Shown: one piece after another, positions 1-64,000 of the stretch
How positions within the stretch are numbered: position 1 is the first letter of the stretch
Layout: each line of letters starts with the position of its first letter
Assembly: GCA_963695545.1 (NCBI GenBank)
Contig: OY968796.1
Location: 2,080,001-2,144,000 of the forward strand
Length of the DNA stretch: 64,000 nt
Reading direction: 5' to 3'
From: Terriglobia bacterium
GTDB lineage: Bacteria > Acidobacteriota > Terriglobia > Acidiferrales > UBA7541
Notes under the pieces: model-generated
Databases searched by the model: none
The model's input: only the letters and a program-made list of their open reading frames with translations
What the model was told of the DNA's origin: nothing
Translations under genes and position numbers: made by a program

Positions 1-519
1 AATTGTGCCCATGCTTTCGCCCATCAAGAACAATTCCGCGTGGGGATATTTCTGCCGGATGGTTCCGAGCATGCTGCTGATGTCGCTGGTTTCCGTGGCG
101 GGATCGGGAACGTTGCGCCGTTTGCCGCATGACAATCCGTGGCCGCGCGTATCGAGAGCATACACGGCGATGCCGGCTTTATTGAGTCGTACTGCGGTGG
201 ATTTGTAGACTCCGCTGTGGAGTCCGATGCCGTGGAGCACGAGCACGACGTCCTTGGGCTGCGCATCGCCGGCCGGCATCCAATACCTGTAGAAGAGACA
301 CGCCCCATCTGGGGACGCAGTGAATCCGTGCTTGTCGGACATCGCTTTCAGAATTGACGACTCGTCGCTGGGTGCGTCGGGATTGGCGGGTTCGGCCTCT
401 GCGGCGCCGACGTCGGGCGGGCGGCTCGATCCTCGAAAACTAGATAGGGATTGGCTTGATAGCCTGGCGGCAAACAAACAGACGAGCAGCGCGACGACGC
501 AAATCCGGCCACTTTTCAC
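1..519 (-). CDS. Alpha/beta hydrolase, lysophospholipase/monoglyceride lipase-like (runs off the window start)
   Basis: Absent from the ORF track. Manual translation from GTG 519 (GGAG RBS upstream): MKSGRICVVALLVCLFAA...LFYRYW..VVLVLHGIGLHSG...VYALDTRGHGLS...LFLMGESMG (GxSxG nucleophile motif). Confidence 0.85.
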   Translation of the reverse strand, partial: MKSGRICVVALLVCLFAARLSSQSLSSFRGSSRPPDVGAAEAEPANPDAPSDESSILKAMSDKHGFTASPDGACLFYRYWMPAGDAQPKDVVLVLHGIGLHSGVYKSTAVRLNKAGIAVYALDTRGHGLSCGKRRNVPDPATETSDISSMLGTIRQKYPHAELFLMGESMGTI

Positions 520-780
520 TGGAACTCCACTTCTGAATCCAAGGACGGGAGCTGGCATCTAATACGTGTAAGCAGCGAACAGCATGCAATGTACGCCCGA
601 ACCGAGTGCAAGTCACGCTCGAATTCGGCTTGGGCTGTGGCGTGTGCTGCAAGCGAAAACGGTTGAGGCGGTCGGCGCCGGCCCAGCGCGCCTCCAAGAT
701 TCCGATGTACATGAAACCGGATTTATGAGACAATGGGTCTGCGTTTGTTGCTCTTGTATAACCTTTGGATTCGTTTAAAG

Positions 781-811
781 GGGCTGCAAGTCCAAACTTG
801 CGGCCCTTTTT
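781..811 (+). promoter_or_regulatory. Terminator-like hairpin in the csp leader
   Basis: GGGCTGCAAGT-ccaa-ACTTGCGGCCC followed by TTTTT, between a TATAAC -10-like hexamer (~757) and the csp start. Confidence 0.5.
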
Positions 812-870
812 ACGTCAGGCCGAGGGCGCTCGAGAAGCACAAATAGCTTCAAAAAGAAAAGAGAAATCAA

Positions 871-1077
871 TTGGCAAAGGAACAAGGAACGGTAAAGTGG
901 TTTAACGCGAGCAAGGGCTTCGGATTCATTCAGCGCCAGTCCGGCGAGGACGTTTTCGTCCACTTCTCCGCGATTCAGGCGGATGGGTATAAGTCGCTGA
1001 ACGAAGGGCAAGCTGTCGAATTCGAGGTTACCTCAGGCCCCAAGGGTCTCCAAGCATCGAACGTGACCAGCCTCTAG
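871..1077 (+). CDS. cspA: Cold-shock protein
   Basis: GTVKWFN-KGFGFI (RNP1), DVFVHFSAI (RNP2), GPKGLQA; TTG start. Confidence 0.97.
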
Positions 1078-1085
1078 CCTCGGTG

Positions 1086-1120
1086 GGCGAGCCGGCTTCA
1101 CGCCGGTTCGCCCCCTTTTT
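1086..1120 (+). terminator. Intrinsic terminator after csp
   Basis: GGGCGAGCCGGC-ttcac-GCCGGTTCGCCC followed by a T-run. Confidence 0.75.
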
Positions 1121-1184
1121 GTTGGCTCATCGTCCTGCTCGTAGCGGTCCGGGGGAAATCCGCAGGTGTCAGGTGAGTGATCCC

Positions 1185-1496
1185 ATGATCGTCAAGTACG
1201 TTGGATTTGAGGCTAAGGCCCAAGTCCGTGAATACACGTTCGTCGTGCGGGGGGAAACGAGCGATCCGCTCGAATACACGATGAGCATTGCAAACGAAGC
1301 GTTCGAATCCCATCGAGCGCGGTATCAAGATGCGCCGGATATCTGTTCGCTGCGGCTACACCGCGAATTGGCATTGGTCCCGAACGATCCTCCGACAACG
1401 CACTTTAGCGTCACCGACGCGGAGCTGGCTGAGTATCACGAAGCGCGCAGGCCCAAGCCCTCGCGCAGCTTTCAACCACCGCATCGGGCCGATTGA
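1185..1496 (+). CDS. Hypothetical protein (~103 aa)
   Basis: MIVKYVGFEAKAQVREYTF...RYQDAPDICSLRL; protein-like composition, colinear in the csp-rpoD cluster. Start moved to ATG 1185. Confidence 0.7.
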   Translation: MIVKYVGFEAKAQVREYTFVVRGETSDPLEYTMSIANEAFESHRARYQDAPDICSLRLHRELALVPNDPPTTHFSVTDAELAEYHEARRPKPSRSFQPPHRAD

Positions 1497-1544
1497 TCGG
1501 TCCGAAGCCGCTCTCGCGAATTCGCTCTGGACGGGGAGAATCTT

Positions 1545-3263
1545 GTGTCGCTGGCGATTGAAGAAAAATACGAGCAGGTCCGCAACCTTATCACGCTAGG
1601 CAAGGAACGCGGATATCTGCTCTACGACGATGTAAACAACATGCTTCCGCCGGAAATCCATTCGGCCGAGGACATGGAAGATCTGCTTTCGACCTTCGAG
1701 CGGTACGGCATCAGCATCTATGAAGACTTGTTCAGCGCGAAGGCCGCGCTGGCCGCCTCTGGGGAAGTTGAGGTCACCGAAGCGGAGCCCAAGGAAGAGA
1801 TCGCGCCTTCTGACGACGCGGAACTCGACCTGACGCCGGGCACGCTTTCGAAAACCGAAGATCCGGTCCGGCTATACCTGCGCGAAATGGGTTCGGCGCC
1901 GCTATTGAAGCGGCAGGGCGAAGTCGCGCTGGCGAAGCGCATCGAGCGCGGACAATTGATCGTGCTCAAGACGATTTCCCGCTCGCCCATCGTGCTCAAG
2001 AATCTTCTGGCCGCGGGCGAGGAGTTGCGCAAGGGCACGCGCTCGATCAAAGACATCGTCCAGTTCGATCAGGAAGAATTGACCGACGAGATTGTCGAAG
2101 AGCGCGCGCGCCAAACACTGCGCATCATCGGCAAGATCGAAAAACATTTTGACATCGGGCGCAAGCAGGCCGCGCGATTGCTGCGTACGCCGCGCCTGAA
2201 GGCGCGCGGCATGATGCGCGCCAAGCGCCAACTGGCGCGCACGCGAATCGAGATGTCGCTGCTGGTTCGCTCGATCGGATTCAATCCGCGCGAGCGCAAG
2301 CGTCTGATCGATATCGTGCGCCAAACCGTCGAGCGCCTGCACACGCTCGAGCGCGAAGCCATTCGCCTCGAACGCCGTGTGGACGCATCGCGCGGTGACG
2401 TGGCCGCTGGAGCGCGTGAGGAATTGCGCGCGCGCCGCGCCGAAATTCGCGAGATCGAAGAAGCCAGCGAGGTCGGTTTGACCGGCCTGAAGCGCACGCT
2501 CAACTTAATTCTTCGCGGCGAAGCCGAAGCCGAACAGGCCAAGAAAGAACTCACCGAAGCGAACCTTCGCTTGGTTGTGTCCATCGCCAAGAAATATACG
2601 TACCACGGCTTGCAGTTCCTGGACTTGATCCAGGAAGGCAACATCGGCCTGATGAAAGCCGCGGAAAAATTTGAGTGGCGGCGCGGCTACAAGTTTTCGA
2701 CCTACGCCACCTGGTGGATTCGCCAGGCCATCACGCGCGCGATCGCCGATCAGGCGCGCACCATCCGCGTTCCTGTGCACATGATCGAAACGATCAACAA
2801 ACAGGTGCGCACCAGCCGGCAACTCGTGCAGGAACTTGGCCGCGAGCCGACTTCGGAAGAAATCGCCAAGCGCATGAGCGTTCCGGTCGATCGCGTGCGC
2901 AAGATCAAGCAACTGGCGCAGCAGCCCATTTCTCTCGAAACGCCCATCGGCGAAGAAGAAGATTCGCACTTGGGCGATTTCATCGAGGACAAGGCCGTGG
3001 TGTCGCCCGCGGAAGCCGTGATCAGCTTGAACCTCAAGGAACAGACGGCTTCGATGCTCAAGACGCTGACTCCGCGCGAGGAGCGCATCATCAAGATGCG
3101 CTTTGGCCTCGACGGCGGCAACGAGCGCACGCTCGAAGAAGTCGGCCAGTCCTTCGCCGTCACGCGCGAGCGCATCCGTCAGATCGAAGCCAAGGCCCTG
3201 CGCAAGCTGCGCCATCCTTCGCGCTCGAGCAAGCTCCGCGTTTTCCTCGAAGGCTCGATGTGA
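1545..3263 (+). CDS. rpoD: RNA polymerase sigma-70 factor, RpoD-like (possible paralog)
   Basis: Region 1.1 (LGKERGYL), 1.2 ([11 protein letters not shown]), 2 ([24 protein letters not shown]), 4.2 ([26 protein letters not shown]). Confidence 0.93.
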
Positions 3264-3426
3264 GTACGCTGGCGTACACACTGGCGCTTGGCCGCTGTGC
3301 GCGAAGCGCATGCCTTCAAATAATGCTAGACTCCGGGGCAGTTCGAGGCTCGAAATAAATTACTTGGGACTGAAAGTCTTTAAGGCAAGGATCGTGAGAG
3401 TTGTGGCTCAGGCTTAAGGAGCGGAA

Positions 3427-3813
3427 ATGAAGAATCTGTTTGTCGGCAACATGAGTTTTCAGACCACCGAGAGCGATTTGCAAACGCTCTTTCAGCCGTT
3501 CGGTCAGGTGACGCGCATCCACATCGTTATGGACCGCGAGACTGGCCGCGCGCGCGGCTTCGCGTTCGTCGAAATGCCGAACGACGACGAAGCCACCAAG
3601 GCTATTGCCGCGCTCGACGGCAAGGATTTCGGTGGACGTAATCTGAAAGTGAACGAGGCGCGCCCCAAGACCGAAGGCAGCGGCAGAGGCCCGCGCAGCG
3701 GGAGCGGCGGCCCTGGCGGCAGCGGCGGTGGCGGCGGACGCGGTCGCGGCGGCGGATTCTCGAACGAGGATTACCGCGGCGCGGCGCGCGCACCGCGCGA
3801 ACCGCGCTGGTAA
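3427..3813 (+). CDS. RRM RNA-binding protein with Gly/Arg-rich tail
   Basis: LFVGNM (RNP2), RGFAFVEM (RNP1), LKVNEARP, GGRGRGG tail. Confidence 0.95.
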   Translation: MKNLFVGNMSFQTTESDLQTLFQPFGQVTRIHIVMDRETGRARGFAFVEMPNDDEATKAIAALDGKDFGGRNLKVNEARPKTEGSGRGPRSGSGGPGGSGGGGGRGRGGGFSNEDYRGAARAPREPRW

Positions 3814-3912
3814 CGGCGTCTAGCTTATTTTATTTGCCGGACGCGGCGCTTGCTCGTCCCGGCGTTTTCAGGTCGCGGCTGTGTCACGCCCATTCCGATA
3901 TAAGGAGGCCCG

Positions 3913-4110
3913 ATGGCTATCACATTTCAGAAGCGCCAAAAAGAAATGAAGCGCCTTGAAAAGGCGCGCGCGAAGGCCGAGCGCCGCGCGCAGAAAAAGG
4001 TCGCCAAGCGCGATGGAACAGACGTTTCAACGACCGACGAGCTGATTCCGCTCGAACCCTTGGATGGCCCGCTCGAACCGCTCGAGCCGTACGACCCGCC
4101 GCAAATCTAG
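3913..4110 (+). CDS. Small protein with basic N-terminus and acidic tail
   Basis: Strong TAAGGAGG RBS; TFQKRQKEMKRLEK helix then a PLEP-repeat tail. Confidence 0.75.
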   Translation: MAITFQKRQKEMKRLEKARAKAERRAQKKVAKRDGTDVSTTDELIPLEPLDGPLEPLEPYDPPQI

Positions 4111-4206
4111 GCCGCTTCCGAGTGGTCGGTACACCAGTACCCATAATCGCCCATCGATACCACCTCTCGGGTATTGGTGTGTCCGCGAACGGCGAGACGT
4201 GAACGG

Positions 4207-4554
4207 CTAGCCCAGCGACGCTTCGGCCAGCTCGACGCTCGGGTACGAGGGCAGCAGCTTGCGCACGTTGGTCATGTCCATCAGAGCGTTGACGCGCTCG
4301 TTTGCGCCAGCCAGCAGAAACTTACGGCCGGCCTTTTGGCTGGAAAGCATCGCACCAACAATCGCGCCCAGCCCCGCCGAGTCCACGTAGGACACGCCGC
4401 TAAAATCCAGAATCAGCGCGGACGCAGTTTCGGCGCGCACCGCGGTCTGAAAACTGAAAAGCGTGTGAATGGTCAGCACGCCCGCTAGGCGAATCACTTG
4501 TTCGGCGTCTTTCGATCCCGGTTGGCTTAGAATTTCGAGGGTTTCGTTGATCAT
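4207..4554 (-). CDS. STAS-domain anti-sigma-factor antagonist
   Basis: LILDFSGVSYVDSAGLG phospho-Ser motif; 115 aa. Confidence 0.92.
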   Translation of the reverse strand: MINETLEILSQPGSKDAEQVIRLAGVLTIHTLFSFQTAVRAETASALILDFSGVSYVDSAGLGAIVGAMLSSQKAGRKFLLAGANERVNALMDMTNVRKLLPSYPSVELAEASLG

Positions 4555-4656
4555 GGGGCGCGATTCTAGCGGAAATCCCCCATGCCCCGCTGTTAAAATT
4601 CGGTTACATTCTCGCCGCTGGGAAGCGCGGCAGGACGCCGTTCTTCCCCCGCGATC

Positions 4657-5271
4657 CTAGGAACTCCCTTGAAACGCCATCGAGCCGATTCCGCTCGAAG
4701 CCTCAAGCCTCTGCCGCAAGTGCACACGCGTGCGGAAGATGCGCGACTTCACCATCTCCTCGGTGATGCCCATGGCGTCGGCCACTTCGCGATTGGTCCA
4801 CCCAGCCCCCTTGTGAAGCAGGAAGGCCTCTTTCAGCGACGGCGCCACGCCGCGGAAGGCCACCGCCACCAGATCCTTCGCGATGCAGGCGCGCTCGGGA
4901 CTCGGCCGTGCGTCGCGGATACGTGCAATTTCACTTTGTTCGTCCTCATCGGAGCGGGAAATTTCACGCCGCGTCGCGGCCAGCTCAGTCCGGCGCGACC
5001 GCAGCATCATCAGCCCCTCGTTTATTGCGATGCGCACAAGCCAAGTGGAGAATCGCGAGTTGCCCTCAAATTTTGCGAGGTTCACGTACGCTTTGCACAA
5101 AGCGTTCTGCAGGTTGTCCTTGGCGTCCTCGGGGTCTTTGAGAATTCGCAACGACATGCGATAGATCTGCTCGGAGTGTTTTTTGACCAGTTCTTCAAAC
5201 GCCTGATCGTTTCCCGATTGCGCTTCCGCAATCAGGGCTCGCTCGATATCCACGGATTCCTTGTCCGCCAC
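4657..5271 (-). CDS. ECF sigma factor
   Basis: AFEELV..., FEGNSRFSTWLVRIAIN (region 2), EVADAMGITEEMVKSRIFR (region 4). Confidence 0.92.
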   Translation of the reverse strand: MADKESVDIERALIAEAQSGNDQAFEELVKKHSEQIYRMSLRILKDPEDAKDNLQNALCKAYVNLAKFEGNSRFSTWLVRIAINEGLMMLRSRRTELAATRREISRSDEDEQSEIARIRDARPSPERACIAKDLVAVAFRGVAPSLKEAFLLHKGAGWTNREVADAMGITEEMVKSRIFRTRVHLRQRLEASSGIGSMAFQGSS

Positions 5272-5583
5272 GGCACGCCCTCCCTGAACGATCGCTTTCC
5301 TACTGCTTCCTGCTCAACTAGGCCTTATCTGCCAGATTCAACTTCAACTGGTATACGGTGCGCGCCCAAAACGAACAATACTGGGGAGTCTGTAGCCTGT
5401 GACGTAGAGTCCTGTATGCGAAATGCCGATCATGAATGGAGACGGGACGCCTGAATCGGTCGGCTCTGGAAACGGTGTGTCGGAGGGAAACACCTTCGGC
5501 CAGTCTGCCCAACTCCGTACCGTGGGCGTGCAGCCCGAGAAATCTCGGTGCGCGGGAGCGATCGAGCGGGATCGGCAATCCAG

Positions 5584-5805
5584 CTAGCCTCCGCGCTTCC
5601 CGAGCGCGAGCACCGCAACGCCGCCGATCAGCGCAACGATGCCGATGACCGGCGGCAGTGGAATCGTATGATGGTGCTCCACGGTGGCTTGAATCGGCCC
5701 CATATCGAGGACCTTCTTGTGCGTGGTGTAGTCGATCCCCTGATATGCGAGCGAGATGACCCCGATCACGATCAGTACGATTCCGAGGATTGTGGCTCCC
5801 CTCAT
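5584..5805 (-). CDS. Small two-TM membrane protein (DUF3185-like)
   Basis: Two hydrophobic helices around YTTHKKVLDMGPIQA...TIPLPP; GGAG RBS. Confidence 0.75.
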   Translation of the reverse strand: MRGATILGIVLIVIGVISLAYQGIDYTTHKKVLDMGPIQATVEHHHTIPLPPVIGIVALIGGVAVLALGKRGG

Positions 5806-5857
5806 ACGCTCCGCAGTCCGGCGGCAGCCCGCATATCGCGCGAGCCGCGGGCGCGCC

Positions 5858-6022
5858 TCAAGCTCTTCGAGCCACGTGGCCGATCAAGCTGATCACGAAC
5901 AGAACCAGGAAGAAGAAAAACAAAATCTTCGCGATCCCTGCCATGGCCACGTAAATTCCCGTGAAGCCCAGGAGTCCCGCAAGAATCGCAACGACGAAGA
6001 AAACAATCGCCCATCGAAGCAT
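5858..6022 (-). CDS. DUF1328/UPF0391 small membrane protein (54 aa)
   Basis: Below the ORF-track cutoff: [62 protein letters not shown]. Confidence 0.9.
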
Positions 6023-6314
6023 GTCGACCTCCCACGGTCAGATTCCGATCTCGCCCGGTTCTGAAACTTGGATGTATCTCGCGTGCCGGCCGAAACTTTG
6101 CCGCTCAGGCTTTCGGCGACGCTACGAACCGCCTTCCGTTTTAGACCACACGCACACAAAGCTCCATCGGGGAGAAACGGTAGGCGGGGGCAATGCTTCC
6201 TGTAGGGCTCTGAGTGGCTCGAAAGACTTCCGGCGCATTGAATTTCGCACCGGGCCGCGCTTCTACGCAATCGCGCGCTTCCGGTAGCGCGCCCGTGCCG
6301 TCGCGAATGGAAAT

Positions 6315-7268
6315 CTACTGTTGCTGCTGGTCTTGGTACGCTTCGACGGAAGTCGGCGCGTGAGCCACGCGGCGAATTACCGTCGCCGGCCGCAAATCCT
6401 GCGGCTCAGGTGAGTCCGCGGGAGTCACGGTCACCAGCACGGATAGCTCGCTTTCACCGCCGCCTTTGTATACGCCGCGCGTCGGCGGCACGTCGCCGTA
6501 GTCGCGGCCCAGCGCCACGGCGATATGTTTTTCGGTGCCCGTCAGATTGTTTGTCGGATCGAACGCCACCCAGCCGAGATCGGGCAGAAACGCCTCGATC
6601 CACGCATGCGTCGCGCCTTCCACCGAGCGATGCTGCTTCTTTTTTTTGTCCGCGCGATGGAGATATCCGCTCACATAGCGGCAGGGAATCCGCAGGCCGC
6701 GCACGATCGCGGTCATGATGTGCGCGAAATCCTGGCACACGCCGCGCCGGCTGCGCAGCGCGTCGTCGATCGGCGAATCCACCTGCGTGCTGTTCGGCGC
6801 ATACTCAAATGACCGGTAGAGCGCCGCGTTGAGATCGAGCAGCGTCTCGATCGGCGTCTTGCGCCGCTCGACGCCCAGATCGAGCTCGAACTCGCGCAGC
6901 AGATCGGTCGGTCGGGCGTAGCGGCTCGGCAGCAGCATGTCCCAGTAATCGCCTGCGGCCACGCGCGCATCCAGACCATCCCAGTTTAGAATTTCTCCCC
7001 ATTCGATCGGCGGCGGCTCGCGCACTTCGACAATAGCTTGCGCGGTGATTTGGATGTGCTTTTGGCGTCCAGGAATGTCGAAGTGATGCACGGTGTTCCC
7101 CAGAAAATCCTGATAGGACATGATGTTGGCTTGCGGAGTCACATCCAGAGAAAACGCGAGGCATCGTTGCCGCGCGTCGCTGCGCGGCTGCATGCGCACT
7201 TCCATCAGGCTCTCGCGCGCCTCTGGCTCGTAGCGGAAATCGGTGACGTGTTTTATGGAGTAGGCCAC
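6315..7268 (-). CDS. Transglutaminase-like protein (bacterial N-terminal domain plus catalytic core)
   Basis: GVCQDFAH, RYVSGY, HAWIE, FDPTN, GRDYGDVPP. Confidence 0.93.
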   Translation of the reverse strand: MAYSIKHVTDFRYEPEARESLMEVRMQPRSDARQRCLAFSLDVTPQANIMSYQDFLGNTVHHFDIPGRQKHIQITAQAIVEVREPPPIEWGEILNWDGLDARVAAGDYWDMLLPSRYARPTDLLREFELDLGVERRKTPIETLLDLNAALYRSFEYAPNSTQVDSPIDDALRSRRGVCQDFAHIMTAIVRGLRIPCRYVSGYLHRADKKKKQHRSVEGATHAWIEAFLPDLGWVAFDPTNNLTGTEKHIAVALGRDYGDVPPTRGVYKGGGESELSVLVTVTPADSPEPQDLRPATVIRRVAHAPTSVEAYQDQQQQ

Positions 7269-7311
7269 GTTCCGCTCCTGTATTCCGCGCGGCCGCTTGC
7301 GTCCGCCGCGC

Positions 7312-8271
7312 TCACGAAGCCAGCTCCGCTTCCACCGGATAATCGAAATAGATTTGGTGGATGGCCGCGTGCAGCTCTCCGCATTCGCGCGACACGGATT
7401 GCAAAAATTGCGGCGCGCCCGCGGCGAGAATCTCGTCGATCTCGCTGAAACTCAGTTGCGCGCGCAGCCTGCCGGCGATCCGCGCCGGCATCCCTGCCTT
7501 GCGATCGGTCAGATCGGCAATGGTTTTTAGCGCCGCCTCCATGCGATCCACCGAGAACCGCACCGAATGCGGGAAATCGGGATCGAGCAGCAGGAACTCC
7601 GCCACTTGTACCGGTCGAATCTCCGCCGTGTAGGCTTTGCAGTACGATTCAAACGCGCCGCAGCCCTTGAGCAATCCGATCCATTCCAGATATTCGGCCG
7701 TTTCCACGGCCTGGTCGGGCGCATGCGGCAGGCGCGCGAAATGAGCGCCGATCAGCAGTGCCAGCGTCACGGTGCGCTCGACGTACCGCCCGAGCTGGAT
7801 GTATTGCCAGCCCTCGCCGTGGCTCATCGTGCCGTCCGTGATGCCTTGAAACAGGTGAGCGCCGTCGCGCACGCCGCGCAGGAAGGCGTGCGATCTCAAG
7901 TTTCGAGACTCGTCGATCTGCTCTTCCATTACGCTGAGATACAAACGATTCAGTTGCTCCCACATCTCCGAGCTGCACTGTTCCCGCACGTGCCGCAGGT
8001 TTTCGCGCGCCGACGCGATTGAGGAGACCAGCGACGACGGCCGCGATCGGTTGAACACCAGCGCTTCGACCAGGCTCGTCGCGCCGACCGGTCCATCTTT
8101 GGCCGGAGCCGCTTGCAGGGCCTCGAGCAAAAATCGCCAGCGTTCGGCCCCGGCGCGGCGCGCTTGGTCGAGCCACAATTCGAGCTCCACGTCCACCAGG
8201 CGAGCGGTGTGCTCGGCCCGCTCGAGGTAGCGGCTCATCCAGTAGAGATTGTCCGCGACGCGCGATAGCAT
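7312..8271 (-). CDS. Alpha-E domain protein
   Basis: MLSRVADNLYWMSRYLERAE, ARENLR, LGRYVER, FLLLDPDFPHS; start moved to ATG 8271. Confidence 0.93.
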   Translation of the reverse strand: MLSRVADNLYWMSRYLERAEHTARLVDVELELWLDQARRAGAERWRFLLEALQAAPAKDGPVGATSLVEALVFNRSRPSSLVSSIASARENLRHVREQCSSEMWEQLNRLYLSVMEEQIDESRNLRSHAFLRGVRDGAHLFQGITDGTMSHGEGWQYIQLGRYVERTVTLALLIGAHFARLPHAPDQAVETAEYLEWIGLLKGCGAFESYCKAYTAEIRPVQVAEFLLLDPDFPHSVRFSVDRMEAALKTIADLTDRKAGMPARIAGRLRAQLSFSEIDEILAAGAPQFLQSVSRECGELHAAIHQIYFDYPVEAELAS

Positions 8272-8318
8272 TCCCGTATCTCGCTTGGCCGCCGGGAAAT
8301 TTAACGTCCCCGTCGGCC

Positions 8319-9914
8319 TCACTGCGTAATCTTTCCGCCCGGACGCCGTGCGCGCTCAACGGGCGCCGCGGCTGCGGCGCGCGGCTCGCTCTTTTGTGAG
8401 GCTTTCTGACCAGGTTCTGGTTTCGGCGCCGGTTCGGCGCGCAGCACCCAAGTATCTTTGCTGCCGCCGCCTTGCGACGAATTGACGACTAGCGAGCCCT
8501 TCGGCAGCGCCACGCGCGTCAACCCGCCCGGCACGATCGTGACTTTTTCTCCGAACAGGATGTACGGGCGCAGATCGATGTGCCGCGGCTCCACTTCCTC
8601 ACCGATCAGGCACGGCGCAAGCGAGAGCGCCAGCGTCGGCTGCGCGATATAGTTTCGCGGATCGGCCAAGATGCGCTGGCGAAATTCTTCCCGCTGCTCC
8701 GCGGTGCTCTGGGGACCGATTAGCATTCCGTATCCGCCGGATTCTCCCACCGCTTTCACCACCATCTGATCCAGCTTTTCGAGCACCATCGTGCGGCTGG
8801 ATTCGTCGGTCATCAAGTAAGTGGGAACGTTCGGCACGATCGGCTCTTCGCCCAGGTAATACTTTATGATCGCCGGAACGTACGCATACACCGCTTTATC
8901 GTCGGCTACGCCTGTGCCGATCGCATTCGCCAGCGTCACGTTGCCCGCGCGATAGGCGTTGAATAGACCCGGAACTCCCAGCGACGAATCTGGACGGAAG
9001 CACAAGGGATCGAGAAAATCGTCGTCCACGCGGCGGTAGATCACGTCAACACGGCGCAATCCGGCCGTGGTGCGCATGTAAACCACGTTGTCATGCACCA
9101 GCAGGTCGCGACCTTCCACCAATTCGATTCCCATTTGCTGCGCGAGAAAGGTGTGCTCGAAATATGCCGAATTGGCGACGCCCGGCGTGAGTAGCACCGT
9201 CGCGGCGTCGTGCTGCGTCGACCAATTCGCGGGCGCAAGGCTCCGCAGCGTGGCCAGCAGCGCTTGCGGATAATGGTCGATGGGACAAACGTTATAGTCG
9301 CGGAATAACCTCGGGAACACGCGCTTGAGCACCTTGCGGTTCGCCAGCATGTACGAAACGCCGCTCGGCACGCGCAAGTTGTCTTCCAGTACCGCGAATT
9401 CGCCGTCCGGCATGCGCACCAGATCCGTTCCGCAGATGCTCACGTAGACGTCGCGCGGGATGCGCAGCTCGCGCATCTCGCGCCGGAAGTGGCGGCAACT
9501 GTAAATCAGCTCGCGCGGCACCACGCCGTCGGCCAGAATTTGTCCCCGGTGGTATATGTCGTTCAGAAACAGATTGAGCGCGGTGATCCGCTGCGTCAGG
9601 CCCTTTTCGATCTTGCTCCATTCCTGCTCGGTAATGATTCGTGGCACCAGATCGTTCGGGAAAATTTTCTCCGTGCCCTCCTTGTTGCCGTACACCGTGA
9701 AGGTGATGCCTTCGTGCAGAAAGGTCAGATCGGCTGCCTGCTGGGTGCGGCGCAATTCCTCCGGTTTCATCCCGAGCAGCGTCTTGTGCAGGGTTTTGTA
9801 ATGCGCCCGCGGCACGCCGGGCGATACGAACATCTCGTCGTACGAACTGTCGAGTTGATAGTTCACGAACGACGAGTATGCATCACTTTGAAGGCGTGTG
9901 GGCGTGGCGCTCAT
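8319..9914 (-). CDS. Circularly permuted type 2 ATP-grasp protein
   Basis: [61 protein letters not shown]. Confidence 0.95.
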
Positions 9915-10105
9915 GGGTGTGTCCCACTATCCCCGCGCGCACTGCGGGCGAGCGTCCCGTGGCCGCGAAGGACAGGGCCAATAAATTTAGGCGGCCCAGT
10001 TTGGCAAGTCCAATCGAAAGTCTCAATACAACCGATGCTTTTTGTGCGGGAGTGTGTCCCTGAAACACACCCGAAAACGCCTCTTTCCGGCTCCTCCGCT
10101 CCTGC

Positions 10106-10987
10106 CTACTTCGAGTCGCCGCCTCCCGCGCCCATCGCGCGCGACTCAAATTCGAGCGATGCCGGCAAATGTGCCGCGAAGTAATCCCAGTTATGCCCGC
10201 CCGGGTAGAGGTGGAATTCGTGCGGAATGTGCCGCGCCGTCAGCACGCGGTCGAGCGCGCGATTCCCGGCATCCAGGCCCAGATCGTCCTGCGCGCCGCA
10301 ATCGAAGTAAATCGCAAGACCAGAAAGGTTCGCCGTGCGCGCGATCGTGATCGGACTTTCCCGGTCCCAAAACGCGGGATCGGGCGGCGTACCGAATGGC
10401 CGCTCGAGAATCCGTCCGATTCCCGGATCGTCGCCCGTGTTGGCCGGCAATTTCTCGATCAACGCAGCGCTGTGCGACGCGACCGAACCGAAAAGTTCCG
10501 GATGCCGGAATGCCAGATGCAGCGCGCCATATCCGCCCATGGACACGCCGGAAATTCCCCGGCTCGCGCGGCCGGGCCGCACGCGGTAATGTTTTTCGAT
10601 GTACGGCAGAAATTCCCGCACCATGAAATCTTCGTAGCGCGTTCGGCCGTCGCGCGAATTGATATAGAAGCTTGAGCCCGCCGCCGGCGTCACGATCACG
10701 AATTCGCCGAGCTGCTTCGTCTCCCACAGTTGTTCGACCAGCGAAAGGCCGCCCGAGCTGATCAGGATCTGCTCGTTTTCGCCCAGGCCGTGCAGAAAAT
10801 AAAGCACCGGATAGCGGCGCGTGGTTTGAACGTCGTAACTCGGGGGCAGAATCGCGCAGTAGGCCACTTGCCGTCCCAGAATTTCGCTGCGCACCGAAAG
10901 GCATTCCGCTCTGCCCGTCGCGCGCGCGGGGCGCGCCACAGCGATGCAGCAAAGAAGAGCTAACGCCGCAATTCCGAGCCGATTCAT
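10106..10987 (-). CDS. Secreted esterase (alpha/beta hydrolase)
   Basis: Signal peptide, YPVLYFLHG, GVSMGG, DCGAQD, GGHNW. Confidence 0.9.
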   Translation of the reverse strand: MNRLGIAALALLCCIAVARPARATGRAECLSVRSEILGRQVAYCAILPPSYDVQTTRRYPVLYFLHGLGENEQILISSGGLSLVEQLWETKQLGEFVIVTPAAGSSFYINSRDGRTRYEDFMVREFLPYIEKHYRVRPGRASRGISGVSMGGYGALHLAFRHPELFGSVASHSAALIEKLPANTGDDPGIGRILERPFGTPPDPAFWDRESPITIARTANLSGLAIYFDCGAQDDLGLDAGNRALDRVLTARHIPHEFHLYPGGHNWDYFAAHLPASLEFESRAMGAGGGDSK

Positions 10988-11117
10988 TCCGTAGCCGTCA
11001 CCTTTCGCCGCGCCCACTTGCGCGCTCTCTTATTATGGACGATGCGCGACGCCGGCCGCCCGGGATTCGTGAGCCGCCGTGGGCCTGGCGTATACTCGCG
11101 CGACGCCCGGAGCGCGA

Positions 11118-12215
11118 TTGAAAATCCTCTACGTCGATCTCGAAACAGAATGGCGCGGCGGCCAAAGCCAGGCGCTCGAAGCACTCCGCGGACTCCTGCG
11201 CCGCGGCCACGAGGCACAGCTGCTCGCCGTTGCCGGCGGAGCGCTCGCCACGCGCGCTCGCGATGCCGGCGTGCGCGTGATCGAAATCGAATCGCGGCGC
11301 AAACGCTGGGGCGCAGCGGAAGCGCTCCGGCGTCTGTTGCGCGATGCGCCGCCCGACGTGGTCCACGCCAACGAATCCCATGCGCTCACGGCCGCGTGGC
11401 TCGCGCGCACGCATCGCCGCACCACACTGGTTGCAGCGCGGCGCCTCGCTTATCCCATTCAGCGGAATCCGATTTCGCGCGCGCGTTTCCGAGCCGCGCA
11501 TCGCATTTTCGCGATATCCGATTTCGTCGCGCGCAGCGTAATCGCCTCGGGCCTTCCCGCCGAGCGCGTCGTAATTGTGCGCGAAGGAATCGAGATTCCG
11601 CCGCCGCTCACCCCGGCGCAGCGCATCGCCGCGCGGCACATCTGGAATCTTGCGGACGACGAATTCGCGCTCGGCTGCGTGGGCTATCTCTTGCCGGAAA
11701 AGGGCCAGGAATTTCTGGTCTGCGCCTTGCCGGCAATTTGCGCCGCCGCGCCGCGAGTCCGCCTGATCCTCGCCGGCGACGGTCCGCTGCGCGATCATCT
11801 TCAAGAGCTGGCCACCAAATTGAACGTGCGCGACCGCATCGTGTTCGCAGGTTTCGTTGAGCGCATCGCTGACGTTTACGCAGCCCTCGATGCCTTCGTC
11901 TTTCCCTCGCTTGCCGAGCCATCCGGCACATCGCTGCTCGCCGCTATGGCATGGGGTTTGCCTGTCGCGGCGGTAGCACGCGGAGGCGTGCCCGAATACG
12001 TGGAGGACGACGTCAACGGCTTGCTGATTTCTCAGCCTGCGCCGCAAGCCATCGCCGCCGCCGTGAATCGCTTGCTCGCCGACGCAGAATTGCGTCAGCG
12101 CCTCGGCGCGCGCGCTCGCGCCGACATTTCCGAGCGCTACGCTACCGACGTCATGGTGGAACACCTGCTTCGTGCTTGCGCTGCAGCCGCGCAAGCGCGC
12201 GCAGCTCGCGGCTAG
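11118..12215 (+). CDS. Glycosyltransferase family 4
   Basis: WRGGQ N-terminal motif, EKGQ, VFPSLAEPSGTSLLAAMAWG; TTG start with GGAG RBS. Confidence 0.9.
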   Translation: MKILYVDLETEWRGGQSQALEALRGLLRRGHEAQLLAVAGGALATRARDAGVRVIEIESRRKRWGAAEALRRLLRDAPPDVVHANESHALTAAWLARTHRRTTLVAARRLAYPIQRNPISRARFRAAHRIFAISDFVARSVIASGLPAERVVIVREGIEIPPPLTPAQRIAARHIWNLADDEFALGCVGYLLPEKGQEFLVCALPAICAAAPRVRLILAGDGPLRDHLQELATKLNVRDRIVFAGFVERIADVYAALDAFVFPSLAEPSGTSLLAAMAWGLPVAAVARGGVPEYVEDDVNGLLISQPAPQAIAAAVNRLLADAELRQRLGARARADISERYATDVMVEHLLRACAAAAQARAARG

Positions 12216-12356
12216 ACATTTCGATATTTGAAAGACGCGAGGACAGGCGTGACCCACCCGCAATCGCGCCCATGATTTTGATAGAATTTATTTTGTCTGC
12301 GCGTCGAAATGACTCGCTGCGATTCGGAATCACGTGAGTATTGCCGAGGAGGCAAT

Positions 12357-12872
12357 TTGGCATCGGAGAGTTCGTTCCGCGCGGAGCGCGGTGCTTCACC
12401 GGAACGCGCGGAGCGCGGTGCTTCAAACGTCCGGTCGCCTGGGCGATCGCTGTTTTTGTGCGCACTTCTTCTGGCCGCAATTGCTTGCGCTGTGATGGCC
12501 GCACCCTCACGCGGTCTCGTCGCCCAGACTCATTCCCAATCGCATCATCCGCTCCCTCCTCCGCCTCCGCCGTACACACCGCCGCCGCCCGGCGCGAACC
12601 TCGATTCCATCGGCGCGAAAAAATTGCCCGACGGCCCAGGCAAACAAATTGTTGAGGCCTCCTGCAAGGATTGCCATAGTTTCGACCGCATCACCATGGC
12701 CCATCACTCGCTCGCTCGCTGGCGTGCCGTCGTGCGCCTGATGCAGCAGCGCGGCGCCGACGTCGAACCCGGCGATCTGGACCCTTTGGTGCACTATCTG
12801 GCACAAAATTTCGGGTTGCGGCACACCGTCGCAAAGCCGTCGAGTCCCGCGCCGCCTCCGCCGGCGCAATAG
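12357..12872 (+). CDS. Monoheme c-type cytochrome
   Basis: Hydrophobic signal, Pro-rich linker, LPDGPGKQIVEASCKDCH, W...V..M..RGA, YLAQNFG; TTG start after GAGGAGG. Confidence 0.85.
   Translation: MASESSFRAERGASPERAERGASNVRSPGRSLFLCALLLAAIACAVMAAPSRGLVAQTHSQSHHPLPPPPPPYTPPPPGANLDSIGAKKLPDGPGKQIVEASCKDCHSFDRITMAHHSLARWRAVVRLMQQRGADVEPGDLDPLVHYLAQNFGLRHTVAKPSSPAPPPPAQ
12378..12425 (+). repeat. 21-bp direct repeat, two copies, period 27
   Basis: CGCGCGGAGCGCGGTGCTTCA at 12378 and 12405, encoding RAERGAS twice. Confidence 0.85.
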
Positions 12873-12892
12873 TCAAGTAAGGAGTCGCATCG

Positions 12893-13384
12893 ATGAACCG
12901 CACGCGGCGCGCGCTGTTTGCTTCGGCCGGATTGGTGCTCATCGCGTCCCTCGGTTGCTGGGCCGCGCAAAGCTCCGGTCCGCTCACCTACCGCTTGGTT
13001 GTGAAGCCGGGAGACCTCACGCTGGCCGCCAAGGCCGCCGCCGGAAATCCCGCCCCGCCGCACGAAGAATCGATCGCATTCACCGTGATCAATTCCACCG
13101 ACACTGATTACGAAGGCATCGCGCAGTCGTGCCAAATCTTCGACGTCGAAATTTTCCTGCTCGGCCCCAGCGGCGAAAAATCCGTTTGGAGATGGTCGCA
13201 CGGACAAATGTTCTGCCAGCACGTCACCACCGTCGTCATTCCCGCCGGCCTCACCTGGGAGCAGACCGTGAAGTGGGATTTCATCCCCGCCAATGTCCAG
13301 GACGGCAAATACCGAGTCGACGCGACGTTCATTCCCTCGAACGCCGTGGCCTCCGCCGATTTTGAGATTCACTCTCCCCACTAA
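12893..13384 (+). CDS. Secreted BsuPI-like (proteinase inhibitor) domain protein
   Basis: Signal peptide; Q.FD.EI...VWRWSHGQMFCQ...IPAG...W...G.Y.V.A pattern. Confidence 0.7.
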   Translation: MNRTRRALFASAGLVLIASLGCWAAQSSGPLTYRLVVKPGDLTLAAKAAAGNPAPPHEESIAFTVINSTDTDYEGIAQSCQIFDVEIFLLGPSGEKSVWRWSHGQMFCQHVTTVVIPAGLTWEQTVKWDFIPANVQDGKYRVDATFIPSNAVASADFEIHSPH

Positions 13385-13465
13385 TGTCCCTGCTATCTGC
13401 CATGCGCGTCGGAGTCGCCCGCGCCCGTTGACAACCCCGTCCCCGCGCGCACATTCTATTCCGCC

Positions 13466-15451
13466 ATGACCACGCCGACGCCGCCCGACGAGAAGCCCTC
13501 CGGCAACACGCTCGACGCGCTCCTGCACGAAAAGCGTCTCTTCCCGCCCCCCGAAGATTTCGCGCTGCGCGCCAACGCCTCCGACCCCGCCATCTACGAT
13601 CGCGCCGCGAAAGATTTCGAATCGTTCTGGGCCACCGAATCGAAGCGCCTCAGTTGGTCCGAGCCATGGCAGACTGTTCTCGAGTGGAAGGCCCCGTGGG
13701 CCAAATGGTTTCTCGGCGGCCGCCTCAACGTCGCGCACAATTGCGTCGATCGCCACGCGCAATCGGCGCGCCGCAACAAAGTCGCAATCTTCTGGGAAGG
13801 CGAGCCCGGCGACGCGCGCGCCCTCACCTTCGGCATGCTCGAGCGCGAAGTCAATCGTTTCGCGAACGTTCTACGCAGCCTCGGCGTGGAAAAGGGCGAC
13901 CGCGTCGCCGTTTACATGGGCATGGTGCCCGAGCTCGCGATTGCGCTGCTCGCCTGCGCGAAAATCGGCGCGCCGCATTCCGTCGTCTTCGGCGGCTTCT
14001 CGAAAGAAGCTCTCCGCGAGCGCATCAACGACGCGCAAGCCAAAATCCTGATCACCGCCGACGGCGCTCGGCGCCGCGGCGCCGTCGTGCCACTGAAATC
14101 CGCCGCCGATGAAGCCCTGAAAGCCACGCCCAGCATTCAGCATGTCGTCGTCGTCGAACGCGTGGGCCGCGCCGCTGCCGGCGCCGCCATGCAGCCCGGC
14201 CGCGACGTCTGGTGGCACGAAATCATCAAGGACGCCCCCGATCGCGCCTGGGGCGAAATGATGGACGCCGAGGATATGCTCTTCATCCTCTATACCAGCG
14301 GCACCACCGGCAAACCCAAGGGCGTCGTGCACACCACGGCCGGCTATCTCGTCGGAGTCTCCACCACGCATCGATTAATTTTTGACGTCAAGGAAGACGA
14401 CGTCTATTGGTGCACGGCCGATCTCGGCTGGGTCACCGGCCACTCCTATGTGATCTACGGCCCGCTCGCCAATGGCTGCACCACCGTGATGTACGAAGGC
14501 GCGCCCGATTTTCCCGATCGCGGCCGCTTCTGGCAGCTCATCGATAAATACGGCGTCAATATTCTTTACACCGCGCCCACCGCCATCCGCACCTTCATGC
14601 GCTGGGGAGCCGAGTGGCCCGCGCAATCTTCGCTCGAGTCGCTGCGCCTGCTCGGCACCGTCGGCGAGCCCATCAATCCCGAAGCCTGGATGTGGTATCA
14701 AGAACATATTGGCCACGGCCGCTGCCCCATCGTCGACACTTGGTGGCAAACCGAAACCGGTATGATCCTCATCTCGCCGCTCCCCGGCCTCACGCCCACC
14801 AAACCCGGCTCCGCCACGCGCGCCTTCCCCGGCATCGCTGCCGAAGTTGTCGACGCCAAAGGCGACGCGGTCGGCCCCGGCGCCGGCGGATATCTCGTGC
14901 TCTCGCGCCCCTGGCCCGCGATGATGCGCACGATTTACGGCGATCCGCAGCGTTACGTCGATAATTATTGGTCGCGCTATCCCGGCCGCTATTTCACCGG
15001 CGATGGCTGCAAGATTGACGACGACGGATATTTCTGGCTGCTCGGCCGCGTTGACGACGTGATGAACGTCGCCGGCCACCGCATCTCCACCTACGAAGTC
15101 GAAAGCGCTCTCGTCGACCATACCGCCGTCGCCGAAGCCGCCGTCATCGGCAAAACGCACGAGATCAAAGGCCAGGGCATCTCCGCCTTCGTCACGCTCA
15201 AAGAAGGCGTCCCCGCGAACGATGCGCTCAAAGACGAACTCAAGCGCCACGTCGCCGAAAAAATCGGACCCATCGCCCGACCCGACGATATTTTCTTCGC
15301 CGCCGAACTCCCCAAAACCCGCAGCGCCAAAATCATGCGCCGCCTCCTCCGCGATATCGCCGAAGGCCGCGTCCTCGGCGACACCACCACACTCGCCGAC
15401 CCCGCCATCGTCGCCAAACTAAAATCCCAATACGAAAGCGAAGAGTCTTAG
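13466..15451 (+). CDS. acs: Acetyl-CoA synthetase
   Basis: [50 protein letters not shown]. Confidence 0.97.
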
Positions 15452-15497
15452 TACGCGAAATATTGTCGATGCGCGGGACGACGTTCTTTTTCGGCGT

Positions 15498-16835
15498 GTG
15501 CCCCACACGTCGGATTTACGTGTGGGGATTTTGGTCGTTCTCTCGCTGCTCACGCTCGCCGCCAGCGCTCAAACCGCCCCGTCCGTTCCCGCACCGCCGC
15601 CAGCGACAATTCCGCTAACGCCCCCCATCGACACCACCGACGGCGCCGGCGCCTTCGCCACCCATCGCTACCGCAATCTCTTCGCCGAATCCGGCCACTC
15701 GAAAAAGGAAATCTCCCAAAAAATCAGCGCCGCCTACAAACAACTCTTCTACGGCGATCCCCAAACCCAATCCGTCTTCTTCTACACCGGCAAAAATTCC
15801 AACGGCCCGCTCGCCTATCTCACCGATTGGAACAATCACGACGTGCGCACCGAAGGCATGTCCTACGGCATGATGATTTCCGTCCAGCTCAACAAGAAAA
15901 AAGAATTCAACGCTCTCTGGAACTGGGCCAAGACCTACATGTACATCTCCGATCCCAAGCATCCTTCCTACGGCTATTTCTCCTGGTCCTGCAAAACCGA
16001 TGGCACGCCCAACGAAGAAACCGCCGCTCCCGATGGCGAAGAATATTTCGTGATGTCTCTCTATTTCGCCGCCGCAAGATGGGGAAATGGCGCGGGAATC
16101 TACGATTACAAATCCGAAGCCGACGCCCTGCTAACCACTATGCGCCATCGCGCCGAAATCGCTGGGCCGACAAAATTCGGCCCGCGCACCGTAGCCAGCG
16201 AAGTCGATGAACAATACAAAATGATCCGCTTCGTCCCGGTCGTCGCGCGCGGCGATTTCACCGATCCTTCCTATCATCTCCCGGCGTTCTACGAACTCTG
16301 GTCCCGCTGGGGCCCCGAGCCCGACCGCGAATTCTGGGCCGAAGCCGCCGCAGCCAGCCGCGCGTTCTTCGTAGCCACCACGAATCCGGCAACCGGCCTC
16401 GCCCCCGACTACGCCAATTTCGATGGCACCCCGCACCTCACGCGCTTCCCCCAATCCGGCATCTTCGGCTACGACGCCTGGCGCACCGCCAGCAATTGGT
16501 CCGTAGATTGGTCCTGGTGGCAAAAATCTCCGCCAGAGCAGCAGCTAAGCGACCGCATCCAATCTTTCTTCTCGTCTCAAGGCTTGTCGACTTATGGCGA
16601 CGTCTTCACTCTCGATGGCAAACCACTCGACGCAAATCACTCCACAGGTTTAATCTCCACAAACGCCGTAGCCAGCCTCGCCGCCACCAATCCCGCCTCC
16701 AAAGATTTCGTAGCCGCCCTCTGGAACGCCCCCATCCCGTCCGGCCAAAAGCGCTACTATGACGGCATGCTCTATCTCCTAAGCCTCCTCCACTGCAGCG
16801 GCAGATTCCGCATCTACATCCCGCACGGACTATAA
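15498..16835 (+). CDS. Glycoside hydrolase family 8, Rex/xylanase-like, secreted
   Basis: DVRTEGMSYGMM, AAPDGEEYF, FTDPSYHLPAFY, YDAWR, RYYDGMLY. Confidence 0.9.
   Translation: MPHTSDLRVGILVVLSLLTLAASAQTAPSVPAPPPATIPLTPPIDTTDGAGAFATHRYRNLFAESGHSKKEISQKISAAYKQLFYGDPQTQSVFFYTGKNSNGPLAYLTDWNNHDVRTEGMSYGMMISVQLNKKKEFNALWNWAKTYMYISDPKHPSYGYFSWSCKTDGTPNEETAAPDGEEYFVMSLYFAAARWGNGAGIYDYKSEADALLTTMRHRAEIAGPTKFGPRTVASEVDEQYKMIRFVPVVARGDFTDPSYHLPAFYELWSRWGPEPDREFWAEAAAASRAFFVATTNPATGLAPDYANFDGTPHLTRFPQSGIFGYDAWRTASNWSVDWSWWQKSPPEQQLSDRIQSFFSSQGLSTYGDVFTLDGKPLDANHSTGLISTNAVASLAATNPASKDFVAALWNAPIPSGQKRYYDGMLYLLSLLHCSGRFRIYIPHGL
16715..16815 (+). repeat. 101-bp imperfect direct repeat, copy 1 (GH8 3' end)
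   Basis: Aligns without gaps to 17800-17900. Confidence 0.95.
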
Positions 16836-16900
16836 GAATTCGCGTCAAACAAACCTCTGTGAAATGACCCAACTTGGATGTAGCATTTATATGTGACGTC

Positions 16901-17200
16901 ATGGCAGTGAAACTAAATTCTCGATTCGCCACCGCACAGGACACCGCTCATGTCCTCGGCGTACCGCCCCGCAGGGTCAAAGAATTAATGAAACTCGTTT
17001 ATTCCACGAAGGTTCGGGCTGCCGACGGCCGCCATTGGACGGTGTCCGCTGCAAGATTGAAGTCTATGTTCGCAGGAAAAACCTCTAAGGCGTTCGCAAA
17101 AAAGTCGTCGTCCGTTTCTTTAGGGACGAAATCCACCCGGAAACCTAGATCTCCTCGAAGGACCCAACCGCGTGGCAAAAAGTCGAAAAGCGCTCACTAA
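16901..17200 (+). CDS. Small basic protein with putative N-terminal HTH
   Basis: ATAQDTAHVLGVPPRRVKEL followed by a K/R/S-rich tail; overlaps the next gene. Confidence 0.6.
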   Translation: MAVKLNSRFATAQDTAHVLGVPPRRVKELMKLVYSTKVRAADGRHWTVSAARLKSMFAGKTSKAFAKKSSSVSLGTKSTRKPRSPRRTQPRGKKSKSAH

Positions 17201-17795
17201 GGTCTTCTTAAATATCCCCTACGACAAGAAATTCGAAAATCTGTTCCTCGCTTATATTGCGGGTATCAGCGCCTTCGGGCTCGTGCCGCGAGCGACGCTG
17301 GAGATATCCAGCAGCTCGCGTCGTCTTGAAAAAATACTTGGACTGATAGGCGCATGTCGTTATTCGATTCATGATCTATCCAGAGTCGAACTCGATTCGA
17401 ATGCACCGAGAACCCCTCGATTCAATATGCCATTCGAACTCGGCCTATCGGTCGCGTACCACAGGAACTTGAGGACCAAAAAGCACAAGTGGTTCGTCTG
17501 CGAGTCACGTGATCGCAGGCTATTGAAGTCATTGAGCGACCTGAACGGCACCGACGCCCACATTCACAACGGCAGGATCGTGGGAGTTTTCCGGGAACTG
17601 TGCAATATCTTTCTGCCATCTGATAGGAAGCCTACCGCGCAGCAGATGGGGAAAGTCTATCTGAGGATGCGGCGCAGTCTCCCGGAAATTCTTCACAAGT
17701 CGGGCGCCAATTCCGTGTATACGGCGAGGGTGTTTAAGGAATTGAGCGTCTTGGCAATCGCTTACGCCGATGAATTCGTACCTGTCAAGACGTGA
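17172..17795 (+). CDS. TIR-/nucleoside 2-deoxyribosyltransferase-like hypothetical protein
   Basis: VFLNIPYD...RLEKI..LI..CRYSIHDLS...PRFNMPFELG; lower GC than the flanks. Confidence 0.7.
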   Translation: MAKSRKALTKVFLNIPYDKKFENLFLAYIAGISAFGLVPRATLEISSSSRRLEKILGLIGACRYSIHDLSRVELDSNAPRTPRFNMPFELGLSVAYHRNLRTKKHKWFVCESRDRRLLKSLSDLNGTDAHIHNGRIVGVFRELCNIFLPSDRKPTAQQMGKVYLRMRRSLPEILHKSGANSVYTARVFKELSVLAIAYADEFVPVKT

Positions 17796-17799
17796 TCGG

Positions 17800-17917
17800 C
17801 GCCCTCTGGAACGCCCCCATCCCCAGCGGCCAAAAGCGCTACTATGACGGCATGCTCTATCTCCTGAGGCTCCTCCACTGCGGCGGACGATTCCGCATCT
17901 GGATACCAAGATCGTAG
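17800..17917 (+). pseudogene. Orphan GH8 C-terminal fragment (repeat copy 2)
   Basis: Encodes ALWNAPIPSGQKRYYDGMLYLLRLLHCGGRFRIWIPRS-stop, with no start codon. Confidence 0.85.
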
Positions 17918-17936
17918 GTCAAGGGGAAATCCGGCC

Positions 17937-19271
17937 ATGAAAATCCACGCCAGTGATTCGCACAAAACAAAATCGCTCTTCGCCGCGGGCGTCCTGGCGA
18001 TTTTCCTGTCTGCACTCCTACTTTGTGCTTCCACGCCTCTCCGCCCCCAAGCCCCCACCCCGCCGCCCGATCCGGTCATCACCGTTGACAATCCCCCAAA
18101 CACCCCCGCCCAGCAATCGAAGCACTACGTCATCCTCGTCTCGCTCGACGGCTTCCGCTACGACTACGCACAAAAAGACGGCACGAAAAATATTCTGGAT
18201 ATCGCCGCGCATGGAGCTACCGCGCCCGACGGCATGATCCCCGCCTACCCGTCGATCACTTTTCCCAATCACTACACCATCGTCACCGGCCTCTATCCCG
18301 AGCATCACGGCATCGTTGCCAATAGATTTTACGATCCCGCGCGCCAGGCCACCTATTCCATGAGTGATCAGAATGCGGTCGCCGACGGCTCCTGGTACGG
18401 CGGCGACCCGCTCTGGTCGCTCGCCGAGCAGCAGGGCATGCGCAGTGCGTGCTTTTTCTGGCCCGCTTCGGAAGCCGAAATCGGGGGTAAGCGTCCCTCC
18501 TACTATCTTCACTACCAGGATGCGTACCCCGATCCGCAGCGCGTCGATCAGGTAATCGCCTGGCTCAAGCTCCCGCCCGACCAGCGTCCCCACTTCATCA
18601 CTCTCTACTACCCCAACGTCGATCACAACGGCCACGAATTCGGCCCTGATTCGCCGCAGACCGCCGACGCCGTCCGTCACGTCGACGACATGATCGGCCT
18701 CCTCGTAAGCGATCTGAAAACGCTCAATCTCCCCGTCGATCTAATCGTCGTCGCCGACCACGGCATGATCGCCGCGCAAGGCGACTGGATCAATCTCAGC
18801 GCCTATGCCGACCTCTCCAATTTCGTCACTGACGGCCCGCTGCTCTACGCGAAAACCGATGCCGACGCCGAGCGCGCCTTCATGCAGCTCCAAGGCAAAA
18901 GCGACAAGTTTCAGGTCTACCGCCGCAAAGATGTCCCGCCGCAACTTCACTTCAACAACAATCCCCGCATCGGCGACCCAGTCATCATCCCCACCGGCCC
19001 CTACTACATCCGTGCCGTCGTGCCCACCACCGGCAATCCCGCCCACAAAGAAATCGGCGAACATGGATACGATCCCTACACCATGAAAGAGATGCACGCC
19101 CTCTTCGTCGCCGAAGGCCCAGACATTCGCCCCGGCGTCACCGTGCCGCCATTCGATAACGTGAATCTCTACCCTCTCATCGCCAAGATCCTGGGATTGC
19201 ACATCCGCCGGGTTGACGGCCGCTTGTCCGTCCTCAAGGGAATCCTGCGGAAACCGCCGCCCGCCCGCTAG
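17937..19271 (+). CDS. Nucleotide pyrophosphatase/phosphodiesterase (alkaline phosphatase superfamily)
   Basis: VSLDGFRYDY, PSITFPNHYTIVTGLYPEHHGI, DHNGH, ADHGM, GEHGY. Confidence 0.93.
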   Translation: MKIHASDSHKTKSLFAAGVLAIFLSALLLCASTPLRPQAPTPPPDPVITVDNPPNTPAQQSKHYVILVSLDGFRYDYAQKDGTKNILDIAAHGATAPDGMIPAYPSITFPNHYTIVTGLYPEHHGIVANRFYDPARQATYSMSDQNAVADGSWYGGDPLWSLAEQQGMRSACFFWPASEAEIGGKRPSYYLHYQDAYPDPQRVDQVIAWLKLPPDQRPHFITLYYPNVDHNGHEFGPDSPQTADAVRHVDDMIGLLVSDLKTLNLPVDLIVVADHGMIAAQGDWINLSAYADLSNFVTDGPLLYAKTDADAERAFMQLQGKSDKFQVYRRKDVPPQLHFNNNPRIGDPVIIPTGPYYIRAVVPTTGNPAHKEIGEHGYDPYTMKEMHALFVAEGPDIRPGVTVPPFDNVNLYPLIAKILGLHIRRVDGRLSVLKGILRKPPPAR

Positions 19272-19310
19272 CTCGACGCGAAACCCACATCGCGATTCCG
19301 GCCTCCCTCA

Positions 19311-19354
19311 CTGGTCATCCCGAGGAGTCCTCGACGAGGGATCTCTCTGTCGCT
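19311..19354 (+). repeat. REP-like palindromic repeat, left of GIY-YIG gene
   Basis: CTGGTCATCCCGAG-gagtcct-CGACGAGGGATCTCTCTGTCGC. Confidence 0.8.
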
Positions 19355-19387
19355 TTTTCCCCGTCTCATGCGCAGTACAATCTCCGC

Positions 19388-19681
19388 GTGTCCTCGGATC
19401 ACACCTTCTACGTCTACATCCTCGCCAGCAAATCCGGAGTCCTCTATACCGGCATGACGAACGACCTGGCCCGCCGCATCTCTCAACATGAGGCCGGCGA
19501 AGTTCTTGGCTTCACTCAGCGATACCATGTAAACAAACTCGTCTGGTTCGAGGTGCACGGCCATCCCGCATCCGCAATCGCGCGCGAAAAAGAAATCAAA
19601 GCTTGGCGCCGGGCCAGGCGAGTCGCTCTGATCGAAGCCAAGAACCCGCAATGGCAAGACCTGACCGCGACACTTACGTGA
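19388..19681 (+). CDS. Stand-alone GIY-YIG nuclease (UPF0213-like)
   Basis: FYVYILAS..LYTGMTNDLARR..H..GFT.RY...LVWFE...AIAREKEIK.W.R..LIE..NP.W.DL. Confidence 0.93.
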   Translation: MSSDHTFYVYILASKSGVLYTGMTNDLARRISQHEAGEVLGFTQRYHVNKLVWFEVHGHPASAIAREKEIKAWRRARRVALIEAKNPQWQDLTATLT

Positions 19682-19707
19682 GCTGTCGCCTGGCTTGCTT
19701 CGTTCAG

Positions 19708-19752
19708 CTGGCCATCCCGAGCGAGCGCAGCGACGAGGGACCTCTCCGTCGC
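19708..19752 (+). repeat. REP-like palindromic repeat, right of GIY-YIG gene
   Basis: CTGGCCATCCCGAG-cgagcgcag-CGACGAGGGACCTCTCCGTCGC. Confidence 0.8.
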
Positions 19753-19800
19753 CTTGCCCAACGCCCCATTCCGCCAAAACCCTGGCACCTTTTTACCCAC

Positions 19801-20051
19801 CCTATTCGAATACTCTATAAATTATCGTTGACACTGTAGTACTCTTCGTGCTAACCTCCTCTATGTTCCGCGATCGCCCATCCTCGCTGCCGAATATTTT
19901 CCGCGATCAGGATATTTCCGCCCGCAACTCTTCCAGAATCAACACTTCTGAAAAATCGCATTTTAAACCTTTTAGAATCACCAGTTCTGGCGCAAAGGAC
20001 TTAAAGTCGAGCAGAATCAACACTTCCAAAAAACCCCCGGGGGGTAGGGGG
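19801..20051 (+). repeat. Dispersed ~250-bp element, copy A (palindrome + promoter + three 39-bp units)
   Basis: Core 19921-20051 matches the reverse complement of 52547-52677 with 3 mismatches by eye; AGAATCA at 19935, 19974 and 20013. Confidence 0.93.
19828..19857 (+). promoter_or_regulatory. Sigma70-type promoter in element copy A
   Basis: TTGACA-18 bp-TAACCT with extended TG; the same geometry occurs in copy B. Confidence 0.7.
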
Positions 20052-20114
20052 TATGCCGCCCGCCATGTATCGGTTTTTTCGATCGTAGCCCTGTCGAGAT
20101 TTCCCCGAGGAGGC

Positions 20115-20672
20115 CTAGGAATGCCTCTGACTGCGATGCGCGCGCCACTCATCCGCGGTAATTTCCCAAATTTCGCTCGGAAATCGCCCGCCCACATAAT
20201 CTTGTTCTTCCACGCCGACCAGGCGCATCCCCGTCTTCTCGGAAATTCTCCGCGACGCAACATTCCCCACCGCCTTCGGCACGCGCAGCACGGAAAATCC
20301 GAGCACATCGAACCAATAATCCGTCACCGCCTCCACTGCTTCGGTCATCAATCCCTTGCCTTGCCATTCCAATCCCATCCAGAAGCCGCGATTGTGTCCC
20401 TCTCTCTTCCTCAGCGAAATCAATCCGATGTGCAGCCGCGGATCGCTCTTCAGTCGCAGCGTCCAGTGCCACTCTTCGCCGCGCTCGATCGCCGGAAGTG
20501 TCACGTCGCGGTAGTGCGTGAAAGCGCCGTCCTCCGGATACGGCCACGGCGTGCGATCGTTCAGGAACCGCACGATCTTCCACTTTGGAAAAATCCGCTG
20601 CGTCTGCTCCGCGTCCGCAAGCTCCAGCGGCCGCAAGATCATCCGCGCAGTTTCAAGCGCAACCATTCGCAC
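20115..20672 (-). CDS. GNAT N-acetyltransferase, RimJ/RimL family
   Basis: LETARMILRP, GFWMG.EWQGKGLMTEA, NVASRRISEKTGM. Confidence 0.9.
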   Translation of the reverse strand: MRMVALETARMILRPLELADAEQTQRIFPKWKIVRFLNDRTPWPYPEDGAFTHYRDVTLPAIERGEEWHWTLRLKSDPRLHIGLISLRKREGHNRGFWMGLEWQGKGLMTEAVEAVTDYWFDVLGFSVLRVPKAVGNVASRRISEKTGMRLVGVEEQDYVGGRFPSEIWEITADEWRAHRSQRHS

Positions 20673-20819
20673 ATACTAGCAAACGCCCATCCCGGTTTCG
20701 TAGCGGAGGCCGGAGCTTGTCCCGACTCGGTCGGGAGGCCTCCACGCCTTGCGCCCGTCACACCGCCGCGGTTGACGCATCGAACGGTGAACCCTAGGAT
20801 GGAACTCTCGTCACGCCTT

Positions 20820-21860
20820 ATGAGCACTCCATCTGATAATCCGACTCTCGATTCCTTTGGCCGCCCGCTGCGTTCGCTGCGCGTCTCCGTCACCGATCGC
20901 TGCAATCTGCGCTGCCGCTACTGCATGCCGCTCGAGGACTATACCTGGTTGCCGAGCGAGCGCCTGCTGAGCGCCGAAGAAATCGCGCGCGTCGTCGGAG
21001 TCTTCACCGCCGCCGGCGCCACGCGCGTCCGCCTCACCGGCGGCGAGCCGCTGCTGCGGCGCGAATTGCCGGACATCGTGCGCCGCCTCGCCGCGAATCC
21101 CGCGATCGAGGATTTGGCGATCACCACCAACGGCGTCCTCCTCGCAGCGCAAGCGCAAACCCTGCGCGACGCCGGCCTCGGCCGCGTCACCGTCAGCCTC
21201 GACACATTGCGCCCCGACCGCTTTGCAATCATCACGCGGCGCGATGAACTCGATCGCGTCCTCGAAGGCATCGCCGCCGCCGGCCGCGCCGGATTCGCGC
21301 CGCTAAAACTCGATGCCGTAATCATGCGCGGCGTGAACGACGACGAATTGGCCGACCTCATCGAATTCGGCAAACGCGCGCGCGCCGAAGTCCGCTTCAT
21401 CGAGTACATGGACGTCGGAGGCGCCATCGAGTGGGCCCCGCAGCGCGTCGTCAGCCGCGCCGAAATGCTGGCCTCGCTCGCCGCGCGCTACGGCAAGGTC
21501 ACTCCGCTCGATGAAGGCGGCTCCGCTCCTGCCGAGCGATTTCGCTTGCCCGATGGCACGGTGTTCGGCGTGATCGCGTCGACCACCACGCCGTTCTGCC
21601 GCTCGTGCGATCGCAGCCGCCTCACTGCCGACGGCATGTGGTTTCTGTGTCTCTACGCCACGCAGGGCGTTGACTTGCGCGGTCCGCTGCGCAGCGGCGC
21701 CTCGCCCGCCGAACTCGCCGCGCAGATCGCGTCGGTTTGGCGCGCGCGCGCGGACCGCGGCGCCGAGCTGCGACTCGCGCAACGCGATCGCGGCGTTTTC
21801 GTCCCGCTCGAGCAATTGCGCCGCGATCCACACCTCGAAATGCACACGCGCGGCGGCTAA
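20820..21860 (+). CDS. moaA: GTP 3',8-cyclase (molybdenum cofactor biosynthesis)
   Basis: LRVSVTDRCNLRCRYC, LTGGEP, RFIEYMD, FCRSCDRSRLTADG, C-terminal GG; start at ATG 20820 rather than 19848. Confidence 0.95.
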   Translation: MSTPSDNPTLDSFGRPLRSLRVSVTDRCNLRCRYCMPLEDYTWLPSERLLSAEEIARVVGVFTAAGATRVRLTGGEPLLRRELPDIVRRLAANPAIEDLAITTNGVLLAAQAQTLRDAGLGRVTVSLDTLRPDRFAIITRRDELDRVLEGIAAAGRAGFAPLKLDAVIMRGVNDDELADLIEFGKRARAEVRFIEYMDVGGAIEWAPQRVVSRAEMLASLAARYGKVTPLDEGGSAPAERFRLPDGTVFGVIASTTTPFCRSCDRSRLTADGMWFLCLYATQGVDLRGPLRSGASPAELAAQIASVWRARADRGAELRLAQRDRGVFVPLEQLRRDPHLEMHTRGG

Positions 21861-22007
21861 TCACCTCGCCGCGCGGCGACTGAACGCCGCGCCCACGCGC
21901 GGAAGGAGGCCATTCGCAGTTTTCGGCACACGCTGGGAGAAAGCGCAAAGCTCGCCCGTAGCTTCCGCTAGAATCAAGCGGACTTTGTAGCCACGACGCC
22001 GACTCTC

Positions 22008-24701
22008 ATGCCTTTCCCCGACACCTCCGAACACCGCCGCCTGCACGCGCCCGATAAAGCGCCCGTGCCCGCCTGGGCCAAGTGGGGCGCTTACGTCAGC
22101 GACCGCGCCTGGGGCACTGTGCGCGAAGATTACAGCGCCGATGGCGACGCCTGGAATTTCTTGCCGCACGATTTGGCGCGCAGCAAAGCCTATCGGTGGG
22201 GCGAAGACGCCATCGGCGGTTTCACCGATCGCTATCAGATTCTCGTTTTTGGTTTGGCGCTGTGGAACGGCCGCGATCCAATCTTGAAGGAGCGTCTTTT
22301 CGGCCTGAACTCGAATGAAGGCAATCATGGCGAAGACGTCAAAGAATATTATTTCTATCAGGACGCCACGCCGACGCACAGCTACCTGCGGATGCTATAC
22401 AAATATCCGCAAGCGGAATTTCCATACGCTCGAATCGTCGAGGAAAATCGCCGCCGCGGCCCCGGCGATCTCGAATTCGAGCTCATGGACACAGGCGTTT
22501 TCGACGACGATCGCTACTTCGACGTCGTAATCGAATACGCCAAGTTTTCTCCGGAAGATATCGCGATTCGCATCGAGGCATTCAATCGCGGCCCGGATTC
22601 AGCCGTGCTGCACCTGCTGCCGCACTTGTGGTTCCGCAACACCTGGGCGTGGAGTGATCCTGTCGGCGCCGAACCTGTGATAGCGCCGGGAGCCGCGGCG
22701 AAAGATTCCGTGAGCCTGGTTGCCGACGACACCGCAGCCAGTCAACTCGCGGGCCTGCCGTTTGCGTACAGCTTGGGTCGTCGCATTCTGTACGCGCCCG
22801 CGGGGGGCGTGCTGCTCTTCACCGATAACGAGACGCACGCCGAGCGCGTCTTCGGCCCGGGGCACGCGAGCAGAAGACCGCATGTGAAGGACGCGTTTCA
22901 TCGCCATATCATTCACGGCGAGGCGTGCGTGAATCCGGAGCAGCGCGGCACGAAAGCGTGCGTGAAGTACCGCATGGAAATTCCGGCCGGCGGCTCGACA
23001 GTTCTGCGGCTGCGCTTGGCGCCGGAAGACATCGCGGCGAAAGGAAGTAACGCGCCGCTTGCCGGCGTCGATGCTATCGTCGCGGAGCGGAAAAAGGAAG
23101 CCGACGAATTCTATGCCGCGATTCTGCCGCCGCGCGCGACGCTGGAAGAACGCGGCATTGCGCGCGCGGCGTTGTCGGGCATGTTGTGGTCGAAGCAAAG
23201 TTATTTGTACGACGTGTCGACCTGGCTCGACGGCGACAATCGCAATTCGCCGCCGCCGGAATCGCGCCAGCGCATCCGCAACACACATTGGCGCCACTTG
23301 AACTCGATGCGCGTGATGCTGATGCCGGACAAGTGGGAATATCCGTGGTTCGCCGCGTGGGATTTGGCGTTTCACGCCGTGGCGCTGGCTCTGGTCGATC
23401 CCGTCGCGGCTAAAGAAAATCTGTGGCTGCTGCTCTTCGAGCAATTCCAGCATCCGAACGGGCAAATTCCGGCGTATGAGTGGGAATTCTCTGATCTGAA
23501 TCCGCCGGTGCAGGCGTGGGCGTGCTGGCGCGCTTACGAAATCGAGCGCAAGCGCAGCGGATCGGGTGACCGCGAATTTCTCGAGCGCTGCTTCCACAAG
23601 CTGCTCATCAATTTCGCGTGGTGGGTGAACAAAGTCGATAGCCAGGGCCTGAACGTTTTTGAAGGCGGCTTTCTCGGCCTCGACAACATCACCGTGGTGG
23701 ATCGCAGCGAAGCGCTCTCGGGCGGCGCGATCCTCGAGCAATCCGACGCGACGGGCTGGATGGGTTTCTTCTGCCTGGCGATGATGCGCATGGCGCTCGA
23801 ACTTGCGCGCGGCAATCCGACGTACGAAGGACTGGCGACGAAATTCTTCGAGCACTTCATCTACATCGGCGCGGCGATGAAGCACATGGGCGGCCGCTCG
23901 TATCAACTTTGGGACGAGTCGGCCGGATTTTTTTACGATGTGATGCGCTATCCGAATGGCGACTTCCACCATTTTCGCGTGCGCTCGCTGGTGGGCTTGA
24001 TTCCGCTGTATGCCGTCGAAGTGCTGCGCGAAGACGAACTGGCGCAGCATCCGCAGTTTCTCGCGAATGTGGAATGGTTTCTGCGCAACCGTCCGGATCT
24101 CGTCGGCAGCGCGTGTTACACCGAGCGGCGCGACGGCGTGGCCTGCCACGTTCTTTCGATCGTGGACCGGTGGCAATTGCGGCGCATTCTCGAGCGCGTG
24201 TTCGATCCGGATGAATTTCTTTCGCCGCACGGTTTGCGCAGCTTATCGAAATATCACGAGCAACATCCATTTCATTTCGCCGGGCGCGAATTGCGCTACG
24301 AGCCGGCTGAAGCGGAAGTAAAGTTAAAAGGCGGGAATTCCAATTGGCGCGGGCCGGTGTGGTTTCCCACGTCGTTTCTGTTGATTGAATCGCTTTGCAA
24401 ATTTAGCGAGGCGTTCGGCCCTGAATTCACGGTGGCGGCAGGGAGCCAAGGGCGCGCGCTGACGCCGCGCGAGATGGCGCGGGAACTTTCCGAGCGCATG
24501 ATTGGTCTATTTCGCCGCGGCGCCGACGGGCGCCGGCCGGTGTACGGCGGATCGCGAAAATTTCAGCAGGATCCGCACTGGCGCGATCTGCATTTGTTCT
24601 ACGAATATTTCCATGGCGATAACGGCGCGGGATTGGGTGCGAGCCATCAGACAGGATGGACGGCCCTGGTCGCGAATTTGATCGACGATTGGCGCAAGTA
24701 A
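22008..24701 (+). CDS. GH63/MGH1-like glycoside hydrolase
   Basis: [65 protein letters not shown]. Confidence 0.9.
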
Positions 24702-24759
24702 CGGCGCGCGCCCGAGCGAGAGCACGAAAGAAATAGACGGCGAAGCACGGAGGCCGGCG

Positions 24760-26175
24760 GTGGGAACAGCGGCGGAGCAATTCGATTTGATTGTGATTGG
24801 TTCGGGTCCCGCGGGAGAAAAGGCCGCTGCCCAGGCTGCCTATTTCGGCAAACGAGTGGCTTTGGTCGAGCGCGGCGCGCTGGGCGGAGCGGGAATCAAT
24901 ACCGGCACGGTGCCGAGCAAGACGCTGCGCGAGTCGGCGCTCTATTTTTCGGGTTTGCGGCAGCGCGGCCTCTACGGCATCGATTATTCGTTGCGCGAAG
25001 GGCTGACGGTCGAAGGCTTTATGCATCGCAAGGACGCGGTGGTCGCCTGGGAGCGCGAGAAGATCGCGCTAAATCTCGAAGCTCATAAGGTCACGCTGAT
25101 TCGCGGAGAAGCCAGCTTTGAGGATGCGCGCACGATCTCCGCGCACGCCGAAGGCACGGAGCCGCGCATGCTGACCGCCGAGGTGATCCTGATCGCCACG
25201 GGCTCGCGCCCGCACCGCGCGCCGGAAATTCCGTACGACGACCAATTCGTTTTCGATTCCGATTCGATTCTGAAAATGGATCGCATCCCGAAGAGCATGG
25301 TGGTCGTCGGGGGTGGGGTGATTGGATGCGAGTACGCTTCGATCTTCACCGCGCTGAGCGTGCAGGTTGTTCTGGTGGATGGGCGAGACCGGCTGCTGCC
25401 GTTTCTCGATTCGGAAATTTCCGAGCGTCTGGCTGAGCGGCTCGCGGGACTCGGCTTGGAATTTATCGCGAACGAGCGCATGGCGTCGCTCGAACGCACA
25501 GCGGCGGGCGTGCGTATGACACTGAAATCGGGCAAGGTGATCGAGCGCGAAACCGCTCTATTCGCCGCGGGGCGCCGAGGCGCGGTAGAAGGTTTGCATC
25601 TCGAACGCGCGGGCTTGGAGCTGAACGCGCGCGGCACACTCGACGTCGACGCGAGCTACCAGACCGCCGTGCCGCACATTTACGCCGCGGGCGATGTGAT
25701 CGGTTTTCCGGCACTGGCCTCGACTTCGATGGAGCAGGGACGCTTGGCGATCTGCCACGCATTCAATTTCCCTTACAAGAAGCGCCTCGCGTCTACGCTG
25801 CCCATGGGAATTTACACCATCCCGGAAATTTCAGCGGTAGGCGAGAGCGAGGAAAGCTGCCGCGAAAAGGGAATTCCATGCAGCGTGGGGCGCGCGCGCT
25901 ATTCCAACAACGCGCGCGGGCAAATCACGGGCGATTCAACCGGCTTGCTGAAGCTCGTCTTTCGCCGCGACAACAAACAATTAGTCGGCGTGCACATCAT
26001 CGGCGAAAGCGCCACCGAGCTGATTCACCTGGGCTCGGCCGTGCTCGAATCCGGCGGCACAATCGATTTCTTCATTGATCTGGTTTTCAACTATCCGACG
26101 CTGTCCGAGATGTATAAGTACGCCGCGTACGACGGCCTCGGAAATCTTGCGGGGCACAAATTGCGCGAGGGTTAG
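24760..26175 (+). CDS. sthA: Soluble pyridine nucleotide transhydrogenase
   Basis: GSGPAG, GTVPSKTLRE, GGGVIGCEYA, GDVIGFPALASTSMEQGR, IYTIPEIS, FNYPTLSEMYK. Confidence 0.88.
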   Translation: MGTAAEQFDLIVIGSGPAGEKAAAQAAYFGKRVALVERGALGGAGINTGTVPSKTLRESALYFSGLRQRGLYGIDYSLREGLTVEGFMHRKDAVVAWEREKIALNLEAHKVTLIRGEASFEDARTISAHAEGTEPRMLTAEVILIATGSRPHRAPEIPYDDQFVFDSDSILKMDRIPKSMVVVGGGVIGCEYASIFTALSVQVVLVDGRDRLLPFLDSEISERLAERLAGLGLEFIANERMASLERTAAGVRMTLKSGKVIERETALFAAGRRGAVEGLHLERAGLELNARGTLDVDASYQTAVPHIYAAGDVIGFPALASTSMEQGRLAICHAFNFPYKKRLASTLPMGIYTIPEISAVGESEESCREKGIPCSVGRARYSNNARGQITGDSTGLLKLVFRRDNKQLVGVHIIGESATELIHLGSAVLESGGTIDFFIDLVFNYPTLSEMYKYAAYDGLGNLAGHKLREG

Positions 26176-26193
26176 CTGGGCGCGCGACGGCTT

Positions 26194-27756
26194 CTAGAGC
26201 GTCGGGTTGCGCGGAAATAGTTGATAGGGCAGCGTGACGCCGTCGATTGAAATTTGGTCGGCGCGAATCGCGGCGGGCGCTTCGTAGCCTGCGCCGCCGC
26301 CCGCGGCGACGTAGTCGTCCTGATCCACGCCATCGCCGCTAACGCCCAGCCCGCCGACGAGCACGCCATTCAGATAAAGCGGCACGGAGCCGGGGAAAAA
26401 AACCACGCCGCTTTGGTGCGGACCAGGCGCTTGAAAACCTTGCGTGCATGGATGCGCCGTGTCCTGCTGAAATAAATTGAAGAATGGCCCGGGGTTCGTG
26501 CCGTCGATGCCGGGCGGAAACAGCGGCTGTGCGCCGTAGCCGATGGTTCGACTGGTGACGGCGGTGCCGATCGGCACGCCTTCGAGATCCGCGGCGGTAC
26601 GCGTGGCGCTGTTGAAATAAACCATGTTGCGCGCTTTGGTCGCGGCGACATCGATGCTGAAGACGGTGGAATCGGGCATGCGGTAGAGACCGATGATCGT
26701 GCCGTCGAGATCGGCGACTGCGATGACCATTTCGGCTGCCGAATTTTCAGGGATACGAAGTACGGCGCGCGTGGTGTTGGCGGTCGCGACGGCGTTCATG
26801 ATGATTTGATTTACTTCCGACGCGGAGAGCCCGCCGAGCGGTCCGGCATTCGGCCCAACGAGATAATTCTCGGGCGGTTGCGCGGGGCTGGCGGTGGGGC
26901 CGACGAAGAACGCGCCGTCGGCGGCTCCGGTGGTTGTGCCCGCTGGCTGCGTGGTTTGGTCCACGAACGGCACGGTGATGCCGCCGATCACGACGGCGCC
27001 GGGCGGGGCCGGAGTCGGACCGAAGCCGTTCGACGTGGCCGCGGTGTAGGCGGCGAATTCGGCGACGTCGGTTGAAACGCCCGCCACGCCGATCCCGCCG
27101 ACCACGACTCCGCTTTCAAAAATCGGCACGCCGCCGGGATCGACCACCGTCGGATCGCTGTCGTAGAGATCGGCTTTGCCGGTGGCGATGCCCAGACTTG
27201 GGGAGACGCCGTCAAGCGCAGTCGGCGGCGCAATGGATTGTCCCGGCAGGAAATTCGACGAAAGCGCGCAGCCGCGATTGCTGTTTTCAATGGCGTAGAG
27301 CGGGGCGTTCGACGCTCCGGCGACGCCGGGCGGGAAATGAACGCCGCTCAAAAAACGCACGCTGCGCGAGGAAATGGGCGCCTGATCGTTGCTGAAAAAT
27401 GCGGCGGTGCGAGCGAGAGAAACCGCAAGTTCGTTTGTGTCGACCGCGGCGCCAAAATTGCCGGGCGTGGTCGCGGGCGCGGAGGGTTTTCTATAAACCG
27501 CGAGGACGCGGCCCGCGCGATCGGAAACTGCGATGACCATCGTTTCGACGTTCGCGGCTTGCGCCGCGGCCACCACGAGCGATTGAACCTGGCTGGCCGT
27601 AAGATTCGGCGATGACGCGGGAGGAGGAACCTGCGTGACGGATGGAGCGCCGGTCGCTCCGCCGCACGCTGAAAGTGCGAGCGCCGCGGCGAGCGTTAGC
27701 GCAAACGCCAGCGGGGCGCGCTGTGGACGACGGCTGCCGTGCGAAGTCTGGTTCAC
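26194..27756 (-). CDS. Lipoprotein with tandem GlcG/HbpS-like heme-binding domains
   Basis: Lipobox LSAC; two repeats IAVSDRAG..ARTA..GGVPIF..VVGGIGVAG and IAVADLDG..KAR..GSVPLY..LVGGLGVSGDGVDQDD. Start is approximate. Confidence 0.82.
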   Translation of the reverse strand: MNQTSHGSRRPQRAPLAFALTLAAALALSACGGATGAPSVTQVPPPASSPNLTASQVQSLVVAAAQAANVETMVIAVSDRAGRVLAVYRKPSAPATTPGNFGAAVDTNELAVSLARTAAFFSNDQAPISSRSVRFLSGVHFPPGVAGASNAPLYAIENSNRGCALSSNFLPGQSIAPPTALDGVSPSLGIATGKADLYDSDPTVVDPGGVPIFESGVVVGGIGVAGVSTDVAEFAAYTAATSNGFGPTPAPPGAVVIGGITVPFVDQTTQPAGTTTGAADGAFFVGPTASPAQPPENYLVGPNAGPLGGLSASEVNQIIMNAVATANTTRAVLRIPENSAAEMVIAVADLDGTIIGLYRMPDSTVFSIDVAATKARNMVYFNSATRTAADLEGVPIGTAVTSRTIGYGAQPLFPPGIDGTNPGPFFNLFQQDTAHPCTQGFQAPGPHQSGVVFFPGSVPLYLNGVLVGGLGVSGDGVDQDDYVAAGGGAGYEAPAAIRADQISIDGVTLPYQLFPRNPTL

Positions 27757-27945
27757 TGTTGTCTTGTGTACGTAACACATCGCTTGCGGGGGCTCAAGGA
27801 GCGCGGTGATAGCGAGCGCGAAAGAATGAATTGCGGCCGGTGGCACCCACCGTGTCGATTTTCGTTTCAACCGGCGGCTGGTCGAGGCAAAATCCCTGCT
27901 GTCGAAGCGGCGCCGATTTCTGAGCCGGCGTCCGAGGCGAGGCGG

Positions 27946-30240
27946 ATGCGCCGAGCATCCCTGCGAATCAAAATCGATTTGCTTTTGGCTGCGCTGGCGT
28001 TGCTCGTGGCGGCGACTGCCGCGACTGCCGCCACTGCGGCCACGCCGCGGCGCGCGAGGCATTCGCGCGGCGCGCGACATACGCATCACGCACAGCAGGC
28101 TGGCGCGCATCACGCGCAACACCCCGCGCCGCGCAAACGGCCGCGAGTTGAATCTCACCCACGACCGAAAACGAATTTCCGCGCTCTTCCGCAGCAGCAA
28201 ACTTCTACTGCCGAATTCCAAGGACAACGATTGCCGCGACAGACGGCGCCGCGTACGGCGGCGATTGAAGGCGAAGTGCGCGACGCGAGCGGGCGCGCGG
28301 TGGTTGGCGCAACGGTGCGCTTCGATTCCACGGAAGTGAACACGAGCGCGGACGGCGTTTTTCGCATACGCGATCTTGCGCCTGGAAATTATTCGCTCAC
28401 GATTGAGAGTCCGGGATACGCGGCGGAAGTGCGCTCTGATGTGTCGCTCGCGGCGGGCGATGTTTTCATTGTCGAGTTGACGCTCGCGCCGTCGGAGATG
28501 GCGAGTGCTCCGCGATCGCGATTGCCGCGGCAGCCGGAGCTTGGTCCTCCGACGCCGGCGATTGCAGTGGCGATGCTGGGTTCCTACCACGTGTTGCCGC
28601 GACGACCAGACGCCGATCCGAATTGGAGTGAGCCGCAACCTGAGTCGCTGCCGCCGGCGCAGGAAGTTTTCGCCGCGGCGGCGGACCGTTGGGACATTCC
28701 GATGCCGAATGCGCGGCGCTACGGTGACGGCGGCGAATATCCTTACGTCAAATCGCACTGGTACGATCCATTCGATCGCAACAAATTGAAGGGCGATCAG
28801 CCGATCATCGGCCAGCAAACGTTTTTGAACTTGACGGCGAAAAGCGAGACGGATGCCGACGGCCGATGTTTGCCGACGCCCACAAACGTGAGCCCGGCGC
28901 GGCCGGGCAGCAGCGAATTTTTCGGGCAGTGCGATCAGTTCGGGTTGAGCCAGACATTTTTCTTCACGGCGGATTTGTTTCACGGCGATACATCGTTTCG
29001 CCCGGTGGACTGGCGGATTCGCGTGACGCCAGCGGTTAACGTGAATTATTTGAAGGTCGAAGAGCTGGGCGTGGTGAACGTCGATCCGCGCGACGGCACT
29101 ACGCGCTTGGACGCACATTTTGGATTGCAGGAAGCGTTCGTCGAGGTGAAGCTGCACGATCTCGATTCCGATTACGATTTTGTTTCAGTGCGCGCCGGGA
29201 TCCAGCATTTTCAGAACGATTTTCTGGGATTTATTTTCGCGGACGATCAGCCCGGCGTGCGCTTTTTTGGCGATTTGCATTCGGATCGTTGGGAATACAA
29301 CGCGGCGTACTTCGATCTGCTGGAAAAGGATACGAACAGCGATCTGAATACGTTCAATGCGCGGCATCAGCAAGTGATCGTGGCCAATTTATACATGCAG
29401 GATTTCGGGCGGCCTGGTTACACCACGGAATTCAGCGTTCTCTACAATAAAGACGACGGCAATCTGCATTACGACGACAACGGATTTCTGGTGCGGCCGG
29501 CGGACATTGGCTCCGAGCGGCTGCACAATGTGCGCGCCGCGTATTTGGGCTGGACGGGCAGCGGGCACTTTGGGCGATGGAACGTGAGCCATGCGTTTTA
29601 TCAGGCGCTGGGCGAGGACGATTTCAATCCGATTGCCGGGCGGCCGGTGACCATCGACGCGCAGATGGCGGCGCTGGAGATTTCGTGGGATCGCGATTGG
29701 ATGAGAATTCGCGCGTCGGCGTTTTACGCGTCGGGCGACGCGAATCCGCGCGATGGGCGCGCGACCGGTTTCGATGCGATCGTCGATCAGCCGGATTTCG
29801 CGGGCGGCGATTTCAGTTTCTGGAATCGCGAAGGCATTCCGCTTACCGGCGCAAACGTTTTCCTGACCACGCCGGGCAGTTTGCTTCCGGATTTGCGCTC
29901 GAGCAAATTCGAGGGGCAGGCGAATTTCGTGAATCCGGGAATTTTTCTGGCGAATGGCGGCGCGGATTTCAATTTGACGACCAAACTGAAGGGTGTGGTG
30001 AATGTGAATTTTCTGCGATTTGAGGATACCTCGCCGCTTGAATTCGTGCTATTTCAAACGCCCATTCGCAATACGATCGGCGAGGATTACAGTCTGGGAG
30101 TTGTCTATCGGCCGCCGCTGACGGAAAACATTGTGGTCACGGGCGGCGCCGCGGCGCTCGATCCGGGCGCGGGGTTTCGCGATATTTACACGGGCCACTC
30201 GCTTTTTTCTCTCTTTGGCAATGTTCGCGTTCAATTCTAA
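27946..30240 (+). CDS. Outer-membrane beta-barrel protein with carboxypeptidase-regulatory-like N-domain
   Basis: Signal peptide, [28 protein letters not shown], alternating beta-strands, C-terminal VRVQF. Confidence 0.8.
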
Positions 30241-30259
30241 TTCGGGGCGGCGCCGCGGC

Positions 30260-33200
30260 GTGGCTCGCGTAAGGCGGGCTGCACCGTGCGCGGCGTTAGC
30301 CGCGATGTGCGCTTTTCTGGTGGCGGGCGCGTACGTCGAGGGCGCGAGCGGTCGTCAGGGCGGCGACGCGGCTGCGGAATCGCGATTGCTGCAGCAGACC
30401 GAAGACGACGTGGCGCGAAAAAGCGCGGGCTGCGTTTCGTGCCACACGCAAACCGACGAGCCCACCATGCACGCGACAGGTACGGTGCGATTGGGTTGCA
30501 CGGATTGCCACGGCGGGCGCGCGGATTTGCTGCTGCCGGCTGGAGCGCAACCGGGTTCGGCGGCATACGAGCAGGCTAAGCGCACGGCGCACGTTTTGCC
30601 GCGCGATTCGCAGGATGCCGATCGCTCGGCCGAACCTGTGCGCGCGTACGCGGCTTGGCTGCACGAAACCACGGAATACGTGCGCTTCGTGAATCCGGGA
30701 GATTTGCGCGTCGCAGCGCAAACGTGCGGCGAGGCGGGGTGCCACGCTTCGGTGGTGCGCAATGTTGCGACGAGCATGATGACTACCGGCGGAATGCTGT
30801 GGGGCGCGGCGCTTTACAACAACGGCGCGTATCCTTACAAGGACTTGCGATTCGGCGAAAGTTACGCCGCCGACGGCACGCCGCAGACGGTGCGCACGAT
30901 TCCTCCGCCGACGCCGGAGGAAACGCGCGAGAAGGGAATTATCGCGGAGGTGACGCCGCTCGAACGCTGGGAAATTTCGCAGCCGGGCAACGTGCTGCGC
31001 GTTTTCGAGCGCGGCGGCGGGAAAAAAGGCGAAATCGGGTTGCCCTCGCCCGATGAGGAACCCGGCAAGCCGGACGACAAATTGAGCAGCCGCGGATTCG
31101 GCACACAACTGCGCACCGATCCGGTTTTTCTGGGACTGCAGAAGACGCGGCTGCTCGATCCGATGCTTTCGATGCCGGGGACGAACGATCAGCCGGGCGA
31201 TTATCGCGCGAGTGGCTGCACGGCGTGCCATGTGATTTACGCGAACGACCGCTCGCCGGAGCATTCGGCGCAATACGCGCAGTACGGCAACATGGGATAC
31301 AGCGCGTCGAATGATCCGACGATTCCGCACAATGAATCCGGACACGCAATTCGCCATGTTTTCACGCGCTCGATTCCATCGAGCCAGTGCATGGTGTGCC
31401 ATATTCATCCGGGCACGAATATGGTGGCCACGTATTTTGGGTACACGTGGTGGGACAACGAATCCGACGGTAAGGAGATGTATCCGGCGGCGCAGCGAAA
31501 TCCGAGCGACGAGCAGCGCTTTGAAGTTGCCACGCGAAATCCCGAAGGAGCGGCGGCGCGCGGGTTGTGGGGCGACGTGAATTTCTTGTCGCAGACGGGC
31601 AGCGCAGAATTCAACGCCAAGCTGAAGCAAACGCAGTTCGCGGATTTCCATAGTCACGGGTGGTTGTTTCGCGCGGTGTACGCGCGCGATCGGCAGGGAC
31701 GCTTGCTGGACGCGGGCGGAAACGTTGTGCCGTTCGACGATCCGCTGAAGTTCAGCAAGGCCGTGCACCTGGAGGACATTCATCTTGAAAAAGGAATGCA
31801 GTGCGTGGATTGCCATTTCGAGCAAGACGCGCATGGCACCGGTTCGCTGTACGGCGAATCGCGCGCGGCGGTCGAGCTTGATTGCGTGGATTGCCACGGG
31901 ACAATTTCCGGGCGCGCGTCGCTGGTGACGTCGGGCCCGGCGGCGCCGCCGGGCGGAACACATCTCGAGGGATTGCGCACACCGTGGGGGCAGCGGCGAT
32001 TTGAATGGCGCGAGGGACGGCTCTATCAGCGATCGATGATGGACCCGCACGAGGAATGGGAGATCGTACAGACGCTCGATTCGATCACGCCGGGCAACGC
32101 GCACTACAACGAAAAATCGCGCTTGGCGAAAACGCTGCGGACCGATGGCGTCACCTGGGGCAATGTTCCGTCGGACGCGGCGCTGCTGGCGCACGCGAAC
32201 AGCCGCATGGCTTGCTACACCTGCCACACTTCGTGGACGCCGAATTGTTTCGGTTGCCATTTGCAGATGACGGCCAATCAGCGGCGGCCGATGCTGCACA
32301 ACGAGGGTTTGGTGACGCGCAACTGGACTTCTTACAATTTTCAAGTGCTGCGCGACGACGGTTACATGCTCGGCGTGGACGGCACGGTGACTGGGCATCG
32401 GATCGCGCCGGCGCGGTCGTCGTGCGCGGTGCTGGTCAGCTCGCAGAACGCGAATCGCGAATGGCTTTACTACACGCAGCAAACAGTTTCGGCGCCGGGC
32501 TTTAGTGGCGAGGCGTTTTCGACGTTTGTGCCGCACACGGTGCGCGCGCGAGAGACCAAGACATGCACGGATTGCCATGTTTCTGCCGCGGGCGACAACA
32601 ACGCGTGGATGGCAATGCTGCTGCTTCAGGGCACGAACTTCGTGAATTACATGGGGCGCTATGTTTACGTGGCGGACGGGGCGAAAGGTTTTTCGGCCGT
32701 GGTTACGGCTGAGCACGATGAGCCGGAGGCCGTGTTCGGCAGCGATCTGCAGCGCATGGCGTATCCGGAAGATTATCGGCAGCACGTGGCGCGCGGCGGG
32801 AAGCTGACCACGGCGTTTGGTCACGCTGGGAACGTGCTCGATCTGCAATTGCGCGGCGAATATCTTTATGCGGCGCTGGGCGCGGGCGGATTCCGCGTCT
32901 ACGATGTCGCGAACATCGACAACAAGGGATTCTCCGAGCGCACGGTGACCGCCCCGGTTTCTCCGCTGGGCCAGCGACTGTACGTGAAAACGAAATACGC
33001 AACCGCGGTGGCCACGCCGACTACGCTGGCCGTCGATCCACTGCGCGCGCAGCATCCGGAAAACGAAGAGCAGAAAATTCATTTGATGTACGGATTTCTT
33101 TACGTGACCGATCGAGAAGAAGGCTTGATCGTTGTCGGCAACCCGGATTTGGAGTCGAAAAGCCCTGGCGTCGGCACGCTGCTCAATGGAAATCCTGAGG

Positions 33201-34081
33201 ACAATTTCATCGGCCGCGCCGTGACGTTCAACCCCGATGGCATTCTGCACGGCGCGCGGCGTATCACGATCGCTGGCACGTACGCTTACATTTTGTGCGA
33301 TCGCGGGTTGGTGGTTGTGGATCTGGATAATCCGCTCGAGCCGCGCGTCACGGCGGAAATCGGTGCGCCGGCGCTCGTCGATCCGCAGGGCGTGGCGGTG
33401 CAATTCCGGTATGCGTTCGTCGTTGATCGCGAGGGATTGAAAGTTCTCGACGTGACCGACCTTGCGCATCCGCGCGTTGTGCCTGGCGCAGATGTGGCGC
33501 TGGAGGACGCGCGCAACGTCACGGTTTCGCGCACGTACGCTTATGTGCCGGCGGGCCGACACGGAATCGCGATCGTGGACGTGACGCGGCCGGAGCATCC
33601 GCGCTTGAATCAAACTTTTACCGCCGATGGCGCGATCAACGATGCGCGCGACGTGAAGATCGGCGCCGTGGCTGGGGGCGTTTTTGCGTACGTGGCCGAC
33701 GGCGCGAACGGTCTGCGAATTCTGCAGGTGCTTTCGCCGGAAGATTCGCCCGACTCGTATGGATTTTCGCCGCCGCTGCGGCCCAAGCTGATCGCGACGT
33801 ATCGAACGCCGGGCGCGGCGCTGGCAGTGTCTCGCGGGATCGATCGCGATCGGGCGGTGGATGAAAGCGGCAATCAGCTCGCCGTCTTCGGGCGACGCGG
33901 CGCGCGACCTCTCAATCGCGAAGAAGCCGAGGGACTTTATTTGCGCGGCAGTCAGCTTTACACGGTTACGGATTCGCCGCCGAGCCAGCCTCTCGCGCTG
34001 GGTTCAACAGCCGCATCGAGCGGATCGGCCGCGGCCGGGCTTGAGAATTGGGTCGATCGATTGCGCGCGCATTTGCGTTAG
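30260..34081 (+). CDS. Multiheme cytochrome c (9 CxxCH + 1 CX4CH) fused to an LVIVD-repeat beta-propeller
   Basis: CVSCH, CTDCH, CGEAGCH, CTACH, CMVCH, CVDCH twice, CYTCH, CFGCH, CTDCH; then YVYVADG, FRVYDV, LVVVDL, LKVLDV, IAIVDV repeats. Start is approximate. Confidence 0.9.
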
Positions 34082-34094
34082 TTCAGGGAGCGGC

Positions 34095-34868
34095 ATGGGA
34101 ATTGTCCGCAAAATCCAGGGCGCGTTCGGCGGCGGCGCGATTCCGCAGACCATTTGCTGGGGAACGCTCTCACAGGCGGAGCTTCTGATTCCGTGGCAGA
34201 ACAAAAATACGCGGCGGTGGGCGCACAGATGGGTACGGCGCCATTTCTCGGAGTTGCCGCTGGGCGCGTTGGATATTGTGGACGCGGGATCGGGCACATC
34301 GAATCGTCTGCTTGATTGGTATCGGCCGCGCGTGCGGCACGCTTATTTGCTGGATTTTCTGGTCGAGCCACACGAAGAGGGCAATTCGAGTTTCGTTCGC
34401 GCCGATCTCGAAAAGGGCATGCCGGTTCCCGACGCTTGCGCGGATGTGGTTACGAGCGTTAGCAGCGTCGAGCATCTTTCCGAGGCCGGGCAGATGCTGT
34501 TTCTTAGCGAAGCGGCGCGGGTGTTGCGTCCGGGCGGACGCGTGATTGCGACTTTCAGTTACGTCTTCGCGTTGGATGCGCAGTCATTGAAAATACTTTC
34601 GAGCAATCCCGTGCTGGCGGGGAATGGATTCGCGATTTCGGCGCGGCCAAACTTGCGCAGAATGCTCGAACGGGCGCCGGAACTTGCGCCTCCAGTCGCG
34701 CCCGTGTGGAAGAATTTTCCCGGCTTCGAGGGATTCGCGGAGAGCGCGATTCTTGCCGATCGCGACATTCTCTTGGACCCGATATTTTCCGGTGATCCCG
34801 GCGCGAAGGAAGTGAATGCGCTGGGGAAACGCTACGGAGAAATCGGCATTTATCTGGTGAAGAAATAG
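34095..34868 (+). CDS. Class I SAM-dependent methyltransferase
   Basis: IVDAGSG, ADL...P, DVVTSVSSVEHL, EAARVLRPGG; GGGAG RBS. Confidence 0.85.
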   Translation: MGIVRKIQGAFGGGAIPQTICWGTLSQAELLIPWQNKNTRRWAHRWVRRHFSELPLGALDIVDAGSGTSNRLLDWYRPRVRHAYLLDFLVEPHEEGNSSFVRADLEKGMPVPDACADVVTSVSSVEHLSEAGQMLFLSEAARVLRPGGRVIATFSYVFALDAQSLKILSSNPVLAGNGFAISARPNLRRMLERAPELAPPVAPVWKNFPGFEGFAESAILADRDILLDPIFSGDPGAKEVNALGKRYGEIGIYLVKK

Positions 34869-34923
34869 GTTCCGGCGGGTCGGCCGCCAAAAATCAGCTC
34901 GATTACAAGCCGGCGCTTGCATT

Positions 34924-36309
34924 TCAGCCGCCCCCGCCGGACGCTTTCCCCGGCGCGCGAATCAGGCTCGACAATAATTCGTCAATCGATGCGTGCCCCG
35001 GCGCATATTTGCGCAGCGTGGGATCGTGATAGGTGTGGCACTCAAAGCAGCGCGCTTCGGCGGCGCGCGGTCCTTCGTGGTGGCATTGGCGGCACGTCGT
35101 GATTCCGGGGAGCAGAATGTCCGAGCTCTGCTGGCTCGTGCGCGCCGCGGTGTGACAACTCTCGCAGGTGACGAGCTGGTGCTGCGCGTGATCGAACTTC
35201 GCGAGCGGGAAAAAACGAAGCGTGACATTCGATGGCGCTACGCTGGGCAACGTGGCGTTGAGCGTCGCTAGATCTGGCAGCGTCATGACCGGCGGCACGG
35301 CGCTTGCTTGCTCTTGGCCCGGAGCGAAATTTAGCGTGTGACATTCTTTGCAGGTTTTGCGCCACAGAAGATCCTCGGCTTCCGCGGTGTGCTCGGCGAC
35401 CCATTCGGGCGGCGTCAGCAGGCGATAAACGGCGGGAACTGGGCGGCGCGGCAGATCGCGATTTGGTTGGCGCAATTCGCGCAGCTCGGCCGGGTGCGCG
35501 GCGATGTAGGTTTGGAATTTTGCGATGATGAACGCCTGAATTCGCTGCGGCGTATCGTGCCGGACTTGATCTGTGAAGCGTTTGTCGAATTGCAACGTGT
35601 GGCACGACGCGCAAGTTGCAGCATAAGTTGCCGGCTGCATTGTCGCGCCCATCGAGCGTGGCTCGATCGCAGTCCCTGCGCTCGCGGCGTTAGCGAGCCG
35701 GTGGCAATCGCCGCAGACGAGCTGCACGTGGCCGCGTGGGCCGGTGAGATTCGCCTGCATGTGCAGTGCGTGATCGAACTTGATCGTTGTCGGATCGGGC
35801 TCCTCAGATCGCAGCACCGCAAACTCGGGGTGATCGCCCGAAAAACTTTCGATGTGCGCGGCGTAATGCGCCGGCCCGGCGCGCGTTTCGAGATTGGCGT
35901 GGCACTGCGTGCAGCTTGCGTCGCTCACCGCGGCGAGGCGAATCGCACCGCGGTGATCAGCGTGGCAGCTCGCGCAGGAGGGCGTGAAAGTCTGAGACGC
36001 CTGATGGATCGGGCCATCGTGGCAATCCAGGCAAGCGTGATCGGAAACGTTTCGCACGAAGAATAAGCCGCCGGCGGTGACGTGGCACGCGCTGCAGCGA
36101 TTTGAAAACACGGCGTGCGCGGCCGAGAGTTTTCCCGCGGAATACACCGCGTTGTCTCGTCGCGCGGCGTGCCAACCGAGCCAGGCAAGCGCGAGGACGA
36201 GCGCCGCAAGCGAGAGGCGGAATCTCCACTGGCGCAGCGGGCGCGGCTCGCGGAAATAATTGAGATCGATCCGCTGCGCGAGCTTTTTTGTTGTGCGCGA
36301 GCGCGGCAA
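34924..36309 (-). CDS. Membrane-anchored decaheme cytochrome c (c3-like)
   Basis: N-terminal TM helix; CSACH, CLDCH, CASCH, CTQCH, CGDCH, CASCH, CKECH, CESCH, CRQCH, CFECH; FDHxxH motifs. Confidence 0.92.
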   Translation of the reverse strand: MPRSRTTKKLAQRIDLNYFREPRPLRQWRFRLSLAALVLALAWLGWHAARRDNAVYSAGKLSAAHAVFSNRCSACHVTAGGLFFVRNVSDHACLDCHDGPIHQASQTFTPSCASCHADHRGAIRLAAVSDASCTQCHANLETRAGPAHYAAHIESFSGDHPEFAVLRSEEPDPTTIKFDHALHMQANLTGPRGHVQLVCGDCHRLANAASAGTAIEPRSMGATMQPATYAATCASCHTLQFDKRFTDQVRHDTPQRIQAFIIAKFQTYIAAHPAELRELRQPNRDLPRRPVPAVYRLLTPPEWVAEHTAEAEDLLWRKTCKECHTLNFAPGQEQASAVPPVMTLPDLATLNATLPSVAPSNVTLRFFPLAKFDHAQHQLVTCESCHTAARTSQQSSDILLPGITTCRQCHHEGPRAAEARCFECHTYHDPTLRKYAPGHASIDELLSSLIRAPGKASGGGG

Positions 36310-36318
36310 AGATTGCTC

Positions 36319-37182
36319 CTAATATCGCAGCGCCACGAAGGCGTGGGCTGCGCCAAGCAAAATCAGCGCAATCGAAAGCGGCACGTGAATCAGAAGCCAG
36401 CCGTGCAGCCAGCGGTGCAGGTGCGCCTGGCGCGTCAGTTGGCGCGCTTCCTCGCAAATATTTTCGAGATCGTCGACCGCCGCGTGCAGGGGCGGCGGCA
36501 CGAGAAGCCGCACGTTGGAAAATGCGCGTTCGGCTTGCGAGCGATCGGCCAAGGGATTCGGTCCGGGCGCGCGCTCGAGATACGGCCGGATTTCGCGGTC
36601 GTAGAACGCGACGAGGGGCGCGGCAGGTGCTGCGGTCGTCGCGGCTGCGCCTTCTTCGTCGGGATTTTCGGCCACGGTGATCGCGCTGGCGCGCGCGATT
36701 TGTTCGGCGGCTTCGGCGCGAAGTTGCGCACGGACGTGCTCGATTTCTTCGTAGATAGTCTCAAGCGGGACATCGCGCGTCATCGTGGCGGGCATGAAAT
36801 GTTGTAAGACCGCGCCGAAGATTCCGCTGGCGATCACGATTACAAGCAGCCAGAGCAGCATGATGGTGAGCGGACCGCCCGCGTGGAACCCGGCGTGAAG
36901 CAAAATCAGCGGGAGACTCAGCAAGCCGAGCCACAGATGGCCCCGCATCCAGGTTTGCGCGCGGCCCAGACGCCACACGGGAACTTTTTTCCGCGCGCCG
37001 AGCAGGCCGGCGAAAATCATGAACGCGAAGCCGACGACTCCAAACGCCAATCCGAGCGGCGTGCCGCCCATCGGTTCCGCCGCGGAGGCCGCGGGCCGGC
37101 CGAGCGCATACAAGACGCACGCGGCGCCGAGAATTACGCACGACGCGATGAGCCACCCTGTGTGCGTGCGGTCAATTCGCAT
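36319..37182 (-). CDS. Polytopic membrane protein with intramembrane His (possible cytochrome b)
   Basis: About 5-6 hydrophobic helices; WMRGHLWLG, LLHAG, WLLIHVPLS, AAH. Confidence 0.75.
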   Translation of the reverse strand: MRIDRTHTGWLIASCVILGAACVLYALGRPAASAAEPMGGTPLGLAFGVVGFAFMIFAGLLGARKKVPVWRLGRAQTWMRGHLWLGLLSLPLILLHAGFHAGGPLTIMLLWLLVIVIASGIFGAVLQHFMPATMTRDVPLETIYEEIEHVRAQLRAEAAEQIARASAITVAENPDEEGAAATTAAPAAPLVAFYDREIRPYLERAPGPNPLADRSQAERAFSNVRLLVPPPLHAAVDDLENICEEARQLTRQAHLHRWLHGWLLIHVPLSIALILLGAAHAFVALRY

Positions 37183-37200
37183 GCTGAGGCGCCGCCATTT

Positions 37201-39375
37201 TCATTTCGCGATTTTTCCGTCGCGGCTCACCGGCGCGCCGACAAGCGAACCAAAAAATTGCCGCGGCTCGACGCGATGTGCGGCGTCGTGTGGGCAGGCA
37301 TAGACACAACTCGGCTCGGCATGGTCGGTGCAGAGATCGCAGGAAGTGGCTTTTTTGCGGACCACGGCGCGCTTGCGGCCGGGATGATCGGGATCGTCGG
37401 CCTGCACGGTGAACGGATGCAAATTAATATTGCCGTACGGGCAATTCTGGGCGCAGAGGCCACAGCCGATGCACCAATCCTCGATGATCACTTCGAGCGA
37501 ATTGCGGCGGCGAATCGATCCCACCGGACAGCCCACCATGCAGAGAGGATCGCGGCACTGCCGGCAGGAAGTAGCCACCAAATATTTATCGAAGCGCAAT
37601 CCTTCGCGGATCAGGCGCGTGACGCCGTCGTGCGCATCGGCGCAGGCGTTCACGCAGGCGTCGCAGCGCGTGCAGCGCTCGAGATCGAGAACGAGCAAGC
37701 TCTGCGCTTCCATCAGACCTTGCGCGAGAAAACTTTCGAGCGGCACGCTGCCCAGCACCGCCATGCGTTCCTGATTGGCCTGCTGACGCTCCTGCGCGAC
37801 GGCTTCGAGTCCCTGGCGCACGGAAGGGAATCGTTCGACCATGGCGCGGAATTCGTCGCCTGGGATGCGCACCACCTCAGCGTGATCGAGAGCCGTGCAC
37901 GTGGCCGTGCGCGCGCTTCCGCCGAGCAGGCCGATTTCGCCGAAATAATCGCCGCGCGAAAGATAGGCCAGCACGAGTTCGCCGCCGGCGTGCCGCTCGG
38001 AAACTTTCACGAATCCCAGGCGCACCAGATAGAAACTGTCGGCTGGTTCGCCTTGGCGGCAAATCACCTGGCCGGGGGCGAAACTCGAAAGCTCGACGCG
38101 CTCGCGCAGGCGATCGAGGAATTCCTTGTCGAGCGCGCGGAATAATGGAACGTTGCGCAAATGATCTTCAAGCGCGCGCTGGCGATAGGTGCGATCGAGC
38201 TGCGCACGCAGAGTTTTGTTCTTGCGCATGGTGTCCAGAACGTTGCGCAGCATTTCGAGCACCGTGCAATCGGTTTCGGCGCGCACGGTGGCCGAACGCG
38301 GATAGAAATTCATGCAGGTCATTTCGCCGAAAAGATCGCTGGGGCCGAGCTCGGCGACGGGGTGGTCGTAATCGAGATCGACGGGCGCGTCGATGGGAAT
38401 CGAGCGGCGCGTGACGTCTTCCGCGCGGTGATCGCCGGCCCGGCCAACCAGGAAACTGCCGAGGCGGCTGAAAAATCCGCGCTCACCGCCCGAAGTTTTC
38501 ACGTGCGCCATCGGGCTTGAGATCGAGACGCTGACTTTGCCTTCGAGGATGTAAAAAGCCGTCGAACCGAAATCGCCTTCGCGGCAGACGATTTCACCTT
38601 TGCGGAAACGGCGCTTGATCACCGCGTTTTTGTTCAGCTCGAGGAACGTGCCGGAAACGTTGTGAAACACTGGCAGAGCGAGCAACTCTTCGGTCGTTGC
38701 GCTTTCCGCACCATGCTCTGCGCCGAGCGCTGTGCCAACCACGAACTTGTTTGTCAGCGCGCCTGTTGGGCACGAGACCATGCATTCGCCGCACGAAACG
38801 CACGTGGATTCGCCCATCGGCGCGCCCGCGTCGAAGGCGATGTCGGTTGCGCCGCCCTTGCCCATGCGCGCCAGCACGAAATTGCCGCGGATATCGCCGC
38901 AGCCGCGGATGCAGCGATCGCAGAGAATGCAGGCATCGTGCGCCACGGCGATCGCAGGAGAAGAATCGTCTTGCGGCCGCGCCGCGCGGCGCGGGAATCG
39001 CGACGCGCCGATTCCGGCCGCGCGCGCCAAGGTTTCGAGTTCGCAATCGCCCGACTGCTGCTGCCGCGGGCAGGGCGAAGGATGGTCGGCCAACAGCAAT
39101 TCGAGCAGCGTGCCGCGCGCCGCGGTAACGCGCTCGGAGGACGTCGTGACGACCATGCCCGGCTCCGCCGGCCGCACGCACGACGCCGCGAAAACACGTG
39201 CGCCGACGTCGACGACGCACACGCGGCACACGCCGACCGGCGTTTCATTCTGCTGATGGCACAGCGTGGGAATCGCGATGCCGTTCATGCGCGCCGCGTC
39301 GAAGACGGTCGTACCGGGCGCGACGGCGATCTTGCGCCCGTCGATTGTGAGCTCGATCAGGGAAGCGGCGTTCAT
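37201..39375 (-). CDS. Fe-S/cNMP fusion: NuoG-like N-domain + two cNMP-binding domains + DmsB-like 4x[4Fe-4S] domain
   Basis: PTLCH..GVCRVC..ASC; CILCDRC, CVSCGEC; FGEM..PRSATV and FGEI..RTATC; CTRCDAC, CRQC..C, CIGCGLC, CDLC..C. ATGA overlap with the upstream gene. Confidence 0.9.
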   Translation of the reverse strand: MNAASLIELTIDGRKIAVAPGTTVFDAARMNGIAIPTLCHQQNETPVGVCRVCVVDVGARVFAASCVRPAEPGMVVTTSSERVTAARGTLLELLLADHPSPCPRQQQSGDCELETLARAAGIGASRFPRRAARPQDDSSPAIAVAHDACILCDRCIRGCGDIRGNFVLARMGKGGATDIAFDAGAPMGESTCVSCGECMVSCPTGALTNKFVVGTALGAEHGAESATTEELLALPVFHNVSGTFLELNKNAVIKRRFRKGEIVCREGDFGSTAFYILEGKVSVSISSPMAHVKTSGGERGFFSRLGSFLVGRAGDHRAEDVTRRSIPIDAPVDLDYDHPVAELGPSDLFGEMTCMNFYPRSATVRAETDCTVLEMLRNVLDTMRKNKTLRAQLDRTYRQRALEDHLRNVPLFRALDKEFLDRLRERVELSSFAPGQVICRQGEPADSFYLVRLGFVKVSERHAGGELVLAYLSRGDYFGEIGLLGGSARTATCTALDHAEVVRIPGDEFRAMVERFPSVRQGLEAVAQERQQANQERMAVLGSVPLESFLAQGLMEAQSLLVLDLERCTRCDACVNACADAHDGVTRLIREGLRFDKYLVATSCRQCRDPLCMVGCPVGSIRRRNSLEVIIEDWCIGCGLCAQNCPYGNINLHPFTVQADDPDHPGRKRAVVRKKATSCDLCTDHAEPSCVYACPHDAAHRVEPRQFFGSLVGAPVSRDGKIAK

Positions 39376-41084
39376 GCGATTTTTGCTCGCGGCGCGCTGC
39401 CCTTCGCGTCGGGAAAGCACACGCCCGCCGGGCACTCGCGGCGCGTCAAGTGAACTTCGACTTCTTCGCGGAAATGTTTGAGTACGGATTCAATCGGCGC
39501 GGGCACGATTTGCCCGAGCCCGCAAATTGATGTAAGCCGCATGGCTTCGGAAAGTTGGCGCACGAGTTCGAGATCAGCGGCCCAATCGGTTCGCGCGCCC
39601 TCGGTCCAGCGCGTCAGCAGGTCGGTCATTTTCTGCGAGCCCACGCGGCACGGAACGCATTTCCCGCACGACTCATTGCGGAAAAAACGCACGGAGTTCA
39701 GCGCCATGTCCAGCATGCAGGTGCGATCGTCGCAGACCACGATCGCGCCGGAGCCGAGCATCGAGCCGGCCGCGGCCAAGGATTTGAAATCGAGCGGCAC
39801 ATCGGCCATCGACGCGGGCAAATATCCCGACGACGGCCCCGACGGCGCAAATGCTTTGAGCGGCCGGCCGCCGAGCACGCCGCCGGCGTAACGGAAAATT
39901 AATTCAGAAATCGGCGTGCCCATGGGCACTTCAAAAACGCCGGGCCGTTCGACGCGTCCGCTGACGCCGACGAATTTCAAACCGGCCGCACCATTCGGGC
40001 CGCCCAAGCCGGCCGATTTGTACCAATCGACGCCGCGCGCCAAAATTTGCGGCACGTTGGCGAATGTTTCGACGTTGTTGATCACGGTCGGCTTGTTCCA
40101 GAGGCCCTGGGCCACCGGAAACGGCGGCTTATTGCGCGGCTCGGCGCGCTTGCCTTCGATGGCTTCGAGCAGCGCGCTTTCTTCGCCGCAAATGTATCCG
40201 CCGGGGCTGACGAAAATTTCGAGATCGAAATCGAGATCCGTGCCGAGCACGCCGCGGCCGATAAGTTTCTCGCGGCGGCAGCGCGCGAGTTCCTCTGCGA
40301 GAATGTGCTCTTGCTCGTCGTATTCGTGGCGAATATAGAGGATGCCTTTTCGCGCGCCGGTGATGAGTCCGGCGAGAACCATGCCCTCGATCACGAGGTA
40401 CGGCAGATTGGTGAGCAGAAAGCGATCTTTAATCGTGCCGGGTTCGCTTTCGTCCGCGTTGCACACGACATATTTCTCCGCGCCGACCGCGCGGCGCACG
40501 AGCGACCATTTCATTTCCGTGGGAAAACCCGCGCCGCCCATGCCGCGCAGGTTGCTGGCCTTCAGCGTGGCAAGCGCGCCATCCCAATCGCGCGTGCGCG
40601 CGAGAGTGCGCAGACACGCGTATTTTTCGGCGCCCGGGTAAGGATCGGAGGCGCAATCCGAACGTCGCGCCGCGCGCGGCGTTTCGGGCAGCTCCGCGCC
40701 CGCGAGCGCACAACGCACAAGCGCGTCGGCCTCAGGTTCGGTGACGCCGCTATAAATGCGATCGTTGATCGAAAGGGCGGGCGCGGCGTCACAGCGGCCG
40801 AGGCACGACGCGTCGCGGATGGAGACTTCCCGCGGCGATGCGCCCGCGAACCGCCGCTCGAGCGAAGATTTCAGTTCGCATGCCCCGCGCAAATGGCAGG
40901 ACATATCGCCGCACACTTTCACTTCGGCGCGCGCCGGCGGCGCGAGATGAAAATGGGGATAGAAGCTGGCGACGCCGTGCAGCCGGCTGATGGGAACGTC
41001 GATGCGCGCGGCCAGCGCCGCAAGTTCCTCGGCTGAAATGTAGCCGTGCTCTCGCTCGATCGCCTTCAGCTCTTCAAAGATCAA
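39372..41084 (-). CDS. NuoE-NuoF fusion (NAD(P)H dehydrogenase/diaphorase module)
   Basis: VASFYPHF, CGDMSC..CLGRC (2Fe-2S); LRGMGGAGFP, NADESEPGT, YICGEESAL, ESCGKCVPCR..C (FMN/4Fe-4S); TTG start with GGGAG RBS. Confidence 0.92.
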   Translation of the reverse strand: MIFEELKAIEREHGYISAEELAALAARIDVPISRLHGVASFYPHFHLAPPARAEVKVCGDMSCHLRGACELKSSLERRFAGASPREVSIRDASCLGRCDAAPALSINDRIYSGVTEPEADALVRCALAGAELPETPRAARRSDCASDPYPGAEKYACLRTLARTRDWDGALATLKASNLRGMGGAGFPTEMKWSLVRRAVGAEKYVVCNADESEPGTIKDRFLLTNLPYLVIEGMVLAGLITGARKGILYIRHEYDEQEHILAEELARCRREKLIGRGVLGTDLDFDLEIFVSPGGYICGEESALLEAIEGKRAEPRNKPPFPVAQGLWNKPTVINNVETFANVPQILARGVDWYKSAGLGGPNGAAGLKFVGVSGRVERPGVFEVPMGTPISELIFRYAGGVLGGRPLKAFAPSGPSSGYLPASMADVPLDFKSLAAAGSMLGSGAIVVCDDRTCMLDMALNSVRFFRNESCGKCVPCRVGSQKMTDLLTRWTEGARTDWAADLELVRQLSEAMRLTSICGLGQIVPAPIESVLKHFREEVEVHLTRRECPAGVCFPDAKGSAPRAKIA

Positions 41085-41352
41085 AGCCGCGCTCCCGGCG
41101 CTCCGAAAACTGTCGGGGCTGCCGTACCGCGCCGACGAGGACCAGAGCAAAACGGTATAACAAACCGCGGGCCGCGGGTCTACGGGCGTCGCCGGTATTT
41201 GTTGCGAGGCCGCGAAAGAGGTAACCGCCCCGTTGATCTCCGCGAAGGCCGCGTTGACTTCGCGCGGCACGCAAAGTATAAGCAAACGACAACGCGTCGT
41301 GCAGTCCGCGGAAATTTTCGGCCGCGCGCGCCGCATTCTGGCTGAGAATTGA

Positions 41353-42771
41353 ATGAAAACACGTCCCGACGGCAAGCGCCCGCTCAATTTTCATTCGACC
41401 TTGCTCGCCGCCGCGGTTTCCGTCTTCTCCGTCGCGGCCCCGCTGCTTCTAAGCACCGTGCTCTGCGCCGACGGTTCAAGCAACGCGCCGCGTCCTGCAG
41501 GCGCCACAGTTGAGCCCTCGAAATATGTCGGGCCCGGCGGCTGCGCCGCGACGAGTTGTCACGGCAGCGTGAAACCGCGCGCCGACACTCGAATTTTCCA
41601 GAACGAATACAGCATCTGGGTCGTGCAGGACAAGCATTCGCGCGCCTACACGGCACTGACCTCGCCCATCGGCGAGCGCATCGGGCGAATTCTTGGCATC
41701 GGCAAATCCGAAGAAGCGCCGAAATGTCTCGCGTGCCACGCGCTCGACGTTGCGCCCGAAGCGCGCGCCAAAACTTTCGATTTGAGCGATGGCGTGAGCT
41801 GCGAGAGTTGCCACGGGCCCGCTTCGGCGTGGCTCGGTCCGCACACCACGCGCGGCTGGACGCACGCGCAATCGGTGGCCGCGGGAATGTACGACACGCG
41901 CGATCTGGTGCTGCGCACCGAGAAATGTTTGACGTGTCATCTGGGGACGCAGGAAAAATTCGTGGATCACGAAATGCTCGCCGCCGGCCATCCCGATCTT
42001 TATTTCGAGCTCGATTCGTTTTCCGCCGTGATGCCGCGCCACTGGAAGACGCCGCGCGAATCCGCGCCGGGCGTGCCCGAAACCGGAGCGGACGATCCGT
42101 GGTTCGGCGTGCGCGATTGGGCTACGGGGCAAGCCGTGCAGTTGCGCGCGGCGCTCGATCGCGTGGCCTGGCGCGCGCACGGACCGAACTGGCCGGAATT
42201 TTCGGAGCTGCAATGTTTCTCATGCCACCACGATTTAACGCCGCCGGAACAGAGCTGGCGCCAGGAGCGCGGCTATCCCGGCCGCCGCCCCGGTGATCCG
42301 CCGTGGAACGCGTCGCGCTACGCGGTGTTCGGCATTCTGGCGCACGAAGTCGATGGGCCAACCGCTACGGAGCTCGACGCGCACATGACGGAACTCGCGA
42401 AGCTCATGAGCGCGCTCAATCCGGACCGTGACGCCGTGGCGTCCGCTGCCGCAAGCGCGCGCGTGCTGGCTGATCGCCTCGTCGCGCGCATCCAGGCGCA
42501 GCCCTACGATCAGGCGAGGACCGCGCGCCTGCTGCTCGAAATATCCGGCCACGCCGAGGAAATTTCAGCGCAGGGCGAGCGCGCCGCCGAACAAGCGGCT
42601 ATGGCGCTCGATTCGCTTTTCATCGCATCGAGCCGAAACGCCGCACCGGCCAACGCCGCGGAAATCCGCGCCGCGATCAACGGCCTGTTTCAATTGCTCG
42701 AGAATCCCTCCGCATACGATCCAAACACCTTCGCCGCGCAAATGACGAAAGTGAACGCACTGCTGCGCTGA
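41353..42771 (+). CDS. Secreted multiheme cytochrome, c554/c552-like (4 CxxCH + 1 CX4CH)
   Basis: Signal peptide; YVGPGGCAATSCH, KHSRAY, CLACH, GVSCESCHGP, CLTCH, CFSCH; helical C-terminal domain. Confidence 0.9.
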   Translation: MKTRPDGKRPLNFHSTLLAAAVSVFSVAAPLLLSTVLCADGSSNAPRPAGATVEPSKYVGPGGCAATSCHGSVKPRADTRIFQNEYSIWVVQDKHSRAYTALTSPIGERIGRILGIGKSEEAPKCLACHALDVAPEARAKTFDLSDGVSCESCHGPASAWLGPHTTRGWTHAQSVAAGMYDTRDLVLRTEKCLTCHLGTQEKFVDHEMLAAGHPDLYFELDSFSAVMPRHWKTPRESAPGVPETGADDPWFGVRDWATGQAVQLRAALDRVAWRAHGPNWPEFSELQCFSCHHDLTPPEQSWRQERGYPGRRPGDPPWNASRYAVFGILAHEVDGPTATELDAHMTELAKLMSALNPDRDAVASAAASARVLADRLVARIQAQPYDQARTARLLLEISGHAEEISAQGERAAEQAAMALDSLFIASSRNAAPANAAEIRAAINGLFQLLENPSAYDPNTFAAQMTKVNALLR

Positions 42772-42827
42772 CCGGTCGTTTTACTCTTGCAGGATTTTTT
42801 CACGACGCCGTGCGGCGACGCGCGCCG

Positions 42828-43973
42828 CTACGCGCCGGTGGGATGGGCCATCTGGTTGTGGTGTTCGAGCGCATGCACGATCGATTCGCGCGTGACCATG
42901 CCGACGACGCTGCCGTCTGCAATCACGGGCATTTGCTGCACCCCCACGCTGCGCATGCGGTCAAGCAGCTTGAGCGCTGATTCCGAGGGTTCGGCCCACA
43001 AAAGTTTGTCGCGCGGCGTCATCACCGCCTGCACCGACGTCACGCCCCAATCCTCCTGCGGCACGCGGGCCAGCGCGTCGCTGGAAATCATGCCGACCAA
43101 TTGCCCATGCGCCACCACCAGATGCGAAGTGCGCTTGCTGCGGTTCACTTCCCGCGCGTAGTCTTCAAGTGAAATTTCCCGGCCGACGATCGGCGGCTCG
43201 GCCGTCATGATGTCGGACACCAGCAGGCCTTCGAGCGCCGTGCGCGTTTCCGCCTGCGCGTAGCTTTGCTTTGCCGCCGACAGCAGGAACCAGCCGATTG
43301 CCGCCAGCCAAATGCCGTTCACGATATCGCCGCCCGGCGTTTGATACGCGCGCACCGCTTCCCACGCGCCGACGCCCATCATGCCGTAGGCAATCACTTG
43401 GCCGGTACGCGCGGCCAGGCGCGACGCCTTCGAGTAGCTTTTCGTCACGCCCCACACGATGGAACGCAGGATGCGCCCTCCGTCCATCGGAAAACCGGGC
43501 AGCAAGTTGAACGTAGCCAGCCAGAAATTGATGTACGAGAGCCATTGCGTGAGCGCGCCCGCCATCGAGTCTTGTGGCGTGCGCAGCGACACCAGATAGA
43601 AGATGCCCGCCAGCAGGTAGCTCGACGCCGGGCCAGCCGAGGCGATGTTGAATTCCTGCAAGGCGCTTTCGGGGTCGCGGTTGAGCATCGCCACGCCGCC
43701 GAAGAAAAACAGCGTGATGGATACCACGGGGATGCGGTAGTGCCGCGCCACCATGCTGTGCGACATCTCGTGGAACAGCACGGAGCCGAAAAACAGCAGG
43801 CTCGTTACCAGGGCCAGGCCCCAATGCTGCTGCTGCGTCCACTGGGGATGTGCCAGGGCGTATTCGCCCTCGAGCGAAAACGTGATCAGTGCAAAAATCA
43901 CGAACCAGCTGGTATGCAGGAAAATGGGAATCCCGAAGAGCTTTCCGATGCGGACTCCGCGGCTGCGTAACAC
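42828..43973 (-). CDS. Site-2 protease (M50) with CBS pair
   Basis: HEMSH, AGP, FNLLPGFPMDGG, two CBS repeats; GTG start with AAGGAG RBS. Confidence 0.93.
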   Translation of the reverse strand: MLRSRGVRIGKLFGIPIFLHTSWFVIFALITFSLEGEYALAHPQWTQQQHWGLALVTSLLFFGSVLFHEMSHSMVARHYRIPVVSITLFFFGGVAMLNRDPESALQEFNIASAGPASSYLLAGIFYLVSLRTPQDSMAGALTQWLSYINFWLATFNLLPGFPMDGGRILRSIVWGVTKSYSKASRLAARTGQVIAYGMMGVGAWEAVRAYQTPGGDIVNGIWLAAIGWFLLSAAKQSYAQAETRTALEGLLVSDIMTAEPPIVGREISLEDYAREVNRSKRTSHLVVAHGQLVGMISSDALARVPQEDWGVTSVQAVMTPRDKLLWAEPSESALKLLDRMRSVGVQQMPVIADGSVVGMVTRESIVHALEHHNQMAHPTGA

Positions 43974-44173
43974 CTTCGCTCCTTCAGGAAAACAAATTGA
44001 GGCGATCCAGTATAACCGAACCTGCCGCCCGTTGAGTTTGATGAGGTTGGCGAGACCGCCGGGACCCGGAACACCCGCGCGAACGCGGCACTTCGGCCAC
44101 AACGTGTCCCGGGCCACACGCAACGCCGACGACGCGAAACGCGCAAAACATTGGCAAAACGGCGATTTTCCGC

Positions 44174-44190
44174 TTGGCGCGCGGCGTGCT
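44174..44190 (+). promoter_or_regulatory. Putative sigma54 -24/-12 promoter
   Basis: TTGGCGCG-CGGCG-TGCT: GG-N10-GC spacing, upstream of two small ORFs. Confidence 0.5.
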
Positions 44191-44247
44191 CCCTGTGCTG
44201 GCGTTGCGCCACAGCGCAGCGGGATCGCAAGGCGGAGGCAAACGGCC

Positions 44248-44424
44248 ATGGAAGCCTGGATGGGTTGGGCGATGATCGTCGAAGGTTTGCTTCTTTCGCT
44301 GGTGCTCGCGCTAACGCTCACGTGGTCGGCGCTGCGCGCCGTGTTCCGCTTGATGCCCGCGACGCCGGCCCCGCGTTTGGCTCCAGCCCTGTCGGCGCGC
44401 CGCTCACCCGCCCGCGCGGCGTGA
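44248..44424 (+). CDS. Small single-TM protein (58 aa)
   Basis: GGAGG RBS; MEAWMGWAMIVEGLLLSLVLALTLTWSALRAVFRLMP. Confidence 0.6.
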   Translation: MEAWMGWAMIVEGLLLSLVLALTLTWSALRAVFRLMPATPAPRLAPALSARRSPARAA

Positions 44425-44454
44425 ACGATGTGCGCAACGAGAAGGAGGCCGCAC

Positions 44455-44616
44455 ATGCACGCGCTGAGAAATGTCGCACTGATTTTTGCGAGCCTGATGC
44501 TCACGGGCACGACGGCGCTGGTTGCTTACGATGTTTACGTAGCCAACCAGTATCACCGGTTGGTCGCCGAGAGGACGCGTCTGTTGCGCGTAGTCGAGCG
44601 CCGCGTCAGTCGCTGA
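44455..44616 (+). CDS. Small single-TM protein (53 aa)
   Basis: AAGGAGG RBS; MHALRNVALIFASLMLTGTTALVAYDVY. Confidence 0.6.
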   Translation: MHALRNVALIFASLMLTGTTALVAYDVYVANQYHRLVAERTRLLRVVERRVSR

Positions 44617-44894
44617 CGCGGGCGCTGACGTGCGCTTCGCTCAGGCACAAGTTTGCCGCTAGCCACAAACCCCTGCGGGCAGCTCCCGCGGCCGGGGACA
44701 GGGACCGCCGCCCCTGCGAACGGCCGAAAGAGCTGCCCGGCTGGCGGTCTCGCACGGTTGCAAGTGCGTTCATCACGTGGCACGCGCGGTCGAGGAGTAG
44801 CTCAAGCGATATGCTATGATGCGCCAACGGAATCTTCGGCCGGGTGTTTGGTTTTGCCGCCTATCGCGCCGGGGACTGCCGCTCCTGAATCTGG

Positions 44895-46052
44895 ATGCCG
44901 CGCACCGATCGAACCGATCTCGGGCGAACCGCTCTCCTGCTGTTGCCACTGTCAATTTTTCTATTTTGTTTTTTCTCGATTGGCGCGCGGGCCGTTGCGC
45001 CGGCGGGTGCTCAGGTAAATCCGTATGATGCGCCCGCCCGCGATTTCGCGCGTCGAATTGCCGACGGTTTTCCGGCCGGGACGCGCGTAGGAGTCGACGT
45101 GCGCAATCGCTCGACGCTCGCGGCCACCGACGCCGACGCCGTGCGTGCGGCGCTTCTGGGCGAATTCGGCGCGCGCGGCCTGCGCGTGGGTTCGTTTGAA
45201 GCAGATGCCGCCGATGCCGCGGCCAGCGCCACGATCACGCTCTCCGAAAATGCGCAAGGATTTCTGTGGGTTGCCGAAATCCGCCAAGGCGACCGCAGTT
45301 CCGTCATGCTGATGGCTGTGCCGCGCGCTGCCGCTTCGCCCGCGGCAGCTTCGGGAATCACGCTGCGTAGCGCGCTCCTGTGGTCCGGGCCGGAGCGCCT
45401 GCTGGCGGCCGCGCCCCTTCCCGCCGCGCTGCCTTCAACCACGCCGGCAGCCCCGCCTCCCGCGATATCCCCTTCAACTACGGCCACCGCGTCGGGCGTC
45501 GAGTCATCATCGGTAGCCGTCGGCGCGCCGGATCTGCTGCTGCTCGATACCGATGGCGTCACGGCGATCCTCACCGATTCACAGCGCACGTTTATGATTG
45601 CCTTGCCGCCGCCGGCCAACATTGATCGCGATCCGCGCGGATCGCTCGCATGGAACGCGAATACCCTTACGGTTACCGTGAGCGACGAAACGTGCACCGT
45701 TTCCGCGCCGCTTGCAACGGCCCAACCGCAGTGCCACGCGGACGACAAGCCCACGCCGGCGCCGGCGCCCGTAGCGCAACTCGGTTCGCAGCGCGTGGAT
45801 CTTCCTCCCGCCTGCGGAGAAGCGAGCGGCGAAATTCTCGCTGCCGGCACCGGCGATTACACACAACCGGATTCTGTTCGCGCCTATGAAATGCGAGATG
45901 GCGCGGCCGCGCCGATCAGTCCCGCGGTCGAATTTCCCGGCCCGGTGATGGTCTTGGAAGCGGAGTCTAGTCCAGCCGCGCTTGCTGTCGTTCGCAATCT
46001 TGCGACCGGCGACGATGAGGTTTATGAGATTTCGCTCGTCTGCGGGCGTTAG
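44895..46052 (+). CDS. Exported hypothetical protein
   Basis: N-terminal hydrophobic signal, four Cys in the C-terminal half, first gene of an overlapping four-gene operon. Confidence 0.75.
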   Translation: MPRTDRTDLGRTALLLLPLSIFLFCFFSIGARAVAPAGAQVNPYDAPARDFARRIADGFPAGTRVGVDVRNRSTLAATDADAVRAALLGEFGARGLRVGSFEADAADAAASATITLSENAQGFLWVAEIRQGDRSSVMLMAVPRAAASPAAASGITLRSALLWSGPERLLAAAPLPAALPSTTPAAPPPAISPSTTATASGVESSSVAVGAPDLLLLDTDGVTAILTDSQRTFMIALPPPANIDRDPRGSLAWNANTLTVTVSDETCTVSAPLATAQPQCHADDKPTPAPAPVAQLGSQRVDLPPACGEASGEILAAGTGDYTQPDSVRAYEMRDGAAAPISPAVEFPGPVMVLEAESSPAALAVVRNLATGDDEVYEISLVCGR

Positions 46053-47526
46053 CGGAGGTTTGTTTGCCGGCATCGCGCTTGCAGTTGTCGGAGCACTTGC
46101 CGTTGGCGCCGCCGCTTCTACGCGCCCGCGTTTCGGCGGCACGCTGCGCATCGAATTCCGCGAACGAGTGAGCACGCTCGATCCGCGCGTGCTCCCAGCC
46201 GAAGCTGAGGTCGCCCGCGCGCAGGAGATGCTCGATGCGCTCGTATTCGATCGGTTTTTGCGGCTTGACGATCACGGCCGGCCCGCGTCGGCGCTCGCAT
46301 CGGCCTGGCAGTCCGAGGATGGCGAGAAACGCTGGCGGTTCCACTTGCGTCCCGGCGTGCAATTCAGCGATGGAACGCCGCTCACGGCCGAAATTGCGGC
46401 GGCCGCGCTCGCGCCCGAATTCGCATCCGTTCCGACAAAAATGAATGGCATCAGCGCGCGCGTCTCCGGCGAAGGCCAGACGCTCACAATCGAGTCCGAT
46501 GAAGCCATGCCTGATTTGCCGCAACAATTGGCCACTGGTCGAAATTTTATTTTTCGCGTCGCGAGCGACGGCACGCTTGTCGGCACAGGGCCGTTTGTGC
46601 TCGAGCACTGGGATCCCACCGCGTCGCCGGCGCAAGCCGTCTTCGCTGCAAACGCGCACTGCTGGGCCGGTCGGCCGTTCGTCGATCGTGTGGCTATTTC
46701 GCTTGGCGTGGAAGCGCAACGCATCGAAGCCGATCTAGAGTTCGGCTTGACCGACGCCGGCGAAATGGCTCCGGCCGAAATGCGCCGTGCCGCCGAACGA
46801 GGCGTGCGCGTCTGGTCGTCGGAGCCGATGGATTTGTTCGTCCTGGCGTTCGATCCGTTGCGCCCCGCCGTGCAGGACGCGCGCCTGCGCGAAGCCGTGG
46901 CCGCGGCGATTGACCGCGACGCGATCGCGAGCGTCGTCCTTCAGCGCCAGGCCGTGCCCGCCGGCGCGTTGCTCCCCGAGTGGATCTCGGGATATGCGTT
47001 TTTGTTTCCGGCAGGTCCGCAGGCGCCCGAAAAATCTTCCGACGTTGCGGTTAAGCCACCCGCGCCGCTCGTCCTGGTCTATGATTCCCAAGATGCGGAC
47101 GCGCGCGCCGTGGCGGAACGTGTGATCGTGGATTTGCGAGCTTCAGGAATTGCAGCCGACGCCGTTGCGGCAGGCGCGTCCGCTTCCGGTGGCGCGACGT
47201 CGGCGGACGTGCGTCTTGAGCGCATCGCGATTGCGCAGCCCGATGCGCAAGCGGCGCTAACGCTCGTGCTCGGCGCGCTATCCGCGCCGACATCGCCTTC
47301 AGCGGCCGCGCCCACAGCCACACTCAACTCCGAGTCCGACGATCCCGAATCGCTCTACGCCGCAGAGCGCGGCGCGCTCGAAGATTTCCGCATCGTGCCT
47401 CTCGCGCATGCGTCCGAAAATTGGGGTTTGGGCGCAACGGTTCGCGATTGGATGGCGTCGCGCTGGGGCGATATGCATGTCGAAGACGTGTGGCTCGATC
47501 TCCCGCCGGCGGCGAATCCACAATGA
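46015..47526 (+). CDS. ABC-type substrate-binding protein family 5
   Basis: RPRFGGTLR, LDP, WRFHLRPGVQFSDG.PLTA, GTGPF, LREAVAAAIDR. Confidence 0.85.
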   Translation: MRFMRFRSSAGVSGGLFAGIALAVVGALAVGAAASTRPRFGGTLRIEFRERVSTLDPRVLPAEAEVARAQEMLDALVFDRFLRLDDHGRPASALASAWQSEDGEKRWRFHLRPGVQFSDGTPLTAEIAAAALAPEFASVPTKMNGISARVSGEGQTLTIESDEAMPDLPQQLATGRNFIFRVASDGTLVGTGPFVLEHWDPTASPAQAVFAANAHCWAGRPFVDRVAISLGVEAQRIEADLEFGLTDAGEMAPAEMRRAAERGVRVWSSEPMDLFVLAFDPLRPAVQDARLREAVAAAIDRDAIASVVLQRQAVPAGALLPEWISGYAFLFPAGPQAPEKSSDVAVKPPAPLVLVYDSQDADARAVAERVIVDLRASGIAADAVAAGASASGGATSADVRLERIAIAQPDAQAALTLVLGALSAPTSPSAAAPTATLNSESDDPESLYAAERGALEDFRIVPLAHASENWGLGATVRDWMASRWGDMHVEDVWLDLPPAANPQ

Positions 47527-49355
47527 GCTTCCGAATAAAACTTCTACTCGCGTTCACGCTGACCGTCGGCGTGGCGGTTGCTCTGGTGGCGTGGGGCGTT
47601 TCAGTTTCCACGCGCCACGCCTTCGAGCAGTTTGAAGCGCAACGTTCGCAGGCGCTGCTTGCGCAGTTCCAGAGCGAATTTGCGCAACGCGGGGACGTCG
47701 TGGCCCATCGCATCTCGGCCATTGCGGATAGCGAAGCCACCGTGCGCATGGCGCTCGATTTGAGCCGCCCCGGCGCCGATTCCTCGATCTATGTGAACGA
47801 CGCCCAGAGCCTCGCGAAATCATTCGATCTCGATTTTCTCGATTTCGCCACCGACGACGGCATGATCGTCTCGTCCGCCGAATGGCCCGCGCACTTCGGT
47901 TACAAAAGCGATTGGATCATGTCCGAATCCGATTGGAATCAGCAGGGCGCTTTTCTCGCGCGCGTCGAAACCGCGGATAATGTCCAGCTTGGCATGCTCG
48001 CCGTGCGCGTGGTGCCCGTGGAAGGGAAGAATCTTTACGTCTTTGGAGGCGAGCGCCTCGATAAAATTTTTCTGGCCACGCTGGTTTTGCCAGCGGGCAT
48101 GCGCGCGCTGCTTTACAGCAATCTCGAGTCGTCCTTCGACGCGTCCGCGGTCAACGACGCTTCCGGCCCCGTCCCGGGCGCCGATCGGCTGGGAACTCTC
48201 GTCGGCACCGTGCAGCAGCAGAACGCGCCCGCCGAAGAAACCATCGCATGGTCGGCCGATCCCGCCGACCGTGAGACGTTCTCGGCCATTCCTCTGCATG
48301 GCCGGAATGGCGATCTGCTGGGAATTTTCCTGGTCGGTTCGTCGCAGCGCGACCTGGTCAAGGAGCTCACCTTCATTCGCTCGCTCGCCATTTTGGTTGG
48401 CGGCGCGGGAATTCTCCTCGGCATCGTCGTCAGTTGGTGGATCGCCGCGCGGGTGTCGCGTCCACTCGCGGAGCTCTCGCGCACTGTCGATCAGGTTGCC
48501 GCAGGCAATTGGTCCGCGCGCGTTGACGTGCGCTCGCACGACGAAATCGGCCGCCTCGGCGCGGCTTTCAACGATATGACGCGCCAGCTCACCGAGCAGC
48601 GCGATCGCCTGATCCAAGCCGAGCGCGTGGCGGCCTGGCGCGAAGTGGCGCGGCGTCTCGCGCACGAGCTTAAGAATCCGCTCTTCCCGCTGCAAATCAC
48701 GGTCGAGAATCTGCAACGCTCGCGCGAACTTGACGCGGCGCAGTTCGACGAAATTTTCTTGGAATCCACCGGCACGTTGCGCGCCGAACTGGAAAGCCTG
48801 AAAGCCATCGTCGCGCGCTTCGCCGACTTCGCCAAGATGCCGCAGCCCGAATTTGAATCCGTCGATCTGAACGAAGCCGCGCGCGCCGCGGTGCGTTTGT
48901 TCGAGCCGCAATTTTCCACCGTCGGCCGGCCGCAGATCGCGACGGAATTCGCGCTCGACGAGCGCCTTCCGCGCGTCGAGGCCGATCCGCTGCTGCTGCA
49001 CAAGGCACTCGAGAATCTCGTTTTGAACGCGCTGGACGCGATGCCCTCGGGCGGCACGCTCTCTGTGCGCACGCGGCGTAAAAACGATTCGGCCGAGCTG
49101 GAGATTTCCGACACCGGCGCGGGCCTCACGCCCGAAGAGCGCGCGCGTTTGTTCACGCCCTACTCGACGACCAAGCAGCACGGCACGGGGCTCGGCCTGG
49201 CCATCGTTCAATCCGTGGTCACCGATCACGGCGGCACGGTCGAAGTGGAATCCGCGTCCGGCAAAGGAACCACGTTCCGCATCGTGTTGCCGCTTGTGCA
49301 TCGTGCGTCGCAAGCTGAGACCGAGCCGCTTGAAGACGCGCAGAGTGACGCGTGA
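47523..49355 (+). CDS. HAMP sensor histidine kinase, NtrY-like
   Basis: Two TM helices, DEIGRLG.AFN.M, AWREVARRLAHELKNPL, NALDAM, DTGAG, GTGLGL. Confidence 0.93.
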   Translation: MSFRIKLLLAFTLTVGVAVALVAWGVSVSTRHAFEQFEAQRSQALLAQFQSEFAQRGDVVAHRISAIADSEATVRMALDLSRPGADSSIYVNDAQSLAKSFDLDFLDFATDDGMIVSSAEWPAHFGYKSDWIMSESDWNQQGAFLARVETADNVQLGMLAVRVVPVEGKNLYVFGGERLDKIFLATLVLPAGMRALLYSNLESSFDASAVNDASGPVPGADRLGTLVGTVQQQNAPAEETIAWSADPADRETFSAIPLHGRNGDLLGIFLVGSSQRDLVKELTFIRSLAILVGGAGILLGIVVSWWIAARVSRPLAELSRTVDQVAAGNWSARVDVRSHDEIGRLGAAFNDMTRQLTEQRDRLIQAERVAAWREVARRLAHELKNPLFPLQITVENLQRSRELDAAQFDEIFLESTGTLRAELESLKAIVARFADFAKMPQPEFESVDLNEAARAAVRLFEPQFSTVGRPQIATEFALDERLPRVEADPLLLHKALENLVLNALDAMPSGGTLSVRTRRKNDSAELEISDTGAGLTPEERARLFTPYSTTKQHGTGLGLAIVQSVVTDHGGTVEVESASGKGTTFRIVLPLVHRASQAETEPLEDAQSDA

Positions 49356-50755
49356 TGACGCCGACAGCCAAAGCCCACGTCCTCGTAATCGACGACGACG
49401 CGAACACTCTCGCGTCACTTTCGCGCGCATTTCGCCTTTCCGGCCACGAAGCCACCGTGTGCGATAGCGCCGCGCGCGCGCTTGATCTGGTTCGCGGCGC
49501 GCGCTTCGATCTGATTTTTTCCGACGTGGTGATGCCCGGCAAGGACGGCCTCTCGCTTCTTGAGGATTTAAAGCGCGAAGGCATCGCGACTCCGGTGATC
49601 CTGATCTCGGGGCAAGCCAACATCGAAATGGCTGTGCGCGCCACGCGCCTGGGCGCGCTCGATTTTCTCGAGAAGCCGATTTCCACCGACAAACTTCTCG
49701 TCACCGTAGAAAACGCGTTGAAGCTTTCGCGCCTCGAAAATGAAAATCGCGAACTGCGCGGCCGGCTCGGCCGTCACGAGCTTGTTTGGACCGGCCGCGC
49801 CATGCGGCAATTGATGGCGCAAATCGATCGCGTGGCCGCGAGCGAAACGCGCGTGGCCATCCTCGGCGAAACCGGCACGGGCAAGGAACTCGTCGCGCGC
49901 ACGCTGCACGATCGCAGCCCGCGCCACGCCGGGCCATTCATCACGCTCAATTGCGCCGCGGTGCCCGCCGAGCTGATCGAATCCGAACTTTTCGGACACG
50001 AAAAGGGATCGTTCACCGGCGCCACAGGGCGGCACATCGGAAAATTCGAGCAGGCCGCCGGCGGCACGCTTTTCCTCGATGAAATCGGAGACATGCCGCT
50101 CGCGATGCAGGCCAAGTTGCTGCGCGTGCTCGAGGAAGGCGAAATCGAACGCGTCGGCGGCGATCGACCGATCTCGGTGGATGTTCGCGTGGTGGTGGCC
50201 ACGCATCGCGATCTTGAAGACGCCGTTCGCCACAACGCGTTTCGCGCCGATCTGTTTCACCGCGTCTACGTTTTCCCGATTCATTTGCCGCCGCTTCGCG
50301 AGCGCCCGGAAGATATTCCCGCGCTCGCGGCTCATTTCGCGAAGCAAATCGCCGCGCAAAATGGCTGGAAAGCGAAAACGTTCGACGCCGCGGCGCTCGA
50401 CGGTTTGGCGCGCTACGCCTGGCCCGGCAACGTGCGTGAGCTGCGCAACGTGATCGAGCGCTTGCTGCTCATCTCCGACGGCGACACCGTCACTGCGGCC
50501 GACCTCGAGCAAGCGCTGCCGGCCGCGGACTCCGCTCCCGCGTCTGGCGGCGCACCTGCTGCGGTAGTCGCTCGCGCGGGCACGCTTGCGGAGCGTGTGG
50601 AAGCCTTCGAGCGCGCGCTGCTGATCGACGAGCTCGCTCGCCACAACCATCACATGACCAACACCGCGAAAGCACTCGGCCTCGAACGCAGCCACCTCTA
50701 TAAGAAATGCCAGCAACTCGGTATCGACCTCCGCTCGCTCCGCAAATCGGACTAG
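49352..50755 (+). CDS. Sigma54-dependent response regulator, NtrX/NtrC-like
   Basis: Receiver DVVMPG, GETGTGKE, ESELFGHEKGSFTGA, WPGNVRELRN, Fis-type HTH. Confidence 0.95.
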   Translation: MMTPTAKAHVLVIDDDANTLASLSRAFRLSGHEATVCDSAARALDLVRGARFDLIFSDVVMPGKDGLSLLEDLKREGIATPVILISGQANIEMAVRATRLGALDFLEKPISTDKLLVTVENALKLSRLENENRELRGRLGRHELVWTGRAMRQLMAQIDRVAASETRVAILGETGTGKELVARTLHDRSPRHAGPFITLNCAAVPAELIESELFGHEKGSFTGATGRHIGKFEQAAGGTLFLDEIGDMPLAMQAKLLRVLEEGEIERVGGDRPISVDVRVVVATHRDLEDAVRHNAFRADLFHRVYVFPIHLPPLRERPEDIPALAAHFAKQIAAQNGWKAKTFDAAALDGLARYAWPGNVRELRNVIERLLLISDGDTVTAADLEQALPAADSAPASGGAPAAVVARAGTLAERVEAFERALLIDELARHNHHMTNTAKALGLERSHLYKKCQQLGIDLRSLRKSD

Positions 50756-50844
50756 CGGAACGCTCGCGCGCCTCCCGCATATCAAACCGGTATCGTGCCA
50801 ACTTTATTCTCGACCTGCGATCCTGAGAGGCGTAGAGTCGGCGC

Positions 50845-51051
50845 ATGATCCAGGCCATCTATAAAGGCATCGAAATCGAAATGGAGATGCATCAACTGAT
50901 GCACGGCTACTGGAAGTGCGATTTCACGTTGATCAAGCACCCACAAGGAACCCGAACGCTGCATCACGGCGATCAGGAATTTCCCACCATGGACCTGGCC
51001 AAAGAATTCGCGCTGCAAGAAGCGCACTACGCAATTGACCATCCGCAATAG
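50845..51051 (+). CDS. Small hypothetical protein (68 aa)
   Basis: Protein-like composition and codon use; fills the gap between genes. Confidence 0.6.
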   Translation: MIQAIYKGIEIEMEMHQLMHGYWKCDFTLIKHPQGTRTLHHGDQEFPTMDLAKEFALQEAHYAIDHPQ

Positions 51052-51058
51052 CTCCGCA

Positions 51059-52315
51059 TCACAACGATCCTAAGAACGCGTACAACAGACTCTTCTGCGC
51101 GGGCGTAAGCTGATTGAACTTCGCCGCTTCTCCCGCGGCTTCGCCGGCGTGCCGTCCGATTGCGTCCGCATAGGTGGCCGACTGCGCGTCGTGCATGAGC
51201 TGCGTGCGCGTGCGCAGACCCCACAGCGGCATGGTGCGCAGCTTGTACTGGGTATCCGCCGGCCCGTTTTGCACGATGCCGTCGCCGGTCCCGATGTCGT
51301 GCAACAGATAGTCGCCGAACGGATGGATTTGTTTGCCGCCGAGCGCTTCGGGAACAATGAAGGTGCCGCCGTGGATGGGAGTTCCGGCTTCCGCCGTCAG
51401 CAGAGTTTCCACATGGCAATTGTTGCAGCCAATTTGCTCGAAGATGGCTTGCCCTTGCATCACGGCCAGGGTTATCGGGCCGCGCGGCGGAACCTTGCTC
51501 GCGCGCATGAACGCCGCAAATTGATCGATGTCGTTCCCGGTGTCGTTCGGCGTGGTCAACCCGGACGACGGTTCGCATACCGCGGTCGATTCGTCGGGGA
51601 AGAGGCGATTGGTTACGCCGATTTCGTTTACGTAGGCGTCCCCGGAGAATGACAGCAGGCTGGCGTGCTGATCCTTCCATCCGAATTTGCCGATCTCTGT
51701 GATGCCGTTGGCCTCAAGCACGGGCACCTCGATGGCCTCGCCATGATTGCTCGCCGCGAGCGCGAGAAACGTGCTGTCCGGCACCGCTTCGACGAAGCCA
51801 TCGCCCAACACGCTCAAGGAAAGCCGCGATGCGCGAATGTTGTCGGCGTCCGTCAAGTGCTCGACGGCGTCGGCGCAAATGGCGCGCTGATTAATCAAAG
51901 AGCGATCCGCTATCGGAGTGCCGTTGGCGGTGATCGCCGTGGCGGCAACGAAAGTTCCCGTGCTGCCATTCGTATCGAAAGGATGCCGGCGCGATACGAA
52001 CCAGGACGGCCTGCTGCCATCGTTGTGACCCGCCCTGAATTCCAGCACCTGACTTGCGCCGCCGATCGCCACGCTCTGATGGCAGTCCAAACAGGAAACC
52101 GAGTTGTAAACGGGGCCAAGTCCGTCCGGCGTCGGTTGGTCGATCTCGGAAAAAGTTGCCACGTCCGCGTCCATCTCCGTCTGCGCGATCGATCCGTTTG
52201 TCAGTCCGTCGAATCCCGCGGGAGCTTCCGGAGCCGGTTGGTCGCCCAAGAGCATTCCGATTCCGACCGTCGCACATGTAGCGAGCATCGCCGTGGAGAA
52301 TAAGGTGCGTTTCAT
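51059..52315 (-). CDS. Secreted di-heme oxidoreductase (DHOR-like)
   Basis: GLGPVYN..SCLDCH, GKFGWK, IGCNNCH, LLHDIG, RTMPLWG, LMHD; start at ATG 52315. Confidence 0.88.
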   Translation of the reverse strand: MKRTLFSTAMLATCATVGIGMLLGDQPAPEAPAGFDGLTNGSIAQTEMDADVATFSEIDQPTPDGLGPVYNSVSCLDCHQSVAIGGASQVLEFRAGHNDGSRPSWFVSRRHPFDTNGSTGTFVAATAITANGTPIADRSLINQRAICADAVEHLTDADNIRASRLSLSVLGDGFVEAVPDSTFLALAASNHGEAIEVPVLEANGITEIGKFGWKDQHASLLSFSGDAYVNEIGVTNRLFPDESTAVCEPSSGLTTPNDTGNDIDQFAAFMRASKVPPRGPITLAVMQGQAIFEQIGCNNCHVETLLTAEAGTPIHGGTFIVPEALGGKQIHPFGDYLLHDIGTGDGIVQNGPADTQYKLRTMPLWGLRTRTQLMHDAQSATYADAIGRHAGEAAGEAAKFNQLTPAQKSLLYAFLGSL

Positions 52316-52545
52316 AGACGTTCCCCCCGCGCCAAGGGCGGCGCTTAAGTGGGCGGAGTCTATGTTTGTGAAACATGCGCAGCAATTGACCATGAGGCCA
52401 GATTTGGTGCAGCACGGAGCGGCAGTTCGGCCGCAGGCGCTCGCGGTGATTTCGATTGCGAAGCTGTTGGCACGAAAGAACTGCGTGGCCGCGGAGGTCC
52501 CAGCCGGCAATGATCGAAAAAACAGATGCGCCCGGGACCGCGGCA

Positions 52546-52797
52546 CCCCCCTACCCCCGGGGTGTTTTTTGGAAGTGTTGATTCTGCACGACTTTAAGTC
52601 CTTTGCGCCAGAACTGGTGATTCTAAAAGGTTTAAAATGCGATTTTTCAGAAGTGTTGATTCTGGAAGAGTTGCGGGTGAAAACGCCACGCGCGGTGCGA
52701 ATCTTTTGCAGCGAGGGCGTGCGTTCGCGATTCATCAAGAAGCATAACACGGAACATACCATTGTGTCAACATATATCGACATGCTATTCGAATAGG
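52546..52797 (-). repeat. Dispersed ~250-bp element, copy B
   Basis: Inverted copy of 19801-20051; CTATTCGAATAG palindrome at 52785-52796; TTGACA(52770)-18 bp-TATGCT. Confidence 0.93.
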
Positions 52798-52915
52798 ATG
52801 GATAGAAAAGAACCAGTTTCTAAGCGAAGGTACAGGGATAGGCTGGCCGTTCCACCCGGAATGCCGGAGTTTTATTACGCCGCGACCGAGGCAGCGGGCG
52901 TGGATGGCGGCCGCA

Positions 52916-55291
52916 TCAATTTCCTGTGGGCGGAGGAGTTGCCGGGGGATGCGCCGGTGCGCCATCTGGTGGCGTGAAGGGCGCGTTAGCGGGAGGAGTC
53001 GCTGCCGGGGTAGACGAAGGCGACGATGGCGACGGGGCTGCTGCCGGTTGCGCGGCGGGGCGGAGGGCGAAATAGTTGCGGGCGAAGGCGGCCTGTTGGG
53101 TGCCGGCTTCGACGGCGACGGCTTGGAGCGTATAGCGGCCGGGGGCGATGCTGCTGAGCGGGAGGCTGATGCGGAAGGATGCGGCGCCGGTTTTGGGATC
53201 GACTTCGGCGGGCTCGACCATGGGCGTCTGATTCACGCGGGCGCCGTTGCGGAAAAAGACCAGGCCGGCGCGGAGGGCGCTTGGATCGGATTTTGCCGAG
53301 GGATACGCCTGGAAGAAAACGTACATCATCTGTTGATCGGTGAAGACGTTGGTGACGCTGGGAACGATGCGCTGGCCTTCGACGTCGAGCGGCGAGGATT
53401 GCAGGCGCGCGTCCTGGGCCAATGCTTGCGTTTTCACTTCGGATGTTTTCTGCACGGCTTCGAGCTGGCTTGAGAGCAGCACCGAACTCAATTGCAATTT
53501 ATCGGGCTGCGGCGCGGGCAGCGAAATATTTTCCTCGAATGTGCCGATGCGCCCGGATTCATTTTCACGCGCCAGGAATTTCAGGGTGTAGTTGCCGGGC
53601 GCGAGGACGAAGCCGCCTTGATAGAGCAGCGCTTGCTGCTGCACTTGGGCAAAGCGCGCGGTATCGAGTTGCACGGTGATGGTGTCGCGCAGAGCGCCGA
53701 CGACGCGAGTGGTGTTGGCCACGCGAATTTCGGCGGCAAAATCAAACACGGTTTGCCGCCGGCCGCTTTTCTGCGCCCATTGCAGCGCGCTCGAAGCCAG
53801 CTTCGCGGCGATGGGCACGAAAAATTGCTGGTCGTTCAAGCGAAACGCCGCGGTCTCGACGGCGACGGGCAGCTCGACCACCGGCGTTTCGGAATTCATG
53901 GCGTCTTCGAGCTGGCGCTCGCGGTCTTCGGTGGTATAGACGCCGAACTCTTTTTCGGCGTAGTAGCCTTGGCGATAGTGAATGTGGCTGCCGGCGGGCA
54001 ATCCGGACACGCTGACCTTTACGTTGCGCCAGCGGCCATCGCGCGCGCCGTCGGTGCTGTAGTAGCCCACCAGGTAATAGCCGGTGCCATCGTCTTGGAC
54101 GGCGCTAAAGGCTTCGCCGAAATCGCCGAGATCGAAGAACGATTTTCCGCCGGTGTCGGTCGCGAGCGTAGCCAATGTTTCGCGCGAATCCTCGCGCGAT
54201 TGCGTTTGCGTGTAAACGGCGTTGCCGTTGAACATCGCGGTGCCCGACGCGGCGCCGGAGGTGGCATCGCCGCCAGGAATTTCGGCGAGCAAGCCGCGCG
54301 CATCGATGGTGTAGATCGATACGTTCGAACGATTCGCGGCATCGGTTGCGGCGCGGAGCTGCGAGCGATTTTCCTCGCCGGTCTGCGTGATGCCTCCGGT
54401 GAAGTGCACGACGGACTTGCGGCCGGGGATGTCTTTCAAAATGTCGGCGACGGCTTCGATCGCGGCGAGCTTGCGATCGGTATTGAAGATGTTGAATTCG
54501 GTGTTGTCGGCGGTGAAGGCCGCGTCGGTGTCCTCGGTGGAAGTGAAATCGGTGGGCTGAGCCGCGGCGTCAGCGAGAGCGGCGAGTTGCGCATCGGCGC
54601 CGGGCTTGAGCGCGGCGAGCGCGCGCTCGAGGAACGCTTTATCGTTGGTGAGATCGGCGATCACGCTCAATTGATTGCCGAAGATCACGATGCCCACGAG
54701 ATCCGCCGGGCTCATTTGCGTGCGCACGAATTTATCGGAGGCCGCGATGGAGCGCAGCAATTGATCGGGTTCGAGGGAGCTCATATCGAAAAAGAGCACG
54801 GTGAGGCGGCGATCCTTCACTTGCTGCTGCAACTGCGCGGGCGGGGCCATGGCGCCGATGGAAATGGTGATGGGCGCGGTGTCCGCCGCGGCCGCGGTCT
54901 CGATTTTTTCGACGTCGAAATACTCGAAGGTGGAAACTTTCTGCTCTTTGCCGTCTTCGACCACGCGAAATTGATTTTGCGTCAGACCCTTGATCGGTTT
55001 GCCGTCGCGGTCAACCACCTGCACGTCGATCTGCACCAAATCGACGGATGAACGAATGATGCCTTTGCCGTTGGTCGAGAGCGGCCGCACGATCGGCGCC
55101 GCAGGCGCCTGGGTCGCGTTGATCGGGGGAGTTTGCGGCGCGCTCGCGGGGCTCTGAGAATTTTGAGTCTGCGAATTCTGCGCGCCGAGCGTCGCGGCGG
55201 CCAATACCGCAAGCGCCAGCGTGGCAAGTAACGCGGAGAAAATCGCCGCGAGTTTAGGTTGCCGTCGTCCGATCAATTTTTGTCGTCGCAT
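52916..55291 (-). CDS. VWA-domain protein, acidobacterial VWFA-related type
   Basis: IRSSVDLVQIDVQVVDRDGKP..GL....F.V.EDG..Q, FFDMSS, PGRKS, IYTIDARGL, LA.DTGG, YYLVGY; TGATG overlap with the upstream gene. Confidence 0.9.
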   Translation of the reverse strand: MRRQKLIGRRQPKLAAIFSALLATLALAVLAAATLGAQNSQTQNSQSPASAPQTPPINATQAPAAPIVRPLSTNGKGIIRSSVDLVQIDVQVVDRDGKPIKGLTQNQFRVVEDGKEQKVSTFEYFDVEKIETAAAADTAPITISIGAMAPPAQLQQQVKDRRLTVLFFDMSSLEPDQLLRSIAASDKFVRTQMSPADLVGIVIFGNQLSVIADLTNDKAFLERALAALKPGADAQLAALADAAAQPTDFTSTEDTDAAFTADNTEFNIFNTDRKLAAIEAVADILKDIPGRKSVVHFTGGITQTGEENRSQLRAATDAANRSNVSIYTIDARGLLAEIPGGDATSGAASGTAMFNGNAVYTQTQSREDSRETLATLATDTGGKSFFDLGDFGEAFSAVQDDGTGYYLVGYYSTDGARDGRWRNVKVSVSGLPAGSHIHYRQGYYAEKEFGVYTTEDRERQLEDAMNSETPVVELPVAVETAAFRLNDQQFFVPIAAKLASSALQWAQKSGRRQTVFDFAAEIRVANTTRVVGALRDTITVQLDTARFAQVQQQALLYQGGFVLAPGNYTLKFLARENESGRIGTFEENISLPAPQPDKLQLSSVLLSSQLEAVQKTSEVKTQALAQDARLQSSPLDVEGQRIVPSVTNVFTDQQMMYVFFQAYPSAKSDPSALRAGLVFFRNGARVNQTPMVEPAEVDPKTGAASFRISLPLSSIAPGRYTLQAVAVEAGTQQAAFARNYFALRPAAQPAAAPSPSSPSSTPAATPPANAPFTPPDGAPAHPPATPPPTGN

Positions 55292-58200
55292 CAGAAGTTC
55301 AACCGCGCCGTGAAGTTCATCGAGCGCATGGCTCCGGCGCTGAGCACGCGGCCGAACGTCGAGGAACCCACCACGGTGGAAAGCCCAGAGAAACTCGGTG
55401 TGTTCGTTAGGTTCGTGACGTTCCAAGCCAGGTCCACGCGGCGCAGACCGTCGCGCCCATACTGAATGCCGCGATTCACGCTGAAATTCGTGGTGAAGCC
55501 GCCGGGGCCGATGATGGTGTTGCGCGCGGCGTCGCCGATGCAGGTGCCGGTGGGCACGGTGAACGCCGCGGTGTTGAACCAATCGACCAGCGTGCGCTCG
55601 CTTGCGGGCAGCGCGGAATCGCCCGCTTGATTGGCGCGCTCGGAAAAATCGCCGGGCAGAATTTCGCACGAAGGATCGCTGACGCGCGCCGTGTAAGGCG
55701 TGCCGGTTTGCGCGCTGACGCTGCCGGAGATGCGCCAATCGCCGAAGGCGCGGCGCTTCCAGCCGCGCGTGAAGTAAGGCTCGCGATCGCCGAAGGGCAG
55801 CGCGTAGGAATAATTCAGTCGCAGCATGTTGCGCACATCGAAGGAAGAAAGTCCGCGCTCGGCCTCGAAATCGTTGATGTCCTGCACAATCACTTGCTGC
55901 CCGCCGCCGATGGTGCTGGCGTTATCGATGGATTTGCCGTAGGTGTACGTGCCGTTGATCATCAGGCCGTGCGTCATGCGCTTCTGCACGCGCACTTGAA
56001 GCGCATTGTAGATCGAATTCGCGCCGGAGGTGTCGTAGGTAAAGCCCTGGGTGTTGGCGACGGAAGTGGTATCTCCCGCCGTGCCGGCGTTTATGTTCGT
56101 GGCGCCGGAAAGTCCGAGCAGCATATCGAGATCGGTGCCCTTCGTGCCGGTGTAGGTGAGCACCAGCGAGATGTTCGTGGTCATTTGGCGCTCGGCGCTC
56201 AGGTTCCAGATTTGCGCGTAGCCGATTTTATAGTTCGGATTGACGGCCACGGTGTTCGGTACCACGGTGCTCGATTGCGTGGGAAATCCATCGGCGAGCG
56301 TTAGCGCGCTGGTCGTGCTGGCCTCGAGTGTGTCCGCGGTGGCAAACGGCGGCTGGTTGGCCATCTCCGTGGCCAGCTGATGGTAAATCGATTCGTTGTA
56401 GAAAATTCCGTATCCCGCGCGCACGGTGGTGCCGTGCTTGCCGGCGAGAAGCTTGTTCGTGGGGCGCCAGGCGATCCCGATGCGCGGCGAAAAATGGTTC
56501 CACTGTCCGCGCACCAGCGAAAGCGGGAACGTACCGTTGAACGGACCTGTTTGACCGGGGAGAACCAGCGCCACTTCGGTGAGCGCGGGATTCACATCGA
56601 GATCGGCGATGTGGTCGTAGGCTTCATCGGGCGGCGTGAAGGCTTCGTAGCGCAGGCCGTAGAGCACCGAGAAGTGCGCGTTCACGCGAAAATCGTCCTG
56701 CGCGTAGCCGATGAACGCCCAGTTGCGAAAATAAACCGAGGGCGTGCCGTAGCGAATGCTCGTGGCTTGCGGCAGGCCCAGAAGAAAATCGGCGAAGTCA
56801 TATCCCGTGCCGGCCACTTGTCCGCCGCTGCCGTTCGTCTGCGCGGTCAGCAGGCCGTCGAACGTGAACGAGCCATTGGGCGTGGGGTCCGCGAGCGAAT
56901 CCTGATCCACGCGGCGCATTTCATAGCCGATGGTGACGGTGTGTTTCGCTTTCAGGATCTGCAGACTGTTCACGAAGCGCCACGTCTGGCTGCGTTGCAG
57001 GGAAGCCGGAGGCGTGGTGATGCCGGTGAAATTCGTAAAGCTGATCGACGGCAAACCGTAGAACAGCGGAGTGGTCGAAATGCCGGTGATGCCCAGCGTT
57101 GCCGCGGCGTCATCCGTGTCTGAGAACAGATTGAGCGATTGAGAGCGGCTGCGCGTGAAATAAAGATTCGATGAGTTGATCAGTTCCTTCGTCAAATTTT
57201 GCGTCAGGCCGAGCTGCACGCTTTGCCCGAGCGTATCCGTATTGCCCTCAAGCGAAGGGAAGTCGTCAAACGAGTGCGAATGCGTGTCGCTCAGGTTGTA
57301 GACCACATTCAAGCTGAGTTTCGGCGAAATCGTGTGGTTCACGCGCGCGTTGAAGCGGTCCGTGGCCGACGGCAGCAGCGTTTGAAACTCGAAATTGTCC
57401 GTCAAGCCCGGTAGATTCGCTTGCGGCACGAATTTCAGCAGCGCCGTCGCGATCGGATTGATCAAGCTCGCGCCGGTTGTCGGGCTCACGAGCTGGCTGC
57501 CCATCGCCATTCCCGCGGGGCATCCGGTCACCGGGTTCAGCGTCGGGCAGAAAAGTTGCGCGGGGGCGCCGGCGCCCATCGCGCCGGTTGAGACGTCGCT
57601 AAAATCTCCGCCGCGCTCGGCCATCGTCGGCACGGTCGAAAATTGATTCAGCGTGGAGCGCTGCCAGTTCGCCTCAAAATTCAAGTAGAAGAATGTTTTG
57701 TTGCGGCCGTTGTAAATGTGCGGGATCACCAGCGGTCCGCCGATGTTTCCGCCGAATTGCTCTTGCCACGACGGCAGCTTCGCTGTCTCCACGCCGGTCA
57801 GCGGATATGGGCGCGCGTTGAAAATGGAATTGCCGTACGTGTCGTAAAAACTGTAATGCATGCGATTGATGCGCTGCCGTAGTACGCGCTGCACGCCCCA
57901 CAGCGCGCCTACTCCTTGCGCGCCGCTGCTGCGGGCGCCGGCGCCGCCGCGCGCGCCACCACCACCTCCTCCGCGCCCGCCACCACCCCCGCCCCCGCCC
58001 CCGCCCCGGCCACCTCCTCCGCCGCCGTAACCTCCGCCCCCTCCACCGAATCCTCCGCCGCCCGGTCCACCGCCACCGGGGCCACCACCGGCCCCGCCGA
58101 AGCCCCCGGCGCCGCCGGCTCCTGCTCCTCCCGCGCCGCCAAACGCGCCTTGTCCCGATGCGTCGCCCGGACCTCCCGGCGCGCCCGTGTCACCAGTGCC

Positions 58201-59223
58201 CGGCCCGCTGCCGAAATTGCCTTGCCCTGCGCCGAACATATCGGGGCCGGTCGATCCCATCCCCACCGTGCCGGTCATCAGAAACGCATCGGACGAAGAA
58301 GCTTGCCCGAGCCCGCTCTGATCGGCTGGAGTCGCTCCGGCCTCGGCGCCGGTCTCGCCGCCGTTGTCTTGATTCTGGTTCTGCCCGTTCAGCCCAACTT
58401 GTTGGAATCCGCCGCGACGTCCCGCCCCGCCTCCGCCGGCGCCGCCGCCCGGCCCGTAGCCGCCGGGACGTCGCTGCGAATTGTTCGCGCTCGACGAATT
58501 GCTCGCGGTGGAATTAGACGCTGATTGCGTCGCAGAATTCGGCTTGCCGGCTGATTGCGAACTAGAGTTTGCGCCGGGCGCCGACGTTGCGGTGGATGTG
58601 GCGGTCGGCGGAGCGCTAGCCGCGCCGGACTTTTGCGCGTTCGTGCCGACGCCGGGCGCGCCGGCAGATGCGGCACTCGCAGCGGCCGCCGCGTTATTTT
58701 GCGCGTCGATCTCCGCGAGCGTGTCGATGGCCAGCGGCAAATCGATCGCCGCCGGATTCGGCGCGAGGTCAATTTCCTTCGTGAACTCCCCGAATCCTAA
58801 TTGCGAAGCCTCGATCCGATAATGCCCGGCCGCGAGCGGCGGCAGCACAAATTTGCCGTTCTCGTCCGTCCACGTGAGCCACGACCGCCCCGTCGAAACT
58901 TCGACCACACGCACCGTCGCGCCCGGAATGCCTGCGCCTGCGGCCGTGCGCACAAGCCCGCTGGCTTGAACGCCGCGCGCGGGTGTCGCTGCAGGCGCGG
59001 GGGACGGCGAAGCAGAGGACGGCGAAGGTTGCGCCGAAGATGGTGACGTGGGAGACGGCGAAGATGCGGATGAGGGTGGCGCAGGCGAAGCTGACGGCGG
59101 CGAAGTTTGTCCCTGCGCAGACTGCGCGCGCGCCTCAAGGCCAAATGAACAGGCGAGCGTCGCCAGGATCGCCCAGCGCGCAGCCCGCCGAAGCGCTGCG
59201 TCCCGCGCGCACCGGCGAAGCAT
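55291..59223 (-). CDS. Oar-like/TonB-dependent-receptor-like outer-membrane protein
   Basis: Carboxypeptidase-regulatory N-domain, QFGGNIGGP, FADFLLGLP, YAQDDFRV, FSPRIGIAW, C-terminal ARLNF. Start uncertain (59223-59346). Confidence 0.88.
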   Translation of the reverse strand: MLRRCARDAALRRAARWAILATLACSFGLEARAQSAQGQTSPPSASPAPPSSASSPSPTSPSSAQPSPSSASPSPAPAATPARGVQASGLVRTAAGAGIPGATVRVVEVSTGRSWLTWTDENGKFVLPPLAAGHYRIEASQLGFGEFTKEIDLAPNPAAIDLPLAIDTLAEIDAQNNAAAAASAASAGAPGVGTNAQKSGAASAPPTATSTATSAPGANSSSQSAGKPNSATQSASNSTASNSSSANNSQRRPGGYGPGGGAGGGGAGRRGGFQQVGLNGQNQNQDNGGETGAEAGATPADQSGLGQASSSDAFLMTGTVGMGSTGPDMFGAGQGNFGSGPGTGDTGAPGGPGDASGQGAFGGAGGAGAGGAGGFGGAGGGPGGGGPGGGGFGGGGGGYGGGGGGRGGGGGGGGGGRGGGGGGARGGAGARSSGAQGVGALWGVQRVLRQRINRMHYSFYDTYGNSIFNARPYPLTGVETAKLPSWQEQFGGNIGGPLVIPHIYNGRNKTFFYLNFEANWQRSTLNQFSTVPTMAERGGDFSDVSTGAMGAGAPAQLFCPTLNPVTGCPAGMAMGSQLVSPTTGASLINPIATALLKFVPQANLPGLTDNFEFQTLLPSATDRFNARVNHTISPKLSLNVVYNLSDTHSHSFDDFPSLEGNTDTLGQSVQLGLTQNLTKELINSSNLYFTRSRSQSLNLFSDTDDAAATLGITGISTTPLFYGLPSISFTNFTGITTPPASLQRSQTWRFVNSLQILKAKHTVTIGYEMRRVDQDSLADPTPNGSFTFDGLLTAQTNGSGGQVAGTGYDFADFLLGLPQATSIRYGTPSVYFRNWAFIGYAQDDFRVNAHFSVLYGLRYEAFTPPDEAYDHIADLDVNPALTEVALVLPGQTGPFNGTFPLSLVRGQWNHFSPRIGIAWRPTNKLLAGKHGTTVRAGYGIFYNESIYHQLATEMANQPPFATADTLEASTTSALTLADGFPTQSSTVVPNTVAVNPNYKIGYAQIWNLSAERQMTTNISLVLTYTGTKGTDLDMLLGLSGATNINAGTAGDTTSVANTQGFTYDTSGANSIYNALQVRVQKRMTHGLMINGTYTYGKSIDNASTIGGGQQVIVQDINDFEAERGLSSFDVRNMLRLNYSYALPFGDREPYFTRGWKRRAFGDWRISGSVSAQTGTPYTARVSDPSCEILPGDFSERANQAGDSALPASERTLVDWFNTAAFTVPTGTCIGDAARNTIIGPGGFTTNFSVNRGIQYGRDGLRRVDLAWNVTNLTNTPSFSGLSTVVGSSTFGRVLSAGAMRSMNFTARLNF
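57930..58150 (-). repeat. Poly-Gly low-complexity tract (GGN repeats)
   Basis: GGPGGGGPGGGGFGGGGGGYGGGGGGRGGGGGG... within the receptor. Confidence 0.9.
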
Positions 59224-59510
59224 CGCCCCTCGCGCCGATAACGCAAAGCGCGCCGTCAGAGATACCTCGGTGCCCTCTTTCAACTTTTGGTCCAACGAGC
59301 CGTCTCCCCTGCCGGTCGTTTCCGCGGGAGCGGAAGCCGCAGGCACCCATCGGCTCGAATCGTTTCTCTCTTCGCCAGCCTGTGAAACTTAGACGCGGCC
59401 TTGCCGATAAAGGTTACCGCGCGGCGTGCGCCAAGGGAACTGATCGCAAAACGCGGTTTGGCTGAGAGCGTGGCCCGAAATCGAAGTTAATCGATACCCT
59501 CCATCTCTGC

Positions 59511-59540
59511 TTGACATGCAACCATTCGGTTGCATATAAT
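59511..59540 (+). promoter_or_regulatory. Sigma70 promoter with overlapping palindromic operator
   Basis: TTGACA-18 bp-TATAAT; ATGCAACC-attc-GGTTGCAT at 59516-59535; ATG follows 8 nt later with no RBS. Confidence 0.88.
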
Positions 59541-59548
59541 CGACGCCC

Positions 59549-59881
59549 ATGAATACCGACGCTGTCTTCAAAGCCTTGGCCGACCCCAGCCGCCGCACGC
59601 TGCTCGATCGCCTATTTGAAGATAACGGCCAAAGCCTGAACCAACTCTGCGCCGGACTGCGCATGACGCGACAGGCCGTGAGCAAGCATCTCGGCATTCT
59701 CGAACGCGCCAATCTTGTGGCCACTCTCAAACGCGGACGCGACAAGCATCATTTCCTCAATCCCGTTCCCATTCACGAGATCGCGGAAAGATGGATCGGC
59801 AAGTACGAGCGCGTGCGCCTGCACGCTCTCCACGACCTGAAGAAAAAACTCGAACACAAGAAAGGGAAGGACCATGCCTAA
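59549..59881 (+). CDS. ArsR/SmtB-family regulator
   Basis: VFKALADPSRR.LL, MTRQAVSKHL.ILE.A.LV. Confidence 0.93.
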   Translation: MNTDAVFKALADPSRRTLLDRLFEDNGQSLNQLCAGLRMTRQAVSKHLGILERANLVATLKRGRDKHHFLNPVPIHEIAERWIGKYERVRLHALHDLKKKLEHKKGKDHA

Positions 59882-60335
59882 CGACAAATTCGTCTACGTA
59901 ATCTACATCCGCACCACGCCCGAAAAACTCTGGGACGCGTTGACCCAACCCGAATTCACTCGTGCCTACTGGAGCGGCGTCACGCACGACACCACTTGGG
60001 AGCAAGGCTCGCCGTGGAAGCTGATGATCCCCGACGGCCGCGTCGGCGACACCGGCGAAATCGTCGAAATCGACAAGCCCCGCCGCCTGGTGCTCAAGTG
60101 GCGAAACGAATTTAAGCCCGAGCTTCGCGCCGAAGGCTTCTCAACTTGCGTGTTCGAGCTCAAGCAGGAAGGCGACGCCGTCAAGCTCACGATCACACAC
60201 GGGATCGATAAGTCCGGATCGAAATTTATCGAAGCTGTGTCGAACGGCTGGCCGATCATACTCTCGAGCCTGAAAAGCCTGCTGGAGACCGGCGACGCGC
60301 TCGAGGCCACCAAGCATTGGCCGAAGGGAGTTTGA
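59874..60335 (+). CDS. SRPBCC/AHSA1-domain protein
   Basis: YVIYIRTTPEKLWDALT, PRRLVLKW, VKLTITH, GWPIILSSLKSLLETG. Confidence 0.92.
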   Translation: MPNDKFVYVIYIRTTPEKLWDALTQPEFTRAYWSGVTHDTTWEQGSPWKLMIPDGRVGDTGEIVEIDKPRRLVLKWRNEFKPELRAEGFSTCVFELKQEGDAVKLTITHGIDKSGSKFIEAVSNGWPIILSSLKSLLETGDALEATKHWPKGV

Positions 60336-60388
60336 TCCCTTCGCCGGGCGTGTGCCTCGGAGCAGTCCGGCCGATCGAGACCGATCGC

Positions 60389-60811
60389 TCAGGCTGTCGG
60401 AGGCATCGGACGTTCGTGAATGATCATCCACGACGTCCCAAATTTGTCCCTGAGCATCGCGAAGCGGAACGCGAAAAAGGTCTCCTCCATTTTCATGAAG
60501 ATCTCGCCGCCGTCGGAGAGCAGCGCATAAATGCGTTCGGCTTCTTCCGTGCTGCCGACGCCCAGCGAAAGATAAACGCTGCGCATCGGTTGAAAGCGCT
60601 CCGGCGGAGCGTCGCTGGCCATAATCTCCGCCCCGCCGATGGTCATGCGCGCGTGCAGAATCTTATTCGCCATACCCGGCGGCGCCTGGCTCGGATCCGG
60701 CATTTGGCCGAAGGTCATCTTCGACGTGATTTTCCCGCCGAGATGTTTCTCGTAAAACTCGAACGCCTCCGCGCAGTTGCCGCCAAAGTTGAGGTACGTG
60801 TGCAGCTTCAT
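60389..60811 (-). CDS. VOC/PhnB-family protein
   Basis: YLNFGGNCAEAFEFY, ILHARM, MASD, ETFFA.RFAML.DKFG.SWM; start at ATG 60811. Confidence 0.9.
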   Translation of the reverse strand: MKLHTYLNFGGNCAEAFEFYEKHLGGKITSKMTFGQMPDPSQAPPGMANKILHARMTIGGAEIMASDAPPERFQPMRSVYLSLGVGSTEEAERIYALLSDGGEIFMKMEETFFAFRFAMLRDKFGTSWMIIHERPMPPTA

Positions 60812-60950
60812 TTTGGAATTTTTCCTTTCGGTGATCCGAAACTTAGACCAGGCCTCGCGGAGAAAGATTACCGCGCGGGCCGCAGTCGGGCCAGTGGGTC
60901 GCCAGTCTTCATGCTCGCAGCTCGCTCGACGGGCCATCCGCCTCCAAATG

Positions 60951-60976
60951 AAAAAGGGGCGGCACATGCCGCCCCT
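60951..60976 (-). terminator. Intrinsic terminator after the SDR gene
   Basis: Minus strand GGGGCGGCA-tg-TGCCGCCCC followed by TTTTT. Confidence 0.75.
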
Positions 60977-61004
60977 CCCACGTTCCACGTGTCATCCGAG
61001 AAAT

Positions 61005-61754
61005 TTAGATTTGCCCCAGCCCGCCGTCCACGTTCAGCTCCACGCCCGTGATGTACGACGCATCCTGCGAAGCCAGAAATGCCACCGCGCCGGCTACTTC
61101 CTCGGGCTGACCGAATCGCTTCATGGGAACGCGCACCTCGATGTCCTTGGCGAATTCATCGATGGCCGCCCTCGACAGGCCGGTCCTGCCGAAGATCGGT
61201 GTGGCGATCGGCCCCGGCGCCACCGCGTTCACGCGGATGCCGCGCCCCACCAGTTCGGAAGCCGCCGTTCTCGCGAGGGAGCGCAGCGCCGCCTTCGTGG
61301 CCGCGTACGCGCTGGTTCCCGCGGTTCCTTTGGTCGAAACCACGCTGGTATTCAAAATGATTGACGCGCCGTCATTCAGAAACGGCAGCGCCTTCTGGAT
61401 CGTGAAGTAGGCTCCCTTGATGTTGATGTCGAACTGCTCGTCGTACACGCCTTCCGATGTTCCCGCGATCGGCGCGAACTTCGCCACTCCCGCGTTCACG
61501 AACAACACATCGATCTTGCCCAACTTTTGCGAAACCTCCGCGTACAACGCGTCCACGTCAGCGAGTTTCGAGACGTCCGCCTGCACCGCCACCACGCCGT
61601 TCCCGATCGTTTTCACCGCTTCATCCAGCGTTTTTCTGCTGCGGCCCGAAATCGCCACGCGCGCGCCCTCTTCCTGCAGCCGCTTGGCCGTCGCCAGGCC
61701 AATCCCGCTGTTTCCGCCGGTCACTAACGCCACTTTTCCTTCGAGTCGATTCAT
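61005..61754 (-). CDS. Short-chain dehydrogenase/reductase
   Basis: TGGNSGIG, VNAG, YAATK, RVNAVAPG, VDGG. Confidence 0.95.
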   Translation of the reverse strand: MNRLEGKVALVTGGNSGIGLATAKRLQEEGARVAISGRSRKTLDEAVKTIGNGVVAVQADVSKLADVDALYAEVSQKLGKIDVLFVNAGVAKFAPIAGTSEGVYDEQFDINIKGAYFTIQKALPFLNDGASIILNTSVVSTKGTAGTSAYAATKAALRSLARTAASELVGRGIRVNAVAPGPIATPIFGRTGLSRAAIDEFAKDIEVRVPMKRFGQPEEVAGAVAFLASQDASYITGVELNVDGGLGQI

Positions 61755-61840
61755 GTCGCTCTCCTCTTTTTGCCCAATAGTTCGCCTCGCGGTCTCCGAG
61801 GCGTCGGTGCCGCCGATCTCGGCGCCCGCACCATTTAGAC

Positions 61841-61860
61841 ACTTAGATGATCATCGAAGT
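61841..61860. promoter_or_regulatory. Palindromic operator between divergent SDR and ArsR genes
   Basis: ACTTAGATGA-TCATCGAAGT, near-perfect 20-bp inverted repeat. Confidence 0.7.
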
Positions 61861-61952
61861 ATGAAGATGCAGGGTTTCCTGGTCTTGATTGTGGAAAACA
61901 CGCTTATCTCTGGCGGTAAGGCAGCCCGATTCGCTACACTCTCGATCGGCCT

Positions 61953-62249
61953 ATGGTCCGCTCCGACATCGAAAAAATCTCAAAAGCCCTGGCCGACCAG
62001 ACGCGCCTGCGGATCTTCGAAGCCATCTCCGCATCGGAGCACATGAACTGTGGCCAGATCGTCTCCATGCGCGGCGTCACCCCCGCCACCGTTTCTCACC
62101 ATCTCAAGGTTTTGAGCGAAGCCGGCCTGATCGCCTGCCAGCGCGAAGGCCAATTCGTCTATAGCCGCGCCGTTCCCGAAACCGTCGCAGCCTATACGCA
62201 GGCCCTCGCGAAAATCGCGCGCGGCAAAAAGGCCCCACGCCGCCGCTGA
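61953..62249 (+). CDS. ArsR-family regulator
   Basis: KALADQTRLRI, NCG, TVSHHLKVL.EAGLI..QREG. Confidence 0.92.
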   Translation: MVRSDIEKISKALADQTRLRIFEAISASEHMNCGQIVSMRGVTPATVSHHLKVLSEAGLIACQREGQFVYSRAVPETVAAYTQALAKIARGKKAPRRR

Positions 62250-62349
62250 TCCACGCAATTTTCCCTGCGGGCGCCGACCACACTTGGTCGGCGGCGCGCA
62301 GCGTGCGAAAATGCCCGCCCGTGTGATAGTTTCCCGCCGAGGCCAGTAG

Positions 62350-63903
62350 ATGCAGGAAAACCGCATGGGTAATCAGGAACACTCCTTTACAGACGATATA
62401 TGGATCGCGTGGGTCCTGGGCGGAGTGGCCCTCCTCGTCGAAATGCTGACGAACGGGCGCTACGGATATTTCCGCGACGAACTTTACTATCTGGCGGCGA
62501 GCGACCACCTCGCTTTTGGTTACGTCGATTTTGCGCCCCTGATCGCGTGGCTCGCACATGCCAGCCGCTTTGTCTTTGGCGATTCTCTCCATGCAATTCG
62601 CCTGCTCCCCGCTCTCGCCTTCGCGGCGGAGGTTGTGCTTACCGGTTTTATTACAAGGGAGTTGGGCGGCAGGCGTTGGGCGGTGCTGCTGGCCTGCGTA
62701 TCGGTTTTGGCGGCGCCGGTCATCCTGGCCAACGGTGGCCGCCTTTCGATGAATCCCCTGGAGCCGCTCTTCTGGATGGGCTGCGTCTATTTCCTGCTGC
62801 TCGCCATGAATCGGCAACAGCCAAAGCGGCTGTTGTGGTGTGGTGTGCTGCTCGGGTTCGGGCTCGAGAACAAGCATTCGACGATCTTCTTCCTTGGCGC
62901 TCTTGTGGCCGGCTTGCTGGCGACTTCCGAGCGCCGGCTATTTTCGAGTAAATGGTTTTGGATCGCCGCTGCGATCGCATTTTTGGTCGCCGTGCCCAAT
63001 GTCGCTTGGGAGTACATGCATCACTTTCCCACGCTGGTGGATCTGCGGAATGTGAGAGCTATCCACAAGAATGTCGAATTACCCCCGCTCCCTTTTCTTC
63101 TAGAACAGGTCATGATGCTCGGCCCGACCAGCGTCTTTGTCTGGACTGCCGGGCTTTGTTTTCTGCTGTTCCGCCGTGAGGGGAAGCGCTACCGTGCCCT
63201 TGGCGTCACTTATCTCGTTTTTCTTGCAGTGATGATGTTTCTAAAAGGGAAGGACTATTACCTCGCTCCCATTTATCCGTTGCTGTTTGCCGCGGGGGGA
63301 GTGTTCTGGGAGAAGTTGGCGGAGGCGCGTCCTGGACTGCGCTGGTTGCGCGTCGCCCGGCCCGCCATCGTGTTCGCCGCGGGCGTTGTCGCCGCGCCCA
63401 TCGTTCTCCCGATCCTTCCACCTGCAAAGATCGTCCCTTACATGGAAGCGCTCCACATTAAGGTGCCGCGAACGGAAACCCACATGAGCGGGCCGCTTCC
63501 GCAGTACTTCGCCGATGAATTCGGATGGCCCGAAATGGTCGAGGCTGTCGCCGGCGTTTACAACTCCTTGCCTCCCGATGAGCGCGCGAAGACCGCAATC
63601 CTCGCAGGCAACTATGGCGGGGCCGGCGCGATTGATTTCTTCGGGCCGCGCTATGGGTTGCCGAAGTCCATCAGTGCGCACCAAAGCTATTACGATTGGG
63701 GTCCGAGGCAGTACACCGGCGAAAGCATAATCATGCTGGAATGGAAGCTTGAGGATGCGCAGAAGTGGTGTCGCAGCGTGGACCAGGGGCCCAGGATCGA
63801 TCCCTACTACGGCATGGATCTGGAGCATTACACGATCCTGATCTGCCACGACCTCAAGGAACCGCTTCCGGAAGCCTGGCCTCATTTCAAGGTTTGGGAT
63901 TGA
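62350..63903 (+). CDS. GT-C membrane glycosyltransferase (GT39/ArnT-like)
   Basis: YGYFRDELYY, GYVD.APL, AIRLLP, GLENK, many TM helices, KDYYLAP. Confidence 0.88.
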   Translation: MQENRMGNQEHSFTDDIWIAWVLGGVALLVEMLTNGRYGYFRDELYYLAASDHLAFGYVDFAPLIAWLAHASRFVFGDSLHAIRLLPALAFAAEVVLTGFITRELGGRRWAVLLACVSVLAAPVILANGGRLSMNPLEPLFWMGCVYFLLLAMNRQQPKRLLWCGVLLGFGLENKHSTIFFLGALVAGLLATSERRLFSSKWFWIAAAIAFLVAVPNVAWEYMHHFPTLVDLRNVRAIHKNVELPPLPFLLEQVMMLGPTSVFVWTAGLCFLLFRREGKRYRALGVTYLVFLAVMMFLKGKDYYLAPIYPLLFAAGGVFWEKLAEARPGLRWLRVARPAIVFAAGVVAAPIVLPILPPAKIVPYMEALHIKVPRTETHMSGPLPQYFADEFGWPEMVEAVAGVYNSLPPDERAKTAILAGNYGGAGAIDFFGPRYGLPKSISAHQSYYDWGPRQYTGESIIMLEWKLEDAQKWCRSVDQGPRIDPYYGMDLEHYTILICHDLKEPLPEAWPHFKVWD

Positions 63904-63920
63904 ACGAAAATTTAGTTGCG

Positions 63921-64000
63921 TTGGCCTCGATTTCGCTTGCCGCCGGTGGCGCCGCGGCTTGGGGTGCGGTGTATCCCGGCTCGCAATTGTTTGGGCCGAC
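63921..64000 (+). CDS. Start of a possible polysaccharide deacetylase (truncated by window end)
   Basis: LASISLAAGGAAAWGAVYPGSQLFGP resembles the N-terminus of membrane-anchored deacetylases; only ~26 codons are visible. Confidence 0.3.
   Translation, partial: MASISLAAGGAAAWGAVYPGSQLFGP

Follow-up and report, generated by a model that had tools for sequence, protein, structure and literature searches.

We identify, at positions 24760..42771 of the window (the whole 64,000-nucleotide stretch of DNA analysed here), a cluster of genes likely to specify a regulated reductase chain from NADH to periplasmic multiheme cytochromes, and probably ending on a small compound in solution close to the outer membrane. 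We put the probability of this reading, which is built on predicted protein functions, at about 0.5.

Locus layout and conservation

Ten open reading frames were confirmed across the region, and a recount of their heme motifs (23 CxxCH and 2 CX4CH) agrees with an earlier note on this DNA, which had put forward a candidate uncharacterised NAD(P)H-linked wire spanning both membranes. The domain assignments (SthA; NuoE-NuoF; NuoG-N, cNMP and ferredoxin; HbpS/GlcG; LVIVD) hold. The locus is not one operon, because its genes are split over four transcription units on both strands, drawn in the order SthA (+), GlcG (−), barrel, 10-heme and methyltransferase (+), NuoEF, Fe-S/cNMP, membrane protein and decaheme (−), and c554 (+). 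The SthA and GlcG genes are convergent.

Eight of the genes form a conserved core, whose clustering recurs across Acidobacteriota and in Sphingobium and is far beyond chance; the co-occurrence among genomes that the earlier note proposed to look for is thus found. The 10-heme protein is present in 31 of 301 sampled Acidobacteriota genomes, and all 31 also carry the membrane-protein family, versus 33 of the 270 others. Of these 31 genomes, 20 have the two genes no more than 20 kb apart; in 11 the halves of the cluster fall on different contigs, and in genome G020 about 120 kb separate them. Sphingobium has seven of the eight core genes together with a TrxR-like input, and since cultured Sphingobium is available with this gene set a knockout test is feasible.

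The remaining two genes stand apart from the core. The soluble transhydrogenase SthA (24760..26175, + strand; NCBIfam NF003585, 574.6 bits against a cut-off of 465) is likely an accessory member that supplies NADH from NADPH. A SthA gene is found near the 10-heme gene, in varying positions, at 20 of 53 Terriglobia-type loci and at 0 of 27 others, an association confounded with lineage. The class I SAM methyltransferase (34095..34868, + strand; PF08241) was rejected as a system member, as no counterpart occurs at any fetched locus, and it is taken to be a passenger insertion outside the system.

The cytoplasmic input and the Fe-S/cNMP protein

Like complex I NuoEFG and the Hox diaphorase, the NuoE-NuoF fusion (39372..41084, − strand, with a probable TTG start at 41084) and the NuoG-like domain beside it comprise NuoE, NuoF and NuoG-N domains that bear FMN and Fe-S motifs, but they fall below the family cut-offs (442 versus 559 bits for NuoF). 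The NuoF part is 38% identical to the complex I NuoF of the same genome. A complex I assignment was rejected on this score, an incomplete N5 motif and the lack of a membrane arm, and the genome has its own nuo locus. A role as hydrogenase or formate dehydrogenase partner was also rejected, with no such partner found in the genome; the earlier observation that the locus holds no hydrogenase or molybdoenzyme extends to the whole 93.8%-complete genome, in which no such partner was found. In the FMN region T-x-K is present in 22/22 NuoF sequences, Tyr in 21/22 and GGPSG in 0/22, and none of the 22 fits the pattern of electron-bifurcating HydB-type enzymes (A/E-x-M, a Phe near FMN, GGPSG and extra Fe-S domains; Losey 2020). 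We therefore predict that NuoEF is an NADH:FMN input of the non-bifurcating type.

The neighbouring gene (37201..39375, − strand) encodes a NuoG/HoxU-like N-terminal Fe-S domain, two cyclic-nucleotide-binding domains and a 16-Cys ferredoxin domain. The N5 site of its NuoG-like domain reads H-x3-C-x8-C in 20/20 sequences, one Cys short of the complex I site. The phosphate-binding cassette (Glu and Arg) is intact in 35/35 sequences for domain A and in 29/35 for domain B, and both domains are predicted to bind cNMP. NuoEF occupies the input position at 19 of 80 loci; in other relatives the position is held by a TrxR-like flavoprotein (Sphingobium L042, L131-L134, L147) or an FNR-like flavoprotein (L144, L139). 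As three unrelated NAD(P)H flavoprotein folds occur at this position, NAD(P)H is the likely partner.

The inner-membrane protein and its cytochromes

The inner-membrane protein (36319..37182, − strand; PCC4 IMP / PtdF family) has five hydrophobic helices, two WX3HX13H motifs and an SGIFG motif, with His82, His96, His266 and His280 conserved. Both WX3HX13H motifs occur in 54/54 membrane proteins examined, the two HX13H motifs sit on TM3 and TM5 as in ferric reductase-like (FRD) cytochromes b, and the AF2 model has a pLDDT of 93.7; a di-heme b protein is predicted. It matches no Pfam family, Foldseek gave no match at E ≤ 0.001, and VIA-align returned generic helical bundles only. In its working the predicted chain would resemble ferric reductases (FRE), NADPH oxidases (NOX) and MsrQ-type transmembrane reductases: a flavin domain takes NAD(P)H, hemes held by two His pairs cross the membrane, and a ligand acts as the switch, an EF-hand in some NOX and cNMP here. 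Unlike them, the present membrane protein has no Pfam match, and the chain also includes c-type cytochromes and a relay of Fe-S clusters.

The adjacent decaheme cytochrome c (34924..36309, − strand; 10 CxxCH) is PtdG-like, with one heme per 39 residues and 11 conserved extra His, and is likely anchored in the inner membrane as a wire of the bis-His type. The exported c554-like cytochrome (41353..42771, + strand; PF13435), which is PtdD-like with a helical C-terminus, carries four CxxCH sites and a CX4CH that is its fifth site and is retained in 26/26 homologues. Relatives contain cNMP-ferredoxin-membrane protein fusions and FHA-8-heme-ferredoxin-TrxR fusions, which indicates that the inner parts are linked to each other.

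Relation to PCC4, ptd and PCC3

Two published gene sets resemble the inner half. PCC4 (He, Barco, Emerson, Roden 2017, PMC5566968) was found in genomes of Fe(II) oxidisers; ptdABCDEFG (Elbon et al., bioRxiv 10.1101/2023.11.21.568154) occurs in Nitrospirales, with its function stated as unknown. The inner module (cNMP/Fe-S protein, membrane protein, decaheme and c554-like cytochrome) is homologous to both PCC4 and ptdD-G. The present cluster and PCC4 have in common a five-helix membrane protein bearing two WX3HX13H motifs and SGXXG, with an Fe-S protein upstream of it, as well as a decaheme, a cytochrome of the tetraheme type and an outer-membrane barrel. Unlike PCC4, the present cluster has no homologue of the 5-heme cytochrome, its barrel differs, and the 10-heme/propeller protein, the DUF336 lipoprotein, the NuoEF/NuoG-N input and SthA are added.

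The ptd-type loci L130 and L135 carry homologues of the PtdD-, PtdE-, PtdF- and PtdG-like genes found here. The decaheme profile matches the decahemes of these loci (E 2.8e-35 and 1.6e-37), the c554-like profile matches PtdD-like proteins (E 1e-19 to 1e-23), and the ferredoxin domain is 44-48% identical to its L130/L135 counterparts; the Fe-S/cNMP protein as a whole is PtdE-like with an extra NuoG-N input domain. A quick tree of the membrane proteins joins the ptd members to those from the LVIVD-type loci L110, L144 and L145 (SH-aLRT 96). The PtdC slot is filled by NuoEF here, and the window locus has no TrxR- or FNR-like gene. PtdA/PtdB-like proteins match at 0/80 loci. The L130 pentaheme (PtdA type, beta-sandwich) matches 5ZE8 at 2e-11; the window cytochromes match neither 5ZE8 nor PtdA, hhalign aligning a 37-column heme-motif stretch only. 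Against two PtdB-type porins, from loci we assigned ourselves rather than published sequences, the window barrel gave no hmmsearch hit at E<1 and an hhalign probability of 0.1. PCC3 (He 2017) has the same membrane-protein motifs, and PCC3-like loci carry a ferredoxin-TrxR flavoprotein, 23- to 38-heme repeat cytochromes and another barrel, with no cNMP domain seen.

The inner half has thus already been named twice in print, without experimental test, and 'uncharacterised system' was an overstatement because the inner module is homologous to PCC4/ptd. The outer module is a different set, with no detectable PtdA/PtdB homology, and appears to be undescribed. Our searches of mostly non-subscription literature returned no description of a module of barrel, 10-heme/LVIVD protein and DUF336 protein, or of the NuoEF version.

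The outer module

The predicted outer-membrane beta-barrel (27946..30240, + strand) has a signal peptide, an N-terminal carboxypeptidase-regulatory-like domain and a terminal Phe. Domain and family searches gave no MtrB/PioB family match, and its profile matched no PDB sequence. Alginate_exp (PF13372) was matched by 8 of 38 barrel members at E ≤ 0.5 (best E 3.9e-5) and by 2 of 15 family members in a second check, both under the gathering cut-off; for the barrel in the window itself, Pfam returned no barrel family. The ESM Atlas places it in an alginate-export cluster (0.95), and UniRef names are also AlgE-like. These matches hint at a resemblance to AlgE (alginate export) channels. Apparent barrel-cytochrome fusions at L110 and L144 were discarded, since what seemed to be extensions came from reading the barrel gene out of frame.

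The exported 10-heme cytochrome (30221..34081, + strand) carries nine CxxCH sites, one CX4CH site and a predicted 7-bladed LVIVD beta-propeller that superposes on 1l0q (Z 28.2, rmsd 2.3, 273 aligned); its heme region is modelled at low confidence. Across 94 homologues the CX4CH position reads CX4CH in 71, CX2CH in 22 and CX3CH in 1. Conservation of the position across homologues, in both the 10-heme and the c554-like cytochrome, suggests that the CX4CH sites do bind heme. The 10-heme protein has one heme per 79 residues, a density unlike that of wire cytochromes, and 15 conserved non-motif His. Weak matches to octaheme nitrite reductase extend over no more than the heme motifs and their surroundings, and the protein lacks the catalytic CxxCK heme. 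The protein is 47% identical to its Sphingobium homologue over 1294 columns, and this conservation between Acidobacteriota and Sphingobium, with no solved relative for the heme region, makes it a candidate new multiheme enzyme.

The tandem DUF336/GlcG-HbpS protein (26194..27780, − strand, start uncertain; PF03928 in two stretches) is a predicted lipoprotein with its lipobox Cys codon at 27666, and its gene is present at 57/80 loci. Its PDB matches are EfgA and PduOC, and it shares the fold family of these proteins and HbpS, from which it differs in carrying tandem domains within a lipoprotein. Equivalents of the EfgA K57/S114/D121 triad are kept in domain 2 only (47/47, 46/46 and 46/46 non-gap rows of 50). 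By published account DUF336 proteins as a group keep this triad to a high degree, and so it names no substrate. The PduOC His18 position is not conserved, any His in helix 1 occurring in 2/50 sequences for domain 1 and 9/50 for domain 2; one other His and two Cys are invariant.

Proposed mechanism and alternatives

Under the reductase reading, electrons would pass from NADH to the FMN of NuoF, along the Fe-S clusters first of NuoE/F and then of the NuoG-like domain into the ferredoxin domain with its four clusters, on to the two b hemes of the membrane protein and the anchored decaheme, and then via the c554-like carrier to the 10-heme/propeller protein. Binding of cNMP at the two domains between the input clusters and the ferredoxin would open this path, and SthA would turn NADPH into NADH for the NADH-type input. 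The outermost steps are the least certain: the AlgE-like barrel may admit the substrate, the DUF336 lipoprotein may bind or sense it, and the 10-heme protein may be the terminal enzyme. Outward flow is our default by established redox reasoning, since the input does not seem to bifurcate and a pumping arm is lacking, so that reducing NAD+ from outside would take a donor of very low potential.

An alternative destination is the cell surface, with the NADH-fed chain running through the barrel as a porin-cytochrome conduit to reduce Fe(III), humic substances or electrodes. The barrel gene lies directly upstream of the 10-heme gene in 73/73 loci with upstream DNA, much as barrel and decaheme genes adjoin in MtrCAB, MtoAB and PioAB; the decaheme is wire-like, PCC4 and ptd have both been interpreted as porin-cytochrome systems (PMC5566968; 10.1101/2023.11.21.568154), and the hosts are soil Acidobacteriota. 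Against this, the barrel lacks an MtrB/PioB or PDB match and weakly resembles AlgE channels; its neighbour has only one heme per 79 residues, and the wire-like decaheme sits in the inner-membrane unit. The Sphingobium species that carry the cluster are aerobes. For comparison, MtrB has 26 strands and a crude count gives ~19 amphipathic segments in the present barrel, and Mtr systems draw on the quinone pool without a dedicated NAD(P)H flavoprotein. We consider a surface conduit unlikely; for the outer half, a small molecule is a likelier target than minerals. Of the two-membrane wire proposed earlier, a chain that crosses the inner membrane, is linked to NAD(P)H and lacks a Nuo membrane arm stands as the best reading, and the MtrAB-like outer-membrane segment is so far unsupported.

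Heme wires and diaphorases are reversible, and electrons might instead flow inward from an external donor such as Fe(II) or a sulfur or nitrogen compound, through the membrane protein to quinone or NAD+. He et al. modelled PCC4, in Fe(II)-oxidiser genomes, in this way, with the membrane protein as a quinone-active cytochrome b (PMC5566968), and the occurrence of ptd in Nitrospirales (bioRxiv 10.1101/2023.11.21.568154) is compatible with it. If the path ended on quinone, however, there would be no role for the cytoplasmic NAD(P)H flavoprotein and the ferredoxin, both of them conserved; many relatives have ferredoxin and membrane protein joined in one polypeptide, and the non-bifurcating input and missing pumping arm also count against inward flow, which we hold to be improbable. 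That the chain is a relay reporting NADH or envelope redox state is least probable of all: the two cNMP domains, the FHA domains on decahemes and flavoproteins of relatives, the sensor roles of HbpS and EfgA and a CHASE2 cyclase near 7/80 loci would suit it, but sensing would hardly call for as many as 25 c hemes and some ten predicted Fe-S clusters, and the conserved core has no output domain (kinase, DNA-binding or cyclase).

Returning to the reductase chain, second-messenger control of a direct path from NADH to the periplasm would, if true, be new bioenergetics and would reverse the view of PCC4 in print, in which electrons run inward to quinone. Gene content shows that input and outer modules are swapped among relatives. 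We tentatively propose, with some doubt, that PCC3, PCC4/ptd and the present cluster belong to a single modular superfamily of trans-envelope reductases that are fed by NAD(P)H, work without quinone and are switched by cNMP, a bacterial counterpart of NADPH oxidase made of Fe-S and heme wires. The form described here, with an undescribed 10-heme/propeller enzyme, an outer-membrane channel and a ligand-binding lipoprotein of its own, would then equip many sphingomonads, and roughly one in ten of the Acidobacteriota sampled, with an undescribed envelope redox reaction.

Host genome and upstream regions

In keeping with the reductase reading, genes for cytochrome c assembly are present in the host genome, as are two class III cyclases and two heme-copper oxidase subunits I. 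A second SthA paralogue and a weak PtdA-like match lie elsewhere, in unrelated contexts. Using consensus patterns, we found no conserved CRP, FNR, Fur or sigma54 box in 24 NuoEF/c554 intergenic regions, with two weak CRP-like matches and one weak FNR-like match only. A sigma70-like promoter motif (TTGAC-N-TATAAG, 17-base spacer; 41254..41282, + strand) lies 5′ of the c554-like gene; a strict scan did not report it, and by eye it is seen in many of the 24 regions.

Organization and conservation of the gene cluster

All ten open reading frames claimed in the earlier note are present in the window, and our recount agrees with its total of 23 CxxCH plus 2 CX4CH heme motifs. From left to right come SthA (+), the GlcG-type lipoprotein (−), a plus-strand trio (barrel, 10-heme/LVIVD protein, methyltransferase), a minus-strand set of four (NuoEF, FeS/cNMP protein, membrane protein, decaheme) and the c554-like cytochrome (+); the set is a cluster spread over both strands, and a single operon was rejected. 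The methyltransferase has no match in any other fetched locus. By domain search, the flanks (window positions 17937–24701 and 42828–50755) hold ordinary genes encoding a nucleotide pyrophosphatase/phosphodiesterase, MoaA, a GH63-like hydrolase, an M50+CBS protease, a family 5 solute-binding protein, a HAMP kinase and a sigma54 response regulator; MoaA, GH63 and M50 also border the cluster in some close relatives. Six more multiheme ORFs (5–10 CxxCH each) lie outside the cluster in the same genome (contig C1 of G000, at 1223058, 2634741, 2638999, 2739842, 3349410 and 4049178).

The named homologues belong to Candidatus Acidiferrales and further Acidobacteriota, which points to a Terriglobia acidobacterium as the host. 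Eight of 24 same-family genomes encode a close membrane-protein homologue, and in the fetched DNA all eight core genes (all but those for SthA and the methyltransferase) stand together in six of these (the GlcG gene is cut by a contig end in one, and another has frame breaks). The remaining two are a short, four-gene contig and a genome (G020) whose barrel and 10-heme genes lie ~120 kb off. Frame breaks in the NuoEF, FeS/cNMP, membrane-protein and 10-heme genes of loci L025 and L026 (both G001) and of several MAG loci are scattered, as expected of assembly errors.

A GTDB scan confirmed at least 593 proteins as relatives of the 10-heme protein. At the best 80 of these loci, within 10 kb flanks often cut by contig ends, the 10-heme gene is accompanied by genes for the barrel (75), GlcG (57), decaheme (30), membrane protein (29), c554 (20), SthA (20) and NuoEF (19), with the barrel upstream in 73/73 loci that have upstream DNA. 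Among 301 evenly sampled Acidobacteriota genomes, in which related genomes are not independent, 31 encode the 10-heme protein; the membrane-protein family is present in 31/31 of these versus 33/270 of the others, and the two genes lie ≤20 kb apart in 20 and on separate contigs in 11. The family cores and this pairing bear out the co-occurrence for which the earlier note had proposed a check. Plasmid pMSHV of Sphingobium herbicidovorans carries the c554, GlcG, barrel, 10-heme, decaheme, membrane-protein and cNMP/Fe-S genes, with a TrxR-like FAD domain where the window has NuoEF. Twelve Sphingobium replicons match the membrane protein and, over most of its length, the 10-heme protein; in one Sphingopyxis plasmid the neighborhood is limited to the outer four genes. 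The cluster is a real, widespread, modular redox system.

Inner module and its likely NAD(P)H input

The membrane protein is modelled with five membrane helices (pLDDT 93.7) and has four conserved His; both WX3HX13H motifs occur in 54/54 family members examined and SGXXG in 47/54. As fold searches gave no informative match, it is from these motifs a predicted di-heme b protein. The FeS/cNMP protein (37201–39375, −) combines a NuoG/HoxU-like N-terminus, two cNMP domains with pockets intact in 35/35 and 29/35 homologues, and a 16-Cys ferredoxin. At residues 98–111, its His-ligated N5-type Fe-S site lacks the middle Cys, reading H-x3-C-x8-C in 20/20 homologues, and the genome's true NuoG keeps the full motif; judged by sequence, the N5-type cluster may be altered or lost.

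NuoF has the residue pattern of non-bifurcating enzymes as given by Losey 2020 (PMC7311640), and the genome's own complex I is encoded elsewhere. The reported lack of hydrogenase and molybdoenzyme in the locus extends to the whole genome (93.8% complete), where no NiFe or FeFe hydrogenase, and no molybdoenzyme except NuoG, was found. Relatives use NuoEF, a TrxR-like or an FNR-like flavoprotein as input. This exchange of inputs points to NAD(P)H as the likely partner on the cytoplasmic side. Some relatives also have cNMP-ferredoxin fused to the membrane protein, or an 8-heme domain fused to ferredoxin-TrxR. An inner chain from NAD(P)H to the periplasm is highly probable.

Loci L129, L136–L138 and L140–L142 have cNMP-ferredoxin-membrane protein and FHA-8-heme-ferredoxin-TrxR fusions with additional 4-, 8- and 9-heme cytochromes. 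Pyrinomonadaceae-type loci repeatedly have DUF4331 and TPR genes close by.

Relation to PCC4 and ptd

PCC4, named by He et al. 2017 (PMC5566968), comprises a porin, 4-, 5- and 10-heme cytochromes, an Fe-S protein and, at the inner membrane, a protein bearing two WX3HX13H motifs plus SGXXG that was modelled there as quinone-active. A cluster apparently of this type was named ptdABCDEFG by Elbon et al. (bioRxiv 2023.11.21.568154), who state its function as unknown. Among 20 membrane-protein loci picked from 64 matching genomes, two have the ptd layout (L130 in G212, L135 in G050), and the L130 pentaheme matches structure 5ZE8 (T. tepidum c552), which Elbon et al. give as the PtdA homologue. The decaheme, c554-like cytochrome, ferredoxin domain and membrane protein of the window are homologous to those of L130 and L135, whereas its barrel and 10-heme protein have no detectable kinship with PtdB and PtdA, respectively. 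PtdA/PtdB-type proteins match 0/80 LVIVD-type (10-heme) loci, and the 10-heme protein has no match in either ptd genome. A quick tree groups the ptd membrane proteins with their counterparts from three LVIVD-type loci (SH-aLRT 96), indicating that a single inner module is combined with outer modules of either type.

The locus resembles PCC4/ptd in the workings of its inner half, yet departs from it in three defining features. The description as an uncharacterised system fits the outer module and overstates the case for the inner one, whose homologues are named. This kind of locus is already in print; no description of the outer module or the NuoEF version turned up in a literature search covering few subscription papers.

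Clusters of the ptd/PCC4 type are present in Acidobacteriota (L130 and L135, each with a PtdD-like protein duplicated to 8 hemes), a phylum not named for them in the published text available. PCC3-like clusters in genomes of the window's family (L035, L036, L038, L039) combine the membrane protein and a ferredoxin-TrxR flavoprotein with a barrel-like gene and cytochromes of 22 to 38 hemes.

Outer module and direction of electron flow

By established redox reasoning, a non-bifurcating input without a pumping arm runs from NADH outward, so outward flow is likely. Electrons moving this way would run down the membrane potential, and a need for a switch is consistent with that. We give a probability of about 0.5 to the whole model, an NAD(P)H-fed outward chain with a small-solute end point.

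Of the proposed NAD(P)H-linked wire across both membranes, the inner chain stands on the flavoprotein swaps and fusions, but continuation to the cell surface is unlikely. In sequence searches the barrel matched neither the MtrB family nor any PDB entry. A crude count gives ~19 amphipathic segments, versus 26 strands in MtrB (bioRxiv 2022.05.06.490989). The barrel's link to AlgE channels is weak (Pfam in 8/38 members, best E 3.9e-5; only 2/15, below cut-off, in a second check), with ESM features at 0.95 toward AlgE and AlgE-type UniRef names on Sphingobium homologues. The 10-heme protein (30221–34081, +) carries one heme per 79 residues, where the decaheme has one per 39. It also has 15 conserved His outside the motifs, a partial ExtM match and weak octaheme nitrite reductase matches confined to heme motifs; these features suit an enzyme better than a wire, short of proof. 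Its C-terminal end is modelled as a seven-bladed propeller, the model of the heme region being unreliable. The lipoprotein has two DUF336 domains. Unlike in PduOC (PMC4923194), the heme His position is not conserved; as in EfgA, whose K57/S114/D121 triad is highly conserved (PMC8153426), domain 2 keeps this pocket in every non-gap row, which shows an intact pocket and names no ligand.

Inward flow would run against the direction expected of the non-bifurcating input and is improbable. A signalling role is more improbable still.

Neighboring genes and possible NADPH and cNMP supply

SthA lies beside 20/53 Terriglobia-type loci versus 0/27 others, a distribution confounded with lineage that fits NADPH-to-NADH supply. 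Judged by their N-termini, genes resembling those for glucose-6-phosphate dehydrogenase, 6-phosphogluconate dehydrogenase and transketolase stand near 7, 5 and 5 of the 80 best loci (L065, L066, L074, L085–L088, L096) and may be NADPH-generating neighbors. A possible cNMP source, a CHASE2 adenylate/guanylate cyclase that a FecR-domain gene frequently accompanies, is found near 7 of the 80 (L060, L066, L074, L080, L082, L086, L087). In the Sphingobium locus L042, an annotated metallophosphoesterase (18942–19790) sits between the inner and outer modules; it may resemble CpdA and could be a cyclic-nucleotide phosphodiesterase.

Follow-up and report, generated by a model that had tools for sequence, protein, structure and literature searches.

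The protein encoded at 37201..39375(-) is a 724-residue fusion of a PtdE-like protein to a NuoG/FdsA-type N-module, and its sequence leads us to predict that it is the cytoplasmic connector of an inner-membrane conduit that would pass NADH electrons to periplasmic multihaem cytochromes, gated by cAMP through tandem cyclic nucleotide (cNMP)-binding domains, a reading whose chances we put at about even. The gene lies in a window of 64,000 nt from a Terriglobia bacterium (contig OY968796.1), the whole stretch of DNA analyzed here. What defines the system is a pair of downstream genes, for a membrane protein and a decahaem cytochrome, which were absent from an earlier, sequence-only reading of the window.

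The fusion gene and its domains

The reading frame is open throughout, with no internal stop, and its start ATG at 39375 shares the sequence ATGA with the TGA of an upstream NuoE-NuoF fusion gene, an overlap that bears out the translational coupling proposed earlier. The proposed domain order, an Fe-S N-terminus followed by two cNMP domains and a four-cluster domain, was confirmed by a Pfam scan, a cysteine map, homolog coverage and AlphaFold2. Pfam matched Fer2_4 at residues 6-80, cNMP_binding (E 2e-41) and Fer4 motifs within 604-698, with a weak, below-cut-off match to Fer4_Nqo3 at 140-208. The best 120 homologs cover 98-100% of the protein at 73-93% identity, a genome scan returned at least 704 related stretches, and the AlphaFold2 model reaches a pLDDT of 87.8 and a pTM of 0.83, which together rule out a frameshift or chimera. 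Fold searches with the whole model matched single domains only, with no whole-chain match, and the viral contigs searched gave no match. Conservation was scored over 119 diverse homologs, obtained from 150 representatives by removing 23 that had no match to cNMP domain 1 (CNB1) or the C-domain or were poly-cNMP proteins, and 8 fragments; some stand-alone members of this set may be truncated metagenome genes, but the genome-based L085, L086 and L115-L117 are not.

The C-terminal four-[4Fe-4S] domain (residues 560-704; 37264..37698(-)) has 16 Cys from position 568 to 694, 15 of which are invariant across the 119 homologs. It had been called DmsB/NrfC-like; the four clusters stand, but the DmsB score of 43 bits falls short of the NCBIfam cut-off, 214, and neither the partners NrfD/DmsC nor a molybdoenzyme was found among the neighbors scanned. 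The domain is of the HycB/HydN type, its nearest solved relatives being two HDCR subunits, HycB4 (E 3e-14) and HycB3, together with HycB from formate hydrogenlyase. The 16-Cys arrangement is shared with these connectors, as well as with DmsB, NrfC and NarH, but here the domain is fused behind cNMP domains.

The predicted NADH input

The N-terminus contains the cysteine sets previously assigned to a NuoG/FdsA-like [2Fe-2S] cluster and two [4Fe-4S] clusters. The [2Fe-2S] domain (residues 6-80; 39136..39360(-); Fer2_4 E 1e-17) carries C39, C50, C53 and C66, which are kept by all 51 close homologs and by 55-58 of the 61 distant ones. A 2x[4Fe-4S] ferredoxin domain (residues 140-208; 38752..38958(-)), with C149/152/155/159 and C192/195/198/202, is likely the exit of the N-module. 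In complex I, this exit is a His-ligated cluster. Comparison with homologs shows the corresponding site here, H98-x3-C102-x2-Q105-x5-C111 (39043..39084(-)), to be degenerate, all 51 close homologs having Gln in place of the second Cys, and it probably holds no cluster. The NuoG motif HxxxCxxCxxxxxC is absent from the N-module; a canonical copy is present elsewhere in the genome. A fold search with the AlphaFold2 model matched the N-module to FdsA, HydA and HoxU at Z 22-24, and the nearest relatives found are the N-modules of Fdh-alpha-like molybdopterin enzymes (57-60% identity). The NuoG NCBIfam model gave 135.7 bits against a cut-off of 470, and the Pfam scan found no C-terminal molybdopterin-fold domain.

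The NuoE-NuoF fusion flavoprotein (NuoE-F) is encoded at 39372..41084(-), with an uncertain start (TTG near 41084-41150). NuoE-, NuoF- and NuoG-N-like modules are thereby found together, as a complete HoxEFU-type set. The flavoprotein and the [2Fe-2S] plus 2x[4Fe-4S] N-module are common to this system and the NuoEFG, HoxEFU and FdsBA diaphorases; in contrast to these, the system here has no molybdopterin, H-cluster or hydrogenase partner, its His-ligated site is degenerate and cNMP domains follow. No linked hydrogenase or formate dehydrogenase catalytic subunit was found among the scanned neighbors or the recurrent neighbors of 80 loci.

Bifurcating HydABC-type beta-subunits are marked by A/E232, M234, F367, GGPSG and extra C-terminal clusters (Losey et al., PMC7311640). 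By these markers we reject electron bifurcation: the NuoF residues are T and K in 76/76 and Y in 75/76 sequences, SGPSS stands for GGPSG, and the chain stops after the N3-type cluster. A stray complex I fragment is likewise rejected, as the genome encodes a separate canonical nuoF-nuoG pair elsewhere.

A conserved core with swappable inputs

As judged from sequence comparison, the cNMP-cNMP-FeS4 core, the di-haem-type membrane protein and the decahaem form a stable unit, to which the N-module with NuoE-F is a swappable, putative NADH input. Of the best 80 loci, all 80 have the membrane protein gene next in line, 78 the decahaem gene after it and 78 a preceding NuoE-F; contig ends account for the four absences. 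Well-supported branches nonetheless force at least nine gains or losses of the N-module. Five genomes keep the core, the membrane protein and the decahaem, and the NADH input appears dispensable there because no orthologous N-module or NuoE-F was found. The earlier description of cNMP domains inserted within an Fe-S wire is therefore better reversed: the core is conserved, and the N-module is repeatedly gained and lost. Other inputs vary in form, with the NAD(P)H input (NuoE-F and N-module) all fused in P0184, a fused Pyr_redox in L095/L098 and Sphingobium, and a separate FAD oxidoreductase close by in L089/L091/L094. A Pyr_redox gene lies 11 kb from the window's own locus.

Relatives carry further additions that could point to a signaling or assembly hub, in which cAMP, joined in relatives by phospho-Thr and c-di-GMP signals, would control assembly, partner recruitment or a redox-sensing output and not how fast electrons are transferred. 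FHA domains occur as additions to the cNMP protein, the flavoprotein or the decahaem; P0129 has a PilZ domain inside cNMP domain 2 (CNB2), and other relatives have a third cNMP domain. L086 and L093 have Ser/Thr kinase genes as neighbors, the CHASE2 cyclase of the window's own genome, 1.66 Mb from the locus, sits with FHA and PP2C genes, and the stand-alone cores have no obvious donor. We nevertheless consider such a hub unlikely, as a Pfam scan found no DNA-binding, kinase or other output domain in the cluster, and an FMN/NADH module, seven to nine clusters and more than 20 haem sites would be a large investment for sensing alone.

The membrane protein and cytochromes

The five-helix inner-membrane protein, a predicted di-haem b protein (36319..37182(-)), is encoded 18 bases beyond the cNMP-FeS gene. 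Its two WX3HX13H motifs (W78-H82-H96 and W262-H266-H280) and SGXXG motif (SGIFG at 119) are those of PtdF and the PCC4 inner-membrane protein (IMP), and they occur in 63 of the 64 copies examined. Pfam gave no match to the ferric reductase/NOX domain PF01794, though the His spacing agrees, and neither profile nor fold searches returned a solved relative, only generic helical bundles, which argue neither for a new fold nor for a NOX/FRE fold.

Modeled as a complex, residues 225-712 and the membrane protein scored 0.66, against 0.00 for the best of three controls; the same mark is reached by 116/157 solved complexes and 2/215 mismatched pairs, rough counts for which our own alignments were used. 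Since the searches gave no solved relative for the membrane protein, the model does not evidently repeat a known complex. The runs share at least 81% of contacts, with a partner pLDDT of at least 80, and bring residues 565-597 and 685-698 into contact with loops that the positive-inside rule assigns to the cytoplasm, predicting that a C-terminal cluster docks on the cytoplasmic face of the membrane protein. In this model the cluster of the first motif faces the membrane subunit, whereas that of NarH faces the catalytic subunit. In the fold match of the single-protein AlphaFold2 model to FdsA, stray aligned residues place the CNB1 hinge helix close to the site of FdsA's next cluster domain, a weak hint that the C-domain of that model lies elsewhere than at this face.

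The membrane-anchored, PtdG-like decahaem cytochrome c (34924..36309(-); 10 CXXCH) has a terminator-like hairpin 3′ of its gene at 34892-34870(-), and no sigma-70-like promoter was found in 34700-41500. A divergent, PtdD-like tetrahaem c554-like cytochrome (41353..42771(+); 4 CXXCH and one CX4CH) has counterparts in 72/80 loci. Further along are a secreted 9-CXXCH cytochrome with LVIVD repeats (30221..34081(+)), with homologs in distant versions of the cluster, a putative outer-membrane porin (27946..30240(+)), a presumed barrel with an N-terminal carboxypeptidase-regulatory-like domain, and an HbpS/GlcG-like haem-binding protein with a lipoprotein-like N-terminus (26194..27780(-); Pfam HbpS-like) that is also clustered in relatives.

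Relation to described systems

The core unit matches PtdE-PtdF-PtdG and the PCC4 cluster, both described in silico only; we judged this likeness from published descriptions, motifs and gene order. In the available passages on ptdABCDEFG (Elbon, Stewart, Glass; bioRxiv 10.1101/2023.11.21.568154), its function is given as unknown, and as here, the gene for a cNMP Fe-S protein precedes those for a ferric-reductase-like membrane protein and a decahaem, while genes for a tetrahaem and a porin (porin-like in the window) lie close by. As far as those passages go, PtdE has two C-terminal clusters, where the protein here has four as well as the NuoG/FdsA N-module; NuoE-F takes the place of PtdC, an FAD/NAD(P) oxidoreductase; the 9-haem LVIVD protein and the HbpS-like protein stand where pentahaem PtdA would; the ptd host is marine, whereas that here is soil Acidobacteria-like; and no cAMP gating is proposed. 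In comparisons with L091/L094, the LVIVD protein was not similar to their pentahaem proteins, and the window's porin-like gene gave no match to the gene beside the pentahaem. The Tenderiales uet cluster, as partially described, is a different system.

PCC4 subgroup II (He et al. 2017, PMC5566968), in the text available, shares with the window an IMP with two WX3HX13H and an SGXXG motif, an upstream Fe-S gene and 4- and 10-haem cytochromes, and has a porin where the window has a porin-like gene, but also has a 5-haem cytochrome that is missing here; the words 'cyclic' and 'cAMP' are absent from the main text as available. There, the IMP is proposed to be a quinone-active cytochrome b in genomes of Fe(II) oxidizers, and flow is modeled as inward and quinone-linked, the opposite of our best reading. 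Applied here, inward flow or quinone exchange at the membrane protein would have the Fe-S protein and NuoE-F reduce NAD+ or serve as a side branch to the quinone pool. Diaphorase modules are reversible, which is compatible with such a direction. We regard it as improbable, however, since electrons could reach NAD+ from outside only if their donor lay well under -320 mV, and would have to work against the membrane potential; a Pfam scan of the neighbors found no pumping subunits.

By analogy, NOX5-type gated oxidases also pass electrons from NAD(P)H through two transmembrane haems under messenger control, but their acceptor is O2 rather than a decahaem, and the fold search gave no NOX/FRE match for the membrane protein. 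Outside subscription journals, our literature search for this fusion or for cNMP gating returned the ptd and PCC4 descriptions alone, whose supplements may show the architecture.

The cNMP domains and their link to cyclases

CNB1 (residues ~228-400; 38176..38694(-)) has an insertion of ~55 residues and the cassette FGEMTCMNFYPRSA at residue 349 (nt 38290-38331), which includes the conserved Cys354; CNB2 (residues ~401-541; 37753..38175(-)) has a long C-helix and the cassette FGEIGLLGGSARTA at residue 478 (nt 37903-37944). Both cassettes, as noted earlier, follow the canonical pattern G-E...R-(S/T)-A. The best cNMP-domain fold match of CNB2 is the cGMP-bound CNB-B of PKG II (Z 21.1, rmsd 2.1, 145 aligned), and the best named cNMP protein by sequence is yeast Bcy1 (E 6e-24). 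Tandem cNMP domains are thus common to PKA regulatory subunits, PKG and the fusion protein, but here there is no kinase or channel. Conservation of the cassettes in homologs, on which the sequence-only reading had made its proposal depend, was found: G-E-R is intact in 108/119 for CNB1 and 93/119 for CNB2 (both in 92/119, neither in 10/119); the CNB2 figures may be underestimates, since insertions upset the alignment.

Class III cyclases are present in 21/21 carriers and 16/40 non-carriers among 61 genomes of one order, and in 14/14 carriers and 4/11 non-carriers of three mixed genera, though P values for such counts are overstated because kin are not independent. A cyclase lies within 3.3 kb in 4/21 carriers and within 30 kb in 6/21, the four tightest links coming from one genus; none was found in the 10-kb flanks of 80 loci. 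These nearby cyclases resemble the own-genome CHASE2 cyclase and carry Lys and Thr, which we take to be marks of ATP-specific enzymes. In Sphingobium herbicidovorans, a gene for a CpdA/SpdA-like phosphodiesterase follows the decahaem; tblastn found no match to it in the window's own genome or the other loci.

Alternatively, the cNMP-fold domains might be mainly a structural spacer or another sensor (for example of thiols, NO or metal through Cys354, or of another nucleotide), and cAMP would then not control the wire. In a deep clade of seven stand-alone members, neither domain has its cassette Arg any longer although the gene cluster persists, Cys354 is conserved in 106/119, nearly as well as the cassette Arg, and the CRP-fold domains of DNR, CooA and FNR respond to effectors other than cAMP. 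This seems quite unlikely to us given that G350, E351 and R360 are among the most conserved positions of the cNMP domains, and that cyclase co-occurrence and the phosphodiesterase-like neighbor point to a cyclic nucleotide. Together, cassette conservation and class III cyclase co-occurrence make cAMP control plausible, although the Arg-less clade, the 10 homologs with neither cassette intact and the distant position of the cyclase in the window's own genome tell against it. This part of the cNMP switch suggested earlier survives, but the switch need not sit between the two Fe-S halves, because both cassettes are also retained by close relatives that have neither the N-module nor an orthologous NuoE-F. 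It may act on docking of the donor in use, or on hand-off to the membrane haem protein.

Proposed electron path and gating

In the cAMP-gated outward path that we favor, the co-translated NuoE-F would, by its motifs, oxidize NADH at FMN without bifurcation. Known structures suggest that electrons could then pass from the NuoF [4Fe-4S] cluster to the [2Fe-2S] cluster of the N-module and on to its two [4Fe-4S] clusters, an FdsA/HydA-type route that we prefer because the His-ligated exit cluster of complex I is degenerate here. From the N-module they would cross to the four-cluster C-domain, whose C568/C571/C574/C694 cluster is modeled as docking beside W78/H82 of the membrane protein. Motifs and gene order suggest an onward path through two b-haems to the anchored decahaem, and then to the tetrahaem and nonahaem cytochromes and the porin. 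In PKA regulatory subunits, cAMP swings the C-helices; cAMP from a CHASE2-type adenylate cyclase could likewise bind the tandem domains and swing theirs, altering donor-to-C-domain or C-domain-to-haem geometry. A gate would make sense because outward flow would be redox-downhill and would dissipate membrane potential.

More broadly, we tentatively propose, as possible rather than probable, a widespread bacterial NOX-like machine in which cAMP, by binding the Fe-S wire itself, would allosterically open a route that runs from cytoplasmic NADH to the cell surface independently of quinone. Flavoprotein inputs would be swappable, phospho-Thr and c-di-GMP inputs would be added in relatives, and a second messenger would directly govern the export of respiratory electrons. 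cAMP controls bacterial respiration mainly via transcription factors, and allosteric gating of an electron wire would, if true, be a new layer of control. For the uncharacterized PCC4/ptd clusters, the reading proposes where electrons enter, which way they flow and a regulator that can be tested, and a natural ligand-gated electron conduit would serve bioelectronic sensors. Carried by 21 of the 61 sampled genomes of its order, the system occurs commonly among abundant soil bacteria, which might use it to hand NADH electrons on to humics or iron. A sister version occurs in a cultured host, Sphingobium herbicidovorans MH.

An intact fusion gene within a conserved cytochrome cluster

The sequence-only reading proposed that two cNMP-binding domains are embedded in an Fe-S protein, and the architecture it described holds up. 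The 724-aa reading frame (37201-39375, minus strand) is a real, intact gene whose start overlaps the stop of the fused flavoprotein gene NuoE-F as ATGA. The product comprises a [2Fe-2S] domain with two [4Fe-4S] motifs, two cNMP domains (CNB1 and CNB2) with cassettes at residues 349 and 478, and a 16-Cys, four-cluster C-domain. The best 120 of 5868 database matches are full-length (73-93% identity). An AlphaFold2 model from 134 sequences (pLDDT 87.8) gave a pTM of 0.83, suggesting that the domains are positioned relative to one another with fair confidence.

On the same strand, 3′ of the fusion gene, come the genes for a membrane protein of 287 aa and a decahaem anchored in the membrane, and a tetrahaem c554-like gene is divergently oriented; farther out are genes encoding an LVIVD protein with nine haems, a porin-like protein and an HbpS-like protein. 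Among the best 80 genome loci with fusion relatives, whose titles are mostly Acidobacteria, the membrane protein gene is present in 80/80, the decahaem and NuoE-F in 78/80 each (the missing cases are contig ends), the tetrahaem gene in 72/80 and, within the 10-kb flank, the LVIVD cytochrome in 33/80. A SAM methyltransferase gene between LVIVD cytochrome and decahaem (33861-34868, plus strand) was found in none of the 80 and is thus probably a local insertion. Beyond the flanks compared, a pyridine nucleotide-disulphide oxidoreductase gene (25021-26175, plus strand) adjoins the HbpS-like gene. The genome (G000 C1) has 11 reading frames with at least three CXXCH motifs, including 7-, 8-, 9- and 10-haem proteins elsewhere.

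A conserved core with a modular NADH input

Of the 150 representatives chosen at 50% identity, 127 were assignable to a class: the NuoG/FdsA-type N-module is present in 65, 43 are stand-alone cores (cNMP-cNMP-FeS4), 11 begin with a different N-terminal region and 8 are fragments. On a FastTree phylogeny of 143 cores, the N-module label requires 11 changes, at least 9 of them forced by well-supported branches, and rooting with Pyr_redox-fused forms as outgroup leaves the deepest rows without an N-module. In three genomes of the same family, a core of 70-74% identity adjoins tetrahaem, membrane protein and decahaem genes; searching these and two more genomes for an orthologous N-module or NuoE-F returned only 30-46% matches. 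Other lineages have a Pyr_redox flavoprotein fused to the core or kept nearby. Together, these gains and losses, N-module-free relatives and alternative flavoproteins indicate that the core is the old unit and that its NADH input is modular.

The closest relatives found for the N-module, at 57-60% identity, form the N-terminal parts of Fdh-alpha-like molybdopterin enzymes; these already share its degenerate His-cluster site, which distant fusion members have mostly lost. Additional modules occur in some homologues (P0129, P0137, P0146, P0154, P0157, P0184, P0163, P0153, P0177): PilZ within CNB2, FHA at one end or the other, a further (third) cNMP domain, or the whole NuoE-F as a fusion; others (P0133, P0135, P0141, P0149, P0156) are cores with N-terminal extensions of 200-400 aa without a Pfam match. 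In two Terriglobia loci (L006:9629-9859 and L007:9605-9850), an FHA-domain coding stretch separates NuoE-F from the matched part of the fusion gene.

A predicted electron route to the decahaem

In the reading we consider most likely, NADH would reduce FMN and then the Fe-S N-module, which would pass electrons to the four-cluster domain and on through two predicted b-haems of the membrane protein to the decahaem and outer cytochromes, with cAMP gating this flow. That the gene set forms an electron conduit at all seems probable. The analysis establishes the sequence features, their conservation, the gene order and the co-occurrence; docking on the membrane protein is a modelled result, and haem binding, the direction of flow and gating are inferred. 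By the criteria of Losey et al. (PMC7311640), the diagnostic positions of NuoF are those of a non-bifurcating enzyme (T/K in 76/76 loci, Y in 75/76). The GGPSG motif, looked for as a bifurcation marker, is absent from NuoF, and a separate canonical nuoF-nuoG lies elsewhere in the genome. The C-domain is closest to HycB4/HycB3 and HycB.

When residues 225-712 of the fusion were modelled together with the membrane protein, the complex scored 0.66, versus 0.00 for the best control; the mark applied, reached by 116/157 solved complexes and 2/215 mismatched pairs, is rough here, as our own alignments were used. At least 81% of contacts agree between runs, with partner pLDDT at least 80, and the model supports binding of the two proteins as a prediction. 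The modelled interface sets the region around C568/C571/C574/C694 against membrane-protein residues 61-79, 127-144 and 256-260, and includes the invariant W78 and P131. These loops are cytoplasmic by charge and adjoin H82/H266. Profile and fold searches turned up no membrane-protein relative of solved structure. In the predicted fusion structure there is a faint indication that the N-module's usual exit face is taken up by the CNB1 hinge helix.

Probable cyclic-nucleotide signalling

The cNMP-domain pair resembles the tandem domains of PKA/PKG. The cassette conservation expected by the sequence-only reading is borne out: among 119 diverse homologues, 108 have an intact G-E-R in CNB1 and 93 in CNB2; 92 keep it in both domains and 10 in neither, and the CNB1 cassette is identical in 79/80 close loci.

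Across 61 genomes of the order, a class III cyclase occurs in 21/21 carriers of the cluster versus 16/40 non-carriers, and within three mixed genera in 14/14 versus 4/11; kin are not independent in either comparison, and significance is overstated. Four carriers, all from one genus, have the cyclase within 3.3 kb, and six have it within 30 kb; two other genomes of the phylum place it at distances of 11 and 19 kb. In these cyclases, Lys and Thr occupy the specificity positions, the pattern of ATP-specific enzymes. The genome's own CHASE2 adenylate cyclase is 1.66 Mb from the fusion gene, in a row with PP2C phosphatase and FHA protein genes (L083:9772-14337; G000 C1, about 454.8-459.3 kb), a trio that recurs in another locus, L119.

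A sister cluster in Sphingobium herbicidovorans MH, matched by 12 Sphingobium records, has a gene for a CpdA/SpdA-like phosphodiesterase (a match below cut-off) directly 3′ of its decahaem. This cluster, in a cultured host (plasmid pMSHV, L120:10720-25164), encodes Pyr_redox-cNMP-cNMP-FeS, membrane protein, FHA-decahaem, the phosphodiesterase-like protein, LVIVD cytochrome, a porin-like protein and a haem-binding protein.

Two observations count against a cAMP role, however. A seven-member clade lacks the cassette Arg in both cNMP domains, and the CNB1 cassette helix contains a cysteine, Cys354 (38314-38316, minus strand), that is conserved in 106/119 homologues, nearly as much as the Arg, so that another signal is conceivable; Cys354 is possibly a redox or NO sensor, or a hinge contact. 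The Arg-lacking clade consists of stand-alone cores, among them those of loci L087, L088, L090, L092, L093 and L094; at L090 and L094 the core belongs to a pentahaem-octahaem-decahaem cluster resembling the published ptd order. On balance, cyclic-nucleotide binding by the cNMP domains is quite likely. Given conduit and binding, direct gating would be at least as likely, and the chance that all three hold is roughly even.

Relationship to ptd and PCC4 clusters

The cluster type is already known in print. The fusion gene, membrane protein and decahaem match PtdE-F-G of the ptd operon (bioRxiv 10.1101/2023.11.21.568154), a paper that names PtdE as a cNMP and Fe-S protein and gives the function of ptd as unknown. 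The gene set likewise matches PCC4 subgroup II (PMC5566968), and the PCC4 membrane-protein signature (two WX3HX13H plus SGXXG) occurs here and in 63/64 copies examined. Both papers present genome-based predictions. Unlike strict PCC4/ptd members, the cluster here lacks pentahaem and PtdC, suggesting a new variant working like PCC4/ptd. A literature search, covering main texts, found no account of a version fed by NuoE-F and the N-module or of cAMP gating.

Elsewhere in the window, a dispersed 270-nt repeat is present as inverted, 80% identical copies (19782-20051 and 52547-52816); its 3′ part (about 135 nt) has 19 matches in the genome and resembles a small mobile or repeat element.
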